Of a stretch of 64,000 bases of DNA, positions 1 through 64,000 are shown one piece after another (within the stretch, counting starts at the first letter, position 1; the number at the start of each line of letters is the position of its first letter). The notes under the pieces were generated by a model. The model saw nothing but the letters and a program-made list of their open reading frames with translations, had not been told where the DNA came from and did not search any database. The stretch covers positions 128,001 to 192,000 of IMG/VR virus record IMGVR_UViG_3300009431_000002. The stretch is one strand, 5' to 3'. This DNA comes from a virus. Taxonomy: Duplodnaviria; Caudoviricetes. Made by a program: the position numbers and the translations under genes.

Positions 1-674
1 TCGAGATCGCCAACGCCTGCGAGATCCTGCGCAGCCGGGGCTACGGCAACAAGAAGATCGCTGCCATCGTCAACAAGGACGTCCGCACCGTCCAGCGCGC
101 CCTGGAGTTCAAGGACAAGACCGACGAGTCCGTCACCGAGCTCGTGCGCGAGGGCGTCCTCAAGTTCAGCGCCGCCTGCGACGTCGTCAAGGCCCCCCGC
201 AACACGTGGAAGGGACTGCTGGACGAGCTGATGGGCGTGAAGCCGCACATCGACGAGAAGGCCGACCCCAACACCATGCCCCACAAGAAGCGGAAGAAGG
301 GCCCCAAGGGCAAGACCTCCTCCAAGGAGGCGGGCGCCAAGGAGCTCAACCCGCGGTCGCCGACCCGCCGCAAGAAGCCGGCGCCGAAGAAGGACGGGAT
401 CACCAAGACCCGGGAGCGCGCCAAGAAGCTGGGCGGCCGAGCCGGCGGCAAGAAGACCATCACCGAGATCCGGTCGCTCGTCGGGGAGACGGAGCAGCAG
501 CTCAAGCAGCACGAGATCGACGGCAAGGGCCAGATCCTCGAGCCGGACGAGGTGGCGCGTCGGAAGGGCGAGAACGCGGCCGGTGCCATCTCGTACCACT
601 ACGACAAGGGCAAGCTCGAGGGCATGATCGCGGGCCTCAAGTGGGCGCTGGGTGAGGGCAAAGACGCATCCTGA
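1..674 (+). CDS. ParB/Spo0J-like HTH protein, 5' end outside the window, Lys-rich C-terminal region
   Basis: The frame of ORF 144..674 is open back to position 3: EIANACEILRSRGYGNKKIAAIVNKDVRTVQRALEFKDKTDESVTELVREGVLKFSAACDVVKA. This fits the ParB HTH pattern (A..L...G....IA..hgks...V.r.L.L..lp..v...V..G.is...A). The CTPase domain would lie upstream of the window. Confidence 0.55.
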   Translation, partial: EIANACEILRSRGYGNKKIAAIVNKDVRTVQRALEFKDKTDESVTELVREGVLKFSAACDVVKAPRNTWKGLLDELMGVKPHIDEKADPNTMPHKKRKKGPKGKTSSKEAGAKELNPRSPTRRKKPAPKKDGITKTRERAKKLGGRAGGKKTITEIRSLVGETEQQLKQHEIDGKGQILEPDEVARRKGENAAGAISYHYDKGKLEGMIAGLKWALGEGKDAS

Positions 675-678
675 TTCT

Positions 679-694
679 GGCACAAGGGATGTAG
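679..694 (+). promoter_or_regulatory. Candidate promoter motif copy 1 (GGCACAAG-GGAT-GTAG)
   Basis: Intergenic, upstream of RBS AGGAGG and GTG 744. Matches the copies at 20864 and 27213. Confidence 0.4.
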
Positions 695-743
695 TCAACC
701 ACAGGGGAACAGCCCCAAGCTCACCCATAGGAGGGAATCACAC

Positions 744-1175
744 GTGACGAAAATCGACCGCCCCGTCAACCGCCAGATGACCGCCGAGGCCATCACCTAC
801 CGGCTGATCCAGAGCCAGCGCAACCGCCAGAACACCGGATGGGACGACCCCGTCGTCCTGGTGGAGATGGCCGTGCACGACGCCAGCATGGAGCAGTACA
901 ACGCGCGCCTGTCCCGGACCGTCATCACCCCGGACATCGGTGATGGCCGCCTCACCGAGACCACCATCGAGGCCATCATCCGCAAGGCCAAGGCCGACCA
1001 CGGCCTCGAGGGCAAGGCGCTGCTGCACCGCCGGTGCGTCGTCACCCTCAAGCCCAGCAACCGCCGGGACAAGCGCCCCAACGCCGACTTCGTGCGGCTG
1101 GGGATGCTCACCGACGAGGAGAAGGACGCGGACGCGCCGTCCGCGGACTCGCTCCAGGAGCTGGCGGGAGGGTGA
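744..1175 (+). CDS. Hypothetical protein (143 aa)
   Basis: Strong RBS (AGGAGGG) before GTG; GC3-rich codons. Confidence 0.7.
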   Translation: MTKIDRPVNRQMTAEAITYRLIQSQRNRQNTGWDDPVVLVEMAVHDASMEQYNARLSRTVITPDIGDGRLTETTIEAIIRKAKADHGLEGKALLHRRCVVTLKPSNRRDKRPNADFVRLGMLTDEEKDADAPSADSLQELAGG

Positions 1176-1200
1176 CCCGCAGCCGCGACCAGAAGGCTTC

Positions 1201-1222
1201 GGCCGGGGGATGCCCCCCGGCC
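1201..1222. other. GC-rich hairpin without U-tract
   Basis: GGCCGGGGG-ATGC-CCCCCGGCC, a 9-bp stem between two plus-strand genes. Confidence 0.4.
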
Positions 1223-1234
1223 GGGGCCGGCCGT

Positions 1235-1609
1235 GTGGACCCGTTGTTAGCTCAGAGGCTCGTGTGGGTGGACGACCTCGGCGCGGCGCTGTCCGACGCC
1301 ACCGACAAGGTGGAGCACGTCTTCATCACCGTGGACCCCGTCCGCAAGATGGCGGTCAGAATCGACATGAGGCTATCGGAACCCCTGGAGCCGGGGTCCG
1401 AGAAGCATTTCGCCAACGTGATTCGCGGCTGGGCCGCGGTCAACGACGTGGACGTGCTGAAGGTGACGACACAGTGTCGTCGCGTGTTGGTGGACGCCCA
1501 CGTCAAGTACCTTGGAGGTGGAGAGTGCCGTCACAGTATATGGGATCTGCGCCCAGCCCCGCGAAGCCGCCACCGCTTCGTGCGCATCGGGGACCGCGGA
1601 AGAAAATGA
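1235..1609 (+). CDS. Hypothetical protein (about 124 aa; start re-called within ORF 1034..1609)
   Basis: GTG at 1235; protein-like composition only downstream of it. Its stop overlaps the RNase HII ATG (ATGA). Confidence 0.6.
   Translation: MDPLLAQRLVWVDDLGAALSDATDKVEHVFITVDPVRKMAVRIDMRLSEPLEPGSEKHFANVIRGWAAVNDVDVLKVTTQCRRVLVDAHVKYLGGGECRHSIWDLRPAPRSRHRFVRIGDRGRK
1467..1479. repeat. Dispersed palindrome CGACACWGTGTCG, copy 1
   Basis: TGACGACACAGTGTCGTCG at 1464-1482, inside a CDS. Confidence 0.9.
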
Positions 1610-2229
1610 GAGTCGCCGGCCTGGACGAGGCGGGTGCCGGAGCCCTGGCCGGTCCCGTCATCGCCGCGGCCGCGCTCTACGACGACATGACGTGCCCGTT
1701 CGAGCCGCTCATCGACGGCGAGGGGTACAAGGACAGCAAGCAGCTCACGAAGCTGGCGCGCGAGAAGCTGGTCCCCCAGCTCATCGCTGGCGCCGTGTCC
1801 ATCGGGCTCGGATGGGCGGACCCCGAAGAGGTCGACCGCATGGGCATGCGGGAGGCTCACCTGCTCTGCCTGCGGCGCGCCGTGGGGGATCTGCAGACGC
1901 CGCCGGAGATGCTCTACGTCGACGGCCGCGCCTACGAGCTCAGTGGCCTGCCCTTCCCGCAGCTCGCCGAGAACCGAGCCGATACCATCTACTGGCAGGT
2001 GGCGGCCGCATCGGTCATCGCCAAGACCTACCGCGACGGCATCATGTACGAGCAGCACGCGAAGTACGATGGCTACGGGTTCAACACCAACGTGGGGTAC
2101 GGGTCCAACCAGCACCTCGAGGCTCTGGGCAGGCTCGGCCCGACGCCCATCCACCGCAAGCTGTTCATCCGCAAGCCCATGGCCCGGGCTGGGCAGCAGG
2201 TCCCCCTGTCCCGGAGGTACACCCTGTGA
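1606..2229 (+). CDS. rnhB: Ribonuclease HII
   Basis: MRVAGLDEAGAGALAGPV, DSKQL, YVDG, VAAASVIAKTYRD, GYG...H.EAL..LGPTPIHR are all RNase HII signature motifs. Confidence 0.92.
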   Translation: MRVAGLDEAGAGALAGPVIAAAALYDDMTCPFEPLIDGEGYKDSKQLTKLAREKLVPQLIAGAVSIGLGWADPEEVDRMGMREAHLLCLRRAVGDLQTPPEMLYVDGRAYELSGLPFPQLAENRADTIYWQVAAASVIAKTYRDGIMYEQHAKYDGYGFNTNVGYGSNQHLEALGRLGPTPIHRKLFIRKPMARAGQQVPLSRRYTL

Positions 2230-3059
2230 GCGGCGAGGTCACCACGGCCCGCATCGCCCGGCTACTGCACGCCCGCCACGAGCCGCCGGAATGGGCGTGC
2301 TTCCAGGAGTTCACGACGATGACGGGCGGCGGGTTCCGCCGGTCTGGCGGCTACAGGACCGTGCGGTTCGTCGACTTCCTCGCCGTGAACCTCTGGCCCT
2401 CGAAGGGGATCTCCAAGTCGCCCAGGGTCGTCGCCTACGAGATCAAGGTCAGCCGCTCCGACTTCTTCCGGGAGATCCAGGACCCCAGCAAGCGGGCCCA
2501 GGCCATGGCGATGTCCAGCGAGTTCGTGTTCGCCGTCCCCAGTGGGCTGGTGAAGAAGGACGAGGTCCCCGAGGGCTGCGGGCTGCTCTACGCCACGACG
2601 GCCGGCCTGCGGCAGATGAAGGCGCCGCGGCAGAAGAAGCCGGACGACTGGGACTGGAACCTCATCTGCTCGCTGGCACGCCGCGTCGCCGACGAGCGTC
2701 CGAAGGACTCGCTGGCCGCCTGGAGGGTGGCGGGCCGCGAGCTGACCTACGAGGAGCTCGTGCAGCTGGCCATCAGCTCGTACAAGCGTGACGTCGGCGA
2801 GACCGCGGAGGCCATCGCCAACGGCGCCACCAAGAAGCTGATCGCCTCCAAGCCCTACCAGGACCTGCTCGACATCGCCGCGGCCGTGAAGGAGAAGTGT
2901 GGCTGGCGCGTGCAGACGGGCGACCAGTTCCGCCGGTGGTTCGATGAGCAGCTGCAGGGCGCGGTAGACCGCGACACGATCAGTGGAATCCGGCAAGCGC
3001 GGAGCACGCTGGATCGAGTGCTGGAGCGAGTCGCGCCAGCTCCGAAGCAAACCCGCTGA
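2226..3059 (+). CDS. MmcB-like PD-(D/E)XK nuclease-family protein
   Basis: R.VDFLAVNLWPS...VVAYEIKVSRSDFFREIQDPSKR...SEFVFAVP.GLVKKDEVPEGCGL. The GTG overlaps the rnhB stop (GTGA). Confidence 0.65.
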   Translation: MSGEVTTARIARLLHARHEPPEWACFQEFTTMTGGGFRRSGGYRTVRFVDFLAVNLWPSKGISKSPRVVAYEIKVSRSDFFREIQDPSKRAQAMAMSSEFVFAVPSGLVKKDEVPEGCGLLYATTAGLRQMKAPRQKKPDDWDWNLICSLARRVADERPKDSLAAWRVAGRELTYEELVQLAISSYKRDVGETAEAIANGATKKLIASKPYQDLLDIAAAVKEKCGWRVQTGDQFRRWFDEQLQGAVDRDTISGIRQARSTLDRVLERVAPAPKQTR

Positions 3060-4233
3060 CGGCCCCCTCCTTCTCCAGCAGGGTCTTGTAGCCGCGGGGC
3101 TGCATGCCTGCGTCGAGCGCCTTCTTGAACCTGCGGACGTGCTTGCAGTCGCTGCCCTTGTGCGACCGCTTGTAGTACCAGTCCGGGCACGTGCATCCGA
3201 CTCGACCCGAGGACATGAGCTTCAGGGTGTACCGCTTGGGTCCGACATCGGACTTGACCCGGCGGACGTGCTCGGCGCCCTGCATGCCCTCCATGGCCCG
3301 CACGTGCCTTTTTAGCTTCGAGTCGGCCTCGGGGTGCAGGAGGATGGCCTGGCGGAACCCCGGGGACCGCAGGGCGCGGCCCTTGTACTTCTTCCACGCG
3401 TCCTGCGTGGGCGCGGGATCCGTGACGAGCCTGTCGGCCTGCTGCAAGTGCTTGGGCTTCGGGATGGTCGGCGGCAGCGGGCCCTGCCGGGCCTCCTTGA
3501 CCGCCGACGTCTTCTCCGCCACGAACCGCAGATTCTGCGACCCGGGCGTCGGCACCCTGTGGTACCCGACCTTCCCGGTGGCCGGACTGTAGATCGCGTG
3601 CCACTCCCCTGCGCCGCCCGGCATCCTCGCCCCGTGGATGTCCACGCTGCTGGGCCACACCTCCGGGGACACGAGCCCGCGCACCACATCCCGCGCGCGG
3701 CGAGCGTGCCGAAGGTTGCCTGGGGTGGGCCGGTCGAGATCGACGCCAGCAGCGGCCATCAGCTCCTCGAACTCTGGGCTGAACGGCTCTGGTCGGAGTT
3801 CCTGCGCAAGGTCACGCTCGATCATGGCGGGGTCTGGCGGGTCGCCGGGGTGGCTGTGGGCCGTCGGGCGCGAGGGTCCCGTGCGGTTCGCGGAGACGGG
3901 CCGCAACGCCACCGTCCCACCATCGCCGTGGACTAGATGGCGCGAACGCCCGCGCACGCCCACCTCGCCTACCTCATCCGCGCTCGCAGCCGCCAGATCC
4001 TTCATCCTGGCGGTCGGCGCGGCAGTCGATGGGTGGTCGATCTTCCCCTTCCTGAGCATCTTGGCCAGCCAGCGCCAGTCGCCCTCGCCCACCGAAACAC
4101 CGGCCGCACGTGCCGTCCGCGCGAGGTCCTCCGTGCGCGCTGACGTCTTGGCCAACTCGACGAAGTTGGCGCCCAAAATCGACCCCAGGCTATGGGCGAT
4201 TTCTGGGCGGCTGGTCAGATCTGATTTCATCAA
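2980..4233 (-). CDS. SWIM zinc-finger protein, probably virion-associated
   Basis: VGCTCPDWYYKRSHKGSDCKH fits the SWIM CxC-x(n)-CxH pattern. Start overlaps the SNF2 stop. Carries KxA-type motifs (AKTSA, EKTSA, GFASELARLA). Confidence 0.7.
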   Translation of the reverse strand: MMKSDLTSRPEIAHSLGSILGANFVELAKTSARTEDLARTARAAGVSVGEGDWRWLAKMLRKGKIDHPSTAAPTARMKDLAAASADEVGEVGVRGRSRHLVHGDGGTVALRPVSANRTGPSRPTAHSHPGDPPDPAMIERDLAQELRPEPFSPEFEELMAAAGVDLDRPTPGNLRHARRARDVVRGLVSPEVWPSSVDIHGARMPGGAGEWHAIYSPATGKVGYHRVPTPGSQNLRFVAEKTSAVKEARQGPLPPTIPKPKHLQQADRLVTDPAPTQDAWKKYKGRALRSPGFRQAILLHPEADSKLKRHVRAMEGMQGAEHVRRVKSDVGPKRYTLKLMSSGRVGCTCPDWYYKRSHKGSDCKHVRRFKKALDAGMQPRGYKTLLEKEGAVSGFASELARLAPALDPACSALAGFH

Positions 4234-7073
4234 TGGCTCGGGATGTAGTGCTCGGTCTTCTGGACCTTCTCCTCGGTCACGGACAGCCCACGCAGCATGG
4301 CACGGAGCTGCTCGTCACCGAGTCGCGCCCGCTTGCGCGCGTGGGTCTTGGGCGTCGTGAAGTACGGGTCGCGCAGGCCCAGCAGCATCTCTGGCGTGAG
4401 CATCAACGCAGCGAGCCCTGTGCCGGCGGCGACGGCGCCCCCGATGCCCACCGCGGCCTGGGTGACCGAGCGGGACCGGGGCAGTAGGTCTTCGGCGAGC
4501 CCGATGCCCAGTGGAGCGAAGGCAGGGGCGCCAGACAGGCCGACCAGCGGCGTGGCGATGCCCAGGACCTTGGCCGTGTTCACCAGCCTGTCCTTGTCGG
4601 TCTTCATCCCCTTGGGCGCCGGCGTTCCGCGCGCGGCCGCGCGGTAGTACTGGCGCAGGGTGTCGATGAAGTACTGCTCGCGCGCCTGCTTCTTCTCGTT
4701 GCCCACGGCCTCGACGTACGGGTCGGCCATGTCCTCGATCTTGTCGCCGAACTCGTTCCAGTACGCCTCCATGATGGGCTGGTCGGACTTGACGAGGCTG
4801 CGGCCCTCCTGGAAGGGGATGCGCTTGGCTGCGGCCCGCAGCTTCTTCTTGTCCACCTTGGCCGCGGAGATCTTCTCCATCTCGTCGTCGAAGGCGGCCT
4901 GCATCACGGCGAGCTTGAGCAGGGAGTCCTCGGCGAGCTCACCGACGGCGTAGTCGAACTCGGACTCCACGCTGGCGGCCTTGGACTTGCCCTTCAACTG
5001 GTGGCGGAACGACTCGTTGAGCACGTCCTTGCGCTTGGCGACGTCGTACATCCACTCGTCGGGCGAGGTCTCCCGCTTGAACGGGTTGTACATGATCGGC
5101 GCGCCGGCGGTGGTCAGGCGGTCGAGGAAGCCTCCAGGGGAGATGAGCTTCAGCGTGTCCTTGGCGGTCTGCGTGGCCGAGCGGGGCACGACGCTGACGT
5201 ACCGGCGGATGACGACCTTGCGCTGCTCCGGCTCCCGGTGCGCGAGCCCGCCGGCGCGGACCGCGCGGGCCTCGGCCTGCTGGATCTTCTCGGGGTTGAA
5301 GTGGCCGTCGAGCGCCGCGAACATCGTGGCGTTCTTGAGGTCCAGCCCCTCGCCGCCGGCGGCAGAGATGACGAGGACCTTGTTCTTGCCCTTGTTGAAG
5401 TCGCGCACAGACCGTTGGCGCTTCTCCTCGGTCACCCCGGGCTGGCCCTTGCCCACGAAGGTGCCGAAGGGGATGCCGCGGTCCTTCAGCCCCGCGGACA
5501 CGACGTCGACCCCACCCTTGATCAAGTTCGAGTGGATGACGACCTGGCCGTCTTCGGTCTCGGCGAGGTGGTCCTCGACGTCGTCCAGCATCACCTTGAC
5601 CTTCGGCGTCTTCTGCGCCGACTCGGTGATGTCCATGTCGTTGTCGATGGTGTGGATCGAGTTCGAGACCTGCCGGGCCTGGATGATCTTGGCGAAGATG
5701 TTGTTGAGGTCCCGGCTCTTGAGCTGGCTGGCACCGAAGCGCAGCTTGATGGCCGTGACGGGGTCGAGCTTGTCCACCACGTAGCGGTAGAGCTCCTCCT
5801 GTCGCGGGCTCATCATCACCTTGACCTCTTCGACGACCTTGTCGGGCATGCGCTCGTCGTCCATGTCCTTGGTCTCGAAGTGGTCGACGAACGGGTTGAG
5901 CAGGGCGCGCACCATCCGCGGCCGCGCGATGGTCTTCTGCCCCTTCTTGTCCTCGCGGACGAAGCGTCGCTCGAAGTGGTTCTTGGTGCCCAGGCGGTGC
6001 TTGCCGCCGGTCATGGCGTCGACCAGCGGGACCATGTCGCCCGGGGTGTTGTTCATGATCGACCCAGTCAGGCCGATGAAGTTCTTGTGGTGCGGGCGCG
6101 CGTCCTTCAACGTCTTGTAGGTCGCGCCCTCCTCGTTGCGGATCCGGTGGAGCTCGTCGTAGATGACGGTGTCCGCGCCCGAGGCCTTGATGTACTTCTC
6201 CGGGTCCTTGCGGAACATCTCGTAGCTGACGACGTGGTAGCGGGCACCGTCGTCGGGGTCCTCGGCGGCCCTGGCAACGCCCTTGGCTACCTCCTGGCTG
6301 TTGCCGAAGATCGCACCGCGGGCGTTGGTGAACTTGCGGACCCCGTTGTCCAGGAAGTTGGCGCGCAGCGACGCCGGCGTCACGACCAGCGCGCGGCTGG
6401 CGTCCCCGGAGTCTCGCATCTTCTCGAACGAGGCGATGGCGGTGATGGTCTTGCCGGACCCCGTGCCGTGGGACAGGAGCAGGGAGCCACCGCGGTTCAT
6501 CACCTTGTCGACCGCAGCCCTCTGGTGCTCGAACAGCTCGACGTTGCGCTTCAGTCCCTTGGGCTCGAACCTCTGTTCCTTCTTGCGCTTCGCCACCTTC
6601 ACCGAGCTAGCCTTGGCCATGCCCGGCGCCGCCTCTCCCATCGTCTCCGCGGACCGCCCGACGACCCGGCCCAGGTGCTCCGGCAGCTTCCGCAGCTTGC
6701 CCTTCAGCAGCTGCTCCGCCTCCACCGAGCTGGGTGAGGGTGCGAGGCCGAGGAGCTTCGACGCGAGCATGTCTCCCTTGAGGGCACCGAGTCCCGCGAC
6801 CTCCGCTGTGCCAGGCACGGGCAGGGCTGCTGCTGCACCCATCGCCGCGGGGATGGTGGCGATGTTGTCGGTAGCGGCGCCGACCAGGACTCGCTGGGTC
6901 TCAGGGTTGAGCAGGTGGAATCGAGAGGTCCCCGGAACCTCCGTCAGCAGCACGCGCTGGAGAGCGTCGGACGCGCCGCCCGCAGCCTGCTCCACCGCCT
7001 GCCCGACGCGCGGCAGCCCGACGCGGCGGAGGAGTTCGCCTGTGATCTGCCCACGTGCCGCCGCCTTCTCCAT
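4230..7073 (-). CDS. SNF2/SWI2-family helicase-like ATPase with N- and C-terminal extensions
   Basis: LFEHQ (Q motif), LLSHGTGSGKT (Walker A), ALVVTPASL, VIYDELHRIRN (Walker B), LTGSIMNN, SAAGGEGLDLKNA, IQQAEARAVRAG (motif VI). Confidence 0.88.
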   Translation of the reverse strand: MEKAAARGQITGELLRRVGLPRVGQAVEQAAGGASDALQRVLLTEVPGTSRFHLLNPETQRVLVGAATDNIATIPAAMGAAAALPVPGTAEVAGLGALKGDMLASKLLGLAPSPSSVEAEQLLKGKLRKLPEHLGRVVGRSAETMGEAAPGMAKASSVKVAKRKKEQRFEPKGLKRNVELFEHQRAAVDKVMNRGGSLLLSHGTGSGKTITAIASFEKMRDSGDASRALVVTPASLRANFLDNGVRKFTNARGAIFGNSQEVAKGVARAAEDPDDGARYHVVSYEMFRKDPEKYIKASGADTVIYDELHRIRNEEGATYKTLKDARPHHKNFIGLTGSIMNNTPGDMVPLVDAMTGGKHRLGTKNHFERRFVREDKKGQKTIARPRMVRALLNPFVDHFETKDMDDERMPDKVVEEVKVMMSPRQEELYRYVVDKLDPVTAIKLRFGASQLKSRDLNNIFAKIIQARQVSNSIHTIDNDMDITESAQKTPKVKVMLDDVEDHLAETEDGQVVIHSNLIKGGVDVVSAGLKDRGIPFGTFVGKGQPGVTEEKRQRSVRDFNKGKNKVLVISAAGGEGLDLKNATMFAALDGHFNPEKIQQAEARAVRAGGLAHREPEQRKVVIRRYVSVVPRSATQTAKDTLKLISPGGFLDRLTTAGAPIMYNPFKRETSPDEWMYDVAKRKDVLNESFRHQLKGKSKAASVESEFDYAVGELAEDSLLKLAVMQAAFDDEMEKISAAKVDKKKLRAAAKRIPFQEGRSLVKSDQPIMEAYWNEFGDKIEDMADPYVEAVGNEKKQAREQYFIDTLRQYYRAAARGTPAPKGMKTDKDRLVNTAKVLGIATPLVGLSGAPAFAPLGIGLAEDLLPRSRSVTQAAVGIGGAVAAGTGLAALMLTPEMLLGLRDPYFTTPKTHARKRARLGDEQLRAMLRGLSVTEEKVQKTEHYIPSH

Positions 7074-7074
7074 G

Positions 7075-8052
7075 TCAGTGCCCTTCCTGCCGGCTCACCG
7101 ATGGGTACAGGCCGCCGGTCTTGATGAGTCCCTCGGAGATCCGCTTGCCCCGCACGTCGCGGCGACGCAGCAGTCGTCGGAAGTCGTCGAACGACATCGT
7201 CGTCATCGACCCGAAGAACTTGGGGCTGTTGTAGTGCTTGAGGTACGCCCGCTTCGCCTCCTTGGCATTGCGGAACCCCAGCATGCACTTGTCCTCGTCG
7301 TACTCCTTGAAGCCGGGCTTCTTCATCTGGTGGACGATGTACACCACGTCGGAGTGGAGGTCTGGCCCGACGTACACGTCGACGGGGTCGCCGTCGGGGG
7401 CCATGGTCCGTCGGACCTCACCGTAGTGGTGCTGCATCTTCGTGCTGCCGGACTCGCCGGTGTTCTCGTCCTTCCAGTGCCGGCTGGAGCCGCGGCGGTT
7501 CTCGATGTAGATCTTCAACCCACGGAAGTCGATGGTCCCCTGGTAGGGCCACTCCTTCCTGTTCCGCTTCGGCGGCGGGCCCACCTTGGGCTTGACCTCC
7601 TTGGGGTCAGCGCCGTTGGCCTTGGCCACCTTCTCCAGCGCCGCGATGATGGCGAGCCCACTGGCCTTGTAGAAGTTGCCCTCGTTCACACCGACCGTCT
7701 CACTGTTCCGCGCGTCCTCCAAGCCCTTCAGCCCGTCCTTCGTCAGCTCGGGGCCGCCCTTGACCTTCAGGAACTCGTGCCCGTCGCCGTCGACACTGGT
7801 CTTGTAGGCGCGGCTGGCGCCGATCTGGCTGTTGTGCTCGACCGCTCGGAGCAGCCGGACCATCTTGGCGACGGTCTCCGGGTGGCCCTCGAGCTCCAGC
7901 TTCACCGAGGCGCGCGGCTGCTCACCGACCTTCTCCGGCAGCTTCTCGTCCGGTGTGTGCCTCTCCCACTTCTTGACGGTGCCCTTGGGCACACGACCAT
8001 CCGCCTCCATGGCGTGGAAGAGTCGTCGCTGTGCCTCGCTCTGGAATGGCAT
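7075..8052 (-). CDS. Protein with C-terminal inorganic pyrophosphatase-like (InPase) domain
   Basis: GLKIYIENRRGSSR...MQHHYGEVRRTMAPDGDPVDVYVGP...IVHQ...YDEDKCMLGF..AKEAKRAYLKHY. The DxDxxD motif matches family I PPase-like domains described in phage polyvalent proteins. Confidence 0.72.
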   Translation of the reverse strand: MPFQSEAQRRLFHAMEADGRVPKGTVKKWERHTPDEKLPEKVGEQPRASVKLELEGHPETVAKMVRLLRAVEHNSQIGASRAYKTSVDGDGHEFLKVKGGPELTKDGLKGLEDARNSETVGVNEGNFYKASGLAIIAALEKVAKANGADPKEVKPKVGPPPKRNRKEWPYQGTIDFRGLKIYIENRRGSSRHWKDENTGESGSTKMQHHYGEVRRTMAPDGDPVDVYVGPDLHSDVVYIVHQMKKPGFKEYDEDKCMLGFRNAKEAKRAYLKHYNSPKFFGSMTTMSFDDFRRLLRRRDVRGKRISEGLIKTGGLYPSVSRQEGH

Positions 8053-8055
8053 CGT

Positions 8056-8865
8056 CTACCCCAGGTTCGGGCCGAACACCTTCCGCGGCCAGCTGCCCGT
8101 GCCTGTGGTGGGCAGCGGGGCCTGCGAGAACATGTTGAACGCCTTCATGGCAGCCGGCAGCGCGACCAGTGCGCCGCCGACCCGCCCCCACTTCGGCAGC
8201 CTGCTGGCGAGCTGGGCTGCCTCGTCCGCGGTCATCAGCCCCTTCTCCACCGACTTCTGCAGGGTGCCGGCGAGCATCTTCCCGCCACCGTGGCCGAGCA
8301 TCGACGCACCGCCGACGGTGCCCGCCATCCCAGCCAGCCCCCACGTCGGTCCGGCGGGGACCACCTGCACAGGCTGCTGGTACTGCATCGGGTAGGCCGC
8401 GGTCTTCTCGCCCGTGTAGTTGCGCAGCTTCTCGGACATCTCCGCGACGTGTGCTCGCTCCTCTTCCTCAGACATGCCGTGCGTGATGTAGATGCTGCCG
8501 ATCCCGCCGTCGCCCCGCCGCACAGACAGGATCTTCTTGTAGGGGGAGTAGTGGTCGCGGGTGCCTCCGGCACCGAGGGTCCGCCGCAGCGCGTTGATCA
8601 TCCCCGGCAGCTTCTCCGTATGCACCGGCTTCTTGACGTAGACGCCACCAGGCTCGAACGCGGAGTCTGGAATGGCCTTGCCCGTCCGCTCCTCCTCAGC
8701 CATCACGGCCTCGACAGCATCGAGGTCGTCCCACAATCCCTGACTGTCGGGAACATGCGTATTGAGGAGCTTGTACCCTTCCGGGGTCAGCGACCTCGGG
8801 TCGACGCGCTTCGGGCCGAACGCGGTCTTCACCAATCCGAAGGGCACGATGGGTCGCTCGGTCAT
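8056..8865 (-). CDS. Hypothetical, probable virion-internal protein
   Basis: GC3-rich ORF with VKTAF and EKTAA motifs and Gly/Ala-rich hydrophobic C-terminal segments. Confidence 0.6.
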   Translation of the reverse strand: MTERPIVPFGLVKTAFGPKRVDPRSLTPEGYKLLNTHVPDSQGLWDDLDAVEAVMAEEERTGKAIPDSAFEPGGVYVKKPVHTEKLPGMINALRRTLGAGGTRDHYSPYKKILSVRRGDGGIGSIYITHGMSEEEERAHVAEMSEKLRNYTGEKTAAYPMQYQQPVQVVPAGPTWGLAGMAGTVGGASMLGHGGGKMLAGTLQKSVEKGLMTADEAAQLASRLPKWGRVGGALVALPAAMKAFNMFSQAPLPTTGTGSWPRKVFGPNLG

Positions 8866-9284
8866 GCTGCTGCTCCTCGGAGCCTGTGCGCCAGGCGCTC
8901 ACCGAACTCGGCGGTGAGCATCTCCAGCGCCTGGCCCTTGCGCTTGCCGTAGCCGGCGAGCTTCACGCCCCAGCTGTCGACCTCAGCGGTGTAGGTCCCG
9001 ACCGCCGCCTCGCTGGACCCGAGGATCTCGTCGAAGGTGGTGCCGATGGCCTCGCGCATCGCGGACTCCGGCGGCCACGGGAACGGGTCCACGCGGTAGA
9101 TGTGGTAGAGCAGGTCGTCGCCGGCGAACACCCACTGGATCCGGATGGGGCCGAAGTCCACCATCGGTGTGCGGTCGTGGGTACCCACGGCCTCCATCTT
9201 GAAGGACCGCTGGCCCCCGGCAATCTGGCCGAGCATCTCCTGCGCCCAGTCAGGCGTCCTCGTCAATGTCTTCGGACCCGTCAT
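8862..9284 (-). CDS. Hypothetical protein (start re-called at ATG 9284)
   Basis: RBS GGAGAGG before MTGPKTLT; stop overlaps the next start. Confidence 0.65.
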   Translation of the reverse strand: MTGPKTLTRTPDWAQEMLGQIAGGQRSFKMEAVGTHDRTPMVDFGPIRIQWVFAGDDLLYHIYRVDPFPWPPESAMREAIGTTFDEILGSSEAAVGTYTAEVDSWGVKLAGYGKRKGQALEMLTAEFGERLAHRLRGAAA

Positions 9285-10194
9285 CGTCCTCTCCCAAGGT
9301 GTCAGCGACATCCGCGGTGTCGCTGTACGTTCCTCCCGCCTCCGGGTCGGCCAGCTGATGCAGGGACACCGGCGGCTGTTTGTCATTCTGCACGCGCATC
9401 CGCTCGAAGTCCTTGAGCAGACGGCGCAGTTCATCCTCGCTCGTGGCCACGCGCTTGTCGATGGCCAATGCCGTGTTGGCCAGCCCGGTGAGCATCGTGA
9501 TCTTGTCCCGGCTCAACGACACTGTGTCGTCGACCGTCACGAAGTTGATGTACAGGCGACGCCGCATGTCCTGCAGCATCTCCTGCCCCTCGAGGCCGGC
9601 CCGCAGGCCCATGCGGTGGAGCGTGGCCTCTCGGCCAGACCGCAGCGCGACCTCGTGGTCCTCCTGCACCATCGGCGGCAGGTCCTGGGACAGGATGGTC
9701 TCGGACCACTCCTCCAGGCTCATGGCCCGGACGTTCCAGTAGTAGTGCGCGAACGACTGGACGCCGTCTGTGGTGATCCGTAGACCCTCTGCCCGACCCA
9801 CCTCGCGTGCGATGACGTGGAAGGGCACCTGCCCCAGCAGTCCGACCTCTACTCGCCGGCGGACCCGGAAGTCCAGGAGGATCGTGTTGGCCTCCTCGAC
9901 GGCGCGCGTCGGGTGGTGCAGCGAGAAGATGCGGTGCCGTCGCAGGTACCGTGCGGTCCGGATGTTCCTGCGGTCCCGGGGCAGGAAGGGGTTCGGGATG
10001 TCCTTGAGCAGCTGGGCACGGAGGCGGCTGACGTACTGCTCCTCGGCCTCGGGCAGCCGATACATCTCCAGGTGCGTCTTCACGAACTCGTAGCTGCACT
10101 TCTCCGGATGCCCCTGCGTCAGCAGGAAGAGGATGAACCGTTCGCTCGGATGAGCACGCTGCTCCCGAGCGGGTGGGAGCAGATCCATCGTCAT
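9250..10194 (-). CDS. Hypothetical protein (314 aa)
   Basis: GC3-rich, coupled to the upstream gene (ATGA overlap), acidic C-terminus. Confidence 0.7.
   Translation of the reverse strand: MTMDLLPPAREQRAHPSERFILFLLTQGHPEKCSYEFVKTHLEMYRLPEAEEQYVSRLRAQLLKDIPNPFLPRDRRNIRTARYLRRHRIFSLHHPTRAVEEANTILLDFRVRRRVEVGLLGQVPFHVIAREVGRAEGLRITTDGVQSFAHYYWNVRAMSLEEWSETILSQDLPPMVQEDHEVALRSGREATLHRMGLRAGLEGQEMLQDMRRRLYINFVTVDDTVSLSRDKITMLTGLANTALAIDKRVATSEDELRRLLKDFERMRVQNDKQPPVSLHQLADPEAGGTYSDTADVADTLGEDDDGSEDIDEDA
9517..9529. repeat. Dispersed palindrome, copy 2
   Basis: ACGACACTGTGTCGTCG at 9516-9532, inside a CDS (encodes DDTVS). Confidence 0.9.
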
Positions 10195-12335
10195 GCGTGT
10201 GACAGCAGCTTCAGCCCGTTGACCACCGACTCCAGAGAGAAGAGCGCCGTCCGCACCGACGACTCGTTGATGATCTTCTGGCCGATGCGGACGGCCAGCA
10301 GGAGGTCCGCGAGACGGTTCACGGAGTCCTCGAGGTACGGCATGTAGCTGACGAACACCGACATCGTCTCGGGCGACAGGAAGCCCAGCGACAGCACGGC
10401 GTCCACGGTGTCGGCGTCGCCGTCGGCGAGGTCACCGGCCTCCTTGACCAGCAGCACGGCCTTGGGCAGGTCCTTGATCCTCTCGGCCGCGGTCTTGACC
10501 GCCTCCTCGCGGACCTCGGACAGCGGGACGATGGGGCGGAGCCCACCGAGCTCAGCGTGTCCGACCTCCACCGACTCCGCCAGCTTCTCCTTGGCCACCC
10601 GCGGGTGGACACCGGCGCAGACCATGAGGAACTCGGCGCCAGCCCGGTCCACGAACTGGTAGTCCTGCTGCGCCAGCTTGTGGAAGGCGCGGCCCTTGAG
10701 GCTGTACTCGGGGCCGTGGCACATCAGCGTGCCCACCTGCGCGACACCGCGGGCCTCGGACTCCTTGTTGAATCCCTCCGGCGCGTCCACCAGCTTGGTC
10801 ATCTGTCCCTCGAGGGGGCAGAAGCGGTAGTGATCGGGCACCGCGAACAGGCCGTCGCCCAGGAACTGGATCTTCTGGATGTTGGGGGCGAACGAGAACC
10901 GGACGAACTCCCCGATGTCCGTGATGGCCTGGTACGCCTGCATCCCACCCTGCTGCTGGTCCAGCTGCACTTGGAAGGGCACCGTGGCCTTGGCGTTGCC
11001 GCCCTCCACGCAGTAGAGGAAGCCGTGCCCGCGCACGGGCCCGTGCGGGAGGTTGCCGCCCTTGCCGACGCGGATGCCGGCGACGCCGGGCTGCACCGAG
11101 AACTCCGAGCCGTTGGTGAACAGGCTCATCGGCACCAGGTCCTCGCCCATGCTGGGCTGGAACTGCATCAAGCCGGGGAACACCCAACCGATGAGGTGCC
11201 GGCCGTCGCAGGTGGCGACGCGCCACTCGCCGAACTCGTCGACCAGTCGGATCTCCTCGTCCTCGGAGTCCGGTTCCATCGCCGCGGCGTCGACGATGTC
11301 GGACTCGCCCGGGGCCAGATCGCCAGCGCCCGGCGCGATACCCTCGGCCTCGGCCGCCCCCATCTCCTGCTGTTGGGGAGCGAACGCCTCGGGGTTGGCC
11401 CACTTCGCCATCACCGTGCCGCTGGCGGTCTTGGTGAGCTGGACCACCGTGGGCTTGATGCCCGTGGCAAACTGGCTCCACATGTCGGCCGCGGCCACCT
11501 TGTCCAGCGTGCTGGCACCGGCGATGTACCCCAGCATCTCGGCCGCGGTCTCCGACGACCGGAAGGCGCGGCGCAGGGCGGGGTCGTCGGCGATGGCGGC
11601 GGCGACCTTCTCGACCGTGGCGGCGTCCATCGACGGCGCGAGCGCACGCAGCAAAGGCACGCCAGCCTTCTTCTCGTGCAGCTTCTTCTTGGCCTCGAGG
11701 GTGGAGTCCCAGGACTCGCCGGACGCCTCCTCCAGCTTCTTGAGCTGGTCCTCGTCGAACTTCTTGGCCAGGAAGCTGTCGACCACACCGGCGGCCTTCT
11801 CGACCCCCAGCATCTCGGCGAGCGCCTCCTCATGGGCGGAGCCGGTCACCGTCATGCCGCCGAAGTACCCGCCGTACTGGCCGCCGCCGAAGGGCGGGGC
11901 GAGGTCGCTGGCCATGTACTTCTGCGCCGGCGGCGTGCCGGGGCCGTCGAAGGTCTCGGCGCGGAACATGTGCTGACGGAAGCGAGCCTCCGTCAGCGGC
12001 CACGTCTTCTCCCCCTGCATGAACAGGTCGAACGGCGCCAGCTGGAACTTGTGGATCACGATGGGGATGCGGGAGTGCTTGACCGACTTCCCCAGCAGCT
12101 CCTCCCCCGGCGACCTGTCGGTCTTGTTCTTGACCTCGACGTAGCCGATGGCCGTGCCCTGCTCGGGCACCGAACGGGGGATGTTGACGGAGACGTCGTA
12201 CTCCGCCAGGAACGGAAGCTGGCGGTACGCCTCCTGCAGGAGCTGCGTCGGCCAGTGGTCGGCGTTGCTGACCATGCGGGCCGAGGAGACCATCGCGGTC
12301 TTGGTCTTGGGGGATTCGTCGAGGAAGAGGTCCAT
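10191..12335 (-). CDS. Large hypothetical protein with many KxA motifs, probable head/morphogenesis protein
   Basis: 714 aa with strong GC3 bias. Motifs KTAM, EKAAG, EKKAG, EKVAA, DKVAA, TKTAS, EKLAE, VKTAA, VKEAG. Confidence 0.6.
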   Translation of the reverse strand: MDLFLDESPKTKTAMVSSARMVSNADHWPTQLLQEAYRQLPFLAEYDVSVNIPRSVPEQGTAIGYVEVKNKTDRSPGEELLGKSVKHSRIPIVIHKFQLAPFDLFMQGEKTWPLTEARFRQHMFRAETFDGPGTPPAQKYMASDLAPPFGGGQYGGYFGGMTVTGSAHEEALAEMLGVEKAAGVVDSFLAKKFDEDQLKKLEEASGESWDSTLEAKKKLHEKKAGVPLLRALAPSMDAATVEKVAAAIADDPALRRAFRSSETAAEMLGYIAGASTLDKVAAADMWSQFATGIKPTVVQLTKTASGTVMAKWANPEAFAPQQQEMGAAEAEGIAPGAGDLAPGESDIVDAAAMEPDSEDEEIRLVDEFGEWRVATCDGRHLIGWVFPGLMQFQPSMGEDLVPMSLFTNGSEFSVQPGVAGIRVGKGGNLPHGPVRGHGFLYCVEGGNAKATVPFQVQLDQQQGGMQAYQAITDIGEFVRFSFAPNIQKIQFLGDGLFAVPDHYRFCPLEGQMTKLVDAPEGFNKESEARGVAQVGTLMCHGPEYSLKGRAFHKLAQQDYQFVDRAGAEFLMVCAGVHPRVAKEKLAESVEVGHAELGGLRPIVPLSEVREEAVKTAAERIKDLPKAVLLVKEAGDLADGDADTVDAVLSLGFLSPETMSVFVSYMPYLEDSVNRLADLLLAVRIGQKIINESSVRTALFSLESVVNGLKLLSHA

Positions 12336-12339
12336 TGGT

Positions 12340-13431
12340 TCACCTCAAGTACGTGTTCTGGGCCAGGATGGAGCTGGCCGGAGTCGTCGGGGCCGCGGCT
12401 GTCGTACCCGCCACGGAGTGCGTGTGCGACTGGAGCCAGGAGACGAGCGTGTCTCCCAACACACCCTTCTGCGCGCCCTGCTGACCGCCGACCGTTACCT
12501 TCCCGCTGGGCTCCACCACGACGGAGCCTCCGCCCATCGTGATGTTGCCGGTGGCCGTGATCTCCACGTCGCCACCGCTGTCTATCTTCACACTGGTTCC
12601 ACCCTTGAGCATAGCTTCTTGAGTGGCTTCGACCTTCGCGTTCTCCTGTGCCACGAGCTCGATGTTCTTCTTGGCCGCCACCAAGAAGCTGTCCTCGACC
12701 GCCCAGGAGACCTCGCCGTTGTGCTTCACCGTCAGCTCGGCGTTGAGCGTCGCCTCCTCGGCGCCATCCACGTTCACGCCGAGCCGTAGGGCCACGTCTT
12801 CGTCGTCAGGGTCGTGGCCGAGCAGCAGGGAGCACACGTAGCCTGGGTCCGTGGCCTTCTCCTTGGCCCGCAGCAGCAGCGTCGTGGTCTTGTCTCCGTC
12901 CGCGTTCTTCTCCGGCCGGTCGACCAACCAGGTCAGCTCGCCGCCGAACGTCCGCAACTCGTACTGTGAGCACACGTCGCGGATCATCCGATGGATCGGC
13001 AGGTACAGGCGCTGGGCCAGGGGGCCGGCCATCACCTGCACCACGCCACCGCGTCGGATGGTGATGCCGTTGCCGTCCCTCGTGCTCATGTGGATGTCGC
13101 CGGGGTTGAGGTCCTTGCGGGTGGCGCGCCACCCCTCCTCCCCCGGCGGCGGCGCGTACCCCAGGATGAACGGGTGCTCCCCGTCGCTCGGCCAACAGAC
13201 CCAGCACATCGCCCCGACCTCCGGCATGATGTACACGCCTTCGCCGAAGTAGTGGTGCATGTACGGCGACATGAACGGCACGTCCCCGTAGTAGCGCATC
13301 GAGTGCTGGGTCACGAAGTCCACGGAGTACAACGGCGGGTTCACGTTGATGACCTGGGCGGACTCCACGTACGCCTCGGTGAGCTCACCGAGAGCAATCG
13401 GTCGCGGTTCCTGGTGGGTCGCCCGAGTCAC
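12340..13431 (-). CDS. Baseplate central spike (gpV/gp5/VgrG-like)
   Basis: N-terminal OB-fold pattern (VINVNP..YSVDF...PEVGAMCWVCWPSDG..PFILGY), beta-repeat middle region, C-terminal HTH (His-x-His) metal-binding tip (SHTHSV). Confidence 0.75.
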   Translation of the reverse strand: MTRATHQEPRPIALGELTEAYVESAQVINVNPPLYSVDFVTQHSMRYYGDVPFMSPYMHHYFGEGVYIMPEVGAMCWVCWPSDGEHPFILGYAPPPGEEGWRATRKDLNPGDIHMSTRDGNGITIRRGGVVQVMAGPLAQRLYLPIHRMIRDVCSQYELRTFGGELTWLVDRPEKNADGDKTTTLLLRAKEKATDPGYVCSLLLGHDPDDEDVALRLGVNVDGAEEATLNAELTVKHNGEVSWAVEDSFLVAAKKNIELVAQENAKVEATQEAMLKGGTSVKIDSGGDVEITATGNITMGGGSVVVEPSGKVTVGGQQGAQKGVLGDTLVSWLQSHTHSVAGTTAAAPTTPASSILAQNTYLR

Positions 13432-13438
13432 GTCCTAC

Positions 13439-13861
13439 TCAACGACGGAGCAGCGTCGCGCCCCCGAGGCCCAACGTGCCGAGACCAGCCATGCCTCCGG
13501 CGCCGGCCAGCGCACCGCCGCCGACGTCACGGGCGAGGTCGCCGCCCTCCTGGACCTGCTTGCCCCAGCCCTCGAGGCCCTCGCCCCAGCCGCGGCGTGT
13601 CTTGCCGGCGTCCAGGGCCTCCGTGCTCATCTTGCCCTTGGGCTGGGCCTTCACGGCGCGGGCCATGGCGTCGTCGCCCGACTGGGTGAGCTTGCCGCCC
13701 AGCCACTTGGCGCCGCGGCCGATGAGCTTGCCGGCCTGCTCGATGAGCGCGAGCTTCTCGAGGTCGCTCAGGCCACGGGCGTCTGCCACCTTCTCGAGCT
13801 CGTCGAGGAACCCGCCGACGAAGGCGTGCTCGCATGCGGCCGCGTGCTTCTCCATATCCAT
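13439..13861 (-). CDS. Small Gly-rich protein with GFLDELEKVA motif, probable virion-internal
   Basis: RBS GGAGG; MEKHAA...GGFLDELEKVA...LEKLA; Gly-rich hydrophobic C-terminus. Confidence 0.65.
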   Translation of the reverse strand: MDMEKHAAACEHAFVGGFLDELEKVADARGLSDLEKLALIEQAGKLIGRGAKWLGGKLTQSGDDAMARAVKAQPKGKMSTEALDAGKTRRGWGEGLEGWGKQVQEGGDLARDVGGGALAGAGGMAGLGTLGLGGATLLRR

Positions 13862-13870
13862 GCGGTCCTC

Positions 13871-14656
13871 CTATCCAAAGTGGCGCGGCGTTGGCGCGTC
13901 GAGCCACAGATATTTGCTTTCGTGCGCTGACAGCCGAGGCTTGAGCCACCGCATGGCTTCCTGAGGCCCGCGGCTCTGCAACTGCTCCCGGTACGCGTCC
14001 TGTATCTGACTGTACTCTAAATCTCGTCGGTCGACCGACCGCTCCAGCAACGCCCGAAACCGACGTCGCATAGCCTTCGGCATCTTCTGCCCAGGACGGC
14101 CAACGAACCCACCTGCGCGGGCGTCCCCGAACGCCTCGGACGCCTGCCTGGACAGACGCCTGTACTCCGGTTCGCGCAGCCTACGCCACAATCCAGCCGT
14201 CTCCCAGCCACCGCCCGGGCCCTCTAAGGTGTTAATGAGATTGGACTCCTGGACCAGCACATCTGGCTCTGCGTGACCAGAGACCAGTTCCGTGAGCTTC
14301 TCGCCGTAACGGCCAGCTTTCCGCTCCGCAGCCTCGTGTATGGTGGCGATCCCACGAAGGTTGGTTTGTGCCTCCCTGGAGGCGTGTGGGGCAATACCGC
14401 GACCCGCGGATGGCGCCACGTAGACGGCACCTGCAGCCCGAGCCAGGGCCGGGGACTGATCCTTTATGGCCTCCGGCAAACGCTTCGGTATGTGGAACGC
14501 GCCAGCGCGCATCGGTGTGGTGCCGAGCTCCTCCCAGGCTTTCGCTGGTAGCCTACGCAGTGGGGCGATGCGCTCGGTAGCCACGCGAAGATCTGCAGCT
14601 GACACCGCGATCTTCACAAGCTCGTCGCAAAACGCCGCCAGTCGCCTCCGCTCCAT
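13871..14656 (-). CDS. Hypothetical protein with AFCDELVKIA motif and atypical codon usage
   Basis: 261-aa ORF in the operon, containing IHEAAE. Uses A/T-ending codons (TTA, ATT, AAT) that are rare elsewhere in the window. Confidence 0.6.
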   Translation of the reverse strand: MERRRLAAFCDELVKIAVSAADLRVATERIAPLRRLPAKAWEELGTTPMRAGAFHIPKRLPEAIKDQSPALARAAGAVYVAPSAGRGIAPHASREAQTNLRGIATIHEAAERKAGRYGEKLTELVSGHAEPDVLVQESNLINTLEGPGGGWETAGLWRRLREPEYRRLSRQASEAFGDARAGGFVGRPGQKMPKAMRRRFRALLERSVDRRDLEYSQIQDAYREQLQSRGPQEAMRWLKPRLSAHESKYLWLDAPTPRHFG

Positions 14657-14664
14657 GCGATCTC

Positions 14665-17600
14665 CTAGTACCCGACGCGGAACTCCGTGGTGCCGGGTGT
14701 TCCTTTCTCAGGCTGCCCGAACTCGGAGCCATAGGCTAGCGCCGGGATCGGATGCAACCCGTGGATGTTGCTGGACCAGCCCCTCAAGGCACCGTCGACG
14801 ATGGTGTCCTTCAGCTTCTGGTACTGGAGCCGCGCCATCCAGTCCTCCTGCATGTCCAGCGGCGTCTGCGTGACCCCGCGCAGGATGGGCGTGAACTTGA
14901 CGGGCTTCTTGCGCTTCTTGTTGTGGTACCCGACATTCGACGTGGACACCAGGTCTCCTGGGAGGAGGTCGGTGTCGCCGGCGTCATCCACTACGCCGAG
15001 GTCGGTGATGGCGCGGACCGCGGTCTCCACGTTGCGCCGGAGCACTGGGCCCGCGTCCGAGTACGCCTTGTGGACCTCGTCCGCGAGGTAGCCGCGCACC
15101 GTGTTGATGTTGGTCAGCGGCAGCATCTCGTGCGGATTGATGGGCCCGCCGGAGAGCCGGTCCCCCTTGCGGACCTTCACGCCCTTGCGCAGCTTGATCT
15201 TCTCGTTGACCAGGTGCTCGGGGACGTAGTGCCTCTTCCCCTTGACCCAGATGTTGAGGCCGCCGACCTCGGCGTCCTTCTCCACCCGCTCTACGGTGCC
15301 CGTGGTCGTCGCCAGCGTCGCCGAGTCCGCCAGCACCTTGGGCATGCGCAGCAGGTCCTGGACCCTGGTGAACTTGTCGGTGGACCGGCCGCTCTTCGAG
15401 GCAGCGACCCCGCCTTCGTGGAACGCGCGCATCGACAACTGCGTGGCGGGCTCGCCCAGTGCCTGCGACGCGATGACCCCGATGTTGGTCCCCGGGTCGG
15501 GCAGCTGGCCGTCCGGCAGGTTGCCGTAGTCCCGTGCGTACAGTCCCTTCGGGGCCACCGACTTCAGCGGGCTGCGGATCGACACGCGCCGGACGCCGCT
15601 GTTCTTCATCCTCGTCTGGACCCGGTCGGTGACCTCGGTGTTCCTCGGCAGGACGTCGCCGCCCCGGAGCTTCACGGGCCGCGCGAGGTAGCGACCGATG
15701 ACCTCGCGGTCCTCGGGGTCCGCGCTGATGCCGTCGTCGGCGTCGTCCGGCGCGTCCCCATCGACCACGACGAGGTTCATGGCAGAGTTCACGACGTCCT
15801 TGGTCAGCGCGCCGGGCTTGGCGGTCTCCTTCGTCTTCTGGATCATGCCCTTGCGCGCACCGTGCATGGCCGTGAAGTAGCTGGCGGAGTCCAGGCCCTC
15901 GGCGTAGCTCTTGGTGATCGGCACCGGCACGATGCGGTCGGCCGCGTCCTTCACCAACATGGGGGCGATGAGGATCTGCCGGACCTGGTCCCAGTTGCCG
16001 CGAGCACCGGCGTTGACCATCTCCAGGGCGTGGTTGCCCTGCCGCTCCAACTTCGGACGGATGGCCCGGCTCAGGTCCTCGGTGGCCTTGGAGTAGAGGT
16101 CGACGAGGCGCTGGTCCTTCTCCTCCTGGGTCAGCGACTTCATCTTCTGGATGCGCTTGGCCGCCTTGTGGACCCCAGCCAGGGCGCGGTCGCGCACAGC
16201 CTGCTGCGCCTGGAAGTCGTCGAGGGTGAACGACGCGCCAGACTCGTAGGCGTAGTCGTTGCCCATGTCCTTGAGGTCGTTGACGACGTCGCCGAAGTCG
16301 GCCGAGTGCTCCTTGGCCATCCGGGTGAGGAGGTCCTTGGTCGGGCCCTTGGACATCCGGAAGTCCTTGGAGTGGAGCAGCTGCGCGTCCCCTCGCATCC
16401 CCTCCGGCAGCACGCGGTCGAGGAGGATGCGACCGAGGGTCGTCTCCCTGCCCTTCACCGAGACCACGTCGGTCATGCCGAGGCCGAGCTTGCGGGCCTT
16501 GGCCGCCACCTGCGCCGGCGAGTCGAAGCGGTGCGACGTCTTCTTCCCCCACTCTGTCAGCCGGTACAGCCCGAGCTGGGCCTCGTGGCCCGGGGAGTAC
16601 ATCACCCGGCCGGTGGTGGTGTTGAACAGGTTGTTGGACGGGAAGAGCTTGCGCGCCTCCTCCACCGCCTCCTTGGCGAGCGGAACGTAGGCGGACATCT
16701 GGTCGCCGTCGAAGTCGGCGTTGTACCCCGAGGTCACCAGGGGGTGGATGCGGATGGCCTTGCCGCCGACGAGCTTGGGCTTGAACGCCATGACCCCGAA
16801 CTTGTGGAGCACCGGGTCACGCTTCAGCAGCACCGGCCGCTCCTCCATCACGCGCTCAAGCGCGTGCCGGGCGACCTTGGAGTTGGTCCGGACCAGGTGC
16901 TGTGCCTCGGCGGGGACGTAGCCCTGCTCCCGCACCAGCTTTCGCACGACGAAGGGCTTGTACGTCTCCTTCGCCAGCTTGTAGGGGATGCCCACCTCGT
17001 CCAGTCCCATGTCGGGCTCGGGGATGATGGTGGACCGCATCGACAGGTCCTGCCGGCGGGAGACGAGGTTCTTCTGGAAGAACGAGTCCTTGGGCTGGGG
17101 CACGCCCTTCATCGTCTCCATCACGCCGCGGTGCTTGCGGCCGTTGATGGTGGAGCCGGTCATCATCAGGGCGCGGAGCCCGTCGTAGAGCTCGGCGGTC
17201 AGCTTGCTCTTCGTCTTCTCCCCGAGTCCGGGGTCGTAGTCCCGCAGCTGGATGTTGGTGATGCCGAGGCTCTTGTACAGGCCGTTGATGTCCGAGTCGT
17301 TGAGCTTGCCCGACTCCATCACCGAGACCGGCCGCATCACCGGCGGCATGACGGGCACGACCGAGGTGAAGTACGCCTGGTCGGGGGTCAGGTCGTTGGC
17401 GACCAGCGCCTCGAGGAACCGGATCTGCTTGCGCAGCTTCGCCATCGTCGACACGGCCTTGGTGGTCTCGGCCTGGCGACGGAGCGTCTCCAGCTGCTGC
17501 CGTGGGTCGATGGCCGCCAGCCGTGCGCGGATGGCTTCGGGCCCGGTCTTCCCGTCGAGCGTCTTCTCGCCGGCGATGACGGCCTGGTAGTCCTTGTTCT

Positions 17601-20600
17601 TCAGCCCCGTGAAGGTGAGGATGGCCTTCTCGAACACCGGGTTCGGCATGGGCTCGGCCAGCCGGATGTGGGACCAGCGCTTGCCGTCCACACCGCCCGT
17701 GGCGTAGGGGTCGAACAGCCCGCCGCGCTCCGGCTTGAGGTCCTTGCCCCGGAACATCAGGCCCGGGTCCTTCAGTTCGCCGCTGGACATCCGCAGGATC
17801 TGCTCGTCGGTGAGGGGCGCGAGGTTCAGGGTCGAGCCCTGCTTCTTGACGTCGACGCCCAGCACGTTGAGGTAGCCGTTGAACTTGTCGAAGGCGAACG
17901 AGGTGGACGGCGGTGGGAGCTGCTCCCCAGTCTGCAGGGCCATCCACAGCTCGGGGTTCTTCTGGCTCTTGTAGGTGGCCATCTCCCGGATGTTGGCCTT
18001 CGCTCCATGAGCCAACATGGCGTACATGCCCAACGCGTCCATGGCCTGGGCGCCGTGGGCACCACCGCCCTTCGGAACCTCGTTGACGCTGTACGCGTAC
18101 CCGGCCCCGCCCGCGCGGGCGTGGGACTTCTTGTCGATCTGGTGCTTGAGCTTGAGGATGTACTGGTCGCCCGTGAGGATCGGCCCCAGGCTCTGCCCGG
18201 ACTTGGGGTCCACCAGCTCCTCGGTGTCGGACAGGCCCTCCTTCGCCAGCTCCGCCTTCATCTCCTTGGCGTAGTTGCGGTTGGCCCCGCCGAAGTTGTT
18301 GGTGACGTACCGCTTGCCCCGCTTCCGGGCGATCTTCCCGGCCATCGTCTCGAGGACCTGGCCGAGGTTGATGCGGCCGGGGATGCCAGCCGGGTTGAGC
18401 AGGACCTCGACCGGGGCGCCCTCTTCGCCAGAGGCGCGCGGCATCTCGTGGTCAGGCAGCACCGCCGTGACGATGCCCTTGTTGCCGTGGCGTCCGACCA
18501 GCTTGTCCCCGACGCGGGCAGGCTCCTCGGTGGCGACGTGGACGCTGACGTCCTTGCCCCGCTTGACGACGCGGACCACCCGGCCCTTCGTGTCCTTGTC
18601 CCAGACGATGGGCTTGGGGTCCATGTCCCGCACGAGGCTCTTGTGCAGCCGCGCCCGCATGCGACGCTCGCTGGTCTGCTCCGGCTTCTTCAGCGCGGCG
18701 ACGAGGATGTCCCCCTCGTTGACCTCCTGCCCCACCTGGATGACGCCGTCGTCGTCGAGCTTGTCGTAGACCTCGCGCTGCACGCGGTCGGGTGGCGCGT
18801 ACGCGCGGAACTTCTTCTTGTCCAGGACCGTGTTCTTGGTCAGCCGCATGCTCTTGCGGTGCATGTGCTGGGACTTGAGCTTCTCGGCCGCGGACTCGGA
18901 GACGACGATGCCGTCCTCGAAGTTGTACCCACGGTACGGGATGTAGGCCACCCGGAGGTTCTTGCCCAGCGCGAGCTTGCCTTCGCGCGTGAAGTTGGTG
19001 TCGGCCACCGTCTGGCCGCGCTTGACCTTGTCCCCCTTCTTCACGAGGGGCTCGGAGTGCAGGACGCTGGACGCCTCGTTGAGCGGGAAGTGGTCGTAGA
19101 GCTGGACCTCCTCCAGCTTCCCGGCCTTGCTCCGGATCTTGATGGCGCCGGGCCTCACCGACACCACGGTGCCTTCCACCGGGGACTCGTGGGAGTTGAA
19201 CTGGCCCAGCACGTCCTCGAAGGTGGACCTCACCTCGGTCTTGGACTGCACCAGCGGCTCGTCGCGGTCCACCAGGGGCACGGCCTGCTCCTGCTGCCGG
19301 GACGCCGTCATGGCCCTGTTGCCCTGGTTGTTCTGCAGGAAGGGCACGAGGTTGGTGGCCATGCTGAACAGGCCCTTGGCCGACGGGAGGATGTAGTCCA
19401 CCTCGCTGGCCGGCACCTGCATCACCTCGCCGCCCGGGCCGCTGACCGTCACCTCCTTACCGATGGGGACGAGCCGGTTCTTCACCTTCTTGTACTGGTC
19501 TGGGAAGGCGACGGTGGAGCGGTGCGCCTTGTGCGGATCGATCTTCTCCCGGCGGCCCGTCTTCGTGTTGTAGGCCTGGATGTAGAGGGTCTTGCCCTTC
19601 CGCGACACCCCCAGCGGGAGCTGGAGGGTGATGCCGGTGCGGTCACCCTCCGGGGTGTGGATGGGGTCGAGGAAGCCGAGGTGCGTCGGGTCGATGAGCT
19701 GGTCGGCGTCGGTCAGGGTGTGGGTGCTCTTGACCCCGCCCTCGCCCATGATGGTGGTCTTGGACTGGCCGGAGATGAACTCCAGCGGGTTGACCTGGTC
19801 GGGCATCTGCGACAGCTGGGTCTGGGTGAAGAAGGTCTTGATGGGCTTGTCGAACAGCCCGGGGGTCACGACCTCCCTGACGTCGGCCTTGCGGTCGATG
19901 TTGTTCTCCATCTTCCGCTGCAGATCCCAACGGCCGCGGGTCAGCCGCTCGGCCACGAAGTCGTCGACCGACAACGCGTCCTTGTAGAACAGGTGCTCAC
20001 GCGCGTCCGGGGTGTCCTCGCCCCTCGAGATCCGCGCGAGCTTGTGGGCCGAGGCCAGGAGCGACGGGCCGCTCACCTTGTCGTAGGCCTTGCCCAGGGT
20101 GATCTTCGTGCTGTCGGGGCGCAGCACGGTCGTGCCGAACTCATCTCGGAGGTGGCGCTCGGCGTCCTCGATGCTGGGTGCCTGCTTGCCCGTCGACGCC
20201 TTGTAGAAGGCGCGCATGGCGACGTCGTGCTTCTCCTTCTTCCCCTGGTTGAGGATCCCGCGGCCCAGCTCGCGCTCGATGGTGTCGTCGTCGACCCCCA
20301 GCACCTTGAGCATCGGGTAGAGCGGGATGTGGGAGTTGCCGTACCGGACCAGGAACCGCCGGTCCTCCGGGTGGAACCGGAGCCGGAAGTTCTTGCCTTT
20401 CGCCATGTTCCACTGGGACTCCAGCTCACCCTTGGCGCTGACGCGGTGGTACACCCCAGCCTTCAACCGGAACTGGTTGTCGACCTGGTACTCCTTGCCG
20501 TCGACGATGTAGGAGTGCCGCTTGGTCACGCGGGGCAGGTTGCCCACGCGCATGGACTTGCGGCTGATGACCTTGCCCGTCTCCTTGTTGACCAGGGAGA

Positions 20601-20811
20601 CGTCGGCCATAACAGGGTCAGCCCAAGTCCTGCCCTTGAGCTTCGCGTCCTGCTGGGACCGGATGTCGTCGATGCCCTTCTTGTCGTCGACCCAGACCCG
20701 GTGGAGCTCCAGCCGGTTCTCTCGCCCCTCGAAGGGGAACATCGACGAGATGGCGTCGCTGACACGGTCTTTGAGGGCACCGTAGGAACCCTCTGGGTTC
20801 AGTGTCGCCAT
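14665..20811 (-). CDS. rpoBC: DNA-directed RNA polymerase, single-polypeptide beta-beta' fusion (phage-encoded)
   Basis: Beta motifs: QLSQMPDQVNPL, THLGFLDPIHTPEG, NLVPFLQNNQGNRAM, GYNFEDGIVVSES, GDKLVGRHGNKG, LLNPAGIPGRINLGQ, YILKLKH. Beta' motifs: PVMPPVMRP, RRQDLSMRSTI, KRDPVLH, YNADFDGDQM (16702-16722), HGARKG bridge helix, SQALGEPATQLSMRAFH trigger loop. Confidence 0.95.
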   Translation of the reverse strand: MATLNPEGSYGALKDRVSDAISSMFPFEGRENRLELHRVWVDDKKGIDDIRSQQDAKLKGRTWADPVMADVSLVNKETGKVISRKSMRVGNLPRVTKRHSYIVDGKEYQVDNQFRLKAGVYHRVSAKGELESQWNMAKGKNFRLRFHPEDRRFLVRYGNSHIPLYPMLKVLGVDDDTIERELGRGILNQGKKEKHDVAMRAFYKASTGKQAPSIEDAERHLRDEFGTTVLRPDSTKITLGKAYDKVSGPSLLASAHKLARISRGEDTPDAREHLFYKDALSVDDFVAERLTRGRWDLQRKMENNIDRKADVREVVTPGLFDKPIKTFFTQTQLSQMPDQVNPLEFISGQSKTTIMGEGGVKSTHTLTDADQLIDPTHLGFLDPIHTPEGDRTGITLQLPLGVSRKGKTLYIQAYNTKTGRREKIDPHKAHRSTVAFPDQYKKVKNRLVPIGKEVTVSGPGGEVMQVPASEVDYILPSAKGLFSMATNLVPFLQNNQGNRAMTASRQQEQAVPLVDRDEPLVQSKTEVRSTFEDVLGQFNSHESPVEGTVVSVRPGAIKIRSKAGKLEEVQLYDHFPLNEASSVLHSEPLVKKGDKVKRGQTVADTNFTREGKLALGKNLRVAYIPYRGYNFEDGIVVSESAAEKLKSQHMHRKSMRLTKNTVLDKKKFRAYAPPDRVQREVYDKLDDDGVIQVGQEVNEGDILVAALKKPEQTSERRMRARLHKSLVRDMDPKPIVWDKDTKGRVVRVVKRGKDVSVHVATEEPARVGDKLVGRHGNKGIVTAVLPDHEMPRASGEEGAPVEVLLNPAGIPGRINLGQVLETMAGKIARKRGKRYVTNNFGGANRNYAKEMKAELAKEGLSDTEELVDPKSGQSLGPILTGDQYILKLKHQIDKKSHARAGGAGYAYSVNEVPKGGGAHGAQAMDALGMYAMLAHGAKANIREMATYKSQKNPELWMALQTGEQLPPPSTSFAFDKFNGYLNVLGVDVKKQGSTLNLAPLTDEQILRMSSGELKDPGLMFRGKDLKPERGGLFDPYATGGVDGKRWSHIRLAEPMPNPVFEKAILTFTGLKNKDYQAVIAGEKTLDGKTGPEAIRARLAAIDPRQQLETLRRQAETTKAVSTMAKLRKQIRFLEALVANDLTPDQAYFTSVVPVMPPVMRPVSVMESGKLNDSDINGLYKSLGITNIQLRDYDPGLGEKTKSKLTAELYDGLRALMMTGSTINGRKHRGVMETMKGVPQPKDSFFQKNLVSRRQDLSMRSTIIPEPDMGLDEVGIPYKLAKETYKPFVVRKLVREQGYVPAEAQHLVRTNSKVARHALERVMEERPVLLKRDPVLHKFGVMAFKPKLVGGKAIRIHPLVTSGYNADFDGDQMSAYVPLAKEAVEEARKLFPSNNLFNTTTGRVMYSPGHEAQLGLYRLTEWGKKTSHRFDSPAQVAAKARKLGLGMTDVVSVKGRETTLGRILLDRVLPEGMRGDAQLLHSKDFRMSKGPTKDLLTRMAKEHSADFGDVVNDLKDMGNDYAYESGASFTLDDFQAQQAVRDRALAGVHKAAKRIQKMKSLTQEEKDQRLVDLYSKATEDLSRAIRPKLERQGNHALEMVNAGARGNWDQVRQILIAPMLVKDAADRIVPVPITKSYAEGLDSASYFTAMHGARKGMIQKTKETAKPGALTKDVVNSAMNLVVVDGDAPDDADDGISADPEDREVIGRYLARPVKLRGGDVLPRNTEVTDRVQTRMKNSGVRRVSIRSPLKSVAPKGLYARDYGNLPDGQLPDPGTNIGVIASQALGEPATQLSMRAFHEGGVAASKSGRSTDKFTRVQDLLRMPKVLADSATLATTTGTVERVEKDAEVGGLNIWVKGKRHYVPEHLVNEKIKLRKGVKVRKGDRLSGGPINPHEMLPLTNINTVRGYLADEVHKAYSDAGPVLRRNVETAVRAITDLGVVDDAGDTDLLPGDLVSTSNVGYHNKKRKKPVKFTPILRGVTQTPLDMQEDWMARLQYQKLKDTIVDGALRGWSSNIHGLHPIPALAYGSEFGQPEKGTPGTTEFRVGY

Positions 20812-20863
20812 GGAACGTCCAGTTGTGCCATCAGGCTACAGTGCAAGGGATGCTGTGGCAACG

Positions 20864-20879
20864 GGTACAAGTAGAGTAA
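20864..20879 (+). promoter_or_regulatory. Candidate promoter motif copy 2 (GGTACAAG-TAGA-GTAA)
   Basis: In the divergent gap between the RNAP gene and a plus-strand block, before RBS GAGGAGG. Confidence 0.45.
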
Positions 20880-20900
20880 CCAACAGAGGAGGTCTGCTGC

Positions 20901-21107
20901 ATGATTGAAATCGTACCCACCGAAGACCACACCCTCGACGATCTGGACGACGAGCCCATCGTGCTCGCCGGCCCGGGCGATGACGAGGATGACAACGATG
21001 ACGAAGAGGAGGACAATGAGGAGGAGGTCGACGAGGACCGGGAGGACCGGACGAGTCCAGAGATCCTCGACGACGCCGTCGATGAGGCGATCTACGGCGA
21101 GGAGTAG
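20901..21107 (+). CDS. Small, extremely acidic protein (68 aa)
   Basis: Strong RBS GAGGAGG; long Asp/Glu run (DDEDDNDDEEEDNEEEVDED). Confidence 0.75.
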   Translation: MIEIVPTEDHTLDDLDDEPIVLAGPGDDEDDNDDEEEDNEEEVDEDREDRTSPEILDDAVDEAIYGEE

Positions 21108-21109
21108 CC

Positions 21110-21211
21110 ATGTTCTGGACGCTGGTGGGCGTCGGCCTGTTCCTGGGGCTGATGCTGTACATGAGACATTCGAGCGGGGACTTCGTGGCCTCGATGACCC
21201 GCTCGACCTGA
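21110..21211 (+). CDS. Single-TM microprotein (33 aa), not in the ORF track
   Basis: MFWTLVGVGLFLGLMLYMRHSSGDFVASMTRST*; RBS GAGGAG 5 nt upstream; nearly all codons end in G/C. Confidence 0.6.
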   Translation: MFWTLVGVGLFLGLMLYMRHSSGDFVASMTRST

Positions 21212-21630
21212 CCGCCGACGACGCGGCGCCCGACGCTACGTTCGCACTGGCGTACTGCACCCTGCTCGCCCACGACATCATCGCTGAGGCGTTGGACGGG
21301 GACCCCGAGGACTGGCCCGACTACATCCAGCTGTGCTGCGACGAAGTGAACTGCGCCGAGTGCGCGCTCCTCGCCGGCTTCCTGGAGGGTTCCGAGTTCT
21401 CGTGGGTCTGCGCCACCTGCGCCACCGCCTTCCCACACCACATCGGCTTCTGGATCTCGGGGACCTGCGACGCCTGCGACGGCGTCGTCACAACAGGTAC
21501 ACGCCGCTCCCCCGTCGTCACGACCGACGACGACCACGCCGAGTCCTGCGTCCTTCAACTGATCGAGGAGCAGCCGGTCCTCCGCGACCGGCTCCGCCGG
21601 ATGCAAGCACTGGTGGAGCGGCATGCGTAG
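21208..21630 (+). CDS. Cys-rich hypothetical protein, start uncertain
   Basis: 3' part of ORF 20905..21630 (CCDEVNCAEC...CATC...CDAC) has GC3-rich codons only from about 21190. No ATG/GTG in frame; the CTG at 21208 overlaps the upstream TGA. Confidence 0.55.
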   Translation: MTADDAAPDATFALAYCTLLAHDIIAEALDGDPEDWPDYIQLCCDEVNCAECALLAGFLEGSEFSWVCATCATAFPHHIGFWISGTCDACDGVVTTGTRRSPVVTTDDDHAESCVLQLIEEQPVLRDRLRRMQALVERHA

Positions 21631-21928
21631 GGCGCTACGATTCAGCGACCTCACGCGCCGCGCCAAGGAGGACCGAGAGGAGGCCCTCCGCCAGGACGAC
21701 GCCGGCGAACCACGAGTCATCTGCGACTACTGCGACCAGCCAATCGTGCCCGGAGAGGTCGGCTTCGCCATCCAGCAATTCGAGGTGGTGGTGAGCAACA
21801 AGTCCGGGCGCGACGTCTACCAGGACATCCACATGGAGGACGGGTCCTCCGAGAAGTGCTACCACTTCACGTGTCTCGCCGAGCACATCACCCAGCCGTG
21901 CATCATCGGAGCCGAGCATGAAATGTGA
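21623..21928 (+). CDS. Zinc-finger protein (CxxC...HxxC)
   Basis: ICDYCDQPIVPGE...SNKSGR...CYHFTCL. Confidence 0.7.
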   Translation: MRRALRFSDLTRRAKEDREEALRQDDAGEPRVICDYCDQPIVPGEVGFAIQQFEVVVSNKSGRDVYQDIHMEDGSSEKCYHFTCLAEHITQPCIIGAEHEM

Positions 21929-22187
21929 CTGGTGCGACTGCGAGTTCGAGCCCGATGAGGAGGCCATGCTGGTCATCGAGGGGCAGATGACCCTCTCCCC
22001 CAAGTCCGAGCGCCTGGTGCTGGGCAAGGAGATGACCCCCAAGTACTTCCACAAGGCCTGCCTCTACGAGGTGGCCATGCACGCGATGGAGCTCGACGAC
22101 GAGTACCTCGCCCAGGTCGGCGCCAACGTGCGCGAGATGCTGGAGGAGGAACTGCGCGAGAAGATCTACGACGAGCTGACTGCCTGA
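21918..22187 (+). CDS. Zinc-finger protein (CxxC...HxxC), probable paralogue of the upstream gene
   Basis: MKCDWCDCEFEPDE...SPKSER...YFHKACL. Confidence 0.7.
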   Translation: MKCDWCDCEFEPDEEAMLVIEGQMTLSPKSERLVLGKEMTPKYFHKACLYEVAMHAMELDDEYLAQVGANVREMLEEELREKIYDELTA

Positions 22188-22200
22188 CGACACAGTGTCG
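22188..22200. repeat. Dispersed palindrome, copy 3
   Basis: TGACGACACAGTGTCGTCG at 22185-22203, identical over 19 bp to copy 1; overlaps a stop codon and the convergent intergenic gap. Confidence 0.9.
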
Positions 22201-22208
22201 TCGACGCC

Positions 22209-22232
22209 GAGTGGGGGCCGCCCCACTCTTTT
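22209..22232 (+). terminator. Intrinsic terminator
   Basis: GAGTGGGG-CCGC-CCCCACTC followed by TTTT, between convergent genes. Confidence 0.75.
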
Positions 22233-22241
22233 AGATCGGGA

Positions 22242-24239
22242 TCAGACGACCGCCCGCTCGAGGGGCCGGCGCGGGGGCTTCTGCTCGGGGAGGGGCTGCT
22301 GAAGCGGATTCAGCGTGTCTCGCTGGCCTCCATCGCCCTCGCTCAGCAGGGCCTGGACCATGCGGTAGATGTCGGGGCTGCCCATCCGCAGCTTCTGCAT
22401 GGCCTGCGGGAACATGGCCGGCTGCTCGTCCTGGATCCGGCGCATCTCCGTGGCGATGCGTCGCGCGACGAAGCGGACGTCGACCATCTCGTTGCCGCCG
22501 GTCATCTGCCCCATGTGCATGGGGGACTGGACCTCCTGCGGGAGGTTGTCGACGTACACGGCCGCGCCGTCCGGCACACCCGGACCGATCTGCTCGCCGC
22601 GCATGACCGATGGCTGGGTCTGCGGCAGCTCGGCGTAGGACGGCGGGGACTCCGGCGGCTGCTGCATCTGCATCTGCATGTGCTGGGCCTGGATCTCGTA
22701 GCGGAGGGCCGCCAGCTGGGCCTCCCCCTGCGCCGCGGCCTGGGCCACCACCATCTCGCGGTTGGCTGCCACCTGCTTGACCAGCTCCTGCTTCTTCCGC
22801 TTCTCCTCGGTCTCCAAGTCCTCGCCGAGCTCGCGGAGGAACGTGGTGTCGGAGATCTTCATGGCCTGGTTCGCCTGGAAGTAGACCATCAGCCTCTGCA
22901 GGTCGTCGGCCATCTTGAACCGCTCGAACCGGATGGGCACCCTCGGCCAGCCGAGGAACTCGCAGATGCGGCCCATGACGAAGTCGCCAACCAGCCGGAG
23001 TTGGTCGTCGCGGTACCCACTGAACTGGTTCTCGAGGATGCGCATCGACACGTTGGTGCCGGTGTACTGCATGCCACCGAAGATGAACTCGATGGGCACG
23101 TTCATGCCCGCGATGATCTGCTCGCTCCAGACCCGCAGCTCCTGGTGGAGGATGAGCGCCCGTCCCTGGCCGCCGATCATCTCGTGGCCGAGTGGGATGG
23201 GCATCAGCGGGATGTAGTTGGGGTCCTGGCGCCAGCGAGCGATCTCCTCCTGGACCTGGTCCTTCCACTCCCCGAGGTTGATCATCGTGATGGGGTCGCC
23301 GGTCTGCCCGTTGGCCTGCGGGTACAGCACGCGCAGCGGGACGATGTGCTCCTGGGCGATCATCTCCTGGCCCTTGCGCAGGACCTGCAGGTAGAAGATG
23401 TCCTTGAGCACGGGCAGGACCAGCGGCATGCCCCAGCCCTGGTCCTTCTGGGCGATGATGGGCCGCTTGAGGTGGAACAGCGTGCCCGGCGCGAACTTCA
23501 CCGACTTCTTCTTCCGCATCGCCTCGATGAAGGTGTCGGGCACCGTCTCGATGACGTTGCGGCGGCCGATGGTGATGGCGTTCTTCAGCTTCTGCGGCAG
23601 CTTGTAGAAGTAGGTCGGGTCGGTGACGCCCTCGTTGTCGTCGATCTCCACCCGCTCCGGGTCCCACCGGACCAGCCGGATGCCCTTGGCCGTCCGCATG
23701 GCCTCGTCGTGGACCTCGGCCGGCCGGCGCTCCCCGCACTCGGGGCAGGTCAGGTAGTAGACCATCTCCTGGTAGCGGTAGTGCCTGCGGAGCTTGTCGA
23801 TGGGCGCCTTGTGGCCGCAGTGACGGCACTTGAGGTGCTTGACGAAGGGGAAGTGCACCGTGACGAAGGCGTTGCCGTAGTTGTAGTAGTCCAGCCCCAC
23901 CTCGATCTGGAACTTGCGGACCTGGAGCTGGTCCTCGAAGAGGTGGCGGTACCGCTCTCGGACGTCCTTGTCGTCGGCCTCGTAGATGATCTTGGTGATG
24001 GGGTACTCGGCCAGCTTGTACACGACCGCGTTGATGAGCGGGTTCGTGAAGAAGAAGTACCGGCACCACTGCAGCATCTGCTTGAGGCGCGCGGGGAAGT
24101 ACGTCTGGGCGGCGTCGAAGAACGGGTTGGGGTACCGCACCCCGGTCCGCTGCATGCTCGAGCCGAGCGTGACGGGCGTGCGGGAGAAGCGGGTCAGCCC
24201 GTCACCGTAGGAGACGCCGGTGTACCCGAGGCCTGGCAT
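22242..24239 (-). CDS. Probable portal protein with zinc-ribbon insertion
   Basis: YFFFTNPLINAVVYKLAEYP...GLDYYNYGNAF...IRLVRWDPERVEI...HLKRP....GWGMPLVLPVL resembles the portal motif order (N-terminal helix, YGNAF, HLK/G.P segment). Insertion CRHC...CPEC; Gln/Pro/Met-rich C-terminus. Confidence 0.6.
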   Translation of the reverse strand: MPGLGYTGVSYGDGLTRFSRTPVTLGSSMQRTGVRYPNPFFDAAQTYFPARLKQMLQWCRYFFFTNPLINAVVYKLAEYPITKIIYEADDKDVRERYRHLFEDQLQVRKFQIEVGLDYYNYGNAFVTVHFPFVKHLKCRHCGHKAPIDKLRRHYRYQEMVYYLTCPECGERRPAEVHDEAMRTAKGIRLVRWDPERVEIDDNEGVTDPTYFYKLPQKLKNAITIGRRNVIETVPDTFIEAMRKKKSVKFAPGTLFHLKRPIIAQKDQGWGMPLVLPVLKDIFYLQVLRKGQEMIAQEHIVPLRVLYPQANGQTGDPITMINLGEWKDQVQEEIARWRQDPNYIPLMPIPLGHEMIGGQGRALILHQELRVWSEQIIAGMNVPIEFIFGGMQYTGTNVSMRILENQFSGYRDDQLRLVGDFVMGRICEFLGWPRVPIRFERFKMADDLQRLMVYFQANQAMKISDTTFLRELGEDLETEEKRKKQELVKQVAANREMVVAQAAAQGEAQLAALRYEIQAQHMQMQMQQPPESPPSYAELPQTQPSVMRGEQIGPGVPDGAAVYVDNLPQEVQSPMHMGQMTGGNEMVDVRFVARRIATEMRRIQDEQPAMFPQAMQKLRMGSPDIYRMVQALLSEGDGGQRDTLNPLQQPLPEQKPPRRPLERAVV

Positions 24240-25178
24240 CTACGCCCTCCTCTCGGCCGAAGGCGCGAAGAGCGTGGTGCTGGGCGTCGTCGCCCCCGAG
24301 GGCGTGGGCGGCGGCCGCAGGGACTGCTGCCTGCGCTTGTGGTAGCCCAGCAGCTTGTCGATGCCCTTGCCCAGCGTGCCCATCGACCTGGAGCCGACCT
24401 CCCAGCCCGCGATGGATCCCCCGAAGCCGGTGGGCATCCCCGCGACCATGCCGGCGTGACCGCCGAGGTGCTGCAGCGCTCGTTCTGCGTGGCCCCGCGG
24501 CTTCCCGCCACCGAAGGCGTGCGGGTCGTCGCGCTTGACGATGTGAGGGGAGAAGGCTCCGCCGAAGCCCGCCAGCATGGACTTGCCTCCCACCGGCGCG
24601 TACTTGGTCAGCTCGCCGGACCCAGTCCAGCCGCGGCGCGACAGCTCCTCAGCCAGCTCACGAGGCCGGGTCGCCACGTCACGGAGCCGCTGCGACTCGT
24701 CGAAGAGGTGACTCGTCTCGGCGTGGGGCCGCACGGCCTTGGCTTGCTCCCCCATCGCGCGCCGAGTGCCCGAGCCGCCGGCCCACTCCGGTGCGTACCA
24801 CCTGTAGGCGCCCTCGGCCTTCCGGGTCTCCTTCATACCCTCCTGCAGCGCCTTGTGCGCGGCGGGGTCACCCCTGACGGCCTGCATGATGTCCTCGGGC
24901 AGGCCCTTGGTCTTGGCGTAGCTGGCCCAGTCGTCGAACCCGGCCCGGCGGGCCTCGAGCATCAGCCGCTGCGTGGCCCCCTCCACCGGGCTGAGGTGCT
25001 CCCAGCCCCGACGAAGGATCTGTCCCGTGCGGCGCGGGTCGAAGGTCTTGGCGGCGGTGGCGGTGCCGTGCGCCGCGGAGGTGAGCTGGTTGAGGAGGAA
25101 GCGAAGCGGGTTGGCCTGCTTCTCCAGCTCGTCCTCGAACGCATCCAGTCGAGCTGGCGTCAGGGCGCGAGAAGCCAT
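24240..25178 (-). CDS. Gly/Ala-rich protein with AFEDELEKQA motif, probable virion-internal (start re-called at 25178)
   Basis: MASRALTPARLDAFEDELEKQANP; Gly-rich hydrophobic C-terminal segments. Confidence 0.62.
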   Translation of the reverse strand: MASRALTPARLDAFEDELEKQANPLRFLLNQLTSAAHGTATAAKTFDPRRTGQILRRGWEHLSPVEGATQRLMLEARRAGFDDWASYAKTKGLPEDIMQAVRGDPAAHKALQEGMKETRKAEGAYRWYAPEWAGGSGTRRAMGEQAKAVRPHAETSHLFDESQRLRDVATRPRELAEELSRRGWTGSGELTKYAPVGGKSMLAGFGGAFSPHIVKRDDPHAFGGGKPRGHAERALQHLGGHAGMVAGMPTGFGGSIAGWEVGSRSMGTLGKGIDKLLGYHKRRQQSLRPPPTPSGATTPSTTLFAPSAERRA

Positions 25179-26041
25179 GGCCGCATCATCTCCATCTGTT
25201 GGGCCAGCTGGCGCCGGCGCAGCTTCATGTACTCCCGCGCCCGCAACACTCTGGCCACGCATCGATCCACCTGGGTCTCCCCCAGATCTACTTGGTCCAG
25301 GCCCTTACCGGCAACTGATTCGTACCGCTCCTTGACCGGCCGGTAGTCGTTGATGAAGTAGCGCTCGACCTTCCCGTGCCCCAGCTTCTTCGCCGGCGAG
25401 TCCGCCGTGGGCTTGCCATCGAGGTTGTGCTCACCTCGGAAGCGCTTGGCGCAGACGTCACACGTGTCGTCCTCGAGGTCGTCCTCGTCCTCGTTGCCGC
25501 AGCTGGTACACCTGTACATCGGCCGCGCGGCCAGCCGCTGTGCGAAGTCCAACGGCGGCGGGAGGAACCACACGCCGTCCGACAGCGCGGCCGCGGCGAC
25601 GAACCGGGCCACCTCGTCCGAGAACTTCCGGCCGTCCACACTCTCCATCATGTCCACGCCGGCCGCCAGCGCGTCGAAGGAGGGCTGCTGGATGATGTCG
25701 AACCTCGGGATGTTGTTGTTCAGCGCCTGGATGGTGGGGACGAAGGCGTCCCAGCTGATCCAGCAGGCGTCCGTGGCGTGCAGCGTCTTCACCGCCATGA
25801 TCTTGTTGCGGTTCAGCTCGCTGATCTCCAGCTGTCCACCGCCGAGCAGAGCCTGCCCGAAGTACCGCTTGATGCCGTCCCACACAGCCTCCGGCACCCA
25901 CTCCCACCAGTCCTTCCCGAAGGCGGTGACGATGACGGCGTCGAGGACCAAGGGGTGTGCGTCGTGGTGGCGAAAGAGCGTGGCTGGCCGAATGTCGTCC
26001 GGCTGGGTGGTCAAAGCGGTGGCCGGGGACGCATCAGCCAT
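25160..26041 (-). CDS. Hypothetical protein with zinc ribbon (CTSC...CDVC)
   Basis: GC3-rich ORF whose start overlaps the upstream gene's 3' end. Confidence 0.68.
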   Translation of the reverse strand: MADASPATALTTQPDDIRPATLFRHHDAHPLVLDAVIVTAFGKDWWEWVPEAVWDGIKRYFGQALLGGGQLEISELNRNKIMAVKTLHATDACWISWDAFVPTIQALNNNIPRFDIIQQPSFDALAAGVDMMESVDGRKFSDEVARFVAAAALSDGVWFLPPPLDFAQRLAARPMYRCTSCGNEDEDDLEDDTCDVCAKRFRGEHNLDGKPTADSPAKKLGHGKVERYFINDYRPVKERYESVAGKGLDQVDLGETQVDRCVARVLRAREYMKLRRRQLAQQMEMMRPWLLAP

Positions 26042-27128
26042 GCGCAATCGTCTGCATGCCGACAGGGCTGTGGCCCGTGTCCGAGGCCAGCCGGGCGAGC
26101 GTGACCTTGTTGATGTCGGGCAGCGACTTGAACACGGAGACGGGGTCCTTGGCGAACTGCGTGGCGAAGTCGTCGCCGAAGTGGTCCTTGAGCAGCTGCC
26201 GATTGGCAGACAGGAGCCGCAGGTCGGCCTCGGTCACGCGCTCGGCGCCCTCCACCCACACGAAGTCCTCGGCGGTCTTCTCGAAGCAGGTGGAGACGGG
26301 GTCCAGCACGTGCTGGTCCCAGAGGTGGTCGAGGCCCGTCTGCTCGTCGAACAGCGTCAGGGCCGTGGCGAGCTTCTCGGGGTTGGCGCGTTCGTCGCCG
26401 GCGGACTTCACGAGGACGTCGAGCACCGGGTGCATGCTGGCCGGCACGTACTGGCGCCGCGCCTCGATGTACATACCGGCGTCGGGAGCGAGCGCGGTGC
26501 CGGCGTACTTCTCGATGTCGTGCGATGGCACGGGGATCCCCAGGTCGGCGGCGCGGGACGCCAGCTTCGTGGCGAACTCGCGGCGGTCGTTGGGATGGAA
26601 GCGCAGCATGTTCTCCCGGAAGAAGCCCATGCCGGCGGCGACCTCCTCGTAGGAGCGCAGCGGGTACTTGCCGAGGGCCACGCAGTCCGCTTCGGCCAGC
26701 TTCTCCTGCTCCATCACCGGCGCAGTGGCCAGCACGGAGTCCACGACCTCGGCCGTCTTCACGCCATCGGCGGTGAGGGCCAGCCCGATCTTCACCAGAT
26801 CCAGCGGGACCTGCATCTGGTGGGCCTCGTGGGCGTCGATCAGGTTGTTCACGACCTGCAGCTGGGCCTCCTTGGACAGGTGGCCCCGCTGGGACAGGAA
26901 GTAATGGGCGGACATCCATGTATTGCCGGGGTCGATGGTGGCATACTTGCAGAACAGGTTGCCGTCGACGGACGCGACGAGCGCGAAGTTCTTGGCCGGC
27001 AGAGCCTGACGCTCCTCGGGAGACAGGAAGGCTGCCGTCTTGGCCATGTCGGGGAGTTGGTCCTGGGGGACGGTACTGGCGAGCAGCGCCGCCTGGTCGT
27101 CATAGACGTCGAGGATCAATCCAGACAT
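26034..27128 (-). CDS. Hypothetical protein with many KxA motifs, probable head morphogenesis protein
   Basis: RBS AGGAG; motifs AKTAA, VKTAE, EKLAE, TKLAS, EKYAG, VKSAG, EKLAT, EKTAE. Confidence 0.65.
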   Translation of the reverse strand: MSGLILDVYDDQAALLASTVPQDQLPDMAKTAAFLSPEERQALPAKNFALVASVDGNLFCKYATIDPGNTWMSAHYFLSQRGHLSKEAQLQVVNNLIDAHEAHQMQVPLDLVKIGLALTADGVKTAEVVDSVLATAPVMEQEKLAEADCVALGKYPLRSYEEVAAGMGFFRENMLRFHPNDRREFATKLASRAADLGIPVPSHDIEKYAGTALAPDAGMYIEARRQYVPASMHPVLDVLVKSAGDERANPEKLATALTLFDEQTGLDHLWDQHVLDPVSTCFEKTAEDFVWVEGAERVTEADLRLLSANRQLLKDHFGDDFATQFAKDPVSVFKSLPDINKVTLARLASDTGHSPVGMQTIAHG

Positions 27129-27160
27129 GGAGACTCCTGTGAATGAGGCGGTCCAGTGGA

Positions 27161-27190
27161 ATCGTAGGCCCCTGCGCGCACGCGAGTCAA
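27161..27190 (-). promoter_or_regulatory. Sigma70-like promoter for the minus-strand operon
   Basis: Minus strand reads TTGACT-N18-TACGAT; the -10 box ends 32 nt before ATG 27128. Confidence 0.5.
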
Positions 27191-27212
27191 GTGCAACGTC
27201 TCCCGGGAAGCC

Positions 27213-27228
27213 GGCATAAGAAAAGCAG
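27213..27228 (+). promoter_or_regulatory. Candidate promoter motif copy 3 (GGCATAAG-AAAA-GCAG)
   Basis: Divergent intergenic gap ahead of the replication operon (RBS GAGGAGG, ATG 27259). Confidence 0.45.
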
Positions 27229-27258
27229 ATTGTAATCTGAAACCCTGCTCCGAGGAGG

Positions 27259-27645
27259 ATGCCTATCGTGACCCGAGCAGCCGCGAGAGCGATTCGTTAC
27301 TCAGACCTTGCGCCGTCACCGACGACGTACCCCCGCAACCGCCCGCCGTGTTTCGGCAAGCAGTACGACCCAGCCGACGCCGAGTGCCGGCACCAGTGCT
27401 CCCACAAGAGCGCCTGTGCCCCGATCTTCCGCCAGACCCACGGGGTCCGCGTCCCCGCAACCACCACCAGCTCCGCCGTGGCGGACCGAGAGCAGACCGA
27501 GCTCCCGGAGTACACGGAGGTCGCTGCCCCCGACGAGAGCTTCTGGGCGAAGCTCGCCTTCAACTCCGCCCTGCAGGCTGTGGAGTCCGTGGTCCACGAG
27601 ATGCACTACGCCATCCGCTCCGTCCCGAGGAAGGAGTACTTCTGA
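27259..27645 (+). CDS. Hypothetical Cys4 protein
   Basis: PCFGKQYDPADAECRHQCSHKSAC; strong RBS. Confidence 0.7.
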   Translation: MPIVTRAAARAIRYSDLAPSPTTYPRNRPPCFGKQYDPADAECRHQCSHKSACAPIFRQTHGVRVPATTTSSAVADREQTELPEYTEVAAPDESFWAKLAFNSALQAVESVVHEMHYAIRSVPRKEYF

Positions 27646-28043
27646 TGGCCATGCTCAGCGTGGGCCAGACGTTCAAGCGATACCGCGAGCGCGCCAGGTT
27701 CAGCAGCTGTGCCGCCGTGGCTGGCCCCATGGGCATCTCGGGTGAGTACATCCGGCAGATCGAGAAGAAGGGGAAGATCCCCAGCGACAAGGTCGTGAAC
27801 AGCTTCATCGAGGTCTGCCGGATGCCGACCGAGGCTGCCGACGCCCTGCGGAAGGCGGTCGTCGCCGCCCGCCTCAAGCGCACACACGGCCGCAACCTCA
27901 CCCATTTCAAGGGTGCGGACCAGGTGGCCTCCGGCGTCTGCGACGACCTCCGGGAACTGCTCGACAAGATGGGGCTCATCGAAGAGGATGTGGACGCCAT
28001 CCTCGAGACCGCTCGTCAGGGGATCGTATCGAGGCTCCGGTGA
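27645..28043 (+). CDS. XRE/Cro-family HTH transcriptional regulator
   Basis: VGQTFKRYRERARFSSCAAVAGPMGISGEYIRQIEKKGKIPS; TGATG coupling to the upstream gene. Confidence 0.72.
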   Translation: MAMLSVGQTFKRYRERARFSSCAAVAGPMGISGEYIRQIEKKGKIPSDKVVNSFIEVCRMPTEAADALRKAVVAARLKRTHGRNLTHFKGADQVASGVCDDLRELLDKMGLIEEDVDAILETARQGIVSRLR

Positions 28044-29425
28044 TCCAGTTCCACAGGCTCGACCGAGACAAAGCGTACCGGGAATCCATGCTCTGGGTGC
28101 CCAAGTACCTCGTGCCCGTGGAGACCCTGGAGGCCTCGCTGACCTACTGGTTCACCGAGACCGACGACGAGGGCAACTCCTTCGTCGCCAAGCTGGAGTG
28201 CTGGGCGGAAGAGGCTCGGCACTTCGTGCTGCCGCGGGAGTTCCCGCAGGAAGAGGTCCCCTGCGAGGTCGTCGACCTCTCTCCACGCACCGAGCGCGTC
28301 ACGTTCAACGACGACATCGCTCCCCGCGACGACGTACAGGTCGAGGCCATGGCGGCGATGCGCGGAGCCCAGACAGGCATCCTCAACCTCGGCTGCGGCC
28401 GGGGCAAGACCGTCGTCGCTCTGGAGCGCATCGCCCGCGGCGGCGGACCCGGGCTCGTCGTGGTCAACAACACCGGCATCCAGGCGCAGTGGCGCAAGGA
28501 GGCACGCGCCCGGCTCCGACTCCCGGCGGCCGACATCGGCATGGTCGGCGGGGACAGCCCCAAACGCAACGAGCTGCTCGAGTGGATGAAGCCGCTGGTC
28601 CTCGTGACCGTCCAGACCCTGTGGCGTCGCATCGTCGAGGGCCGCGTCCCTGAGACCGTCCGTCGGCGGTTCACGACGGTGGCGTTCGACGAGGCCCACC
28701 ACATGAGCGCGCCGAAGTTCAACATCGCCAGCGGCTTCTTCACCGGCGACCGCTTCGGCCTGACGGCCACGGCTCAGCGCACCGACGGCAACGAGAGGTT
28801 CTACCTCTACCACCTGGGGCAGGTCCTCTACCGGAACATGGAGGTGGACGTACCGCCCATCTGCTACTTCGCCCACACGGGCATCGCGCCGACCGTCGCA
28901 GAGCGGAACAGGTTCTTCGTCAACGACATGGTGAACATCGGCCGCGTCCGTGAGTGGCAGGCCAAGAACGCGCGACGCAACACCATGATCGCCAGGCTGG
29001 CGAAAGACGCGGTGGGCGGCGGCAACAAGGTGATCGCCCTCACCCACAACAAGAAGGATCACATCCCGCGGCTGAAGAAGAAGCTGCCGGAGTCTGGGGA
29101 GGTGACCGGGAACGTCAAGGGCGAGGCGCGACTGGTGAATCTGCACGGGAACGACGTGGTCGTCGGGACGGTGCAGGCTGCACAGGAGGCGCTGGACAAG
29201 CCGGAGCTGAACGTCGGCATCTGGTGCACCACCTTCCCCAACGAGAACGAGTTTCAGCAGGGGACCGGCCGTCTGGCTCGCCAGTACCCCGGGAAGGACG
29301 TGGCCAAGGCCATCTTCCTGGTGGACGACGTCCCCATCTGCCACGACCACGCCCGCAAGCTGGAGCGATACGCCCGCAAGCGGGGATACCGAACCGAACA
29401 CTTCAAGCTGGAGGACATCGCATGA
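28040..29425 (+). CDS. Superfamily 2 DEAH helicase (UvsW/XPB-like)
   Basis: PRDDVQ, GILNLGCGRGKT, LVVVNN, FDEAHH, GLTATAQRTDG, FQQGTGRLAR. Confidence 0.88.
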   Translation: MIQFHRLDRDKAYRESMLWVPKYLVPVETLEASLTYWFTETDDEGNSFVAKLECWAEEARHFVLPREFPQEEVPCEVVDLSPRTERVTFNDDIAPRDDVQVEAMAAMRGAQTGILNLGCGRGKTVVALERIARGGGPGLVVVNNTGIQAQWRKEARARLRLPAADIGMVGGDSPKRNELLEWMKPLVLVTVQTLWRRIVEGRVPETVRRRFTTVAFDEAHHMSAPKFNIASGFFTGDRFGLTATAQRTDGNERFYLYHLGQVLYRNMEVDVPPICYFAHTGIAPTVAERNRFFVNDMVNIGRVREWQAKNARRNTMIARLAKDAVGGGNKVIALTHNKKDHIPRLKKKLPESGEVTGNVKGEARLVNLHGNDVVVGTVQAAQEALDKPELNVGIWCTTFPNENEFQQGTGRLARQYPGKDVAKAIFLVDDVPICHDHARKLERYARKRGYRTEHFKLEDIA

Positions 29426-29913
29426 ACAAACCCGTCAAGATCCACACCGCCGGCCCCAATGAGAAGCAGGCCGAGTTCCGCAGGGAGCTGGAGGAGCTCT
29501 ACGAGAAGGCCGAGGGCGACCACCTCATCCTCATGTACGCCCACCCGACCGCCGCCTACATGGGCCGCCGTACGAACTCCGTGACCGACACGGTCGTCAA
29601 GCTCGAGAACGTCTGCTCCGTGCTCACGGCTCGCGTCCCGCAGGGCGGCGCCCTCGTCGGGACGGGCAAGCCGCAGATGGGCCGGGCGCTGGTGATCGAG
29701 CCCCCCGCCGGCGGCGAGCTGGGCATGGTCGAGAAGATGACGTTCCCCACGAGCATGCCCATCGCCGAGCTCCAGAACCTGTCTCCTCGGGACCAGCACC
29801 GGCTGCTGGAGAGCTACCTCGACCTCATCGTGGGGTCCGAGCGGAACCGCGAGACCGCCCTCGGCCCCGACCCCGAGGAGGACGACGGTGAGCCGAGTCC
29901 TGTCGAAGCGTGA
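29422..29913 (+). CDS. Hypothetical protein
   Basis: ATGA coupling, RBS GGAGG, GC3-rich. Confidence 0.68.
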   Translation: MNKPVKIHTAGPNEKQAEFRRELEELYEKAEGDHLILMYAHPTAAYMGRRTNSVTDTVVKLENVCSVLTARVPQGGALVGTGKPQMGRALVIEPPAGGELGMVEKMTFPTSMPIAELQNLSPRDQHRLLESYLDLIVGSERNRETALGPDPEEDDGEPSPVEA

Positions 29914-30742
29914 GCTGCTGACCCGCGACAAGTGGGCCCGCGCCCAGATGGACGCGCTGGAGGAGGAGTACGCGGAGTGCGCGCGCTGCCCCACCATGGT
30001 CGACACCGGATGGTGGACGCGCGGCCACATCGTCTTCGGCGAGGGTGCGGCCAACGCGGACATCTCGGTCTTCGGCATCGCCCCCGGCGAGCAGGAGGAC
30101 GAGACCGGGCTCCCCTTCATCGGCCCCACCGGCCAGTTGCTCGACGACCTGCTCCTGCGGGCCTGTCCCTACAAGGAGCTGGACCCCTACCGTGTCGAGC
30201 GCAACCTGAACAGAGGGGAGTGGCGCGAGGTGCGCCAGATCCTCGTGGAGAAGGAGCGGCTCTTCTACTCCAACGTCACCCTCTGTCGTCCGGTCAAGCA
30301 AGAATACAACGACCGGAAGGACGTGATGGAGCTGCGCAACCGTGACCCGTCCAAGGTGGAGTACGACAACTGCGCCGAGCGGCTGCGCGAGACCTTGTAC
30401 ATCAACGACCCCTTCCTCGTGATCGCCCTCGGAGGTGTCGCGCTCACCGCGCTGATGGCACTGGACGAACGCGTGGCCCGCTCCAAGAAGTTCAGCGTCC
30501 TCGACCTGCTGGGCGAGGTCCTCGAGCTCCAGATCCCAGGGGTCATCCGGCCCGTCCGCTACCCGCTCCTGGTGCTTCCGCACCCAGCCTTCCTGCTGCG
30601 CAAGTGGGATCCCAGAGAGCGCCGAGGCTTCGTCCAACGCACCCAGCAGGGCCTCAAGCGAGGTCTTCGCATCGTCGACACCGCAAGACACGAAACGATG
30701 GGGACGGCTGTCCCCGAACGCACAGAGAAGAAACGGAGGTGA
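29888..30742 (+). CDS. Uracil-DNA glycosylase superfamily protein (family 4-like, Fe-S)
   Basis: CARC, IVFGEG, GIAPGEQEDETGLPFIGPTGQLLD, YSNVTLCRP, DNC, LVIALG, HPAFLLR. Confidence 0.85.
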   Translation: MSRVLSKRELLTRDKWARAQMDALEEEYAECARCPTMVDTGWWTRGHIVFGEGAANADISVFGIAPGEQEDETGLPFIGPTGQLLDDLLLRACPYKELDPYRVERNLNRGEWREVRQILVEKERLFYSNVTLCRPVKQEYNDRKDVMELRNRDPSKVEYDNCAERLRETLYINDPFLVIALGGVALTALMALDERVARSKKFSVLDLLGEVLELQIPGVIRPVRYPLLVLPHPAFLLRKWDPRERRGFVQRTQQGLKRGLRIVDTARHETMGTAVPERTEKKRR

Positions 30743-30744
30743 AT

Positions 30745-31200
30745 ATGAGCGAGGTCGGAGCTCAGCTCATGGAGGCGGCGCACCGCGCCATCGAGAAGTT
30801 CGAGGAGGCGGACCGCCTGTACACGGATACCCTGGCGGAGCTGGAGGAGGAGGACCCCGAGGGGTTCCAGGAGCTCTACCGCTGCCTCGAGGAGCGCAAC
30901 ACCGCGGTCACGGTCGCCCGCGCGGCCGTCCGCAAGGCCAAGACCAAGGTCGGCAAGTTCCGCGTCGTCGTCAACCGCGGCGTCGAGTTCGACGTTGACG
31001 CCTTCATCGAGATGGCCAAGAAGCTGGGCATCTACGAGGAGCTGGTCGACGCCGGCGCCGTCAAGACCACCATCAACCAGACCACGCTCAAGAAGAACGT
31101 CACGGAGGACCAGCTGCAGCGCCTCAAGGAGGGCTGCGGCAAGGTCATCGAGAAGAGCGTCTCCGTGTACGGACCCAAGGAGCTGGGGACGCTGAAGTGA
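30745..31200 (+). CDS. Hypothetical coiled-coil protein
   Basis: RBS GGAGG, ATG 30745, strong GC3 bias. Confidence 0.7.
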   Translation: MSEVGAQLMEAAHRAIEKFEEADRLYTDTLAELEEEDPEGFQELYRCLEERNTAVTVARAAVRKAKTKVGKFRVVVNRGVEFDVDAFIEMAKKLGIYEELVDAGAVKTTINQTTLKKNVTEDQLQRLKEGCGKVIEKSVSVYGPKELGTLK

Positions 31201-31595
31201 CGGGCAGCCACATCGTCCGGCGCCGGCTGGAGTTCTCGATGGAGCGCTACGCAGTGCTCCACTCAGACGCCGCGCCGGTGCGGGACGTGTGGGAGGGCCC
31301 CGAACTTCCGTTCCCGGAGGAGATCCTGGACATGATCGACAACCTCGTGACGACCGAGAACCCCGGGCGGATGACGCTCGGGTCCAACCTGGACTTCAAG
31401 GAGTTCGGCTCCGGCTTCGGCGCCCACGTCTCCCTGTCCTTCGACATCGACCAGACCACCGAGGCCGCCGAGACGGCGCGCGAGCGGGTCGGCGAGTTCC
31501 TCGTCGGGCTCGTCGCCGAGCAGACCGTGGAGGCCCAGCACATGTGGGAGGACCTGAAGTCCGGAGCCCAGGCAACGCTGAAGGCCAGCACGTAG
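31197..31595 (+). CDS. Hypothetical protein
   Basis: GTGA coupling, GC3-rich. Confidence 0.68.
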   Translation: MTGSHIVRRRLEFSMERYAVLHSDAAPVRDVWEGPELPFPEEILDMIDNLVTTENPGRMTLGSNLDFKEFGSGFGAHVSLSFDIDQTTEAAETARERVGEFLVGLVAEQTVEAQHMWEDLKSGAQATLKAST

Positions 31596-31619
31596 CGGTG
31601 ACTGCACCGCGGAGGCGCC

Positions 31620-32978
31620 ATGGCGCACCCTGAGATCATCCTGCTCACGCAGATCATCGAGGACGGCAACTACCAAATCCTCAAGGACAACGACGTCGAC
31701 GTCACCTACTTCACTACGCAGGAGGGGCGCGCCGTCTACCGACTGCTGACCAAGCGGTTCCACAACCGCACGACCTACGGCACCGTCCCCTCCATGGACC
31801 TCGTCCGACACACGGTCCAGGGGTTCCGGCCGGTCTCGACCGGCGACGACGTCGACATGCTGGTCGAGGACCTGCTGGCGTCGAAGCTGCGCAACGATCT
31901 GCTGGGGTTGAGCGAGGAGATCACGGACCTGGTCGACCGGGACCAGTCCGAGAAGGCGGTTCGCGCCGTCATCGACGCGTCGACACAACTGGGGAAATCC
32001 AGGGGCGCCTCCCGCGACATCAACCTCGCCAGCGCCATCGAACTGGTCGAGGAGCGCTACGACCTCGTCTCCGATGGACAGGGGATGCTGGGCATCCCGT
32101 TCCCCTGGCAGCCACTGAACGAGGCGACGCTGGGCATGCAGCCCGGCCAGCTGTTCATCATCTACGGCCGGCCCGGCATGATGAAGACGTGGACCGCCAT
32201 CCTCGTCGCGTGCCACGCCTACCTCAGCGCCAACGCACGAGTGCTCTTCTACACCCGGGAGATGACCGAGGTGGAGATCCTCATGCGGATGGCCGCCGTC
32301 ATCGCACGCGTGGACTACAGCCGGTTCCGCAAGGGCCGGTTGCAGCCCGCCGTCCGCGACGAGGTGTTCGAGATCCTCTACGGCCTCCGAGAGGAAGAGG
32401 AGATCATCGCCGAGCGCGACGGCGCCCGCCGCAAGGCCATCGAGATCACGACCGCCGCCGACCTCAAGGACGGCCACACCGTCCGCGGCCTGCGCGAGAA
32501 GGCGTTGGAGTACGACGCCGACATCGTGGTCGCCGACGGCATCTACCGGATGGGCGACGCCCGAACCGGCAAGCACTCCATGGAGTGGACCAACCTGACC
32601 CACGTCAGCCAGGACCTCAAGGAGGGCGCCAAGCGCCTGCGCATCCCCATCGTGGGGGTCACCCAGGCCAACCGCGGCAACGACCTCGCCTTCTCCGACT
32701 CGTTCCTGCAGGAGGCCGACCTCGCGCTGCGATGCGTCCTCAAGGAGAACGAGCTCGTCTACATCAACCGCAAGCTGCGTGAGGACCAGCTGCCTGCGTT
32801 CTCCATCAACGCCTTCCCGGCCACCAACTTCACCCTGAAGGGCCAGCTGAGCGTGGATGACGCGATGGCCCTCCGAACCGCCGACGACCAGGCGGCCCAC
32901 CGCCACGCGCCCAAGGACGGCAAGGACGGCGGCCGCAAGCCCGCAGGGCGCCGGCTCCCGGGAGCGATCCGTCGATGA
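31620..32978 (+). CDS. dnaB: Replicative DNA helicase, DnaB family
   Basis: GIPFPWQPLNEATLGMQPGQLFIIYGRPGMMKT, FYTREM, DIVVADGIY, LKEGAKRLRIPIVGVTQANR, SDSFLQEAD. Confidence 0.88.
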   Translation: MAHPEIILLTQIIEDGNYQILKDNDVDVTYFTTQEGRAVYRLLTKRFHNRTTYGTVPSMDLVRHTVQGFRPVSTGDDVDMLVEDLLASKLRNDLLGLSEEITDLVDRDQSEKAVRAVIDASTQLGKSRGASRDINLASAIELVEERYDLVSDGQGMLGIPFPWQPLNEATLGMQPGQLFIIYGRPGMMKTWTAILVACHAYLSANARVLFYTREMTEVEILMRMAAVIARVDYSRFRKGRLQPAVRDEVFEILYGLREEEEIIAERDGARRKAIEITTAADLKDGHTVRGLREKALEYDADIVVADGIYRMGDARTGKHSMEWTNLTHVSQDLKEGAKRLRIPIVGVTQANRGNDLAFSDSFLQEADLALRCVLKENELVYINRKLREDQLPAFSINAFPATNFTLKGQLSVDDAMALRTADDQAAHRHAPKDGKDGGRKPAGRRLPGAIRR

Positions 32979-34042
32979 CCGTGCGCGGGATGGAGGACAC
33001 TGTCCACGACGCCCTGCAGCGGTACGTGGGTGGACGCATCAAGCCGTCCGGGAACAACCTCCTGGTCAACTGCCCCTTCCATCCCTGGTCTCCGGGCCAG
33101 CACAAGTTCACCCTGTCCGTCAGCGTGGTCCACGGCCAGTGGGTCTGCTTCTCCTGCGGCGAGAGCGGGGGCTTCCCGCGCCTGCTGAAGAAGCTCGAGG
33201 TCCCGGCCAGTGTCCGCGACGACATCCTCGACCCCGTCAAGTACCTCATGCAGCGGCCCACCAAGCCGTCGCTGCCGACCCACCGCGACCCGTTCGCGGC
33301 GGAGCACTCGCTCCCGGAGGCCGTGCTCGGCGTCTACGAGTTCTGCCCCGTCTCGCTGGTCGACGAGGGGTTCGACGAGGTGCTGCTGCAGGACTTCGAC
33401 GTCGGGTACGACTTCTCCCAGGACCGCGTCACGTGGCCTGTGCGGGACCTGTACGGCACGCTCACCGGCATCATGGGCCGCGGCGTGGACGGCACCTACC
33501 CGAAGTACAAGGGCTACAAGCGGGAGGACTACGACGACGAGACGCAGAGCCTCATCCGAGGCTACGAGTTCCGGCGGTCGCTGTTCCTGTGGAACATGGA
33601 CCGCGTGCACGCCAGCCTGTACCCGCGGCGCCACCCGGGCGTCGTCGTCCTCTGCGAGGGGTTCAAGGCTGCGCTGTGGTGCATCCAGCATGGCTTCCAG
33701 CACGCTGTCGCCATCATGGGTGCGCGCATCAGCTTCACCCAGGCCGAGATGCTCCGGCGCCTCGGTGCCGACATCATCATCTTCCTCGACGAGGACGACG
33801 CGGGGGTCAAGGGATCCATCGCCGCGTACGACATGCTCCGGCGGTCCTGCAGGGTGGAGTTCGCCATGTACCCCGAGGAGGCCCACCAGCCGGACGACCT
33901 GGATCCCGACGAACTGCACGACGTACTGAACAACCCGGTCACCCTGAAAGCGTGGCTGGACATCGCCTTCCACAACGAGATGTGGGAGGAGTGGAGGAAC
34001 CGACGATATGAGTTTTCGCAGAAGCGCAGGCGGCGAGCGTAG
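32975..34042 (+). CDS. dnaG: DNA primase (CHC2 zinc finger plus TOPRIM)
   Basis: CPFHP...WVCFSCGESG; RVTWPVRDLYG...GIMGR; VLCEGFKAAL; IFLDEDDAG. Confidence 0.88.
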   Translation: MTVRGMEDTVHDALQRYVGGRIKPSGNNLLVNCPFHPWSPGQHKFTLSVSVVHGQWVCFSCGESGGFPRLLKKLEVPASVRDDILDPVKYLMQRPTKPSLPTHRDPFAAEHSLPEAVLGVYEFCPVSLVDEGFDEVLLQDFDVGYDFSQDRVTWPVRDLYGTLTGIMGRGVDGTYPKYKGYKREDYDDETQSLIRGYEFRRSLFLWNMDRVHASLYPRRHPGVVVLCEGFKAALWCIQHGFQHAVAIMGARISFTQAEMLRRLGADIIIFLDEDDAGVKGSIAAYDMLRRSCRVEFAMYPEEAHQPDDLDPDELHDVLNNPVTLKAWLDIAFHNEMWEEWRNRRYEFSQKRRRRA

Positions 34043-35183
34043 CCGCCGAGGCCGTGGCAGCCGCGGAACCTGGCGGAACCGCTGGCGGCCGCCGCAGGCC
34101 GAGGTCGGGACGCCCGCCGTCCTGATCCCCGGCGAGTACCCCGACCCCCGACCGGACAAGCAGGAGCACGGGCGCGCGCCCGTCCGCCAGTACTTCCTCC
34201 GCTCGGAGCACCGCAAGGTGCTGCAGAAGGGGAAGTCGATCATGACCGGCACCTGCTCCGCCGGCTGGGACCCCAACGACGCGTGCGACTGCGTGTGGTG
34301 CTACGAGAAGGAGAACGGGGACAGCACCATCGACAACGGCAAGGACCCGCGCCTCGTCTTCTCGATGAACCTCGTCCACCTCGTCTGGTTCCACCTGGTG
34401 CCGGACGTCGACCGCAAGACCAAGCGCCCCCGCATCAACGAGAAGACCGGCAAGCCCTACATGGTCAAGACCGAGTGCCAGGGCCGCGGCTGCCCCCACT
34501 GCAAGAACGACGAGGAGCTGACGTTCGGCGCCAAGAAGTACATGGACGTCGGCCTGGGCCACCTGGGCAACCTCCGCGACTTCGACGCCACCGTCGGCCG
34601 CCTGTGCCTCCGCTGCCGCGAGGGCACCATCAGCACGGCCTCTTTCGAGTGCCCCGAGTGCGGCGAGGTCATCGTCGACTGCCTGTCGCACCAGTACACC
34701 GACCGCGAGCTGGACCAGTTCGCCACCGAGCAGCTGACCTGCCCCAACCCGCAGTGCCGGACCACCGGCATGGCGGTCGAGACCATCGAGTGCTCGCACT
34801 GCAAGGACCCGCTCCGGACCACCCTGTTCGACGTGGTCTTCTGGATGTGCCGCAAGGGCGAGGGCACCGACTCCAAGATCTCGCTGGCCCACGACGACCC
34901 CCGGCACCCCGGCTGGTGCTTCCTCGACGAGTTCGACATCCCCTGTGACCCGCCGGCCCCGCTCATCACCGGGTGGGAGGACGACGAGACCGGCCTCGGC
35001 CTCAAGCCCGTCTGGGACGAGGACGTCCGCAAGCTGACCCGCCCGTTCGACTTCGCCGAGATGATGGACGTGGGCAAGCCCCTGTCCCTCGACGGCCAGG
35101 CCAAGCGCCTGCAGGTCCAGAACCCCTTCGCCCAGACCCGGGGCGCCCGGAGCTACGGCGACGGCCCCGGCTTCAACAGGTAG
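34008..35183 (+). CDS. Probable ssDNA-binding protein, multi-zinc-finger
   Basis: Lies between primase and polymerase. Contains a TCSAG..CDCVWC zinc module reminiscent of gp32-type SSBs plus more CxxC pairs. The call is positional and inferential. Confidence 0.4.
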   Translation: MSFRRSAGGERSRRGRGSRGTWRNRWRPPQAEVGTPAVLIPGEYPDPRPDKQEHGRAPVRQYFLRSEHRKVLQKGKSIMTGTCSAGWDPNDACDCVWCYEKENGDSTIDNGKDPRLVFSMNLVHLVWFHLVPDVDRKTKRPRINEKTGKPYMVKTECQGRGCPHCKNDEELTFGAKKYMDVGLGHLGNLRDFDATVGRLCLRCREGTISTASFECPECGEVIVDCLSHQYTDRELDQFATEQLTCPNPQCRTTGMAVETIECSHCKDPLRTTLFDVVFWMCRKGEGTDSKISLAHDDPRHPGWCFLDEFDIPCDPPAPLITGWEDDETGLGLKPVWDEDVRKLTRPFDFAEMMDVGKPLSLDGQAKRLQVQNPFAQTRGARSYGDGPGFNR

Positions 35184-35192
35184 CCACTACGG

Positions 35193-35220
35193 GCCCGCCC
35201 CCGCACGCGCGGGGGCGGGC
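35193..35220. other. Perfect 12-bp GC hairpin without U-tract
   Basis: GCCCGCCCCCGC-ACGC-GCGGGGGCGGGC in the gap before the polymerase ATG. Confidence 0.6.
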
Positions 35221-35231
35221 GTGGAGCCTCA

Positions 35232-37205
35232 ATGCGGTTGAACGTCACGCTCCCCGAACCCGAGTGGGTGGGCACCGAAGAAGAGGCCCGTCGTGTCCTC
35301 GCCTACGCCATGAAGCAGAAGCACATGGCCGTGGACACGGAGACCACAGGCCTCAACATCGTCCGGGACTACATCGTCTACTGGTCGATGAGCGAGGGCA
35401 CGCACCGCTGGTGCATCCCGGCCGAGCTCCTGGACGTGTTCCGCCCGTTCTTCGAGGCCGAGCACATCACCAAGATCTTCACCAACGCCAAGTACGACGT
35501 CCACATGCTGGCCAACGCCGGCATCGAGTGCCGTGGGCCCTGGTGGTGCACCCTGGTGATGGACTGGCTGATCGACGTGAACCGACGACACGGGCTGAAG
35601 GAGTGCGTGCAGCGGGAGGGCATCCTCCCGCGCGGCGCCATGCCCAGCTTCGCCGAGGTCTTCCTCACCGACCCGGAGACGGGCAAGCGCATCAAACGCA
35701 AGAAGACAGACTCCCTCGAGGACATCCACCGACGGATGATGAAGGACGACCCCGAGAAGGCCATCGACTACGCCTCGCAGGACGCCTGGGCCACCTGGGT
35801 CCTGGCCTGGATCCTCCAGAAGGACCTCGAGGAGATGGAGTTCGGTGACGACTGGTCCGGGTGGGACTACTACCTGGACATGGAGCTGCCCTACACGCCG
35901 GTCCTGTGGAGGATGGAGCGCGAGGGCATCACCGTCGACGTCGGCCACCTCCTGTCGTTCGGCGACGAGCTGATCGGCCAGCTGGACAAGCTGGAGCGGT
36001 CGTTCGCCAAAGAGGCGGGGCACGTCGTCAACCTCCGCAGCCACAAGCAGCTGCGCGAGCTGTTCTACTTCTTCGACGAGGACACGGAGACCTGGGAGGA
36101 CCCCTGGGGCAAGCCGTGCAAGTACTGGACCGACGGCGGGGCAAAGGGCCTCCGCATGCCCTCCACCGCGAAGCTCGTGCTGGAGAAGTGGGCGGACAAG
36201 GGCCTACCGCTGGCCCAGAACCTGATCGACCACCGCAGCCTGGCCAAGCTCCACGACACCTACATCCAGGGTGTCCCGGCCAGGCTCGACGGCCACATGC
36301 GGGTCCACACGACCTTCAACCAGCACATCACCGCGACTGGACGGCTGTCCAGCGAGGACCCCAACCTGCAGAACATCCCGGTGCGCACGGCCAACGGCCG
36401 CCGCATCCGCGAAGCGTTCGTCGCCGCCGAGGGCAAGCGCCTGCTGGTCTACGACTACAGCCAGCTGGAGATGCGCATCCTCGCCCACTACTCCGGCGAC
36501 CGGGGGATGATCGACGCCATCAACGGCGGACTCGACATCCACAACGACTCGACCGCCCGCATCTACGGCATCCCCTACGACGTGGTGGCCGCGGCCAAGA
36601 AGGCCGAGGACCCGACATCAGAGCAGGTGGAGATCGTCGAGAAGCGAGGCCTGGCCAAGAACGCCGGCTTCCTCATCGTCTACGGCGGCGGCGCCGGGCG
36701 CCTGGCGGTCACCGCAGGCGTCCCGTTCAAGGTGGCCAAGGGCGTCATCGCCGGCTTCCTGGACGCGCGGCCCGGCATCGCCGACTACGCGCAGGGCATG
36801 AAGGACTTCGCGCACGACCACCACCACGTCCGGACCATCACCGGCCGCTACCGGCACCTGCCCTACATCGACAGCCGCGAGGACCACGGTGCCAGCGAGC
36901 GCGCCGCGGTCAACACACCGATCCAGGGCAGCGCCGGGGACATCGTGAAGAAGGCGATGCTCAAGATGTTCGCCATCGAGGACCCGCGCTATCGTGAGAC
37001 TGCGGAGCGGCTGGAGGAGCTGGGCTGCAAGCTGCTGCTGCAGGTCCACGACGAGCTGGTCATGGAGATCCCGGACGACGACGAGATCGAGGCCGAGGTC
37101 GAGGCCATCGCCCACGAGCAGATGGAGAAGCCGTTCGCCGAGGACCTGGTCGTCCCGCTGCCCATCGACGGTGGCGGTGGATACAACTGGCTGGAGGCCA
37201 AATGA
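35232..37205 (+). CDS. polA: DNA polymerase family A (3'-5' exonuclease plus polymerase, no 5'-3' exonuclease domain)
   Basis: AVDTET, NAKYD, YASQDA, TGRLSSEDPNLQNIP, DYSQLEMRILAH, RGLAKNAGFLIVYG, NTPIQGSAGDI, LQVHDEL. Confidence 0.93.
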   Translation: MRLNVTLPEPEWVGTEEEARRVLAYAMKQKHMAVDTETTGLNIVRDYIVYWSMSEGTHRWCIPAELLDVFRPFFEAEHITKIFTNAKYDVHMLANAGIECRGPWWCTLVMDWLIDVNRRHGLKECVQREGILPRGAMPSFAEVFLTDPETGKRIKRKKTDSLEDIHRRMMKDDPEKAIDYASQDAWATWVLAWILQKDLEEMEFGDDWSGWDYYLDMELPYTPVLWRMEREGITVDVGHLLSFGDELIGQLDKLERSFAKEAGHVVNLRSHKQLRELFYFFDEDTETWEDPWGKPCKYWTDGGAKGLRMPSTAKLVLEKWADKGLPLAQNLIDHRSLAKLHDTYIQGVPARLDGHMRVHTTFNQHITATGRLSSEDPNLQNIPVRTANGRRIREAFVAAEGKRLLVYDYSQLEMRILAHYSGDRGMIDAINGGLDIHNDSTARIYGIPYDVVAAAKKAEDPTSEQVEIVEKRGLAKNAGFLIVYGGGAGRLAVTAGVPFKVAKGVIAGFLDARPGIADYAQGMKDFAHDHHHVRTITGRYRHLPYIDSREDHGASERAAVNTPIQGSAGDIVKKAMLKMFAIEDPRYRETAERLEELGCKLLLQVHDELVMEIPDDDEIEAEVEAIAHEQMEKPFAEDLVVPLPIDGGGGYNWLEAK

Positions 37206-37498
37206 GAGTCACGTGCAGCGAGTGCGGCACCGAGTTCACGGCGAAGCTCGCCCCCTGTCCGGACGGCAGGGAGAACTGCGCTGTCGCCCACTACAACAAG
37301 GAGAGTTGGGACTGCCCCAACTGCGACCACAACATGGGCCGGGAGGTGGCCACGGCCATCAAGGAGGGCCGGGTCACCGAGGAGCCCGGCATCGGCATCG
37401 GCAACATCGCCGCGGTGCGGAAGCTCGAGATCTACCGGGGAGACAACCGTGCACCGGACGGCATGACCTTCCCGAAGGTCGAGGACTACGAGCCGTGA
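37202..37498 (+). CDS. Zinc-ribbon protein
   Basis: CSEC...CPDG...C...CPNC; ATGA coupling. Confidence 0.65.
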   Translation: MRVTCSECGTEFTAKLAPCPDGRENCAVAHYNKESWDCPNCDHNMGREVATAIKEGRVTEEPGIGIGNIAAVRKLEIYRGDNRAPDGMTFPKVEDYEP

Positions 37499-38031
37499 CA
37501 GGCCATCCCAAGCTACGGCCTGGGTTCCTGCGGTTGATGGAGCGCTTCCTCATGCACCCGCGCGACCCGTCGAAGCCATCCCCAGCCGACATCATCCACG
37601 CGAACCCCGAGGAGCTGGCGCGGGAGCTGATCCGCCTCCAGCACACCGACGCGATGTACGCGACACTGTGTCGTTTGCAGCGTGACCACCCGCAGATCAC
37701 GGACCAGCACATCCTGTGTGCCGCGCTGCTCTCGCGGGAGGAGATCCTCGAGCTGCTGCACGCTGAGGTCCGCGACCGGCCACCCGAGCCCATCGTGGTG
37801 GGGGACGTCCCCTTCTTCCCGATCAGCTCCGAGCGCGTCCCGAAAACGGAGGAGGCACTGCTGGAGGGCATGGCCGACCTCAAGCCGGCGCTCAACAAGA
37901 TCATCGCCACCGCCAGCGGCTCGAGGCCAATCCCCGATGGCGAGGTCACCTGGGAGCGTCTCGGCGAAGGACTCCGCGACTGGTTCAGTAGGCACGCCAC
38001 GCCCGTGGAGCGAGACGATGACGAAGAGTGA
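37495..38031 (+). CDS. Hypothetical protein
   Basis: GTGA coupling; 3' part of ORF 36994..38031. Confidence 0.6.
   Translation: MTGHPKLRPGFLRLMERFLMHPRDPSKPSPADIIHANPEELARELIRLQHTDAMYATLCRLQRDHPQITDQHILCAALLSREEILELLHAEVRDRPPEPIVVGDVPFFPISSERVPKTEEALLEGMADLKPALNKIIATASGSRPIPDGEVTWERLGEGLRDWFSRHATPVERDDDEE
37661..37673. repeat. Dispersed palindrome, copy 4
   Basis: GCGACACTGTGTCGT at 37660-37674, inside a CDS (encodes ATLCR). Confidence 0.9.
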
Positions 38032-38299
38032 GCTGCTGGACCTCGTGCACCGCCGCGTTCGCCGGCGCGTGCGCCTCAACCCCCTGCTGACTCGCGCCGT
38101 CGTCGAGGCGTTCCTGGACGTCGTCGCCGAGACCATCAACTCCGGCGAGCCCGTGAAGCTCCGTGGCTTCGGCCGGTTCGACATCATCCTCGCGCCGAAG
38201 AAGGCGGTCTACGACTTCAAGAAGAAGGAGATGACCAGCATCCCGCCGAGGCACAAGGTCGTGTTCAAGCCCTCGTCGACGAGGTTCACCCTTGACTGA
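38018..38299 (+). CDS. HU/IHF-family DNA-binding protein
   Basis: MTKSELL...AVVEAFLDVVAETINSGEPVKLRGFGRF...IPPRHKVVFKPS. Confidence 0.88.
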   Translation: MTKSELLDLVHRRVRRRVRLNPLLTRAVVEAFLDVVAETINSGEPVKLRGFGRFDIILAPKKAVYDFKKKEMTSIPPRHKVVFKPSSTRFTLD

Positions 38300-38765
38300 C
38301 CTGACCATCGAAGAGGCGGAGCTGGTGATGGTCGACTACGTCCTCAGCTGCTACACCGGCGCCTACGTCCCCAGGGCGGTGATGAACGCGCTGGCCCACG
38401 GCAACGTCACGCCGGCCGAGGCCCTGAAGAAGGCCGCCGGCGTCGGCGGGTACGCGGGCGACGGCATCTCCTTGGACTACAGCGCCAAGGGCATCTCGAT
38501 GACCAGCCCCATCAATCACTTCCTCACCTGGGCGCGAGCTGCGAAGATCGCCACACGGGGGCTCGACGTCTTCCGCCGGGTCTTCGAGGAGGATCGCGTC
38601 TGGGTCTTCGGCCTGGGCGAGAAGGCAACCCACCGCGCCCGCTCCGCGCGCGGACGCGACGACATCACCAACATGGCCAGCCGGATACCGAGCTGGGAAG
38701 GAGGACACCGTGAAGCCCGACCCCCGAGACGACGAGGGAATGGACAAGTACAGCGTCGTCGTTGA
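38292..38765 (+). CDS. Hypothetical protein
   Basis: TTG start overlapping the HU 3' end; GC3-rich. Confidence 0.6.
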   Translation: MTDLTIEEAELVMVDYVLSCYTGAYVPRAVMNALAHGNVTPAEALKKAAGVGGYAGDGISLDYSAKGISMTSPINHFLTWARAAKIATRGLDVFRRVFEEDRVWVFGLGEKATHRARSARGRDDITNMASRIPSWEGGHREARPPRRRGNGQVQRRR

Positions 38766-38901
38766 CGACGAGATGGAGAAGCAAGCCCGGGAGGGCGGCG
38801 GCTGCCCCGTGTGCGGCGGCACCGTCGACTACTCCGGCAACGTGCCCGTGTGCCCCAAGTGCGGCACCGCTCCCTTCGAGAAGCGCCCGGAGGGGAAGTG
38901 A
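38710..38901 (+). CDS. Small zinc-ribbon protein containing DDEMEKQA
   Basis: RBS GGAGG; CPVCG...CPKCG. Confidence 0.68.
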   Translation: MKPDPRDDEGMDKYSVVVDDEMEKQAREGGGCPVCGGTVDYSGNVPVCPKCGTAPFEKRPEGK

Positions 38902-40091
38902 ACGACTTCACCTCGCCCCGACACGAGCGCCTCGCCCCCCACCTCGACGACGTCGTGAAGAAGGTCGGCGGGCGCGCACGACTGAAGCGCGCCAGCGAAA
39001 TGGTCATGCCCTACTACATGCTCCGCCGACCGTGCGGGATCATCGGCCTGGACATCGCCACGGGCGGTGGCCTCCCGGCCGGCGGGCTGGCCGAGATCAT
39101 CGGCCCCGACGGGGTCTGCAAGACCTACCTCCTCAACCGCTACCTGCGGCGGCAGCAGGAGATCTTCGGCCGCAACTGTTTCCTCGCCATGGACATGACG
39201 GAGATGCAGTACGACAAGACCTTCGCCAAGATGCACGACCTCCGCGTCTCGCTCAGCGAGATCGAGATCAAGCGCGAGCAGGAGCTGCAGGGCCGCGACT
39301 TCACCGATGAGGAGCTGGCCTACGCCCGCGACCAGATCGGTGAGTTCTTCGTCGGCATCGGCGACTCCGCCGAGGACCTGTACGACATGATCCTCGTCCA
39401 GGTCGCCAGCATGATCTACAACATCGTCGGCATCGACTCTTGGGGCTCCCTCCTGACCAAGGAGGAGGACAAGAAGGGGATGCACGACAAGACCCGAGGC
39501 GGGTCCGCGAAGGTCAACACCGAGTTCCTGCGGCGCTTCCACGCTGCGATGCTGACCGAGGACGACTCGGGCATGCCCAACCTCACCACGGTCGTCGGCA
39601 TCAACCAGTGGCGCGACCGCATGGGTGGGATGGGTGGCCTCAGCATCCAGGGCGGCTACGCCCTGAAGCACGGCAAGTTCGTCTCCATCAGGCTCACGGC
39701 CCACTCGGGGATCTTCAAGAACGCCAAGGGCGAGGTCTCCATCGGCGCGAGCAAGGACGACAGTGGCAAGAAGTCCACGAAGACCCAGATCGGCAAGGTC
39801 ATCCGCTGGAAGATCCTCAAGGGCAAGGCCGGGTGCCACGACGGTCCCGAAGGCGAGTTCCACTACTACTACGCCACCGGCGTGGACACGGACCGCGACC
39901 TCATCGTCACCGCGCAGAAGTGCGGCGTCGTCAAGACCGCGGGGTCCTGGCTGTCCTTCGGCAAGCTCAAGGCCCAGGGCATCGCCAACTGGAACAAGCG
40001 GTTCGACGCGGAGCCCGACCTCCGACTGGAGATGGAGCGCGCTGTCCTGGAGGCGTACGGTGTCACGCCGAACTACTACCTCGAGTACTGA
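38898..40091 (+). CDS. recA: RecA/UvsX-family recombinase
   Basis: LDIATGGGLPAGGLAEIIGPDGVCKT, IVGIDSWGSL, VVGINQWRDRMG, GGYALKHG, V..AGSWLSFG..KAQG. Confidence 0.88.
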   Translation: MNDFTSPRHERLAPHLDDVVKKVGGRARLKRASEMVMPYYMLRRPCGIIGLDIATGGGLPAGGLAEIIGPDGVCKTYLLNRYLRRQQEIFGRNCFLAMDMTEMQYDKTFAKMHDLRVSLSEIEIKREQELQGRDFTDEELAYARDQIGEFFVGIGDSAEDLYDMILVQVASMIYNIVGIDSWGSLLTKEEDKKGMHDKTRGGSAKVNTEFLRRFHAAMLTEDDSGMPNLTTVVGINQWRDRMGGMGGLSIQGGYALKHGKFVSIRLTAHSGIFKNAKGEVSIGASKDDSGKKSTKTQIGKVIRWKILKGKAGCHDGPEGEFHYYYATGVDTDRDLIVTAQKCGVVKTAGSWLSFGKLKAQGIANWNKRFDAEPDLRLEMERAVLEAYGVTPNYYLEY

Positions 40092-40092
40092 C

Positions 40093-40596
40093 CTGTTCCA
40101 GGACTGCATGCACTGCGGGGCCAACGCGTGGCAGAGCCACCGCTTCAAGCTCCGCTGCTCCGTCTGCGGCACCATCGTCAACCGGCGCTCCGTGGAGATC
40201 CAGAAGCACGCGCAGAGGGGCTCCTCGGACGCCGGCTACAACGCGCGCGTCCGGCGCAAGGAGAGCGACACCGACGAAGCCGAGCTCGCCCGGCAGACGG
40301 GTGGCCGAGTCCAGCGCGGCTCGGGCTGCGGCCCCATCCACAAGCTCGACGTGGCCACCCGCGAGGAGCTGCGTGAGCACAAAGAGACGCGCTCCAGCGA
40401 CTTCCGGTTCGTCAAGCTCAACGACTGGTACAAGACCCGAAACCACGCCCTGTCGCAGGGGCTGCGGCCCATCCTGGACCTGCGGTTCAAGCGGCGGGGC
40501 GCTACACCCGATGTCCAGCTCGTCGTGCTGGATCTCCGTGACTATGAAGCACTGAAGGAGGCTGCACGTGACCGATCAGCTGAAGACCATCGCTGA
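40093..40596 (+). CDS. Zinc finger plus PD-(D/E)XK Holliday-junction-resolvase-like nuclease, start uncertain (CTG 40093 or ATG 40108)
   Basis: CMHC...CSVC, then E.ELARQTGGRVQRGSG...KLDV......EHKET...WYK, the E/D/ExK pattern of phage Hjc-like resolvases. Confidence 0.6.
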   Translation: MFQDCMHCGANAWQSHRFKLRCSVCGTIVNRRSVEIQKHAQRGSSDAGYNARVRRKESDTDEAELARQTGGRVQRGSGCGPIHKLDVATREELREHKETRSSDFRFVKLNDWYKTRNHALSQGLRPILDLRFKRRGATPDVQLVVLDLRDYEALKEAARDRSAEDHR

Positions 40597-41371
40597 CCTC
40601 GACGCCATGGGGATGGAACAAGCGGAGGCGATTGCCCTCGCCAACTCCCCGAAGACCGAACTACTCGCCTGGATCAAGACCCTCAACGACCCCGAGGTGG
40701 ATCTCCACCACCAGTCCGTCCAGATCACGCGCGCCAAGCGCGCGGCCGCCCGCGAGCCCAAGCTCCGGGAGACCTTCCGCATCGAGCCGTCGTCCATCAA
40801 GGACTGCAGCCGCAAGCTGTGGTACCAGCTGATGGGCGCCGAGAAGAAGTCGAAGTTCGACGCCCGCATCCTGCAGATCTTCGGCACCGGACACGCCATC
40901 CACGAGCAGTACCAGTGCTACTGCGAGGCCATGTGGGGCTGGTCCCCGGACGGGTGGGAGCCCGGCTTCCACGACGAGATGGGCGTCATGATCGAGGACC
41001 TGTGGATCTCTGGGTCCACGGACGGTATCCGCTCGACGCCACTGATCCGCTACCAGTTCGACATCAAGACGATCAACCACGACAGGTTCACCAAGCTGAA
41101 TGGCAGGCCGGAAGACGGCCACGCGCAGCAGCTGCTGTGCTACATGAAGGCGTTCGACATCCCCTTCGGGTACATCCTGTACATCAACAAGGACAAGAGC
41201 CTGATGGAGGAGGTACTCGTCATGTTCAGCCACGTCCTGTGGGAGTCCATCGAGCGGAAGTGCCAGGCCGTCATCGAGTCCGGGCCGGACGGCGCCGACC
41301 GCGATGTCAAGAAGTGGGCCTGCCGGCGATGCGACTACAGCCACGTCTGCACGCAGAAGGGTGGCCGCTGA
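40568..41371 (+). CDS. Cas4-like/RecB-family PD-(D/E)XK exonuclease
   Basis: PSSIKDCSRKLWY, GTGHAIHE, ISGSTDGI, FDIKT, HAQQLLCYM, YILYINKD, CRRCDYSHVC (1+3 Cys Fe-S staple). Confidence 0.8.
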   Translation: MTDQLKTIADLDAMGMEQAEAIALANSPKTELLAWIKTLNDPEVDLHHQSVQITRAKRAAAREPKLRETFRIEPSSIKDCSRKLWYQLMGAEKKSKFDARILQIFGTGHAIHEQYQCYCEAMWGWSPDGWEPGFHDEMGVMIEDLWISGSTDGIRSTPLIRYQFDIKTINHDRFTKLNGRPEDGHAQQLLCYMKAFDIPFGYILYINKDKSLMEEVLVMFSHVLWESIERKCQAVIESGPDGADRDVKKWACRRCDYSHVCTQKGGR

Positions 41372-41946
41372 TGGGACGTGGACGACTCGCGCCACGCGCG
41401 GCGCTGGACGACGCACTCGACAAGTTCGACATCGAGGCCGAGGCCACCAAGAACCTGGGCAAGCTGAAGATCTCGGTGCCACCCAAGCCGGAGTGGACCG
41501 GCAAGCTCTACGACGGCATCCTGCCGCCCAACTACGCGCGGCTGTCCGACGACGAGCTCGCTGACCTGCTCGGCGAGATCACGCAGCACCAGAACTTCCT
41601 GCGCGGGCAGGGCGCGGTGTTCAGCGCCTGTGCCAAGGCGATCAAGAAGCGGCTGCGGCTCCTGCAGGCGTACCTCCGCAAGCAGTACCGCAAGCACATC
41701 GACGACCGCGACCCCAAGTGGGCGCTCGACGACCTCCTGGAGATGGACGAGCGCCACCAGGACCACGTCTCGATGCTCGGGTTCTACGAGTACTCTGCCG
41801 AGATCGCCGAGGCCTGCTACAAGGCGGCCGAGAGCGACTTCGCCACGGTCAGCCGCGTCATCACCCTCCGGGGCCAGTCGCGGGACAGCTCGTCGCGCGC
41901 ACGGTCGGCTCGCTATGGAGGCGGAGGTCGCGGAGCACTGAAGTGA
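41371..41946 (+). CDS. Hypothetical helical protein, possibly a UvsY-like recombination mediator
   Basis: TGATG coupling; long amphipathic helices; sits between the exonuclease and RusA. The function guess is positional. Confidence 0.5.
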   Translation: MGRGRLAPRAALDDALDKFDIEAEATKNLGKLKISVPPKPEWTGKLYDGILPPNYARLSDDELADLLGEITQHQNFLRGQGAVFSACAKAIKKRLRLLQAYLRKQYRKHIDDRDPKWALDDLLEMDERHQDHVSMLGFYEYSAEIAEACYKAAESDFATVSRVITLRGQSRDSSSRARSARYGGGGRGALK

Positions 41947-42473
41947 CCTTCCCCGAGATCGAGCCTCACGTCCTCGCCTACCACTACCTCCAGCCGCCGC
42001 CCAGTACCAACAAGGCGTACTACAACGCGCCGGGCGGCGGCAGGAGGAAGACCAAGCTCGCCGAGCGGTGGCAGGCGCGGTTCTCTGGGTCCATGGCCCA
42101 GGCGCGGCTGTTCTCGGTGAAGAAGCTGCAGGACATGGCCGCGGTCGGCGCCATCATCCACCTGCAGATCACCTTGTTCCTGCTGGCCGAGGAGGTGCTG
42201 AACATCAACTGGGCTGTCCGGTACGTCCGCGGCAAGAAGAAGGGGCAACGAAAGGCGCAATCCCGCTACAAGAAGATGGATGTATCTAACAGAGTCAAGC
42301 TCGTAGAAGATGCCGTGGCCGACCTCATCGGCATCGACGACCGAGCCAACTTCAGCGTCTCCAGCCTCAAGTTCATCGTCGGGGACAAGGCCGACCGCGG
42401 GGTGCGCGTCCGCATCACCATGGATGACCCGCGCGCGTTCGGCGTCCCCGAGGAGTTCGTGGGGCCGGAATGA
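41943..42473 (+). CDS. rusA: RusA-family Holliday junction resolvase
   Basis: PPPSTNKAY...RYKKMDVSNRVKLVEDAVADLIGIDD matches RusA PxSxN and DxDNxxKxxxD...DD (second Asp here is Ser). Confidence 0.75.
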   Translation: MTFPEIEPHVLAYHYLQPPPSTNKAYYNAPGGGRRKTKLAERWQARFSGSMAQARLFSVKKLQDMAAVGAIIHLQITLFLLAEEVLNINWAVRYVRGKKKGQRKAQSRYKKMDVSNRVKLVEDAVADLIGIDDRANFSVSSLKFIVGDKADRGVRVRITMDDPRAFGVPEEFVGPE

Positions 42474-42880
42474 AGGACGGCAAGACCATCACCTGCTACG
42501 GGCACGCCCCGAAGCAGCGGTCGGAACCCTACCAGACCAGCCGGCTGAAGTGCCTGACGCAGCCATACGACTTCTGCGAGGAATGTGGGCGCGGCTCGTT
42601 CGAGCTCATCGTCCCCGACCTGCGGAAGATGATCCGCTGCCCCGTCGGGCGGCTCGCCGAGTTGGCGAAGTCCAACGGCTTCTTGCCGCACCTGAAGGAG
42701 GAGAACCCGGTCCTCGCTACCGACGTGCGCAACGCGCTGGAGTCGGGGTTGGCGGGGGCCACCTTCGAGTACCAAGCATGTATCCTGTCCGGACCGTTCT
42801 ACACCTGCACCAGCTGCCGAGGAGAAGAGGACTATGACCCAAGACGTGGACGGAATCCTCAAGGCGCTCAACGTCAGTGA
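42470..42880 (+). CDS. Cys-rich hypothetical protein
   Basis: ATGA coupling; CEEC, CTSC. Confidence 0.62.
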   Translation: MKDGKTITCYGHAPKQRSEPYQTSRLKCLTQPYDFCEECGRGSFELIVPDLRKMIRCPVGRLAELAKSNGFLPHLKEENPVLATDVRNALESGLAGATFEYQACILSGPFYTCTSCRGEEDYDPRRGRNPQGAQRQ

Positions 42881-43157
42881 GCTGGTCGAGCTCGCCCGCT
42901 CCCAAGGACTGGGCATCCTCGACCCCAGCATCGACCGCGTGCGCCTCGAGCGCATCGTCTCCGGCATCGAAGACCCCACACGCAATGACCTCTGCCCCAC
43001 GGTCCCGTACCGCGAGGCACTCCACGCCTTCATCCGCCGCCACTGGGCCACGCTCAAGACCCAACTGCCTCACTGCCAGGGGGAGTGCCTGACGTTCGGC
43101 TGCCCGATGGGGATGGCGCTTGACCACTGGCTCGAGAACAGAGAGCATGTCGTCTGA
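42834..43157 (+). CDS. Hypothetical protein with C-terminal Cys motif
   Basis: RBS GAGG; CP...C.G.C...GCP. Confidence 0.65.
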   Translation: MTQDVDGILKALNVSELVELARSQGLGILDPSIDRVRLERIVSGIEDPTRNDLCPTVPYREALHAFIRRHWATLKTQLPHCQGECLTFGCPMGMALDHWLENREHVV

Positions 43158-43941
43158 CTTCGAGATGGAACGCGCTACCTGCATGGACTGCGGGAGGCTC
43201 GGCCGGTGCCGAACGGCACGCAGGATCCTGAAGACGACAGGCCCCGACGCCCTACTCACGTACGATTGCGAAACTTGGGAGGTGTGCCCTCCCGTTGTTG
43301 CTGCTGCGAGGCAGCGCGCCCTGGAGACCGCAGGCACACTGGCGGTCAGAGTACTGACAGAACATCATGCAACTCTGGACCTGAAGGAGGGTTCCTACAT
43401 GGCAAGCATCGAGGCCCGCCGGGCCGAACTCGAAGACCTCAGCCGGATGGCACTCCGCAAGATCGCCATCAAGCTCGGGATGGACCACAACGACTCGCTG
43501 AACTACAAGCACGAGGACCTGCTGGAGTGGGTGCTCGAGCAGGAGTTCGGCGGCGAGGCGACCGAGGAGCCGGACAAGAAGCCGGCCCGCAAGGCGGCCG
43601 CGCGCAAGCCCGCCGGCAAGAAGCCCGCCGGCAAGAAGGCCCCCGCCAAGAAGCCGGCCGGCAAGAAGGGCGGCAAGGCCGGCACCGCCGCTCCACCACC
43701 GTCCGACGCCGCCACCAAGGAGGACCTCGGCAACCTGGCCGCCGTCGTCGACTCCCACTCCGACGTGCTGAACGAGCACTCCGAGACCCACGCCACCATC
43801 GTCGCCAACCAGGAGACCATCATCGAGGGCCAGCGCGTCCTCGCCGGCGCCGCCCACCTGGTGTGCCAGATGTACATGGAGCCCGAGGACGCCGCCGCCG
43901 TCGCGGAGCGGCTCGGGGGTCTGCTCGAGGACCCTTCCTAG
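43147..43941 (+). CDS. Protein with histone-H1-like KPAGKK repeats; strong internal in-frame start at 43399
   Basis: N-terminal Cys segment (CMDC..C), then AAGGAGGG-N7-ATG at 43399; KKPARKAAARKPAGKKPAGKKAPAKKPAGKK. Confidence 0.7.
   Translation: MSSDFEMERATCMDCGRLGRCRTARRILKTTGPDALLTYDCETWEVCPPVVAAARQRALETAGTLAVRVLTEHHATLDLKEGSYMASIEARRAELEDLSRMALRKIAIKLGMDHNDSLNYKHEDLLEWVLEQEFGGEATEEPDKKPARKAAARKPAGKKPAGKKAPAKKPAGKKGGKAGTAAPPPSDAATKEDLGNLAAVVDSHSDVLNEHSETHATIVANQETIIEGQRVLAGAAHLVCQMYMEPEDAAAVAERLGGLLEDPS
43576..43677 (+). repeat. Coding tandem repeat (Lys/Pro/Ala/Gly)
   Basis: Repeated AAG(A/C)CC/GCCGGCAAG units encoding KPAGK three times. Confidence 0.75.
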
Positions 43942-43955
43942 ACCCCTCGGACTAC

Positions 43956-44129
43956 GTGCGTGTCGACAGCAACGAGCTCCGGGCGATGATGGAGAACCCG
44001 GATGAGCTGTCGCGCTTCGCCGAGAAGGTCGGACTCGTTGTGCATGCGGGCGAGCAGCCCACGGCCACCCTGACGCGCCTGATGCGTCTCGCGGTCCGGG
44101 CCATTGACAGGCCGGACCTCAGCCTCTGA
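43956..44129 (+). CDS. Small hypothetical protein, start uncertain
   Basis: 3' end of ORF 43206..44129 (VRVDSNELRAMMENPDELSRFAEKVG...) is GC3-rich; no clear RBS. Confidence 0.45.
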   Translation: MRVDSNELRAMMENPDELSRFAEKVGLVVHAGEQPTATLTRLMRLAVRAIDRPDLSL

Positions 44130-44186
44130 CGACACCGGCGGGGCCCCCGGACGGGGGCTCCGCCATCGTCAGCCGCCCCGCTTTTT
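44126..44186. terminator. Long hairpin / probable terminator at a convergent junction
   Basis: GGCGGGGCCCCC-GGAC-GGGGGCTCCGCC stem (44137-44164), extendable by CTGACGA/TCGTCAG, with TTTTT at 44182-44186. Confidence 0.6.
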
Positions 44187-44462
44187 AGATCGCTTCGTTC
44201 GCGCCTTGACGATGCCGGCGAGCCGACCCACGTGGGACGACGTGATCTTGCGGTTGCGACGCACCTTGAGCATCCTCCTGGCGCCCACGGGCCCAGCTCG
44301 CATGGGGGTCACGGCGGGAGGGGGCCCCTCGGCCATCCTCGGGGGCGCGTCGGTCCGCGGCGGTCGGGGCTTGCCCGGCGGCTTGGCGCGCTCGGTGGGG
44401 CGCCTCTCGGCAGCGCAGTACCGCTGGGTCTGCAGGAACACATCGTCTCGAAGCTCGTCCAT
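44169..44462 (-). CDS. Small basic Pro/Arg-rich protein
   Basis: RBS GGGAGG; C-terminus KVRRNRK...KARTKRSKKRGG. Confidence 0.58.
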   Translation of the reverse strand: MDELRDDVFLQTQRYCAAERRPTERAKPPGKPRPPRTDAPPRMAEGPPPAVTPMRAGPVGARRMLKVRRNRKITSSHVGRLAGIVKARTKRSKKRGG

Positions 44463-44463
44463 C

Positions 44464-45477
44464 TCAGCCTCCCCGGTACCGGGTCATCAGGTCTCGCTGC
44501 CCCTGGACCCAGGAGCCGTACAGCCGGTCGAGGTCCTTGCCGTGCTGCTGGAGGTAGGCCGCCTCCTCCGGTGAGCCCTGCTGCGTGGCGACCAGCCCCT
44601 GCTGCAGGGGATTGTACTGGTTCTCCTTGATGTCCCAGACGGGCTTGATGTCCGCGGCGAACTGCGCAGGTTGGACATCGGTCTTGTGCGGCCGCAGGTT
44701 GCGGACGTAGACCTTGGCGTGCTCCGGTGGGATGCCGGCAGTCGCCGCCACCGCCTGCACGTACTCCCTGGGTGGGCCGAACAGGCCCAAGAAGGCCTCC
44801 TTCACCGAGGACTGCTTCTTCTTGCCGGCGATGCGCCGCACCGCCTGCAGCAGCGTCTCGCCGGGCTTCTTCTTCACGGCCGTGCTCAGATTGCCTGCAC
44901 CGGCGGCACCGCCCAGGAGGGCGTGTCGCTTGGCCTGCTCCTTCGTGATCTCCGCTACGGTCTTCTTCCCCGCCGTCTTGCCCTCCTCCGGTTGCTCGTA
45001 CAGCTCGCGGAAGTAGCTGAGGTCCACGGGCTTGCCAGTCAGCCGGGCCTGGACTCCACCCATCTCGCCGACCATCGACCCCGAGGGGTTGAGCATCCGC
45101 AGCTGCGCCTCCTCGTCCGGTGTGAGCGTGCCGCCCTGCAGCTGCCTGGCGACCAGTCCGCGGGCCTTGTTGTACCCGGGGACTGTGGTGCCCATGAGAG
45201 CGCCGAGGCCCAGACCCGCGATGCCGGGCGCACGGAGGGCCCAACGGCCGACCGGCCCCTTCGGGAGGAAGGATGCTGCCGTCAGCGCCGCCCCTCCCGC
45301 CGCGGGGACAGCCGCTGCCGTCATCCCGGCGCGGTTCATCCGCTGCACGTACTCGTCCAGCAGGGGGTCTGCGTCGGGCAGAGCCGGCTGCCCCTCCTGC
45401 GCTGCGGTCTTCACCTCGGCGTCGGAGGCCATCCGCCCCAGATGCTCGACGAACGATGCGTAGACAGCCGGCTCCAT
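44464..45477 (-). CDS. Probable virion-internal protein with KxA motifs and hydrophobic segments
   Basis: ASFVEHLGRMA, VKTAA, VKEAF; AAAVPAAGGAALTAA and GIAGLGLGALMG segments. Confidence 0.62.
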   Translation of the reverse strand: MEPAVYASFVEHLGRMASDAEVKTAAQEGQPALPDADPLLDEYVQRMNRAGMTAAAVPAAGGAALTAASFLPKGPVGRWALRAPGIAGLGLGALMGTTVPGYNKARGLVARQLQGGTLTPDEEAQLRMLNPSGSMVGEMGGVQARLTGKPVDLSYFRELYEQPEEGKTAGKKTVAEITKEQAKRHALLGGAAGAGNLSTAVKKKPGETLLQAVRRIAGKKKQSSVKEAFLGLFGPPREYVQAVAATAGIPPEHAKVYVRNLRPHKTDVQPAQFAADIKPVWDIKENQYNPLQQGLVATQQGSPEEAAYLQQHGKDLDRLYGSWVQGQRDLMTRYRGG

Positions 45478-45480
45478 GGC

Positions 45481-45972
45481 CTACTCCTTGCTGGCGGCGA
45501 TGTCGCGTCCGATCTTCTGCAGCTCCGTGATGAGGATGGCGCCCGGACCTCCGAGGGCAAGGATGAGGGCGTTGTACCACTCCACCCCCGCCGCGAAGTC
45601 CGATAGGAGGTAGACGGCGAAGCCCACCACCACGCAGATGATCCGGAGCACGAACCCCTTCTCGAACAGCTTGCGGAACCAGGTCCTCGCCGCCCACAGC
45701 AGCAGCTTCAGGATGGCCGCGATGAGCCCAGAGATGGCGAGGAACATGGCGGTCTTGTCCCCCTTGGCCGCCTTGACCGCGGCGACACCGTCGATGACGC
45801 CTGTGAGCGCCTCGGCGGCGTCTGCCGGGTCGGCCTCGGCGTCCGGGTCCATGAGCTCGTAGTCGGCCTCCTCGGCCGCGGGTGCGGCACTGTCGTCGTC
45901 CTGGGCGCGCACCTCGGCGCACCAAGCGATGCTCGCAACGAGCGCGAGCGTGATGAGAACGAAGTCTCGCAT
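45481..45972 (-). CDS. Membrane protein (signal-like N-terminus plus about 3 TM helices), holin-like candidate
   Basis: MRDFVLITLALVASIAWCAEVRAQ, acidic linker, three hydrophobic stretches. Confidence 0.6.
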   Translation of the reverse strand: MRDFVLITLALVASIAWCAEVRAQDDDSAAPAAEEADYELMDPDAEADPADAAEALTGVIDGVAAVKAAKGDKTAMFLAISGLIAAILKLLLWAARTWFRKLFEKGFVLRIICVVVGFAVYLLSDFAAGVEWYNALILALGGPGAILITELQKIGRDIAASKE

Positions 45973-45985
45973 GACGTCTCCCTTC

Positions 45986-48900
45986 CTAGCCCGGCCGCAG
46001 CCGGTCCCACTCGTAGGTCATCCGCAGGCCGCGGAACTTCATCGCCGCGGACCGACGGAGGATCCTGAGGTAGGTCTCCTTGTCCTCGTCCGCCTGCGAG
46101 ATCTTCGTCCACGACGCCATCGCCGTCGGCGGGATCTCCGGCTTCCTCCGGTCCAGGCTCATCCAGTATGGGCTGTACATCCCCGACCCGAGCCACGGGC
46201 CATCGACCGCCGGGTCTGGCGCGTCGCCGTTCTTGCCGAGCACGTCCCCGTGCGGGGTGTCGACGTCGCCGCGGCCCCAGGCGTCGATGATGGCGTAGTA
46301 GGCGAACTGCCGTGTGTCGGCCACCCACACCTCCGGCTTGCTGTGCCGGAACGGCACCACCTCGGGGTCCGGGTCATCGCCACCCTGCCCGGTCAAGAAG
46401 AAGTACCGGCGGCGAGCGAACATCTCCGCGCCGATGGGGAGGTTCCACAGCGCCCCGCCGTAGTGGCCGACGAAGTTGGTGCGGATGGCGCTGTTCACCG
46501 GGAGGTACGTGGGCTCCTCCGGGAGCACCATGTAGCTACCGAACAGCACCTCGTAGAAGCCGACGTCCTGGTGGCGGAGCCCTGCGTCCCACGGGTCCTC
46601 GAAGTTGCAGCGCACGCTGGCGTGCACCCCGTTCTCGAAGGCGCCGCCGGACGGGTCGTTCGAGAACTCGTTCCCGATGCGCCTCACGGCCTCGTCGGCG
46701 TCGGGGAACAGATGCAGCCGGACGATGCGGATGCGGCAGCCGACCAGGTCGTCCTCCGCCCCCGGCCCGACGAACGGTCTGCGGTCCCCCCAGATGGTGA
46801 GCTTCGCCTTGTGGTCCTCGCCGTCGTCGTAGAACTGCGGCTGGAACGACATCTGCAGGTCGGCCCCGATGATCCGGGCGCCATGCGGCACCCGCAGCGG
46901 GACGATGAACCCGACGCGCGATGGCGGCGCGTAGCCGTCCGTGTCCTCGTCGCCGAGCGGGTCGCCTCCGGTCCGCGACAGGTAGTGGACGTAGGGGTCG
47001 GTCCACTTCATCAAGAACCGGATGGACGCCGAGTCGATGCCGCGGCGGAAGTCGATGAAGTCAGCGACGCGGCACCAAGCACGGTGGTCGTGCTGCTCGC
47101 CGTCCTCCTTCTCGTAGTTGCAGTTGAGCATGAAGTGCGCAGGTGGATCGATGGGGAGATCCAGCCCGACGTAGTCCGACGTCGCCTTGATGGATGGCTC
47201 CGCGGCGTACCCCGGTGGCAGGTACAGCTGGGCGTCGCCAGGGCCCATCACCATGTAGTCCCGGATGGGGCTGAGGGCCCGGAAGCCCTGCGCGGAGACC
47301 GTGCCTTCGACGACACGGCTGCCCTGGTCGACCAGCACCTGGTGGTCCTGGTCCACGGAGATCTGCCAGAGGTGGAGGCGTCCTCGCTGTGCGATGAGGA
47401 GCGGCGCGTCGGCCGTGATCTTGCCGATGCCGATCTCCACGCGCCAGTCGTTCTCCTCCTCAAAGGTCATCATGTTGGCTTCGCGGAGCCGCTCTCCGAG
47501 GTTGAGGTGCACCTCGTACTTCGAGGCGGCCGCGGCGTTCACCGGGACCATGACGGACGCCATCTGATGCACCGTGCCATTGTCGCTGACGAGCCGGGCG
47601 ATGACCTCGACTTCGGTCTGGTCGATGTTGCCGAGGATCGTCTCGAAACGAGCCTCGAAGCGCACCACCACGTTGTAGTGGTGGTTCCGGAGCAGCCGCT
47701 GCCCCTTCTCCAGCGCACGGTACATGTTCCGAGGGACATACAGCGCCACGCCCGGGTCGTGTTCGTACTCGAAGTACATGGCCCACGGGTCACCGAGGGC
47801 AGCCCCCACACCGGGTCCGGTGCCAGCGTAGAACGTCCCGCTCGGAGTCTGGTTCTTGATCAGGTTCCGCGTCCACACCCACTCCGAGTTCCAGAAGTTC
47901 ATGGCGTTGTCGGCGCGGGAGCTCAACGCGTCGTCGAGGAACGGGCCGAAGTTGGGCGGCGCCGGTGCGATCATGCGCCCGTAGGCGCCGCACCACCCGC
48001 TGTTGAGGAACGGCTCCTCGGCCAGCCAGTCGCTCGTCGGATCCGTGATCATCTCGCCGATGTCGCTGTCGCCGTGCCCGTAGGGCTGGTCGATCATCCC
48101 GGCCAGTGAGTGTGGTGCGTGGTAGAACTTGCCGTAGGCTGGCCACGCCGGCTCCGGGCTCGTGAGGTTGATCAGGTCGCCCCCACGCAGTAGCGTCGTC
48201 GTGTCGTTCATCCGGGCCCCAATCACGGGGTACTCGTGCGGCGCGCGGTCGCGCAGCAGCTCGATGGGGGCCGGCTGCGGGCCGCCTGCGCTGGAACCTC
48301 CGCCCGAACCGCCGCCCGGCCCGCCGCTTCCGAAGTCCTTCCCGACGATATAGGGGACCTTGGTCTCGGTGCCGTACAGCGTGAACCCGGCCACGTCCAC
48401 GTAGCCGTAGTGCCACCGCGCGCCGAGGACCGCCAGCGATGGCGCCGCCGGGTCACCGTCTGCCCACGTCAGCGGCGCTGCGATGGTGTTGGTGCCGAGG
48501 AGCTCGAGCTCCAGGGTGTAGTCGGGCATCGCCGCCTGGTCGACCGGCACGGCGTTGATGATGACGTAGATGCCGTCGTCGTCCGCCGACCCGGAGATCT
48601 CCACTTGGCAGCCGATGAAACGGTCGAAGGGCTCCCAGAGACGGATCGTCGCGTCGGAGACGACGAACTGCACGGTTCCGCTGGTGCGGATCGCCCTCGA
48701 TTTCGTCGGGTCCGGCGGAAGGAGCCCAGTGATCTGAATGTCCCCGGTGAGCCCCCACGGCTGGATCTGGCCAGGCCACCCGAGTCGTGCCTGCCCGCGG
48801 GTGATGGCGCCCAGAGGCACAGGCGCCGCCTCGTAGTACCTGTCCTCCGGCAACATCATCGGGTGCAGGGAGTGCATGAAGGCGCCAGCCTGCTCCGAGT

Positions 48901-51900
48901 AGATGCCGCCGCGGTGGATGTCGTTGTGGTCCGCCGACCACATCCGGGCGTCCGGCTGGTACATGGCGCCGGTGAACTCGTGCGCCCCGCTCTGCAGCTG
49001 GGTCTGCGGGTTCTCGCCGGCGGCGACGATGGCGGCCGCGCTCTCCAGCCACGGATAGTCCATGGACACGAAGTTGGTGTTCCCGGTCTCCTTGCTGAGA
49101 ACGAACAGCCCCGGGTCCCACCCGAGTTGGACCAGCATGCCGGCGCCGCCGCGCATCATCGGGCCGGTCTTGGTCTGGTCCAGCGACCGCGTCAGGGCCT
49201 GCATGTACATGGCCCAGTAACCACGGTAGCTGGCACCGGCGTTGTCCGGGTCGCCGTAGTGGCGGTTGAACAGGCCGTAGGCCGGCGAGTACGAGGTGAA
49301 TCGCATCGCCGGGCCTCTCGTCGCGTCCGGGATGCGGTCGATGGACTTGAAGGAGGGGTCGTTGAGGTTGGCCCACAGGCCCGAGCCGACGCCACGCCAG
49401 CCGATGCCGACCACGCCCTGCAGGTTGTCGAGGTCGTAGCCGTCCTCGTAGAAGAACTTGCCGATGCGCCGGATGCCCGCCGACGCCGCGATGGGCGTGA
49501 GGTCGAATGTCTCGTTGGACAGCTCCGTGGCCACGTACAGGTGGGCCTTCGCCTCTCCTGTTGCGTCCGCGGCGAAGTTGGGCTTGCTGCCGTCGAGGTT
49601 CGCCAGTCGCAGCCGCCCGGCGCCAGCGCCCATCTCACCCTGCACCACGTGGTACCAGCCCGCGTTCTCCTGGCTGTGGGTGATGGCGATGTACCCGCCC
49701 GGCCGGTACTCGCCGGTGTCGTCGTCGTACCCGAACCGGACGTTGCCGGAGTCCGTGGGGTCGAACGGCACGCGGATCCAGTCGTCGCCACCGTCGAAGG
49801 TGATGTCGAAGTACCGGAGGATCGAGGCGTCGCCCGAGTGCTGCGGCGCCTCACGGAGGGCGTTGAGGGCGTGGCCCGGGTCGTAGTCCCCGTAGGGGTT
49901 CATGTCCTCGAAGTACACGCCGCCCCACCGAGCGGTCGGGTTGACCTGCTCGATGACGTGCCAGACCATGGCCGCGTTCCAGTCCTCGAACCGGCCCTCG
50001 ATGATCGCGTACTCCTCCACGCTCCCGACGGGGATCTGCCCCGGGGCGGAGGTCTCCTCCGAGACGATGACGCTCTCGGAGTCCAGGTAGTCGATGATCT
50101 TGAACGTGGCGTTGGGGTCGAGCCCGGCCGGCAGTGCGCCGCGGACCAGGATGTACCGCCCCACGTCGTCCAGCGTGAACGCCTCACCCGTGGCGAAGAA
50201 GATGTTGCCGGCGAGGAACTGCGCCGGGACCCCAGGCGTGCCGGTGCGCAGCACCGTCCCCGGCTTCGGGGTGCGGGTGCTGTTGACCTGCCACCGCGGC
50301 GGCCGGTCGTCCACCTCCACCATGAACCCGCCGCCGGCGCCGCGGCCCTGACCGTCGTAGGCGCCCTGCAGGGTGGTGCGGCGCCACTGCAGCTCCTGGG
50401 TGACGTCGGGCTCGCCGGCGTACGTCGAGCCGCCGGCGATGCTGTGGGCGAAGGGCGCCGACGTGAAGTCGTCGGTGCTGTCGACCAGCGGCCCCTTCAT
50501 CTTGCGGATGACCTCCTGCACCAGGTCGTCCACCTCGTCGAAGGAGCGGATGTTCATGCGCAGGAAGTGGTCCACCGGCATGTTCGCCAGCGTCACGGCC
50601 GCGCCGCAGACCACCTTGAACAGGGTACCGGCGGGGATGGCCGGCTCGAAGGTGAGCCAGATGCCGTCGGCGAACAGGCCACCCGAGCTGACCTCGACGC
50701 TCCCGAAGGCCCCGGAGGTGTCGGGGTTCAGCTCTGCGCGGTCTCCCGGTGTCCAGGCGCCGAGCTCGAGGTGCTCCTCGTCGATGACGCGCTCGACCCG
50801 GTAGGTGCCGTCGTGGTTGAAGGGGTCGTTGATCGTCGAGCCCGACACGACGGCCTTGTCGCCGTCGACCACGCCGTCGGTGATGAAGGTCGCGCCGGCC
50901 ACGCGGACCACGCAGCGGTTCTGGATCTCGTCGATGGGGACGGCCGCGGTCTTGATGCAGTCCACGCCCAGGACGTTCGAGCCGTCGTGCGTGGTCCAGT
51001 CGGCCACGTCGATCAGCGGGTTGGTCGGCGGGCTGGTCTCGTCCACGAAGTCGGGCGTCGGCGCCACACGCTGGCCGCGATGGACACCTGCGACCCGGAC
51101 GGCCTCGCCGCCCTCGATGATCTCGACCAGGTCGTTGCGCATCACGGCGAAGAACTGGCCGATCTCCGTGAGGGTCGACAGCCGGTCGACGTACCCGTTG
51201 CCGACGTAGATGCGCTCCTCCAGCAGGGGCCACGGCGACAGGTCGCTGAGGTCGAGCTGGACGATGTTGCCGGCGCCGTCGGTCACGATGCGCGCCGCCC
51301 AGTTCGGGTCGGTCTCGTCGACGTCGACCTCCATGCCGCGGGCCAGCTCCCGGGTCACGGTCTGGTACAGGCTCTCCGTGTTGGCGGACAGCAGCATGAG
51401 GCCGCGGTTCTGCGCGTCCGCCGCCATCTGGTCGCCGGTGGCGATGAACCCAGTGCCCAAGGGGTTGTTGTCCACGCGGCCCCTGGGCGGGGTCCAGGCG
51501 ACGTCCCCGGACTCTACGCGGGAGATGGGGTTCGGCCACCGCGGGAAGCCGAGGTAGAAGCTGGCGTCGACGCCGGCGCTGACCGGCACGATGGTGACCG
51601 ATGCCCCGGCACCGATGGTCGACGAGTAGATGGCGACGAAGCCCTCCTCCTCCTTGGCCGTCCCCGTCACACCGAGCGCGGCGTCGATGTCCGCCACGAT
51701 GGTGGTGATGTCCAGCGCAGACAGCACCACTTCCACCGGGGCGTCAACGTCGGGGTCGCCGTCGATCAGCACAGCCAGCCGTGCGGGAAGGGTCAGCCCC
51801 GGGAACTCGCGGGAGGTGTCGTCGCGGCGGATCTGCCCACGGATGTAGGGCTGGGACAGGACGTCGATGGGGGTGTTCCCCATCAAGAACGGGCGTCGGA

Positions 51901-51916
51901 GGAAGCGAAGGCTCAT
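45986..51916 (-). CDS. Large tail/tail-fibre-associated structural protein (1976 aa)
   Basis: Acidic, Gly/Pro-rich beta-type composition within the baseplate cluster; coupled to the upstream gene; strong GC3 bias. Confidence 0.65.
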   Translation of the reverse strand: MSLRFLRRPFLMGNTPIDVLSQPYIRGQIRRDDTSREFPGLTLPARLAVLIDGDPDVDAPVEVVLSALDITTIVADIDAALGVTGTAKEEEGFVAIYSSTIGAGASVTIVPVSAGVDASFYLGFPRWPNPISRVESGDVAWTPPRGRVDNNPLGTGFIATGDQMAADAQNRGLMLLSANTESLYQTVTRELARGMEVDVDETDPNWAARIVTDGAGNIVQLDLSDLSPWPLLEERIYVGNGYVDRLSTLTEIGQFFAVMRNDLVEIIEGGEAVRVAGVHRGQRVAPTPDFVDETSPPTNPLIDVADWTTHDGSNVLGVDCIKTAAVPIDEIQNRCVVRVAGATFITDGVVDGDKAVVSGSTINDPFNHDGTYRVERVIDEEHLELGAWTPGDRAELNPDTSGAFGSVEVSSGGLFADGIWLTFEPAIPAGTLFKVVCGAAVTLANMPVDHFLRMNIRSFDEVDDLVQEVIRKMKGPLVDSTDDFTSAPFAHSIAGGSTYAGEPDVTQELQWRRTTLQGAYDGQGRGAGGGFMVEVDDRPPRWQVNSTRTPKPGTVLRTGTPGVPAQFLAGNIFFATGEAFTLDDVGRYILVRGALPAGLDPNATFKIIDYLDSESVIVSEETSAPGQIPVGSVEEYAIIEGRFEDWNAAMVWHVIEQVNPTARWGGVYFEDMNPYGDYDPGHALNALREAPQHSGDASILRYFDITFDGGDDWIRVPFDPTDSGNVRFGYDDDTGEYRPGGYIAITHSQENAGWYHVVQGEMGAGAGRLRLANLDGSKPNFAADATGEAKAHLYVATELSNETFDLTPIAASAGIRRIGKFFYEDGYDLDNLQGVVGIGWRGVGSGLWANLNDPSFKSIDRIPDATRGPAMRFTSYSPAYGLFNRHYGDPDNAGASYRGYWAMYMQALTRSLDQTKTGPMMRGGAGMLVQLGWDPGLFVLSKETGNTNFVSMDYPWLESAAAIVAAGENPQTQLQSGAHEFTGAMYQPDARMWSADHNDIHRGGIYSEQAGAFMHSLHPMMLPEDRYYEAAPVPLGAITRGQARLGWPGQIQPWGLTGDIQITGLLPPDPTKSRAIRTSGTVQFVVSDATIRLWEPFDRFIGCQVEISGSADDDGIYVIINAVPVDQAAMPDYTLELELLGTNTIAAPLTWADGDPAAPSLAVLGARWHYGYVDVAGFTLYGTETKVPYIVGKDFGSGGPGGGSGGGSSAGGPQPAPIELLRDRAPHEYPVIGARMNDTTTLLRGGDLINLTSPEPAWPAYGKFYHAPHSLAGMIDQPYGHGDSDIGEMITDPTSDWLAEEPFLNSGWCGAYGRMIAPAPPNFGPFLDDALSSRADNAMNFWNSEWVWTRNLIKNQTPSGTFYAGTGPGVGAALGDPWAMYFEYEHDPGVALYVPRNMYRALEKGQRLLRNHHYNVVVRFEARFETILGNIDQTEVEVIARLVSDNGTVHQMASVMVPVNAAAASKYEVHLNLGERLREANMMTFEEENDWRVEIGIGKITADAPLLIAQRGRLHLWQISVDQDHQVLVDQGSRVVEGTVSAQGFRALSPIRDYMVMGPGDAQLYLPPGYAAEPSIKATSDYVGLDLPIDPPAHFMLNCNYEKEDGEQHDHRAWCRVADFIDFRRGIDSASIRFLMKWTDPYVHYLSRTGGDPLGDEDTDGYAPPSRVGFIVPLRVPHGARIIGADLQMSFQPQFYDDGEDHKAKLTIWGDRRPFVGPGAEDDLVGCRIRIVRLHLFPDADEAVRRIGNEFSNDPSGGAFENGVHASVRCNFEDPWDAGLRHQDVGFYEVLFGSYMVLPEEPTYLPVNSAIRTNFVGHYGGALWNLPIGAEMFARRRYFFLTGQGGDDPDPEVVPFRHSKPEVWVADTRQFAYYAIIDAWGRGDVDTPHGDVLGKNGDAPDPAVDGPWLGSGMYSPYWMSLDRRKPEIPPTAMASWTKISQADEDKETYLRILRRSAAMKFRGLRMTYEWDRLRPG

Positions 51917-52575
51917 CGGAACATGACCTCCCAGACGGCCTCGAGGCCGTAGCCTTCAACCTTCACGAGCGGGTCGAAGGACTTGTAGGCCAACGGCGAC
52001 CTCGACGCGGACGTGGCGAAGTCCGTGGGGCACGGGATCGCGTTGTCGGCGTTGGGGTCGCCGTCGGTGAACAGCCCGGCCTCGCTGATGACAGCGTTGG
52101 CACCGAGGCTGATCTCGTTGGAGGCGTACTCGCGGATGAACTGGACCGAGGTGCGCGGCGTGCCGTCGGCGTCTGCGGTGTAGGTCGGGGGGACCTGGAA
52201 CTGCGCCAGGAACTCCCCGACACGGAACTCGATGGGGCTCACCAAGCCTGACACCTCGGCGACCTCGGACTGGTTGCCGTTGCCCAAGCCGATGTAGAGG
52301 ATGCGGTCGTCCCGCATCGGCGTCCGCGACGGGTTCTGCAGCGCCAGCGCCACCAGCTCCGCCAGGTACTCCCGGCCCGTGAGCGTCCAGATGTTGTTCC
52401 CGTCACGCTCCTCGACGACACGGCCGTCGGGGTCCTTCAACCGCAGCGTGAGCCGCCCCTCGATGCTGGGCCCATCCTTGATCGGCGACACAGTGTCGTC
52501 GCCACCACCAGGTCCGCCGACCACGCGGAGCCGCAGGCGGTCCCGCACACGCACGATGTCCTTCAGGAACTTCAT
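51913..52575 (-). CDS. Tail-collar/baseplate protein
   Basis: NNIWTLTGREYLAEL...ILYIGLGNG...ISEAGLFT fits the tail-collar/fibre N-terminal pattern. Confidence 0.65.
   Translation of the reverse strand: MKFLKDIVRVRDRLRLRVVGGPGGGDDTVSPIKDGPSIEGRLTLRLKDPDGRVVEERDGNNIWTLTGREYLAELVALALQNPSRTPMRDDRILYIGLGNGNQSEVAEVSGLVSPIEFRVGEFLAQFQVPPTYTADADGTPRTSVQFIREYASNEISLGANAVISEAGLFTDGDPNADNAIPCPTDFATSASRSPLAYKSFDPLVKVEGYGLEAVWEVMFR
52486..52498. repeat. Dispersed palindrome, copy 5
   Basis: GCGACACAGTGTCGTCG at 52485-52501, inside a CDS (encodes DDTVS). Confidence 0.9.
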
Positions 52576-55500
52576 CCAATGTCCTCCCGGAGCACTCGAC
52601 CAGTCACCGCACCGAGAGCTCCGATGTCACGAGTCAACCAGAAGGCGTGGGGCCCGTCCAGTGACGCTACCACGGCAACGGTTCCGCCTGAACCGAATAC
52701 TTCAAACAGGTCGCCCCTCTGAACACCGAGCACTTCGAGGTCCACAGCCGCCGGCACGTCAACATGGTCGTTCACCACATTGAAGTCCGGCGAGTCCCTC
52801 AGGATGCGCGCCTGGACGTTGGCGGGCTGGAACTGGAGGTTGGCCCGCACCTCCAACCAGTGGGGCCCGAGGTTCAGGATCTCGTAGATGCCAGAGTTGA
52901 CGCCGTCCAGCACGTCCACGAAGTCGCCAGGCAGTACGGGCACCGTATCGAACCCGAGGATGCTGGACTCGTTGAACTGGTAGTAGTCGGTGTGCAGCAC
53001 CTCGAGGTTGTTGACCGCGTAGACCTCCACCCGAGGGCGGTAGATGGTGAACCGGACCGTGCTCTCCGGGCACACCAAGGCCTCGCGGTCCCACGCATGC
53101 GGGCCGCCGGGGGTGTCAAACACGATCTCGCACGAGTCGCCCGCGGAGTTCTGCGGCGGCGTCGGGCTGACGTAGACCTCCGAGACGTTAGGGAAGCCGT
53201 CGAGGATCTCGTACTCGCCGGTGTTCGGGCCTTCGAGGATGCGAAGCGTCGCGCTGAGCTGCGTCCTCCGAAGGTCTGTCCGCTCCGCCCGGACCGCAGT
53301 CTCCTCGTCGATGACGACGGTGGGCGACCCCGCGTTGCAGGAGCACGTCATCCCCGTGATGGGCCCATCCAAGTACCGGCGGACGATCCTCCAGGCACCG
53401 AGGTTGCCGTCGGGCGGGGGTGGGTAGACCTTCACCTCGCGCCAGTACTGCCCGGGGGCTGGCTCCTGCATCTCCAGGATGATGAACCTGCGCGGTGTTC
53501 CCACAAATGGGAACGTCAGCAGCTCGTCGTCGGTGGTCACGCCGTCCGGGTACAGGCTGTCCGTGTCCAGCTCAACCATGGATGTCGCGGCCGTGCCCAT
53601 CGCGGTTCCGCCCGCGTCCAGCGGGTTCTCCACGATGCGGCCGATCACGAAGTTCAGGTCCTCACCGTCCTGGATGCCGGCCATCGTCGGTCCTGGGAGG
53701 TGTGGGGTGCGGACCTGGATGTCGTCGAGTTCCAACGCGCCGCTGGCGACGCCGATGATGGCGTACCAGCCCTGGTTCGGGCCGGCGTCAGGCAGGTAGA
53801 GCACGTCCCCCACCTTCACCATGTCGCCGCCGGTGTAGGTGTCCAAGGCCTCCGAGAAGAACCTGCTCGGCACCTGCGTCGTGACCAGTCCCGTGAAGCC
53901 GCCACGTGCCGACGTGGCCTGCACCGACCCCGCCTGCATCGCCAGGTCGTCGCCGCTGAACAGCACCCGGCACGACAGCGCCCCGACGTCCTCAAGGTGC
54001 AGGGGCAGCGACCGTCCACTCCAGTCGTCCATCATCGGCGTGGCCGCGATGCTCAGCGAGGGGCTGTCGTAGAAGTTGGGGTGGTGGACGAAGCCCAGCG
54101 TGTCCGTGACCTCCACCACATCGGCGAGGTACAGGCGCAACACGGCGTCCAACTCGGTCCACGCCGGCTTGATGGCGTTGGCGAACTCGACGGCGACTGC
54201 GAAGTCCTCGGGGCCCACGGCCTGCGCGTTGGCGCGCATCCGCCACGTGTGGAACTTCCGCAGCTCGGCCTGCTGGCCCTGCGACTGTAGGCCCATCCAC
54301 CACGTCGGGTCCGTGAGGTAGTCCTGCACGTCGACGCCGCGGGAGAGCGGGGTGAAGCGGTCGACGATGTCGCCGACGGCGTACTGGACACCCGTGTCCG
54401 GGTTCTCGGCGATGCCCGTCAGCTCGTCGGCCCCCACCGTGGGTGGAGCCGGGTAGAGGTAGGTCCGGACGATGCCCAGTGGCTCGTCGGTGTGGGCGTC
54501 GACGTCCTCCACGAGCACCCGACCGAACTCTGGTGTGCCGTCGGGCTTGAGGGAGTACACGTCGTTGATGTCGACGATCACGCCCCGCGCCACCGCCACC
54601 GGCAGCCCGAGGAGGATGTGGGCGCCGACTGCGATGTTGTACAGGGACGGGCCGTTGGCGAACGCGTACAGCAGCCCCTCGACCGCGTGCTTGTAGGTGA
54701 CCGACCGGGTTTCGCGCTCCGAGAGCTGCTCCACCGTCAAGGCGACTGCGACGCCGAAGTTGCTCTCGACGACGGGCGCGTTGTCGATGAACGTGGTCTC
54801 GGCCCACAACCTCGACGGCGCGGGCTCGTTGGCGGTCCACAGGTCGTCGTCGAACCGGACGAACCGGCCGGCTCCGCGTCGTGTGGCGGTGAACTCGACG
54901 TTGACCTCGTCGCTGAACACGGTGTCCCCGGTGGCCTCGAACTTCAGCAGCACGGCCGTGTTGCTCTGGACCTGCTGCACCACCCAGGTGCCCGCGTTGG
55001 GCCCATGCTCAACCTCGACCTCGTCCCCAGAGCGCACGCGCTTGCGCAGGAACTCGGCCGTCGGCGACTCCAGCGTGCTCGTCGACGCCTGGAACTCGCC
55101 GTCGCGGCACAGGAACCCCGACTCGTCGTCGACCGTGTAGTCCCGGTTCTCCAGCAGGGTGACGGGAAGCTGGTCGAGCTCGGTGCGCTCACCGTCCCGG
55201 GTGAGCAGGATGAGCTCTGTGCCCGTGTCCTGGACTGTCGGCGGCCGGACATACTCACGCAGGCAGGGGATGGAGATCACGCGCGGGTCCACGGCGATCT
55301 GGCTGTTCCGCACCACCGCGGTGACCGAGATGTTCACGGAGAAGGGGCCGATGTCGATGTCGGCGGTGTGGCGGATGGGGATGTTGCCGTACAGCTCGTT
55401 GAACGACCCCGACGTGAGCGTGTCCGACGCCTCCTGCCCCTCGCCATCCAGCAGCAACGTGCCGAACACGTCGGCCGCCACGCCCGTCATCCCCAGCGCC

Positions 55501-57341
55501 TCGGCGAGGGTCACCTTCTCGGTGACGCTCGCGTCGGCCGGCTCCCCGCCCACAATGGGGTCCAGCGTGGGCTCAAACCCCAAGCGGTTGCGGTCGACAC
55601 CCACGACCGTGCCGTAGAAGTCGGCGACGGCCCCGTTGTCCACTCGGCGGACCACGCCCTCGAGGCGGTCTCCTGCAGAGACGCCGAGCTCCTCGAAGTC
55701 GATCTCCTCGGACACGAGCGTTGCCGGCACACGCCACGTCAGCCCCGACAGCTTCGACGGCGCCATGGCGCGGTCCAGCACGGCGAGACCCACCTCACCG
55801 GGGCCGGTCGGCGTGGCCGGGAGCTCGTCCGTCTCGTAGGCGTCCAACATGGTGTAGGCGCGGTCGTCGACCACGATGACGCGGCCTGCGATGGCGCCGA
55901 CGGCGTCGATGCGGAAGCTCACATCGTCCATCGGGAAGGGGCCGACGAAGGGGCGGTCGACGATGTACCCGGTCCGGGGGTCGTTGAGGTCCGCGATGAC
56001 GTACCGGCCTGCGTTGTCGCCGTCGAGGATCACGATGGCCCGGCCAGCGGCGCTCTCGAAGGTCTTGCTCGCCCCGACTACGATCTCGGTGGCCGACTTC
56101 ACCGTCGCCTTGCCTGTCATCGGTGCGGGGGCCAGCGCGGGGAGGTCCGACGTGTCCGCGGGCACTTGGAGCAGGTCGGTGAAGGCGGACTCACCCTCCG
56201 GGACCGTGACCTCCACGGTGTTGTAGACCGTGAACTGCAGCCCAGAGTTGCTCGTCGTGAGGCTACGCGCCAGACGCAAGCTGCCATCGTCGGGCAGGCC
56301 GTCCGCGAGCCCGATGCCTGTGATCTCGTAGAAGCCGCGGTCGGCCCCCTCAGAGATGCGGAGCACGTCGCCGGCCTCGAAGCCCGACAGCGCCGCGAAG
56401 TTGGTGCCTGACGACTGGACGATGTCGAAGCCGGCGTTGGTCACCAGGTCGTTGGACGACGCGATCACGTCATCTGCGGGGGCGGGCAGCGGCGTCGCCC
56501 GGGACAGGGTGTATCCCGACAGCCCGCGGGCGACGCCGCGGATGGTGTAGGTGCCCCGGTTGCCCGGCACGCCGTTGCTGCTGACCACCTCGACCTCGAC
56601 GCCTGCCGCCGTCGGGCGCGCGACGCCCTCGATGACGCGAATCTCGCTGGCGGAGATGACGATGGCGCGGATGGTCTCCGAGAACGGACCAGTCGCGGCG
56701 TCCAGGCCCTCCTGCTCGTTGCCCTGGATGAAGTACGTCTGCGCGGGCGTCAGGTCGATCCGCGGCTCGTAGGCCAGCCATCGACGGGCAACCTGGTCCT
56801 GGATGTGCTGGATGCTCTTGTTGTGGTCCGTCTCCAGGAGCCGTTGGAGCTCGGAGGCCGCGACCTGCATGTAGGCCGACCAGATGATCGGCAGGACATC
56901 CGACTGCTGGAAGTGCCGAGGCCAGAAGTCCGAGATGGTCCGGAGCAGGAAGCGGGCGTCGGGCGTGACATCCGTGCACGTCGGCATGAGTGCCGCGGAC
57001 ACCAGAACCGAGGTCTCCGCGGGCACGCTGTCGAACTGACCATCGTTGACGACCACCTGCAGGCGGTACATCCCCACGATGTCCGGCGTGAACGCGACCG
57101 CGCCGCCATCGTCGTCCAGGTCCTCGAAGGAGTCGTTGTTGGCCTCGCTGCCGATGGGAACCTCGAGGAAGGTCCACGCGTAGGTGAGGTCGGCCCCCTC
57201 GGGGTCGTAGCTGCTGCGCGCATCGAACTTGACGATGGAGCCGATGACGGCGGAGTGCTGGATGGGCGACACCATCGCAACAGGCGCCTGGTTGCCCGCT
57301 TGGAGGCCGTAGCTGAAGAAGCTGAAGGTCGTGTTCGCCAT
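52572..57341 (-). CDS. Baseplate wedge-type protein with N-terminal PKD/Ig-like domain (1589 aa)
   Basis: VKFDARSSYDPEGADLTYAW...FTPDIVGMYRLQVVVNDG (PKD-like); GLLYAFANGPSLYNIAVGAHILLGLP (wedge-like). Confidence 0.62.
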   Translation of the reverse strand: MANTTFSFFSYGLQAGNQAPVAMVSPIQHSAVIGSIVKFDARSSYDPEGADLTYAWTFLEVPIGSEANNDSFEDLDDDGGAVAFTPDIVGMYRLQVVVNDGQFDSVPAETSVLVSAALMPTCTDVTPDARFLLRTISDFWPRHFQQSDVLPIIWSAYMQVAASELQRLLETDHNKSIQHIQDQVARRWLAYEPRIDLTPAQTYFIQGNEQEGLDAATGPFSETIRAIVISASEIRVIEGVARPTAAGVEVEVVSSNGVPGNRGTYTIRGVARGLSGYTLSRATPLPAPADDVIASSNDLVTNAGFDIVQSSGTNFAALSGFEAGDVLRISEGADRGFYEITGIGLADGLPDDGSLRLARSLTTSNSGLQFTVYNTVEVTVPEGESAFTDLLQVPADTSDLPALAPAPMTGKATVKSATEIVVGASKTFESAAGRAIVILDGDNAGRYVIADLNDPRTGYIVDRPFVGPFPMDDVSFRIDAVGAIAGRVIVVDDRAYTMLDAYETDELPATPTGPGEVGLAVLDRAMAPSKLSGLTWRVPATLVSEEIDFEELGVSAGDRLEGVVRRVDNGAVADFYGTVVGVDRNRLGFEPTLDPIVGGEPADASVTEKVTLAEALGMTGVAADVFGTLLLDGEGQEASDTLTSGSFNELYGNIPIRHTADIDIGPFSVNISVTAVVRNSQIAVDPRVISIPCLREYVRPPTVQDTGTELILLTRDGERTELDQLPVTLLENRDYTVDDESGFLCRDGEFQASTSTLESPTAEFLRKRVRSGDEVEVEHGPNAGTWVVQQVQSNTAVLLKFEATGDTVFSDEVNVEFTATRRGAGRFVRFDDDLWTANEPAPSRLWAETTFIDNAPVVESNFGVAVALTVEQLSERETRSVTYKHAVEGLLYAFANGPSLYNIAVGAHILLGLPVAVARGVIVDINDVYSLKPDGTPEFGRVLVEDVDAHTDEPLGIVRTYLYPAPPTVGADELTGIAENPDTGVQYAVGDIVDRFTPLSRGVDVQDYLTDPTWWMGLQSQGQQAELRKFHTWRMRANAQAVGPEDFAVAVEFANAIKPAWTELDAVLRLYLADVVEVTDTLGFVHHPNFYDSPSLSIAATPMMDDWSGRSLPLHLEDVGALSCRVLFSGDDLAMQAGSVQATSARGGFTGLVTTQVPSRFFSEALDTYTGGDMVKVGDVLYLPDAGPNQGWYAIIGVASGALELDDIQVRTPHLPGPTMAGIQDGEDLNFVIGRIVENPLDAGGTAMGTAATSMVELDTDSLYPDGVTTDDELLTFPFVGTPRRFIILEMQEPAPGQYWREVKVYPPPPDGNLGAWRIVRRYLDGPITGMTCSCNAGSPTVVIDEETAVRAERTDLRRTQLSATLRILEGPNTGEYEILDGFPNVSEVYVSPTPPQNSAGDSCEIVFDTPGGPHAWDREALVCPESTVRFTIYRPRVEVYAVNNLEVLHTDYYQFNESSILGFDTVPVLPGDFVDVLDGVNSGIYEILNLGPHWLEVRANLQFQPANVQARILRDSPDFNVVNDHVDVPAAVDLEVLGVQRGDLFEVFGSGGTVAVVASLDGPHAFWLTRDIGALGAVTGRVLREDIG

Positions 57342-57349
57342 CCGGGCTC

Positions 57350-59644
57350 CTACGGGTCGGTATCCGCTACCTCGACGACCAGGTTGAGGTGCCCGTCGAA
57401 GGCGTGCTCATCCATCTCCTCCTGCGACAGGGAGCGGCGCACGGAGAGATCATACCCCCGGCTCGTTCCGATCCGTACAGCCTTCCAGGACGACGTGCAC
57501 TGCCTCGTCGTGTCGCTCGACCCGACCACCACGGATGGCACGAGGGTCTCCGCGCCGTTGGGGAGGTCGATGTCGGACCACTGCACGTCGATTATCGGGG
57601 TGTCGGCGTTGTCCACGTACAGTCGGACGTAGCTCCCGGGCCGCCTCTCCAGCCTGTAGGTGTGGGCCTCGGTCCAGTCCACAGCGGCCGAGATCGCCTC
57701 GCCCTCCTCGGTCTGCAGCAGGACAGCCTCGAGGGTGCTGGCCGCGTCCGCCCCCTGGAGGTACACGTACTTCGCGCCTGCGGCGGTCTGCGTGGCCATC
57801 AGCCGCACGAGGTCGGACATGTCGTCGATGGAGAACCCGCCGGCGATGGGCTCCTCGGTCGGATTCGGTGAGCCGACGGTGTCGCTCCACGCCGAGATGG
57901 AGAAGATGGCCTCGACGAAGACCCCGTGCTCTGGCTGGAGATCCGGCAGCGACCGGATGTAGCGGCGCCACCCCGCCGACCCTGCTGTGCCGTACCCGGT
58001 ATCCGTGAAGACGGCCGCGTCCCCGACCATAGCCTCCGACCCCGGCCCCGTGGCGTCCAGCGTCCACGCCGCTATAGGCGGCAACGCTCCGGAGCTCGCC
58101 TCGTACCGGACGAGGTCGCAGCTGTACTTGAGGCTCTCGATGCGGAAGGTCCCATAGGTCCGCTGGGTCAGCCCTGGCCGGATGTGGCCGGCGCGTACAT
58201 GCGCCAGCGCGCTGGCGGGTAGGTCCCCGCGCCCGACGCTCGCGGCGGGGACCAGGTCGTCGTCGACGTAGACGTCCACCACGCCAGCCTCACCGTCACT
58301 GATGAACAGCAGCTCTCGGGATGTCGTCCAGTCGCCGGTGGCTGGCTCGTACCCCGCCTCCTGCTCGGGGGAGACACCGTTGTCCAGCCGGAGGCCGAAG
58401 TACGGCGTTGCGAAGTCCGTGATCAGGCCGAGGTGTGCCTGGCGCTCTCCGTCGCAGACCTCGATGGCGGCGCCAGCGTGGTTCGTGAGCGACGGTGTCA
58501 GCGCCGCGTTGATCCGGGCGCGCAGGTACCACCCCGGGCTCGGCAGCAGCCCTGGCTCCTCACGCTCGATGTAGCACTCCTCCAGCCCCTGCGTGCTGTC
58601 CTGCGCGATGACGAGCTGCGTGGTCGACGGCGTGAAGGTCCCCTCGATCTCGGGCGTCGCCCACGGCGGGTCGGCTTCGGCCACGTCGACGTTCATGGGC
58701 AGCTCGACGAGGTCGTCGGGGGTCAGTGCGATCTCGGCCCCGTGCCACGACACGCCAGCGGTCACCGCGGACATGGCGAGGGGCAGGATCCGCACGGAGT
58801 TGTGGGCCGCCTGGTTGCCCACTGGCCCGTCGACTCCGAAGATGGCGAACGCGCGGGTGCTCGTGGCGGGCTCGTGGCCACCGAAGACCGCGTTGCCGAC
58901 GAAGGTGTCGATGGACGAGAAGGGGATGGCTGCCAGTCGCTGGACGTCACCAGACGCCTCGTCTCGGACGTACACCTCGACCTGGAGGACGGCCGGCGCC
59001 TCGTTCCATCGCACCAAGTAGGTCGTGTCGAGCGACCAGTCGTAGGCGACGTCCGCCAAGGTCTGTCGCGCGCCGGCGCCGATGGCGGGGCCGGTGATGA
59101 CGACTCGTCGGGTGCCGGCGTCGTCGCACAGCATCAGGAAGACGCCGCGGTTGCGCAGGCCCGACACCGACCCGAGCATCACCCCGGTGAACCGCGGGTC
59201 CTCGAAGTATGGGACGGCGGCTGTGGTGTACGCGACGACCTCGGGCCGGAACTCGACGTGGAACCCGTCGCCGTCCTCCAACACCTCGGACATGACGTAG
59301 TGGCTCTTGAGCGGGCCCGCGGAGGGCATCGACATGTCGAGGAAGCCGGCCGACGCATCGGCGTCCGCGGGGTCTACGTGAGACGGACCGGCCCAGTCGT
59401 TGAAGCTCTCCAGCCTGACCTCACGGGATGCGTCCGTCTCCAGGAAGCTCGGCGTCTCTTCGGGCAGCAAGGAGGTGTTGGCGGGCTCGTACAGGACAGA
59501 CCCGTAGGCCAACCCGATCTGCAGGGAGCTGAGGTCGACGCGCGTGTTCTCGTCGCGTACACCGAACCGGATGGGCCTGTCCACCTCGACGCCTGCGGAG
59601 CCTGGGGCGGGGCTTCTGTTGACGACGAGCGGTTCAACAGCCAC
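57350..59644 (-). CDS. Structural protein with N-terminal Ig-like domain
   Basis: VVNRSPAPGSAGVEVDRPIRF; RBS AGGAGG; beta-rich; in the baseplate cluster. Confidence 0.6.
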   Translation of the reverse strand: MAVEPLVVNRSPAPGSAGVEVDRPIRFGVRDENTRVDLSSLQIGLAYGSVLYEPANTSLLPEETPSFLETDASREVRLESFNDWAGPSHVDPADADASAGFLDMSMPSAGPLKSHYVMSEVLEDGDGFHVEFRPEVVAYTTAAVPYFEDPRFTGVMLGSVSGLRNRGVFLMLCDDAGTRRVVITGPAIGAGARQTLADVAYDWSLDTTYLVRWNEAPAVLQVEVYVRDEASGDVQRLAAIPFSSIDTFVGNAVFGGHEPATSTRAFAIFGVDGPVGNQAAHNSVRILPLAMSAVTAGVSWHGAEIALTPDDLVELPMNVDVAEADPPWATPEIEGTFTPSTTQLVIAQDSTQGLEECYIEREEPGLLPSPGWYLRARINAALTPSLTNHAGAAIEVCDGERQAHLGLITDFATPYFGLRLDNGVSPEQEAGYEPATGDWTTSRELLFISDGEAGVVDVYVDDDLVPAASVGRGDLPASALAHVRAGHIRPGLTQRTYGTFRIESLKYSCDLVRYEASSGALPPIAAWTLDATGPGSEAMVGDAAVFTDTGYGTAGSAGWRRYIRSLPDLQPEHGVFVEAIFSISAWSDTVGSPNPTEEPIAGGFSIDDMSDLVRLMATQTAAGAKYVYLQGADAASTLEAVLLQTEEGEAISAAVDWTEAHTYRLERRPGSYVRLYVDNADTPIIDVQWSDIDLPNGAETLVPSVVVGSSDTTRQCTSSWKAVRIGTSRGYDLSVRRSLSQEEMDEHAFDGHLNLVVEVADTDP

Positions 59645-59679
59645 TTGTACTGGCCCTCCTGGCGTTATACGGTTCCTAC

Positions 59680-60072
59680 GTGGCCCGGCCCCGCCAACTG
59701 TTGGACCCGGAGGTTACGGCGCAGCTGCTGGAGGGGCACACGTGCACTCTACCAGAACTGTACCGGCCTGTTGACGAGCAGTTCGAGAAGCTACGCTGCC
59801 CGAAGTGCGGAAGCAAGGTCGAGCGCGTGGTCGACACGAAGCGGCCGTTCACCGACCGCGACATCATCCCCAACTACCTCGCCCGCTGCCCGGTCTGCGA
59901 CCTCGAGATGACACCCGAGGGGATCATCACCAAGACCGGCGGCATCCCCAAGGAGGGGCCGAACCCGTCCGAGGGGATGAGCACGGTAGACCCGCGCAAC
60001 ACCTTCATCGCCGAGCAGGCCATCGAGCAGGTCATCGGATCACGCCGCGGCCGACCTGGCGGGTCAGGATGA
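59680..60072 (+). CDS. Zinc-ribbon protein, lone plus-strand gene in the structural block
   Basis: LRCPKCGS...RCPVCD; GC3-rich; fills the gap between two minus-strand genes. Confidence 0.62.
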   Translation: MARPRQLLDPEVTAQLLEGHTCTLPELYRPVDEQFEKLRCPKCGSKVERVVDTKRPFTDRDIIPNYLARCPVCDLEMTPEGIITKTGGIPKEGPNPSEGMSTVDPRNTFIAEQAIEQVIGSRRGRPGGSG

Positions 60073-63000
60073 TGTGCTCGCCGGCGGGGATGTCCTCGTC
60101 GGCGCCCGTCGCCAGCGCTCCAGGGATGAAGAAGGACGTCCGGTTGCTGCCGTTGAAGTAGACCTCGGTGTCACCACCCAGCTTGTCCTCCGACCTGTCG
60201 GCCACCATCCTCCGGTCGAGGTCGTGCGTGACCGCCGCAAGCGTCGATGGGTGGTTCCACCCCGTCGCTCCCGACGTCCGCATCTTGTCCTCGACGGCCG
60301 CGACTCCCAGCTCGTCCAAGGGGTCGCGGTCGTTGATGTAGTCGCGCACCTCCGGGTACAGCCCAGCCTCCGTTGCCCCGCCCTGGTACTGGCCGTCGAA
60401 GCACACGTAGGACGGCAGGAAGTGGCGGACCAACGGGTCCGAGTCCGGCGCGCGCTCCTGCCTGGAGGTCACGAACCTCTGGAGCTGGGCCACCAGCGGC
60501 GCCCACGTGTACCGCAACTGCATGCGCTGGCTGTCCACGGGAATCCGCGAGGCGTGGTCGTCGTCAGCGCCCACCGGCAGCACGGCGGGGCTCACATGGA
60601 TGGCCACCTCCTCGTGCGTGCTGAAGGTCAGGCGCGTGTCGTCGGTCTCGTACCTGTATCCCTCGCTGAAGTAGGTCCCGAAGACCATCTCCATCCGCGT
60701 CATCGCGGTCAGGTTGTAGATGTCGTCGGACCCCGAACTGCGCACCAGGAAGTCGGCGTAGTACATGCAGCCTGCCCGCTGCGTAGCCATCACCGTCGAC
60801 GACACGCGCTGGACGCCGGGTCGGATCACCCGGAAGGGCTGGCCGTACCCGTCCACCGGCACGTGCGTCGGGTCGAGGGGGTCCTGCACCGAGAAGGTGG
60901 CCACGGCGTTGTCGAGGGTCGTGTCGACCGCGCTGACCACCCAGACATCAGCGGTGCCGCTGTACAGGCGGAACGGACGGAGGCCCCACAGCTCTGTGCC
61001 CCCGACATCCGTCTCCACCGGAGCCTCCGCCGGTGCGCCGGAGAGCACCCACAGGACATCCGACTCCCGGGAGTCCGCGGGGAAGTACCCGGCCGGAATC
61101 TCCAGGTCCACCCAAGCCCCCGAGGTCGTGTCGACGTCCAGCACCTTGTACGAGCCATTCGTGGCCGGGTAGTGCGAGCCGTAGATGGTGAGGTACCGGC
61201 CCAGGTCGTCGGTGTCGAAGGTGCCAGCGGTCACGGTGAACCGGGTGTTCTCGGCGACGTCACCGTCCCACGAACCGTCGTTGCCGTCCTTCAGCGGCGT
61301 GGACGAGTTGTCGGTCATCACATGATCGACCACGAGCTCCAAGGCGCTGATGGACTCCACGACATAGCCGCCGGCGTCCAGGCCCTCCTCGAGGAAGAGC
61401 AGGTCGCCTGCCTGGACGCCGAGCGTCACGAAGTCGATGCCTGCGGACTCCAGCACCTCGATGCGCGCCGTGTCCCTGCGGATACGCGCGGCCGGGATGC
61501 GGTCCTTGCTCGGTGCTTGGTCGTACCCGTAGCCGATGGCCGGGTCGAACGTGAGGTACCCGTAGCCGCCGCTCGTCGCAGCCGAGGACTGGTCCACGTC
61601 GACGACCACGGCGCCGCCGACCTCGACGGAGGCGACGACGACGGTGTCGCCGACCGCCGTGACGGTGAGCACCGGCACCCCGGCGTCCTCCGTGAACGAG
61701 GGCACGTTCATGGCCGCGGCTGCGGCCGCGGCGTCGGCAACTGCAACGCTCTCCGGGAAGGTGAAGCTCTGCGTGTGGGTGCCGCTCGAATCCTCAACAT
61801 CGACGCTGATGGTGGCGAAGGCGGGCCCCGTACCCAGCGGTGTGGTCCACGCAGGATGTCCATTGAGGGCGGCGCCCGTGGTGACGTCCGCCTCGATGGT
61901 GACGGTGGCGCCCCCCTCGATGGTCGTCATCACGAGGCTGTTCCCGCTGGCGGTCAGCGACAGCACCTGGGTGCCGCCGTCGTCCTCGAAGCCAGCCGCC
62001 AGCATCTCGGCGAGCAGTTGCGCCATGTCGTTGTAGGTCGCCCCCGGGACGACCAAGATGACGGGGCCGTTCTGCGCCTGCCCGACGTGCGTGAACTCCT
62101 GGACGTGCGTCCCGTTGGGGTCGATCACGGTCGCTCGGATGGTCTCGGCCGAGTGCCCCTGGCTGGTCCCCACGGCGCCGGCCGCCGTGTTCCACGGGAT
62201 GGGGCCGCCGCCCGTTGACAACGCGGTGGACCCGGGCACGACGAAGATGGAGGTCTGCACGCCCGTCTCGAGCGTCCGGATGGCCAGGACCATCTGACCA
62301 GGCACGGAGCTGTTGAGGGTCTCCGCCTGCACCAGCCCGGCCGTGAACGCGGCGTCGGCGTTCAGCTCGTCCCGGATGTCTGTCAGGGAGATGTTCCCCG
62401 CAGCGAACGAGTGCTGGAGGGTCGCGGTCATACCGATGGATGGCGCGTTGACCGTGATCTGCAGGATCTCGCCGCCGGCGAAGACGAAGGGCCCCACAGG
62501 CGGGACAGCCTCGGACCACACCCTGGCGGACTCCTCCGCCTCAGCCACGTAGGGGAAGGTGATGGCGTCGGAGGTGATGACCGCCTCGGTCTCCGGCGGC
62601 GTGAACGCGGACACGTCGTCCGAGATCACGACAGCGTTGCCCCCCGTTGCCCGCTCCGAGGGCAAGCAGAACAGCTCCTCGTGGATCTCCACGAAGTCCC
62701 GGCCCTCGAGGAACATCAGCTCGATGGGCGCGGGGACGGACATGTCCGTGATTCGCAACTGGGAGTTGGTCCCCTGCGACACGACCTCGAGGTCGCGCGG
62801 GAGGTCCTGCTCCAGCGTGTCCTCCGAGCTCTCCTTGCTCGGGAAGACCTGATGCGGGTCGGCGTCCGGCGACGGCGTGTACAGGGCCTCCTCTGCCCCG
62901 ACCACGGCCGACCACAGCGTGGGCTGGCCAGCGTGGATGGTGATGGGGACGTCGTCCACCTCCTCGGCCAGCAGGACCGTGCACTCCCCGCCGGAGTCCA

Positions 63001-64000
63001 CCTCGATGGTGGTCGGCTCGGAGAAGTAGACCCGGACGATGTTGTCGCACGTCGGGCTGCCGACGGAGTAGTCGACGAACACCATGTCGGCCAGGGCCAG
63101 CAGGATGTTCTCCAGCCCCAGGTAGTCGAGGATGTCCTCGGGGATGTCGAAGCCCAGCCGGCCCAAGAACTCGATGAGCCACGCGAAGAAGGCCACGATC
63201 CAGTCGAACGGGTCCTGGATGTTGCCGTAGTCGTCGTAGCAGTAGCCGTCGAACGCCGGCGGCTCCGGGAGGTCCGGCACGTCGGGCAGGCCCTCCTGGA
63301 ACATGTTCCAGAAGGCGCCGCAGGGGCCCACGGAGAACTCGCCGCGGATGGTCACGGCACAGATGTTGAACTGACCCCAGAACTCGTTGAGGTACGCGTA
63401 GTAGCTCGTGGCGGTCATCGTACCGCCCGGCAGCAGCGTGTCCTGCACGTCGGTGTCGTCGATCTCAACGATGGGGATCTGCAGGGTGAAGGTGTGGAGG
63501 TCGCGGATGTTGTACCCACCCGCGTTCGGACCGCTGGCGATGGTCAGGACGTCGCCGGGCTCCGCCTGGCACAGCGCCGGCTCCTCGGCCCCGTCCAGCA
63601 GCTGCCCCAGCTCAGCGATCTGGGCGGGCCAGTTGTCGGTGTCGAACGCCGCCAGAATGGAGGCCAGCGTCGGGATAGACACCTCGGGGATGGCCATGAA
63701 CACATCGTTGCAGCAGTTGAAGAACTCGGCCGGCAGGCACAGCTCCACCTGCATCACGTGGTCGGCCGTCAGCTCCTGTCCAGCGGGCCACGGCGCGAAG
63801 ATGCCGTCCTCGTCGATCACGACGTCCGGCACGTCCTTGCTGGGGAAGAAGGCCGCGTAGGTCTCTTCCAGCCACGTGACCACCGAGTTCCAGTAGGTCG
63901 CCACCTGCGGAGTCAGGGAGGTGTTGAGTCGGATGCCGTCCGCGTCGAACGACAGGCACACCGTGTACCCGTCGCAGGGGATGCACCCGTCGCCGTAGCA
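60032..64000 (-). CDS. Large baseplate J-like protein, 5' end outside the window
   Basis: The frame is open to 64000. C-terminus RHFLPSYVCFDGQYQGG...EVRDYIN resembles baseplate-J C-terminal regions; internal repeated beta domains. Confidence 0.62.
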   Translation of the reverse strand, partial: CYGDGCIPCDGYTVCLSFDADGIRLNTSLTPQVATYWNSVVTWLEETYAAFFPSKDVPDVVIDEDGIFAPWPAGQELTADHVMQVELCLPAEFFNCCNDVFMAIPEVSIPTLASILAAFDTDNWPAQIAELGQLLDGAEEPALCQAEPGDVLTIASGPNAGGYNIRDLHTFTLQIPIVEIDDTDVQDTLLPGGTMTATSYYAYLNEFWGQFNICAVTIRGEFSVGPCGAFWNMFQEGLPDVPDLPEPPAFDGYCYDDYGNIQDPFDWIVAFFAWLIEFLGRLGFDIPEDILDYLGLENILLALADMVFVDYSVGSPTCDNIVRVYFSEPTTIEVDSGGECTVLLAEEVDDVPITIHAGQPTLWSAVVGAEEALYTPSPDADPHQVFPSKESSEDTLEQDLPRDLEVVSQGTNSQLRITDMSVPAPIELMFLEGRDFVEIHEELFCLPSERATGGNAVVISDDVSAFTPPETEAVITSDAITFPYVAEAEESARVWSEAVPPVGPFVFAGGEILQITVNAPSIGMTATLQHSFAAGNISLTDIRDELNADAAFTAGLVQAETLNSSVPGQMVLAIRTLETGVQTSIFVVPGSTALSTGGGPIPWNTAAGAVGTSQGHSAETIRATVIDPNGTHVQEFTHVGQAQNGPVILVVPGATYNDMAQLLAEMLAAGFEDDGGTQVLSLTASGNSLVMTTIEGGATVTIEADVTTGAALNGHPAWTTPLGTGPAFATISVDVEDSSGTHTQSFTFPESVAVADAAAAAAAMNVPSFTEDAGVPVLTVTAVGDTVVVASVEVGGAVVVDVDQSSAATSGGYGYLTFDPAIGYGYDQAPSKDRIPAARIRRDTARIEVLESAGIDFVTLGVQAGDLLFLEEGLDAGGYVVESISALELVVDHVMTDNSSTPLKDGNDGSWDGDVAENTRFTVTAGTFDTDDLGRYLTIYGSHYPATNGSYKVLDVDTTSGAWVDLEIPAGYFPADSRESDVLWVLSGAPAEAPVETDVGGTELWGLRPFRLYSGTADVWVVSAVDTTLDNAVATFSVQDPLDPTHVPVDGYGQPFRVIRPGVQRVSSTVMATQRAGCMYYADFLVRSSGSDDIYNLTAMTRMEMVFGTYFSEGYRYETDDTRLTFSTHEEVAIHVSPAVLPVGADDDHASRIPVDSQRMQLRYTWAPLVAQLQRFVTSRQERAPDSDPLVRHFLPSYVCFDGQYQGGATEAGLYPEVRDYINDRDPLDELGVAAVEDKMRTSGATGWNHPSTLAAVTHDLDRRMVADRSEDKLGGDTEVYFNGSNRTSFFIPGALATGADEDIPAGEHIILTRQVGRGVIR

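What the first reader, a model, noticed from the sequence alone, without database searches (positions are those of the whole stretch)
1464..52501. Five dispersed copies of a 13-15 bp palindrome (RCGACACWGTGTCGY), a candidate parS/matS-like site system
Seen: CGACACWGTGTCG at 1467, 9517, 22188, 37661 and 52486, with gaps of about 8.1, 12.7, 15.5 and 14.8 kb. Copies 1 and 3 are identical over 19 bp. Four copies lie inside CDSs on both strands and coincide with codons rare in this GC3-rich genome (ACA/TGT/CGT in TTQCRR and ATLCR; ACA or ACT in DDTVS), which suggests selection on the DNA rather than the protein. A rough iid estimate at about 68% GC gives about 0.002 expected copies per 64 kb. Known: promoter-independent dispersed palindromes of this size are typical of ParB-parS and MatP-matS sites. 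Inference: a phage genome-organisation or segregation site, with the ParB-like protein at 1-674 (about 0.8 kb from copy 1) as first candidate binder and the XRE HTH protein (27645) or HU as alternatives.
Basis: partly seen in the sequence, partly recalled or inferred. Interest (0 to 1): 0.85.

Follow-up and report, generated by a model that had tools for sequence, protein, structure and literature searches.

The report
Evenly spaced phage palindromes, likely ParB sites
A 202-kb phage carries 15 identical, unusually evenly spaced copies of a 13-bp palindrome, many forced into genes, and they are most likely docking sites for the phage's own partner-less ParB-type DNA clamp; no ParB-type site array has been described for a phage with no sign of lysogeny.

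Summary
The whole 201,921-bp virus genome holds 15 exact copies and only one 1-mismatch copy. Other first-stage readers of this scan noted the same palindrome in other windows of this genome.

- Spacing: gaps run from 5.7 to 23.9 kb and are far more even than chance (P about 4e-4).
- Selection on the DNA: ten copies lie in genes and use rare codons. Synonymous shuffling keeps 0.15 in-gene copies on average.
- Relatives: sister phages lack this sequence but carry sister palindromes, CGACAGWCTGTCG or CGGACAG(A/G)CTGTCCG. Two relatives that are 86% identical keep 6 of 6 shared sites unchanged.
- Absence elsewhere: more distant relatives have no such palindrome and no ParB gene beside terL. No bacterial genome searched holds a contig with more than one copy.
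- Candidate binder: the gene beside the terminase gene is a real ParB-family protein, with an N-domain carrying GxRRxxA, a ParB HTH and a C-terminal domain modelled as a dimer. I found no ParA, integrase, SMC or MatP.

Best reading (confidence 0.5): KorB/Noc-like loading sites for an orphan ParB that covers the whole genome, not a classical partition centromere. Binding is inferred, not shown.

The parts
1467..1479 (.). Palindrome copy CGACACAGTGTCG (G000 129467), inside a 115-aa + strand gene, read as T-T-Q-C-R
   Evidence: The orthologous codons in G001/G002 read EITPL and lack the motif.
9517..9529 (.). Palindrome copy CGACACTGTGTCG (G000 137517), inside a 314-aa - strand gene, read as D-D-T-V-S with the rare ACA codon
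   Evidence: The G002 orthologue has DKVIP and no motif at these codons.
22188..22200 (.). Palindrome copy CGACACAGTGTCG (G000 150188), intergenic. It abuts the stop codon of an 89-aa gene and is followed by a separate GC hairpin with a T run. Relatives carry their own palindrome variant at this same position.
   Evidence: Positional counterparts are G002 22567 and phage C composite 27813.
37661..37673 (.). Palindrome copy CGACACTGTGTCG (G000 165661), inside a 164-aa + strand gene, read as A-T-L-C-R, about 350 bp upstream of the HU gene
52486..52498 (.). Palindrome copy CGACACAGTGTCG (G000 180486), inside a 220-aa - strand gene, read as D-D-T-V-S with the rare ACT codon
   Evidence: The gene has a 47%-identical orthologue in G004.
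1..674 (+). 3' two-thirds of the orphan ParB-family gene (full gene G000 127658-128674, 338 aa, divergent from terL). This is the candidate binder.
   Evidence: PHROG ParB-like families, best E 4e-16. Spo0J 1vz0 matches at E 1e-4 with the GxRR box and HTH aligned. The family profile hits Spo0J/Noc/KorB at E 3e-44 to 3e-20. The AF2 model has pLDDT 84 and its top 32 PDB matches are all ParB/Noc/KorB/PadC. The C-terminal domain homodimer model scores 0.73 against a best control of 0.01.
27645..28043 (+). XRE-type HTH protein (132 aa), an alternative candidate binder
   Evidence: Pfam HTH_31, E 6e-8. The recognition helix S-x-E-Y-I-R-x-I-E is nearly invariant in three phages with different palindromes.
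38018..38299 (+). HU-like protein (93 aa), an unlikely sequence-specific binder
   Evidence: Pfam Bac_DNA_binding, E 2e-16.

Best explanation
The palindromes are high-affinity binding and loading sites for a dimer of the phage's own orphan ParB-family protein. That gene sits beside terL (G000 127658-128674). The core is 13 bp, with a weaker symmetric preference out to about 19 bp: yGA-CGACACWGTGTCG-TCr.

Shown:
- The sites are exact, evenly spaced and selected at the DNA level.
- The palindrome variant differs between lineages while all copies within a genome agree.
- The neighbouring gene is a ParB with an N-domain carrying GxRRxxA, a ParB HTH, a Lys-rich linker and a C-terminal domain that is modelled as a dimer.

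Inferred:
- ParB recognises the palindrome through its two HTH domains and, like KorB, Noc and chromosomal ParB, closes into a nucleotide-gated clamp that slides away from the site.
- One site every 6-24 kb would let clamps reach the whole 202-kb genome.

No ParA, integrase or SMC was found, so the likely purpose is not plasmid partition. It is more likely genome-wide marking or organisation of phage DNA. That could mean long-range control of transcription as in KorB, or gathering replicated phage DNA for packaging. Which of these applies is open.
For: Site statistics:
- 15 exact copies and one 1-mismatch copy.
- 0.03 copies expected per window.
- Synonymous shuffling keeps 0.15 of the 10 in-gene copies.
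- Spacing is even, P = 4e-4, with the same tendency in relatives.

Selection on the DNA and not the protein:
- Rare ACA, ACT, TGT and CGT codons are used at the sites.
- Orthologous codons in relatives encode other residues: NDTVS against RGSVA, DDTVS against DKVIP.
- G002 builds its site inside the conserved TerL stretch FSRDRLSDP using AGA. That codon makes up 0.011 of Arg codons in G000 genes.

All copies in a genome follow one variant, which points to a sequence-specific factor acting in trans:
- G000 has CGACAC-W-GTGTCG.
- G001, G002 and G003 have CGACAG-W-CTGTCG, at 11 distinct sites.
- Phage C has CGGACAG-(A/G)-CTGTCCG, three copies.
- The three variants occupy the same convergent gap.
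- G002 and G003 are 86% identical in nucleotides, yet 6 of 6 shared sites are 78/78 identical.

The central base on the sense strand is A in 6 in-gene copies and T in 4. That fits a symmetric duplex site better than an RNA loop.

The ParB gene:
- ParB-family membership is supported.
- GxRRxxA is present in all four close homologues.
- The C-terminal domain homodimer model scores 0.73 against a best control of 0.01. In that tool's calibration the mark was reached by 21 of 30 proteins solved as pairs of one chain and by 0 of 23 solved as single chains. The runs agree in at least 86% of contacts and the partner pLDDT is at least 73.
- The terL/ParB/RNase HII gene order is kept in every lineage that has the palindromes.
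- G004 and G005 have no such palindrome and no ParB at that position.
- ParB is the second most diverged of 60 orthologue pairs, at 29% against a median of 50%.
- Its HTH recognition helix differs among the three lineages, whereas the XRE helix does not.
Against: - No binding data exist, and protein-DNA modelling was not available here.
- The covariation rests on only three palindrome variants.
- Pfam's ParB_N and HTH_ParB models do not pass threshold on g159 itself. Membership comes from PHROGs, the PDB matches, the family profile and the fold.
- The box III residues ENxxR read VNADR in G000 and LDVDR in G002. The Glu at this position is needed for CTP hydrolysis in canonical ParBs (my knowledge, not verified here). 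Clamp cycling may therefore differ or be absent.
- G004 has a distant ParB-like ORF elsewhere (E 1e-12) but no palindrome array.
- About 200 of the 224 predicted genes have no assigned function, so another binder could exist.
- The Corndog-type phages have a similar repeat array, but their ParB-like gp90 shows only ParB_N and no ParB HTH.
Confidence: 0.5

Rival explanations
1. The sites are operators for a different dimeric phage DNA-binding protein, acting as a global regulator or silencer. Candidates are the XRE HTH protein at window 27645-28043, the HTH_17 protein at G000 124123-124818, or an unannotated protein. ParB would be unrelated.
For: Dyad symmetry and exactness fit any dimeric HTH protein. 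XRE orthologues are present in all three lineages that have palindromes and were not detected in G004. In G002 one site lies inside the XRE orthologue. Most of the 224 genes are unannotated.
Against: The XRE recognition helix is nearly invariant across phages whose palindromes differ. The sites are not associated with the promoter-like motif: median distance 7.3 kb, 2 of 15 within 200 bp, P = 0.07. Ten of 15 sites are inside genes. Even spacing is not expected of promoter operators.
Confidence: 0.2
2. The sites are distributed packaging-recognition ('pac-like') marks. A terminase-associated DNA-binding protein, ParB acting as or with the small terminase, reads them so that only phage DNA is packaged and packaging can start at many places.
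For: The ParB gene is adjacent to and divergent from terL, and this order is conserved. Among 185,579 prokaryotic species genomes the 17-bp form matched 19 contigs, one site each, so no contig held more than one copy. The motif would therefore discriminate phage DNA from host DNA. IMG/VR reports no terminal repeats for this record, and CheckV rates it 100% complete.
Against: No phage with many dispersed pac sites is known to me. Discrimination alone would not demand even spacing. An HTH_17 protein upstream of terL is a more ordinary small-terminase candidate. No read-end data could be obtained: one run was found and it holds 8% of the words.
Confidence: 0.12
3. The sites act as nucleic-acid hairpins, either RNA processing or pause signals or extruded DNA cruciforms, and not as duplex protein-binding sites.
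For: Each copy with its flanks folds into a 5-10-bp stem with a 3-nt loop, at -6 to -19.5 kcal/mol. A palindrome works in transcripts of either strand. The variants keep the GACA/TGTC stem and change the loop-closing bases.
Against: All 12 specified positions are invariant within a genome, which a structure alone does not need. There is no T run after the sites, and two intergenic copies are followed by their own separate terminator hairpins. The loop base is A or T without regard to the sense strand, 6 against 4. A stem inside 10 genes would cost translation.
Confidence: 0.08
4. The sites are targets of a sequence-specific nuclease, nickase, methyltransferase or recombinase, that is, restriction-like, homing or recombination hot spots.
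For: All-or-none exactness is typical of enzyme recognition sites. Each phage lineage has its own variant.
Against: I know of no restriction or modification site with 12 specified bases. A genome would avoid its own nuclease sites and not conserve them in genes. No rearrangement breakpoints at the sites were seen between relatives.
Confidence: 0.05

Closest known systems
KorB and its OB operators on IncP plasmids (RK2/R751)
   Same: KorB is a ParB-family CTP clamp. Its 13-bp palindromic core has an odd central base (TTTAGCGGCTAAA in the oligo given in PMC11790492). Twelve sites are spread over the ~60-kb replicon and are conserved in relatives (PMC13768133). Some lie far from promoters, and the protein acts at a distance by sliding (PMC11790492). 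The family profile seeded by g159 hits KorB structures at E 3e-20, and the fold search also finds them.
   Different: KorB has a ParA partner (IncC) and clamp-locking partners (KorA, TrbA), and it serves plasmid partition. Here no ParA was found, no KorA-like partner has been identified, the replicon is a phage with no sign of lysogeny, most sites are inside genes, only 2-3 positions are conserved between lineages, and the site sequence is unrelated.
Noc and its NBS sites (Firmicutes)
   Same: Noc is an orphan ParB paralogue without ParA. Its palindromic sites are dispersed over a whole replicon. It gave the second-best structural and profile matches, at E 1e-39.
   Different: Noc tethers DNA to the membrane through an N-terminal amphipathic helix to block division (my knowledge). 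No such helix is evident in g159, the replicon is a phage, and the spacing is about 13 kb, not the tens of kb seen for NBS.
17-bp dyad repeats of Cluster O mycobacteriophages (Corndog), TGTTCGGNNNCCGAACA
   Same: The half-sites are invariant. There are more than 30 copies throughout a phage genome, about a third of them in coding regions. They are not linked to promoters, are absent from the host, and are conserved among relatives. The authors inferred a dimeric DNA-binding protein acting in something other than transcription initiation (PMC4351075). No function was found in later papers of the library.
   Different: The sequence and spacer differ, the density is higher (about 1 per 2 kb) and skewed to one end, so the spacing is not even. 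The phage lineage is unrelated. Corndog's ParB-like gp90 shows ParB_N only, with no ParB HTH.
ParABS centromeres, including the dispersed centromere sites of phage-plasmid N15
   Same: A ParB-family HTH protein binds palindromic sites. N15 has several centromere repeats scattered over the phage genome (my knowledge, not checked here).
   Different: Those systems need a ParA/SopA ATPase and a plasmid prophage state. Here no ParA, no ParA-binding motif and no integrase were found. The sites are not the TGTTNCACGTGNAACA type.
MatP and matS (Enterobacteria)
   Same: matS is a 13-bp palindrome (GTGACRNYGTCAC, my knowledge) dispersed over a large domain, and it organises DNA without regulating genes.
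   Different: MatP is a ribbon-helix-helix protein, and no MatP homologue was found. matS is degenerate, whereas these sites are exact.

Membership tests
ParB/Spo0J-KorB-Noc superfamily (the protein g159) | ParB N-terminal (Srx-like) domain with the GxxRxxA nucleotide-binding box | tested here: met
   GLRRWLA at residue 60 aligns to GERRYRA of Spo0J 1vz0. The fold search's top 32 hits are all ParB-family. Pfam ParB_N itself is below threshold on g159.
ParB/Spo0J-KorB-Noc superfamily (the protein g159) | ParB-type HTH DNA-binding domain following the N-domain | tested here: met
   The HTH aligns to the Spo0J HTH. Homologues found with the g159 profile carry Pfam HTH_ParB. The AF2 model has pLDDT above 90 over residues 1-190 and matches the ParB, Noc and KorB N-domain plus DNA-binding domain.
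ParB/Spo0J-KorB-Noc superfamily (the protein g159) | C-terminal dimerisation domain | tested here: met
   A helical C-terminal domain spans residues 268-330. The homodimer model scores 0.73 against a best control of 0.01. This is a model only.
ParB/Spo0J-KorB-Noc superfamily (the protein g159) | CTP binding and hydrolysis, and clamp closure | not testable with these tools
   The GxRR box is present, but box III reads VNADR and lacks the Glu of ENxxR.
ParABS partition system (parS centromere) | A ParA/Soj-type ATPase partner and a ParA-binding motif in ParB | tested here: not met
   PF13614 and PF01656 give no match in the genome. No (L/F/I)G(K/R)G(L/F/I) motif is present (motif as defined in PMC12704722). 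Caveat: the genome search's first look is coarse and also missed ParB_N.
ParABS partition system (parS centromere) | Sites of the parS consensus, clustered near the par locus or origin | tested here: not met
   The sequence is unrelated to parS, and the 15 sites are spread over the whole genome with even spacing.
KorB-OB type global network | Many identical short palindromic sites spread over the replicon and kept in relatives | tested here: met
   There are 15 exact sites. G002 and G003 keep 6 of 6 shared sites. Two to three positions are shared between lineages.
KorB-OB type global network | Binding of the ParB-family protein to the sites, with a clamp-locking co-repressor (KorA/TrbA) | not testable with these tools
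   No binding assay was possible, and no KorA-like partner has been identified.
MatP-matS | A MatP (RHH) protein encoded or available | tested here: not met
   PF06303 gives no match.
Cluster A stoperators / phiC31-type intergenic repressor operators | Asymmetric, transcription-oriented sites (stoperators), or intergenic promoter-linked operators of a lysogeny repressor | tested here: not met
   The sites are perfect palindromes, 10 of 15 lie in genes, they show no association with the promoter-like motif, and no integrase was found.
Intrinsic terminators | A GC-rich hairpin followed by a T run at operon ends | tested here: not met
   No T run follows any copy. Copies at 39099 and 150188 are followed by separate hairpins, the latter with a T run.

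The most novel reading that the evidence does not exclude
A jumbo phage with no sign of lysogeny, which encodes its own fused beta-beta' RNA polymerase, uses an orphan ParB clamp and an evenly spaced array of private loading sites to coat or condense its entire genome. The coat would be a protein-based 'self' mark or compartment. It could guide the phage polymerase or the packaging motor, or shield the DNA from host factors. The site and the protein would co-evolve as a lock and key between sister phages.
Probability: 0.25. Interest if true: 0.85.

Novelty: new variant of a known kind. Interest (0 to 1): 0.68.

Why it matters
Orphan ParB-fold proteins are common on phages and other mobile elements, and their roles are largely unknown (PMC12704722). 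Invariant dyad repeats scattered through actinophage genomes have been unexplained since 2015 (PMC4351075).

This genome offers a clean, testable link between the two. It has one ParB with an HTH and 15 exact sites whose spacing matches the distance over which such clamps are thought to spread. Three natural site variants occur in sister phages, which allows swap experiments. If confirmed, it would extend ParB/CTP clamp biology from partition and plasmid gene silencing to organisation of a whole genome during lytic phage infection.

It would also give a rule for reading similar repeat arrays in other phages. The even spacing, and the way sites are written into conserved proteins through rare codons, are unusually direct evidence of selection for coverage of the genome, not for any particular locus.

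Tried and rejected
- Chance: rejected.
- Mobile element or copied repeat: rejected. The flanks are unrelated beyond about 3 bp on each side.
- Host element: rejected. The 17-bp form matched 19 contigs among 185,579 prokaryotic species genomes, one site each, from unrelated taxa.
- Shared with other viruses: the 15-bp form hits 35 stretches on 33 IMG/VR contigs, none related to this phage, and a few unrelated contigs carry two copies.
- Close relatives in the GenBank phage collection: none by DNA, and only remote protein hits.
- ParB homologue search by words: found only the query itself.
- Metagenome scan with the ParB alignment: one 4-kb contig without the motif.
- Contigs of the more distant ParB homologues P0004-P0006: too short, or no DNA held.
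- A second 'ParB-like gene' near G000 72-74 kb, noted by another first-stage reader: not reproduced by Pfam or by the ParB profile.
- Terminator reading: rejected.
- Promoter-operator reading: no association with the promoter-like motif.
- Read-end test for cutting or packaging at the sites: not possible. Only one run was found, holding 8% of the words and kept as contigs.
- Literature search for the motif itself: only unrelated primer matches.
- Orthology of the TerL sites of G002 and phage C: they lie at different codons, so the positions are not orthologous.

Full report
**1. Observation**

The pattern CGACACWGTGTCG occurs exactly five times in the window, at 1467, 9517, 22188, 37661 and 52486. 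Dinucleotide-preserving shuffles give 0.03 expected copies, and none of 100 shuffles reached five. Allowing up to two mismatches adds no further site in the window. Copies 1 and 3 share 19 bp.

The window is bases 128001-192000 of a single 201,921-bp virus record with 67% G+C. IMG/VR classes the record as linear, with no end repeats found. CheckV rates it 100% complete. Genome-wide there are 15 exact copies:

- 15183, 39099, 52738, 58973, 79646
- 87639, 103984, 115662, 121362, 129467
- 137517, 150188, 165661, 180486, 197623

There is a single 1-mismatch copy, at 10870. The 9-mer ACACWGTGT occurs nowhere outside the 15 copies. A weaker symmetric preference extends the site to about 19 bp: G at -2 in 12 of 15, A at -1 in 12 of 15, T at +1 in 11 of 15, and C at +2 in 12 of 15. 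Other first-stage readers of this scan noted the same palindrome in other windows of this genome.

**2. More than chance, and selected as DNA**

I made a codon-usage gene call of my own. It gave 224 genes covering 90% of the genome. Ten copies lie in genes on both strands and five are intergenic.

- Eight in-gene copies are read x-D-T-V-S (GAC ACW GTG TCG) and two are read T/A-T-Q/L-C-R.
- The codons used are rare among synonymous codons: ACA 0.044, ACT 0.030, TGT 0.08, CGT 0.08.
- Shuffling synonymous codons within genes keeps a mean of 0.15 in-gene copies, with a maximum of 2 in 300 shuffles, against 10 observed.
- At the orthologous codons, relatives encode other residues: NDTVS against RGSVA, DDTVS against DKVIP, TTQCR against EITPL.
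- Conversely, relative G002 writes its own variant into the conserved TerL stretch FSRDRLSDP as CGC GAC AGA CTG TCG. G000 encodes FSRDRLADP there without a site. AGA makes up 0.011 of Arg codons in G000 genes.

The DNA word is therefore the selected object, and proteins bend to fit it.

**3. Even spacing**

Gaps between neighbouring copies run from 5.7 to 23.9 kb, with a CV of 0.40. Against 200,000 random placements, P = 4e-4 for the minimum gap and P = 2e-4 for the CV. The result holds whether the genome is treated as circular or linear. The relatives show the same tendency, with P between 0.002 and 0.03. G001 and G002 overlap, so they are not independent.

Nearly every block of co-oriented genes has at least one site, and long blocks have two or three. 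Sites are modestly enriched in intergenic DNA, 5 of 15 against 10% of the genome (P = 0.013). They are not associated with the promoter-like motif GGNAYAAGG that other readers noted: the median distance is 7.3 kb, and 2 of 15 lie within 200 bp (P = 0.07).

**4. Relatives**

TerL finds five IMG/VR contigs. None carries the G000 word.

| Lineage | TerL identity to G000 | Palindrome | Copies |
|---|---|---|---|
| G001, G002, G003 | 71-72% | CGACAG-W-CTGTCG | 11 distinct sites over about 100 kb |
| Phage C | not measured | CGGACAG-(A/G)-CTGTCCG | 3 in about 50 kb |
| G004, G005 | 48-49% | none | about 185 kb each, 99-100% complete |

In the closer fragments the sister palindrome is the top over-represented 12-14-mer. 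Phage C is a third lineage, reached through the ParB homologue P0003. It is a composite of JGI and ENA contigs held as L052, L058, L061, L072 and L073, and its palindrome is the only repeated 7+1+7 palindrome there.

G002 and G003 are 86% identical in nucleotides. All six sites in their shared region are 78/78 identical, while the 60-bp flanks are 80% identical. At 14% divergence the chance of no change in 78 positions is about 8e-6 (my arithmetic).

Between lineages only two or three positions are shared. The first is the convergent gap after the 89-aa gene: G000 150188, G002 22567 and phage C 27813. The second is the divergent gap at G000 87639 and G001 50051. The in-gene sites sit in similar neighbourhoods but at different codons or genes. 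So the word changes in concert across a genome, and sites turn over locally while coverage is kept.

The word is not a host element. Among 185,579 prokaryotic species genomes the 17-bp form matched 19 contigs, one site each, from unrelated taxa. Hits in IMG/VR are unrelated contigs.

**5. What it is not**

It is not a terminator. No copy is followed by a T run. The copies at 39099 and 150188 are each followed by a separate hairpin, the latter with a T run.

It is not simply a structure. All 12 specified bases are invariant within a genome. The central base on the sense strand is A in six in-gene copies and T in four, as expected for a symmetric duplex site.

It is not a promoter operator set, and it is not a copied mobile repeat, because the flanks differ.

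**6. Candidate binder**

The gene divergent from terL (G000 127658-128674; window 1-674 holds its 3' part) encodes a 338-aa protein.

- It hits PHROG ParB-like families at E 4e-16.
- It matches Spo0J 1vz0 at E 1e-4 over residues 9-187, with GLRRWLA aligned to GERRYRA and the HTH aligned.
- Pfam on the protein itself gives only a weak HTH_38 match.
- A profile search of 1.8 billion proteins finds 2,380 relatives. Those I scanned carry ParB_N, HTH_ParB and weak KorB domains.
- The family profile hits Spo0J (3e-44), Noc (1e-39), ParB and KorB (3e-20) structures.
- An AlphaFold2 model has mean pLDDT 84, with values above 90 for residues 1-190, a disordered Lys-rich linker at 207-261 and a helical C-terminal domain. 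Its top 32 PDB matches are all ParB, Noc, KorB or PadC.
- The C-terminal domain is modelled as a symmetric homodimer with score 0.73 against a best control of 0.01. In that tool's calibration the mark was reached by 21 of 30 proteins solved as pairs and by 0 of 23 solved as single chains. The runs agree in at least 86% of contacts, and the partner pLDDT is at least 73. This is a model and does not show binding.

The protein has no ParA-binding motif. The genome gave no match to two ParA families, tyrosine integrase, SMC or MatP. One caveat applies: that search's first look is coarse and also missed ParB_N.

**7. Link between ParB and the sites (inference)**

- The terL/ParB/RNase HII gene order is kept in all three lineages that have palindromes.
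- G004 and G005 have no such palindrome and no ParB at that place. G004 has only a distant ParB-like ORF elsewhere, at E 1e-12.
- ParB is the second most diverged of 60 orthologue pairs between G000 and G001/G002, at 29% against a median of 50%. Its neighbour TerL is 72%.
- Its HTH recognition helix differs among the three lineages: KDVRTVQRALE, VSTRHVQRLMK and KSTRHVRRWLQ.
- The XRE protein at window 27645-28043 (HTH_31) keeps S-x-E-Y-I-R-x-I-E nearly unchanged in the same three phages.
- HU (window 38018-38299) is not expected to read a specific sequence.

With three variants this is suggestive and not proof.

**8. Mechanism proposed**

A ParB dimer recognises the palindrome. By analogy with KorB, Noc and chromosomal ParB, it then closes into a nucleotide-gated clamp that slides off the site. 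KorB reaches promoters up to 1.5 kb away and acts from twelve sites spread over RK2 (PMC11790492, PMC13768133). Sites every 6-24 kb would give clamps access to all 202 kb.

The phage has no ParA or integrase. It encodes its own fused beta-beta' RNA polymerase and a full replication module. I therefore read the array as marking or organising the whole genome during lytic growth, not as a partition system.

Whether the output is long-range transcription control, condensation for packaging (the gene sits beside terL) or protection is open. Box III lacks the Glu of ENxxR, reading VNADR in G000 and LDVDR in G002. That Glu is needed for CTP hydrolysis in canonical ParBs (my knowledge, not verified here), so the nucleotide cycle may differ.

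**9. Comparison with known systems**

The closest mechanistic analogue is KorB-OB: a 13-bp palindrome with an odd centre, about a dozen dispersed sites, and a ParB-family clamp. The closest analogue in protein matches is Noc-NBS, an orphan ParB with dispersed sites.

The closest phage precedent is the 17-bp dyad repeat of Cluster O mycobacteriophages. It has more than 30 invariant copies, a third of them in genes. It is not promoter-linked, and its function is unknown (PMC4351075). No later explanation turned up in the library. Corndog's ParB-like gp90 has ParB_N only.

Orphan ParB-fold proteins are reported as widespread on phages and mobile elements, with mostly unknown roles (PMC12704722).

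The system here differs from all of these in five ways: the even spacing, the majority of sites inside genes, the change of the word in concert between sister phages, the absence of ParA, and a jumbo-phage setting with no sign of lysogeny. It fails the membership tests for ParABS and MatP-matS. It works like KorB or Noc but is not shown to be a member of either system.

**10. Verdict**

The feature is real, strongly non-random and under purifying selection as DNA. It is almost certainly a binding site for a phage-encoded dimeric factor, by my estimate about 0.85. The terL-adjacent orphan ParB is the best candidate, at about 0.5. I class it as a new variant of a known kind. It is worth an experiment because the binding test is simple and three natural site variants are available for swaps.

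Noticed in passing
window 14665-20811 (-): A 2048-aa ORF is a fused beta-beta' multisubunit-type RNA polymerase (Pfam Rpb2_6 at 7e-64, plus Rpb1_2, Rpb1_5 and others). It lies among minus-strand structural-type genes and is conserved in G002 (66% identity) and in phage C (2042 aa).
   Followed up: partly
L029:5025-8036 (relative G002): TerL of the relative is 1003 aa, against 589 aa in G000. It carries a large insert that looks like an intein. The relative's palindrome copy lies in the conserved C-terminal part.
   Followed up: no
G000 10870 (outside the window): The only 1-mismatch copy, CGAAACTGTGTCG, lies in an intergenic region 20 nt upstream of a promoter-like GGNAYAAGG motif. It may be a decayed or weak site.
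   Followed up: no
G000 98805 (outside the window): A spacer variant, GACAC-GTA-GTGTC, has a 3-nt centre instead of 1 nt. It sits in the 16-kb gap between sites 87639 and 103984.
   Followed up: no
G000 87746-88696 and G004 79357-81563: An AAA_5 (MoxR/dynein-like) ATPase gene sits beside the positionally conserved site at 87639. In the distant relative G004, which has no palindrome array, a divergent ParB-like ORF lies directly upstream of the orthologue of this ATPase.
   Followed up: partly
window 22201-22240: Just after palindrome copy 3 there is a classic bidirectional-looking terminator, GAGTGGGGCC/GCCCCACTC followed by TTTT, in the convergent gap. Phage C has a different hairpin at the same place.
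   Followed up: partly
G000 124123-124818 (outside the window): A 231-aa protein with an N-terminal HTH_17 domain lies just upstream of and convergent with terL, and is conserved in all relatives including G004. It is a plausible small terminase.
   Followed up: no
window 2226-3059 and 1606-2229: Downstream of ParB lie an RNase HII gene and a gene matching a PHROG 'DNA repair protein' family. The terL/ParB/RNase HII order is conserved across three lineages.
   Followed up: partly

What the first reader, a model, noticed from the sequence alone, without database searches (positions are those of the whole stretch)
2980..20811. Possible virion-delivered transcription kit: RNAP, SNF2 ATPase, SWIM protein and pyrophosphatase in one late operon
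Seen: one tightly packed minus-strand run from the RNAP to the SWIM gene, with SNF2 and SWIM translationally coupled and the PPase-like gene directly upstream. SNF2 and SWIM carry the KxA motif. Known: bacterial SNF2 proteins such as RapA act on RNAP; SWIM domains are often fused or adjacent to SNF2 ATPases; PPi is the product inhibitor of RNA synthesis. Inference: these proteins are co-ejected to start host-independent early transcription.
Basis: inference. Interest (0 to 1): 0.68.

Follow-up and report, generated by a model that had tools for sequence, protein, structure and literature searches.

The report
Phage virion polymerase operon, swappable cargo
This gene run of a 202-kb uncultured phage encodes an RNA polymerase that is very probably packed into the virus particle to start early transcription from the phage's own promoters, but the ATPase, pyrophosphatase and zinc-finger genes at its far end are interchangeable capsid cargo and are not a conserved four-part transcription kit.

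Summary
In detail: eleven minus-strand ORFs (gaps -4 to +13 nt) run from a fused beta-beta' RNAP to an intact InPase, a SNF2 ATPase and a SWIM module bounded by K-x-A sites. The four-gene kit is not conserved. The three closest sister lineages (RNAP 65-70% identical) have InPase and SWIM here but no SNF2; 17 other records have none of the three; 6 of 7 other complete RNAP genomes lack the SNF2; 0 of 18 complete phages with close InPase homologues encode an RNAP. This is a swappable cargo slot. Packaging is supported: in Salmonella phage Arash the RNAP, sigma and SNF2 homologues are major virion proteins. New here: non-structural operons share a phage-specific promoter (GG[TCG]ATAAG; 26 vs 1 by strand; same bias in five other genomes and Arash), while structural operons, this one included, have sigma70-type promoters. 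That suggests an N4-like scheme: virion RNAP-sigma early, host RNAP late. The scan had already reported K-x-A cargo and InPase-in-RNAP on other DNA; SNF2 and InPase helper roles were proposed in Iyer 2017/2021. Nothing is bench-tested.

The parts
20833..20861 (-). sigma70-type promoter heading the run (TTGCCA-17-TAGCCT)
   Evidence: same hexamers before the RNAP of sister L001/L002; sigma70-like site before 12 of 32 related RNAP genes vs 3% of control windows
20843..20872 (+). divergent phage-specific (early-class) promoter, GCAAG...GGTACAAG, back-to-back with the late promoter
   Evidence: divergent copy before 10 of 32 related RNAP genes vs 4% control
14665..20811 (-). single-chain beta-beta' RNA polymerase, 2048 aa, intact NADFDGD; probable virion RNAP
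   Evidence: 33%/25% identical to Arash gp206/gp216, both abundant in virions
13871..14656 (-). 261-aa orphan with F-x-DELxKxA leader, atypical codon use, paralogue elsewhere in the genome; recent cargo insert
   Evidence: absent from sisters
13439..13861 (-). 140-aa protein with three K-x-A sites, conserved only in sisters
12340..13431 (-). baseplate spike / gp5-VgrG-like OB-fold protein (weak hits); conserved next to RNAP
   Evidence: below cut-offs; 26 of 80 loci
10191..12335 (-). conserved 714-aa protein with 7 K-x-A sites, probable head/inner protein, family unknown
9250..10194 (-). conserved 314-aa protein; upstream border of the cargo slot
8862..9236 (-). 124-aa protein conserved in sisters
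8056..8865 (-). 269-aa orphan with two K-x-A sites; cargo slot
7075..8052 (-). InPase protein: portable 45-aa leader, unknown module, InPase domain (7171-7542) between K-x-A/G sites
4230..7073 (-). 947-aa polyprotein: 150-aa module, SNF2 ATPase core (about 4989-6560), C-terminal module; K-x-A at the joints; probably gained laterally
2980..4230 (-). 416-aa ORF whose aa 244-388 (3067-3501) are a helical bundle plus SWIM zinc finger module between K-x-A sites

Best explanation
The run is one late, structural-strand operon of an mReC-type myovirus. Step 1 (inferred from motifs): host sigma70-RNAP transcribes it from the promoter at 20861-20833, like the scaffold/protease/capsid operons. Step 2 (shown for homologues in Arash, inferred here): the RNAP, the single phage sigma (encoded 9 kb beyond the window) and the SNF2 ATPase are packed into the head. 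Step 3 (inferred): the head protease cuts K-x-A-bounded modules (InPase, SNF2 core, SWIM module) out of their precursors. Step 4 (inferred): after injection RNAP-sigma transcribes the opposite-strand, non-structural operons from the GC(G)AAA-N16-18-GGnAYAAG promoter, an N4-like order. The distal end of the operon (8865-2980) is a variable cargo slot, filled in other lineages with nothing, with SNF2 alone, or with one polyprotein holding InPase, GNAT-like, LigD phosphoesterase and SWIM modules. The accessories are optional helpers, not parts of a fixed machine. My odds for their jobs: SNF2 a dsDNA translocase serving the virion RNAP (recycling or clearing the template) about 45%, acting on incoming DNA for other ends about 40%; InPase a generic PPi/nucleotide hydrolase not dedicated to RNAP about 70%; SWIM module a binder of a host or phage target unrelated to this SNF2 about 70%.
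For: Packing and single head promoter, no terminator excess. Arash virion MS: unique peptides per 100 aa 8.4 and 6.6 (RNAP), 8.1 (SNF2 gp217), 10.3 (sigma), 5.5 (portal), against 0.2-0.7 for primase and replicative helicases; gp217 is 28% identical to the window SNF2, E 3e-42, and is coupled to the beta' gene; sigma orthologue 30%, E 6e-32. Early motif 26 intergenic hits on + vs 1 on -, shuffle mean 1.0; held-out genomes 74 vs 10 on the strand opposite the RNAP; Arash GGTATAA at 18 of 68 non-structural heads, TAAAAT at 8 of 20 structural heads. K-x-A just upstream of the SNF2 core in 36 of 54 homologues (21 at the same offset) vs 5.6% control. Slot census; SNF2 71% identical to genomes whose RNAP is 45% and terminase 51% identical.
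Against: No cleavage, packaging, promoter activity or binding is shown for this phage. The promoter patterns were derived from this genome and the control windows are coding DNA. The Arash list holds 116 of 252 proteins, many with 2-3 peptides, so it includes noise, and the authors allow carry-over. The RNAP itself has no strict K-x-A site, so its loading route is unexplained. Only 12 of 32 related RNAP genes show the sigma70-like site (many are internal to operons). No alpha subunit is encoded.
Confidence: 0.62

Rival explanations
1. One reading: RNAP, SNF2, SWIM and InPase form one co-ejected functional kit; SWIM partners SNF2, SNF2 recycles RNAP, InPase removes PPi.
For: InPase is the commonest Pfam-recognised fusion partner of clade SNF2s (6 of 65); one SNF2-SWIM fusion exists (P0079); InPase is inserted inside the beta fragment in L058 and follows RNAP in L202; all 22 complete SNF2-family genomes encode an RNAP; SNF2 and RNAP are about equal by length-normalised spectra in Arash.
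Against: No other locus has all three in the slot; sisters lack SNF2; 6 of 7 other complete RNAP genomes lack it; Arash has no PF18823; InPase homologues occur in 18 complete phages without RNAP; SWIM's commonest partner is GNAT (7 of 149), SNF2 only 1; fusions carry K-x-A joints and also involve LigD_N, ligase, NUDIX, HAD, KTSC. SNF2-implies-RNAP may only reflect shared ancestry.
Confidence: 0.13
2. The RNAP is a non-virion enzyme: the sigma70-type promoter is an immediate-early host promoter (T7-like order) and the phage RNAP-sigma acts second.
For: The RNAP gene is first behind a host-type promoter; it lacks the K-x-A tag; without alpha it may need host subunits; Arash authors allow carry-over.
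Against: The same promoter class heads the scaffold/protease/capsid operons; RNAP is the top protein of the Arash virion proteome with 128 unique peptides, unlike replication enzymes; sigma sits in a structural operon in both phages.
Confidence: 0.12
3. The slot proteins are injected for counter-defence or DNA handling (clearing proteins from DNA, destroying nucleotide signals, end repair), with no role in transcription.
For: Slot neighbours in sisters are GNAT-like and LigD phosphoesterase modules; Iyer 2017 offers nucleotide-signal hydrolysis as the other reading of InPase; Iyer 2021 offers a recombination role for phage SNF2s; best PDB match is SsoRad54, and RapA scores 38 bits against a cut-off of 576; patchy presence is typical of conflict genes.
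Against: SNF2 repeatedly sits beside RNAP or sigma genes in distant lineages; InPase enters the RNAP chain itself. This reading is compatible with most of the best explanation and differs only in the job of the cargo.
Confidence: 0.35
4. K-x-A is not a protease/packaging mark, and InPase and SWIM are ordinary late cytoplasmic proteins.
For: No cleavage data; short motif; about 2-fold excess also in plus-strand genes; InPase and SWIM have no homologue in a virion proteome that I could check.
Against: 5-fold excess in the head block, including capsid N-terminus, scaffolds and protease; fixed offset at module borders in SNF2 and SWIM families.
Confidence: 0.1

Closest known systems
Salmonella phage Arash (OQ632216; PMC10585845)
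   Same: Homologous portal, protease-region gene, capsid, RNAP, sigma and SNF2; RNAP, sigma and SNF2 reported in virions; same GGTATAAG motif on the non-structural strand.
   Different: Arash RNAP is split in two genes with SNF2 directly behind beta'; no PF18823 InPase and no close SWIM module found; the paper maps no promoters and tests no function.
mReC phages (Weinheimer and Aylward 2020, PMC7481178)
   Same: Tailed phage with beta and beta' homologues detectable by cellular profiles, NADFDGD motif, among head and baseplate genes.
   Different: That paper gives phylogeny only; it does not mention sigma, alpha or helicase. I did not place this RNAP in their tree.
Coliphage N4 transcription scheme (PMC4496689)
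   Same: Virion RNAP for early genes; host sigma70-RNAP for late genes on the opposite strand, which include the virion RNAP gene.
   Different: N4 vRNAP is a T7-like single subunit using hairpin promoters, with a second RNAP for middle genes; here a two-barrel enzyme with a sigma70-family factor and a -35/-10 type motif. Works-like only.
phiKZ-group virion RNAP with packaged helicase (PMC13282480; PMC7824862)
   Same: Multi-subunit virion RNAP, head protease and predicted helicase packaged together; Iyer 2021 proposed a RapA-like role for a SNF2 linked to RNAP genes.
   Different: phiKZ has two RNAPs of 4-5 chains, no sequence-recognisable sigma, and SNF2 strongly correlated with RNAP; here one RNAP chain, one sigma, and a patchy SNF2.
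Polyvalent proteins and their InPase domain (Iyer et al. 2017, PMC5512222)
   Same: InPase PF18823 in multi-module phage proteins predicted to be virion-packaged and to clear PPi for early replication or transcription.
   Different: Modules here are bounded by K-x-A sites and are split over four genes in this genome, one polyprotein in sisters; no MPTase processing domain seen.
RapA/HepA and SWIM-associated bacterial SNF2 (SsoRad54 group)
   Same: SNF2 ATPase core with all motifs; SsoRad54 is the best PDB match (E 2e-36).
   Different: No RapA N- and C-terminal domains (NF003426 38 of 576 bits, one stretch); SWIM is not a constant partner.

Membership tests
mReC RNAP phages | beta and beta' homologues in a tailed-phage genome | tested here: met
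   portal, terminase, capsid homologues
mReC RNAP phages | RNAP falls in the mReC clade of the universal tree | not tested
   only a tree among relatives was built
Virion RNAP (works like N4/phiKZ vRNAP) | present in purified virions | tested here: inconclusive
   shown only for Arash homologues, in a noisy proteome
Virion RNAP (works like N4/phiKZ vRNAP) | phage-specific promoter before early genes, gene itself in a late unit | tested here: met
   motif level only:
Virion RNAP (works like N4/phiKZ vRNAP) | early transcription independent of host RNAP | not testable with these tools
   no alpha gene; needs rifampicin and in vitro tests
RapA/HepA | full-length RapA domain set (NCBIfam NF003426 cut-off 576) | tested here: not met
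   38.4 bits over aa 164-319 only
SNF2/SWI2 ATPases | SNF2 N domain, Helicase_C and intact motifs I, II, III, V, VI | tested here: met
InPase (PF18823) | profile score over cut-off and catalytic acidic motif | tested here: met
   122.9 bits; DGDPVDV at aa 220 and YDEDK at aa 251
InPase (PF18823) | PPi hydrolysis | not testable with these tools
   no assay
SWIM zinc finger | invariant C-x-C-xn-C-x-H with beta-hairpin and helix | tested here: met
   the window protein itself is below the PF04434 threshold
SWIM-SNF2 pair | conserved fusion or adjacency of the two | tested here: not met
   1 fusion in 149 SWIM proteins; SWIM near 2 of 65 SNF2 clusters; none in 3 sister lineages
   the SWIM search used one sequence and can miss distant modules
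Protease-matured head cargo (T4/SPN3US type) | recurring motif at module borders, shared with capsid and scaffold proteins | tested here: met
Protease-matured head cargo (T4/SPN3US type) | cleavage at the motif by the prohead protease | not testable with these tools
   Arash supplement holds no peptides

The most novel reading that the evidence does not exclude
This phage family injects a self-contained, alpha-free two-barrel RNAP with its own sigma and, in many lineages, a roughly equimolar SNF2 motor that works on that RNAP; it reads one family-wide early promoter (GGnATAAG) and then hands late transcription to host sigma70-RNAP, an N4-like inversion carried out with a bacterial-type enzyme, directly testable in cultured phage Arash.
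Probability: 0.3. Interest if true: 0.72.

Novelty: new variant of a known kind. Interest (0 to 1): 0.5.

Why it matters
mReC polymerases are a deep branch of the RNAP tree known only from phylogeny. The evidence here gives them a testable biology: a candidate promoter shared from a 67%-GC phage to Salmonella phage Arash, a sigma partner, a packaged state and a late hand-over to the host enzyme. A one-chain RNAP plus sigma that works without alpha would be the smallest bacterial-type holoenzyme and a useful tool. The cargo slot shows how this family swaps injected enzymes, and warns against reading gene adjacency there as a functional complex.

Tried and rejected
Complex prediction SNF2 core + SWIM module: no verdict, not used either way. 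Fold searches of the SWIM module in PDB (Foldseek, VIA wide): nothing above background. Atlas search of the 714-aa protein: no usable hit; no similarity to Arash gp218/gp219 by BLAST. Generic promoter/terminator scan: at chance level. Arash gp23 'pyrophosphatase': not PF18823; its start looks MazG-like from my own knowledge, so it is not support. A second sigma: the 338-aa gene at the window's left edge does not match Arash gp196 and profile searches found one sigma only. Word-index homologue search of the SWIM module found only itself. Literature searches for this promoter or for SNF2 ejection in such phages found nothing relevant; the library lacks most subscription papers. L288, a further SWIM sister contig, is cut upstream and uninformative. 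Lateral gain of SNF2 rests on relative distances, not on a topology test.
Full report
Setting. The window lies in a complete 201,921-bp, 67%-GC virus record. Structural genes are on the minus strand, replication and most small genes on the plus strand. Portal, capsid and protease-region genes have homologues in Salmonella phage Arash, the best-studied cultured relative.

Observation. Eleven minus-strand ORFs run from 20811 to 2980 with gaps of -4 to +13 nt. The first is a 2048-aa fusion of beta and beta' with an intact NADFDGD. The last three are an InPase (PF18823, 122.9 bits, catalytic motif intact), a SNF2 ATPase with all motifs and an ORF that overlaps the SNF2 stop as TGATG. Its aa 244-388 are a helical bundle plus SWIM finger: four ligands invariant in 149 homologues, model pLDDT 90.7, best viral fold matches SWIM-type proteins. 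The first 200 aa of that ORF have weak codon signal and no convincing homologue. Between RNAP and InPase lie six other genes, among them a baseplate-spike-like gene and conserved 714- and 314-aa genes.

The conserved order is RNAP, spike, 714-aa gene, 314-aa gene, a variable slot, terminase. Among loci picked by RNAP similarity that span the slot, 17 records (about 11 lineages) hold none of SNF2, InPase, SWIM and one holds SNF2 only. The three closest sister lineages (RNAP 65-70% identical) hold InPase and SWIM but no SNF2: in two of them a single polyprotein of 1934 or 1729 aa joins the same leader, InPase, a LigD phosphoesterase and the SWIM module; in the third SWIM is fused to a GNAT-like module. 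Seventeen records picked by SNF2 hold SNF2 alone in the slot. Of seven other complete RNAP genomes one has this SNF2 and none has InPase. The window SNF2 is 71% identical to that of genomes whose RNAP and terminase are only 45% and 51% identical, which points to lateral gain. The window is the only locus seen with all three.

Each accessory. SNF2: a family-wide gene; all 22 complete genomes that carry it encode an RNAP, though kinship alone could give that. It lies near portal, terminase, protease, capsid, RNAP or sigma genes. Its core begins just after a K-x-A-type site in 36 of 54 homologues, 21 at the same offset, against 5.6% of control windows. It is not RapA; SsoRad54 is the nearest solved structure. 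InPase: the commonest recognised fusion partner of these SNF2s (6 of 65), ahead of LigD_N and ligase (3 each), and inserted into the beta fragment in L058. But none of 18 complete phages with close InPase homologues encodes an RNAP, so the domain is general capsid cargo, as Iyer 2017 proposed together with the PPi-clearing idea. SWIM module: 349 representatives, mostly small proteins with an F-x-x-E-L-x-K-x-A leader; partners are GNAT (7 of 149), InPase and LigD_N (2 each) and SNF2 once.

Packaging. In the Arash virion proteome the RNAP chains, sigma gp10 and helicase gp217 give 128, 40, 24 and 38 unique peptides. gp217 is the homologue of the window SNF2 (28%, E 3e-42) and follows beta' with a 1-nt overlap; gp10 is the orthologue of this genome's only sigma (30%, E 6e-32), encoded 9 kb beyond the window. 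Per length these four match or exceed the portal and far exceed primase and replicative helicases. The list is noisy and the authors allow carry-over. K-x-A is 5-fold enriched in the head block, marks capsid, scaffolds and protease, and is absent from this RNAP. Cleavage is inference from T4/SPN3US-type maturation (own knowledge) and from earlier scan notes.

Promoters, the main new result. Operon heads fall in two classes. Plus-strand, non-structural operons share GC(G)AAA-N16-18-GGnAYAAG: 26 intergenic hits on plus, 1 on minus, shuffle mean 1.0. Because the pattern was drawn from this genome I tested others: in five complete relatives it lies 74 times on the strand opposite the RNAP gene and 10 times on the same strand, and in Arash GGTATAA is the top word at non-structural heads (18 of 68, one head counted twice). 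Minus-strand heads carry sigma70-type sites (13 vs 3 by strand), including the scaffold/protease/capsid operon and this run (TTGCCA-17-TAGCCT, kept in a sister and back-to-back with a divergent early site). No site of either class lies inside the run on its strand. With one sigma, packaged in Arash, the simplest reading is virion RNAP-sigma for early genes and host sigma70-RNAP for late genes, as in N4. No alpha gene was found, so full host independence is open.

Verdict. The virion-RNAP half of the idea is supported and sharpened; the four-part kit is not. The block is a late operon that begins with a probable virion RNAP and ends in a swappable cargo slot. SNF2 is the only accessory with evidence of packaging beside the RNAP, and it is dispensable in most lineages; a RapA-like role for a phage SNF2 was already proposed for phiKZ-group phages, which also package a helicase. 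New variant of a known kind; interest 0.5.

Noticed in passing
genome-wide; window 679, 20864, 27213 (+); L001, L115, L201, Arash: Family-wide phage-specific promoter GC(G)AAA-N16-18-GGnAYAAG on the non-structural strand, resembling a sigma28-type -10 element (own knowledge); sigma70-type sites on the structural strand. Deserves its own follow-up.
   Followed up: yes
L058:9153-11522: RNAP split into pieces; the N-terminal beta fragment carries an InPase domain between KTAA and KTAQ.
   Followed up: partly
L103:2784-8588, L104:2684-7873: Sister cargo polyproteins with a LigD 3'-phosphoesterase domain (intein-interrupted in L104), a GNAT-like module and RecX-like helical repeats.
   Followed up: partly
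window 7918-8052 (-): A 45-aa N-terminal leader (MPF-x-S-E-A-Q-R-R...LPEKV) recurs at the start of unrelated cargo genes in L050, L160, L179, L193; candidate portable packaging or folding module.
   Followed up: partly
window 13871-14656 (-) and genome 12801-13406: Orphan with atypical codon use and an F-x-DELxKxA leader has a 34% identical paralogue near the tRNA region; likely recent cargo.
   Followed up: partly
window 2980-3059: The SWIM ORF overlaps the convergent plus-strand gene 2226-3059 by 80 nt; that gene looks like a PD-(D/E)XK/MmcB-type nuclease by eye (no family hit), next to RNase HII at 1606-2229.
   Followed up: no
L287:8001-11534 (P0079): SNF2 with a LAGLIDADG intein in motif I, fused through KVAS to a SWIM module.
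   Followed up: partly
L164, L170, L174, L177, L182: Sigma gene lies within 1-5 kb of the SNF2 gene in several distant lineages.
   Followed up: no
L025:612-8457: A run of genes before the RNAP all start with the leader M-S-I-Y-x-G-I-x-x-G-M-T-K-T-A, a lineage-specific form of the K-x-A leader.
   Followed up: no
L203-L279: InPase domains of RNAP-less phages are often bounded by L-x-K-A/S and M-I-K-S/A, suggesting a similar lysine-directed head protease code outside this family.
   Followed up: no
L103:11026-14037, L104:10306-13296: Terminase of the sisters carries an intein that is absent from this genome.
   Followed up: no

What the first reader, a model, noticed from the sequence alone, without database searches (positions are those of the whole stretch)
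14665..20811. Cellular-type RNA polymerase as one compact beta-beta' polypeptide inside a virion gene block
Seen: all beta motifs, then all beta' motifs, in a single 2048-aa ORF. The junction (about 17800-17890, FNGYLNVLGVDVKKQGSTLNLAPLTDEQIL) has no linker. No alpha, omega or sigma gene is in the window. Known: E. coli beta plus beta' totals about 2750 aa; phiKZ-type phages split these subunits into more pieces; natural beta-beta' fusions occur in Helicobacter and Wolbachia. Inference: a streamlined, possibly alpha-independent phage RNAP, co-transcribed with spike and capsid-internal genes and therefore a candidate virion-packaged enzyme.
Basis: partly seen in the sequence, partly recalled or inferred. 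Interest (0 to 1): 0.82.

Follow-up and report, generated by a model that had tools for sequence, protein, structure and literature searches.

The report
Single-chain beta-beta' phage RNA polymerase
One 2048-codon gene of an uncultured 202-kb marine phage encodes both large subunits of a bacterial-type RNA polymerase as a single slimmed-down, cysteine-free protein; it belongs to a large phage family, unpublished as far as I could search, that carries its own sigma factor and probably brings the enzyme into the cell inside the virus particle.

Summary
Window 14665-20811 (minus strand) is a real 2048-aa ORF with all beta modules followed by all beta' modules. They meet at a fixed-length, conserved junction with no linker.

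It is neither an assembly error nor a captured host gene:
- More than 100 homologues of about 2050 aa exist in independent assemblies.
- The same junction occurs in the cultured Salmonella phage Arash.
- In two trees the family forms its own clan, outside 22 bacteria from many phyla and outside the published mReC phage polymerases.

Compactness comes from missing lineage-specific inserts and the missing beta' N-terminal zinc domain. This sub-clade has also lost the second zinc site and has no cysteine at all.

The genome encodes one polymerase and no alpha or omega. It does encode a sigma-70-family protein outside the window, and that protein is present in 5 of 5 complete relatives and in Arash.

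In Arash the polymerase homologue gave the most spectra of any protein in purified particles, and sigma and the Snf2 helicase were detected too. Virion delivery is therefore likely but inferred.

This scan has met the same family before on other DNA. I found no paper describing it.

The parts
14665..20811 (-). Whole fused beta-beta' RNA polymerase gene (2048 aa plus stop)
17845..20811 (-). Beta module, residues 1-989 (aligns with E. coli beta 51-1338). It lacks E. coli inserts SI1, SI2 and the 1137-1189 insert.
18475..18510 (-). Beta active-site motif GDK..GRHGNKG (residues 768-779)
17806..17844 (-). Beta/beta' junction, residues 990-1002. K990, G992 and P999 are conserved in 90-91 of 91 family members. 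The flanking segment has the same length in 86 of 91.
14668..17805 (-). Beta' module, residues 1003-2048 (aligns with E. coli beta' 28-1347). It lacks the N-terminal zinc-binding loop (E. coli 64-95), E. coli 147-177, and SI3 (948-1133).
16702..16722 (-). Catalytic Mg-binding motif NADFDGD (residues 1364-1370)
15529..15753 (-). Position of the second beta' zinc site. It has four Cys in 88 of 91 relatives; here the residues are A1687, S1751, Y1758 and D1761.
20812..20904 (.). 93-bp divergent intergenic region upstream of the polymerase gene. It should hold the gene's promoter. It contains neither a sigma-70 consensus match nor a TATAAG box.
13871..14656 (-). 261-aa ORF starting 8 nt after the polymerase stop codon. 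It has an FxDELxKxA motif at residue 9 and no family match.
13439..13861 (-). 140-aa ORF with the same FxDELxKxA motif at residue 18
12340..13431 (-). Spike-like protein (weak Phage_base_V / DUF2345 matches). The same gene follows the polymerase in relatives.
7075..8052 (-). Protein with an InPase pyrophosphatase domain. PHROG families matching this domain are large phage proteins, some labelled minor head protein, virion structural protein, endolysin or DarB-like antirestriction.
4230..7073 (-). Cysteine-free Snf2-type ATPase. It is 28% identical to Arash Gp217, a particle protein.
22242..24239 (-). Portal protein, 30% identical to Arash portal Gp204 (E 3e-86). It lies upstream of the polymerase, as in Arash.

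Best explanation
The gene encodes the complete catalytic core of a bacterial-type (two-barrel, multisubunit-class) RNA polymerase as one chain.

Origin. The beta-beta' fusion is ancestral to a large lineage of phages of about 180-210 kb. The cultured Arash and D69 phages belong to a sub-branch that later re-split the chain after the catalytic domain.

Subunits. The covalent link probably replaces the assembly role of alpha, because the genome has no alpha or omega. Promoter recognition is most likely supplied by the phage's own three-domain sigma-70-family protein (genome 201197-201886, outside the window).

Mode of action. The polymerase gene heads a tightly packed run of genes for particle proteins. 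The enzyme is therefore probably made late, packed into the particle with sigma and the Snf2 ATPase, and delivered with the DNA. It would then transcribe early phage genes without host polymerase. As the only polymerase in the genome, it probably also serves the later gene classes.

Shown here: the fusion, intact catalytic motifs, the separate phylogenetic position, co-occurrence with sigma, and conserved gene order.

Inferred: binding of sigma, independence from alpha, packaging and injection in this phage, and the timing of expression.
For: Architecture and motifs. NADFDGD, GDK..GRHGNKG, the bridge helix, trigger loop, lid and clamp helices all align.

Family: 891 hits, with the best 120 all 1.9-2.9 kaa fusions at 42-67% identity, on contigs up to 204 kb. 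255 IMG/VR stretches encode relatives.

Shared junction: Arash Gp206 aligns colinearly across the junction at 33% identity. Gp216 is the beta' C-terminal part.

Trees: FastTree with 54 rows and IQ-TREE with 34 rows both put bacteria, mReC-type phages and the fused-plus-split family in three separate clans with 100% support. The split forms nest inside the fused ones. The best bacterial identities are only 27-32%, and the hits are spread over many phyla.

Sigma: Sigma70_r3 scores above Pfam's cut-off. NCBIfam sigma-family matches are present. The predicted fold matches sigma chains over its full length. It is 30% identical to Arash Gp10 and present in 5 of 5 complete relatives.

No alpha or omega. 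One polymerase only.

Context: the order portal, polymerase, spike, then terminase further on, is conserved. Gaps between genes are 4-9 nt, and no minus-strand terminator above background was found.

Particles: Arash purified on a sucrose gradient gave 3516 spectra and 128 peptides for Gp206, more than any other protein. Gp216 gave 1210 spectra, Snf2-like Gp217 gave 1148, and sigma Gp10 had 100% coverage (PMC10585845).

Cysteine: the family has 0-6 Cys, against 13-27 in bacteria and 16-35 in mReC forms. In this phage, particle-block proteins have 0.4-0.9% Cys against 1.7-2.1% elsewhere.
Against: There is no direct evidence for this phage: no particle proteomics, no timing of expression, and no activity assay.

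The Arash study listed 116 'particle' proteins, including ribonucleotide reductases and RNA ligases. Its authors themselves say that abundant intracellular enzymes may have been carried over.

The polymerase has no N-terminal extension and lacks the FxDELxKxA motif seen on neighbouring small proteins, so no packaging signal is identified.

The region upstream of the gene holds no recognisable promoter of any class.

The sigma could instead serve the host polymerase.

Four ORFs of more than 1500 aa in the genome have no family match, so a second, very divergent polymerase cannot be strictly excluded.
Confidence: 0.6

Rival explanations
1. It is an intracellular (non-virion) phage polymerase. 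Host polymerase would transcribe the early genes, including this one, and the fused enzyme would then take over middle and late transcription. Its detection in Arash particles would be carry-over.
For: The Arash particle list is very long (116 proteins) and includes metabolic enzymes, and its authors raise carry-over themselves. No packaging signal is seen on the polymerase. Five early-looking TATAAG promoters sit about 35 nt before plus-strand genes and could in principle be read by a host holoenzyme.
Against: The spectral counts of the Arash homologue exceed those of the major capsid and portal proteins. The gene sits inside the particle-gene run in every relative examined. The family-wide purge of cysteines matches this phage's particle proteins, not its replication enzymes.
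Confidence: 0.27
2. The phage sigma redirects the host polymerase, as T4 or SPO1 sigmas do. The fused enzyme would work without sigma on a special template class, or serve another role such as priming.
For: Published phage multisubunit polymerases lack sigma homologues. RNAP-lacking jumbo phages commonly encode sigmas for the host enzyme.
Against: Sigma and the fused polymerase co-occur in 5 of 5 complete relatives and in Arash. Both are found in Arash particles. The beta' clamp helices and the beta flap, which are the sigma docking elements, are retained without deletion.
Confidence: 0.1
3. It is a recently captured or contaminating bacterial rpoB-rpoC pair, or a Helicobacter/Wolbachia-type bacterial fusion.
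For: Pfam and NCBIfam recognise every bacterial domain.
Against: All NCBIfam scores are far below their cut-offs, including both bacterial fusion models (595 against 5372 bits, and 522 against 4632). No bacterial genome among about 185,000 species is more than 32% identical. Bacteria form a separate clan with 100% support. The gene lies in a 202-kb virus record rated complete, next to portal, spike and terminase genes.
Confidence: 0.01
4. The single ORF is an assembly or frameshift artefact that joins two genes.
For: None beyond the general possibility in a metagenome assembly.
Against: The same fusion, with a junction of the same length, is found in 86 of 91 intein-free homologues from independent assemblies and in the complete genomes of cultured phages. 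A 151-nt contig from a public marine run matches 17710-17860 exactly and bridges the junction, although that run may be the source sample.
Confidence: 0.01

Closest known systems
RNA polymerase of Salmonella phage Arash (Gp206 + Gp216, with sigma Gp10) and of Vibrio phages D69/D148/D181
   Same: It has the same beta-beta' junction (33% identity across it). A homologous portal lies upstream. The sigma and Snf2 proteins are homologous. It has very few cysteines and lacks the N-terminal zinc domain.
   Different: In Arash the chain is cut after the catalytic domain (about residue 1450 here) into proteins of 1525 and 606 aa, encoded 4.8 kb apart. Here it is one chain. In the tree the split form is derived. 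The Arash paper annotates the two proteins simply as beta and beta' and does not mention the fusion. Here the second zinc site is also lost.
mReC phages (Weinheimer & Aylward 2020, PMC7481178)
   Same: They are uncultured tailed phages with compact, deep-branching bacterial-like beta and beta' that Pfam/COG models readily recognise.
   Different: The mReC forms have separate genes, listed as two proteins each in the paper's Supplementary Data 2. In the mReC-type loci I fetched the order is beta' then beta. They are only 24-26% identical, form a separate clan and have 16-35 cysteines. The paper reports a gp23-type capsid protein for the few mReC contigs where a capsid gene was found; PF07068 finds nothing in this genome.
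phiKZ / AR9-type jumbo-phage multisubunit polymerases
   Same: They are phage-encoded two-barrel polymerases with no alpha or omega, and one set is packed in the particle and injected (PMC7598289, PMC7824862, PMC13282480).
   Different: Those are split into 4-5 polypeptides, come as two paralogous sets (virion and non-virion), and have no sigma-70 homologue. Here there is one chain, one copy, and a sigma-70-family partner.
crAss-like phage gp66 and P23-45 tape-measure-fused polymerases; N4 virion polymerase
   Same: They are large single-chain polymerases carried in the particle for early transcription.
   Different: The gp66 and P23-45 enzymes are so divergent that beta/beta' models do not detect them. 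N4 vRNAP belongs to the unrelated T7-like class. The present enzyme keeps essentially every shared bacterial core region.
Bacterial beta-beta' fusions (Helicobacter, Wolbachia; NCBIfam NF007172, NF011417)
   Same: The order is beta then beta' in one polypeptide, joined where the two termini lie together in the clamp.
   Different: Those are full-size proteins (about 2840-2890 aa), use alpha, omega and host sigmas, and belong to bacterial clades. The scores here are about a tenth of the model cut-offs.

Membership tests
Two-barrel multisubunit-class RNA polymerase catalytic core (beta + beta') | Beta' Mg-binding NADFDGD motif in the double-psi beta-barrel | tested here: met
   Residues 1364-1370. 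D1366, D1368 and D1370 are invariant in the family alignment.
Two-barrel multisubunit-class RNA polymerase catalytic core (beta + beta') | Beta barrel with the two catalytic lysines (GDK..GRHGNKG), plus the bridge helix and trigger loop | tested here: met
   Residues 768-779, 1642-1678 and 1775-1827 align with the E. coli elements without gaps.
Two-barrel multisubunit-class RNA polymerase catalytic core (beta + beta') | Full set of Rpb2 and Rpb1 Pfam domains in canonical order | tested here: met
   Five domains score above their gathering scores. Rpb1_1 scores 34.4, below its cut-off of 39.7.
Bacterial RpoB / RpoC equivalogs | Score above NCBIfam's curated cut-offs (TIGR02013, TIGR02386, NF001616) | tested here: not met
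   357 against 801 bits, 542 against 963, and 407 against 896.
Bacterial RpoB / RpoC equivalogs | Both beta' zinc sites (E. coli C70/72/85/88 and C814/888/895/898) | tested here: not met
   The first site is deleted (E. coli 64-95 has no counterpart). The second is replaced by A, S, Y and D. The protein has no Cys.
Bacterial RpoB / RpoC equivalogs | Placement inside the bacterial clade | tested here: not met
   Bacteria form one clan that excludes it, with support 100.
Helicobacter/Wolbachia-type bacterial beta/beta' fusion | Score above the cut-offs of NF007172 and NF011417 | tested here: not met
   595 against 5372 bits and 522 against 4632. No Helicobacter or Wolbachia sequence was included in my trees.
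mReC polymerases (Weinheimer & Aylward 2020) | Membership of the mReC polymerase clade | tested here: not met
   L075 is the mReC contig of sample 3300001782 (277,131 bp). Its group forms a separate clan, and identity is 24-26%.
phiKZ/AR9-type phage polymerases | Beta and beta' each split into several polypeptides, with two paralogous sets per genome | tested here: not met
   There is a single ORF and a single copy.
Arash/D69 phage polymerase lineage | Homologous beta-beta' junction, and co-inherited portal, sigma and Snf2 genes | tested here: met
   The split forms nest within the fused ones.
Virion-packaged phage polymerases | The protein is present in purified particles and active on entry | not testable with these tools
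   The only evidence is from a homologue: Arash Gp206 gave 3516 spectra, the highest count of any protein (PMC10585845).
Sigma-70 family (for the partner at genome 201197-201886) | Regions 2, 3 and 4 | tested here: inconclusive
   Region 3 scores 39.8 bits against a cut-off of 25.3. Region 2 scores 16.6 against 24. Region 4 shows only generic helix-turn-helix matches. The predicted fold matches sigma-S and sigma-A chains over about 240 columns at probability 1.0, but with low global TM-score.

The most novel reading that the evidence does not exclude
This is a self-sufficient minimal transcription machine. A single-chain, zinc-free and cysteine-free bacterial-type core enzyme, together with one small phage sigma, would be packed in the capsid, injected, and able to transcribe the whole phage genome with no host subunit (no alpha, no omega). 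The purge of cysteines would be an adaptation to life outside the cell. The fusion would be the ancestral state of a deep phage polymerase lineage rather than a derivative of any bacterial enzyme.
Probability: 0.4. Interest if true: 0.82.

Novelty: new variant of a known kind. Interest (0 to 1): 0.68.

Why it matters
Bacterial-type RNA polymerases are thought to need the alpha dimer as an assembly platform and zinc sites for folding of beta'.

A natural enzyme that works as one chain, without alpha, omega, zinc or any cysteine, would show how far the core can be reduced. With a single small sigma it would also give a compact, genetically simple multisubunit-class polymerase for structural work and for engineering.

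For phage biology it would add a fourth kind of particle-borne polymerase, and the first with a canonical sigma partner. Hundreds of uncultured phages of about 190 kb from many habitats carry it, and cultured relatives (Arash, D69) make it testable now.

Tried and rejected
- Complex prediction of the sigma-like protein with polymerase residues 1085-1345 gave no verdict (score 0.09 against a mark of 0.32, after four unanswered tries). It counts neither for nor against binding.
- A search for a repeated promoter motif, starting from the region upstream of the polymerase gene, found nothing convincing. The sigma-70 consensus scan found no more sites than shuffled sequence.
- Public runs: no RNA holder was listed, and the one DNA holder covered the stretch only in short low-depth pieces.
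- PF07068 (gp23 capsid) gave no match. PF03237 gave only a weak terminase match. The terminase and capsid genes were found with PHROGs instead.
- The giant ORFs at 45986-64000 and at the genome ends gave no hit in Pfam, PHROGs or PDB sequences.
- Seven literature searches for a described fused phage beta-beta' enzyme found none. Two reviews, from 2020 and 2026, do not mention one.
- I did not fold the polymerase itself. The sequence alignment to E. coli already located every deletion.
- I did not use the representative-library search.
Full report
**Observation.**
The window is bases 128001-192000 of a 201,921-bp IMG/VR virus record that CheckV rates 100% complete. GC content is 67%.

The minus-strand ORF at 14665-20811 encodes 2048 aa. 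Its third-position GC is 0.96, like the surrounding genes. The 2040-aa ORF on the other strand is a high-GC shadow.

Pfam finds the Rpb2 domains and then the Rpb1 domains, in order. PHROGs finds phage beta and beta' families.

E. coli beta ends at residue 989 (beta 1338 of 1342), and beta' residues 20-28 start at 995-1003. The two modules therefore abut.

Among 91 intein-free relatives the junction segment has the same length in 86. K990, G992 and P999 are conserved in 90-91 of the 91. The junction is a conserved structural element, not a floppy tether.

**What is missing.**
Relative to E. coli (2749 aa) the protein lacks the following:
- In beta: most of E. coli 230-421 (including insert SI1), 933-1047 (SI2) and 1137-1189.
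- In beta': 64-95 (the loop with the four N-terminal zinc cysteines), 147-177, two short loops, and 948-1133 (SI3).

The catalytic motifs, bridge helix, trigger loop, lid, clamp helices and flap all align.

The rifampicin pocket differs at E. coli positions 514, 526, 529, 531 and 533. I infer insensitivity to the drug.

The protein has no cysteine. 88 of 91 relatives keep exactly the four cysteines of the second beta' zinc site. This protein and its two closest relatives (67% identity) have A, S, Y and D at those positions.

**Not an artefact, not bacterial.**
The protein database returned 891 hits. The best 120 are all fusions, at 42-67% identity, on contigs up to 204 kb, and about 30 carry inteins. 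IMG/VR holds at least 255 related stretches.

Among one genome for each of about 185,000 prokaryote species, the best hits are ordinary rpoB-rpoC pairs. They are 27-32% identical and come from many phyla. NCBIfam scores are far below every cut-off.

I built two trees:
- FastTree, 54 rows and 1978 columns.
- IQ-TREE LG+F+G4, 34 rows and 1925 columns.

Both give three clans with 100% support: bacteria, mReC-type phages, and the fused family together with the Arash-type split forms. The split forms are nested within the fused ones (support 98-100). The trees are unrooted, and the phage branches are long.

**Relation to published work.**
The mReC phages of Weinheimer and Aylward list separate beta and beta' proteins. 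One of their contigs is my locus L075. In the mReC-type loci I fetched, the order is beta' then beta, and identity to this protein is 24-26%.

The Arash paper annotates Gp206 and Gp216 as beta and beta'. In fact Gp206 is beta plus the N-terminal half of beta', with the same junction, and Gp216 is the remainder.

Reviews from 2020, 2021 and 2026 describe only the split phiKZ/AR9 type. The 2026 review states that known phage enzymes have no alpha, sigma or omega homologues. Seven searches found no description of this fused family.

**Partners.**
No alpha or omega is detectable in the genome, and there is only one polymerase.

A 229-aa protein at genome 201197-201886 is the likely sigma partner:
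- It has Sigma70_r3 above Pfam's cut-off, a weak region 2 and a C-terminal helix-turn-helix.
- It matches many NCBIfam sigma models.
- Its predicted fold (pLDDT 75) matches sigma-S and sigma-A chains over its full length.
- It is 30% identical to Arash Gp10.
- It has one homologue in each of five complete relatives.

**Context and packaging.**
The polymerase gene is the first gene of a minus-strand run. Gaps between genes are 4-9 nt, and there is no terminator above background. In order, the run holds:
- two small ORFs that share an FxDELxKxA motif
- a spike-like gene
- an InPase-domain protein
- a cysteine-free Snf2 ATPase

Further on lie the terminase, a protease-like gene and the major head gene.

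A portal homologous to that of Arash lies upstream. Relatives at 46-50% identity show the same order: portal-sized gene, polymerase, spike, then terminase.

In Arash particles purified on a sucrose gradient, Gp206 gave the most spectra of any protein (3516 spectra, 128 peptides). Gp216, the Snf2 homologue Gp217 and sigma Gp10 were also found. The authors caution that carry-over is possible.

Cysteine content points the same way, but only as an inference. The whole family has 0-6 Cys, against 13-27 in bacteria and 16-35 in mReC forms. In this phage the particle-gene blocks have 0.4-0.9% Cys, against 1.7-2.1% in the replication and other genes.

**Verdict.**
This is a genuine single-chain beta-beta' polymerase of a phage-specific lineage. 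It most likely works with the phage's own sigma and without alpha or omega, and it is probably delivered in the particle.

The architecture and lineage are shown. The partners and the delivery are inferred.

The scan has met the same family on at least four other genomes, with the same reading. This window adds a zinc-free, cysteine-free sub-clade.

Noticed in passing
window 14665-20811 (residues 1687, 1751, 1758, 1761 = 15529-15753): The polymerase has no cysteine in 2048 aa. Its sub-clade (P0001, P0003, P0004) has replaced the four ligands of the second beta' zinc site, which 88 of 91 relatives keep. Two split-type relatives (L049, L062) also have no Cys, which suggests a second, independent loss.
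   Followed up: partly
window 13871-14656 (-), 13439-13861 (-), 24240-25262 (-); genome 119771-120046 (-), 921-1403 (-): Five otherwise unrelated proteins in particle-gene blocks share an FxDELxKxA motif near the N-terminus. Two of them are encoded directly after the polymerase. The polymerase itself lacks the motif.
   Followed up: partly
L042 (IMGVR_UViG_3300000172_000001) 3001-9015; L059 (IMGVR_UViG_3300035698_022190) 3001-9012: In two low-GC relatives (34-36% GC) the fused polymerase frame is interrupted only by in-frame TGA codons (5 and 3), never by TAA or TAG. These phages probably read TGA as an amino acid.
   Followed up: partly
homologues P0017-P0121 (about 30 of 121, 2.3-2.9 kaa): Many family members carry intein or homing-endonuclease domains (PF14528, PF14890, PF05204, PF03161). 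In several long homologues the NADFDGD or GRHGNKG motif is no longer found contiguous, which suggests insertion there. The Vibrio phage D181/D148 genes are interrupted by homing endonucleases.
   Followed up: no
L100 (DATJQA010000074.1, Ca. Paceibacterota MAG) 163-7014: A 2284-aa fused rpoB-rpoC ORF groups with candidate-phyla-radiation bacteria in both trees. It appears to be an independent bacterial beta-beta' fusion.
   Followed up: partly
L065-L082 (IMG/VR), e.g. L075 2932-10368: In the mReC-type phage loci I examined, the two polymerase genes lie in the order beta' then beta, the reverse of bacteria and of the fused family.
   Followed up: partly
window 45986-64000 (-) and genome 188032-194241 (-): A run of giant ORFs (1976, 1589, 764 and 2069 aa) has no match in Pfam, PHROGs or PDB sequences. 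Their function is unknown.
   Followed up: partly
genome 10393, 18781, 40918, 73446, 87710 (+ strand; all outside the window): The hexamer TATAAG occurs five times, all on the plus strand. Four copies lie 33-37 nt before a plus-strand gene, and TATAAT never occurs. This fits the phage-specific -10 box reported by another reader.
   Followed up: partly
window 14752-20874 (+): A 2040-aa open frame runs antisense to the polymerase gene. It is a by-product of 96% GC at third codon positions, not a gene.
   Followed up: yes
window 22209-22228 (+): A strong terminator-like hairpin (8 pairs, 6 of them G-C, followed by a T run) closes the three-gene plus-strand unit that separates the portal operon from the polymerase gene.
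   Followed up: no
window 7075-8052 (-): This is a stand-alone protein with an InPase pyrophosphatase domain. Its best PHROG matches are segments of very large multidomain phage proteins (up to 4647 positions), some labelled minor head protein or DarB-like antirestriction.
   Followed up: no
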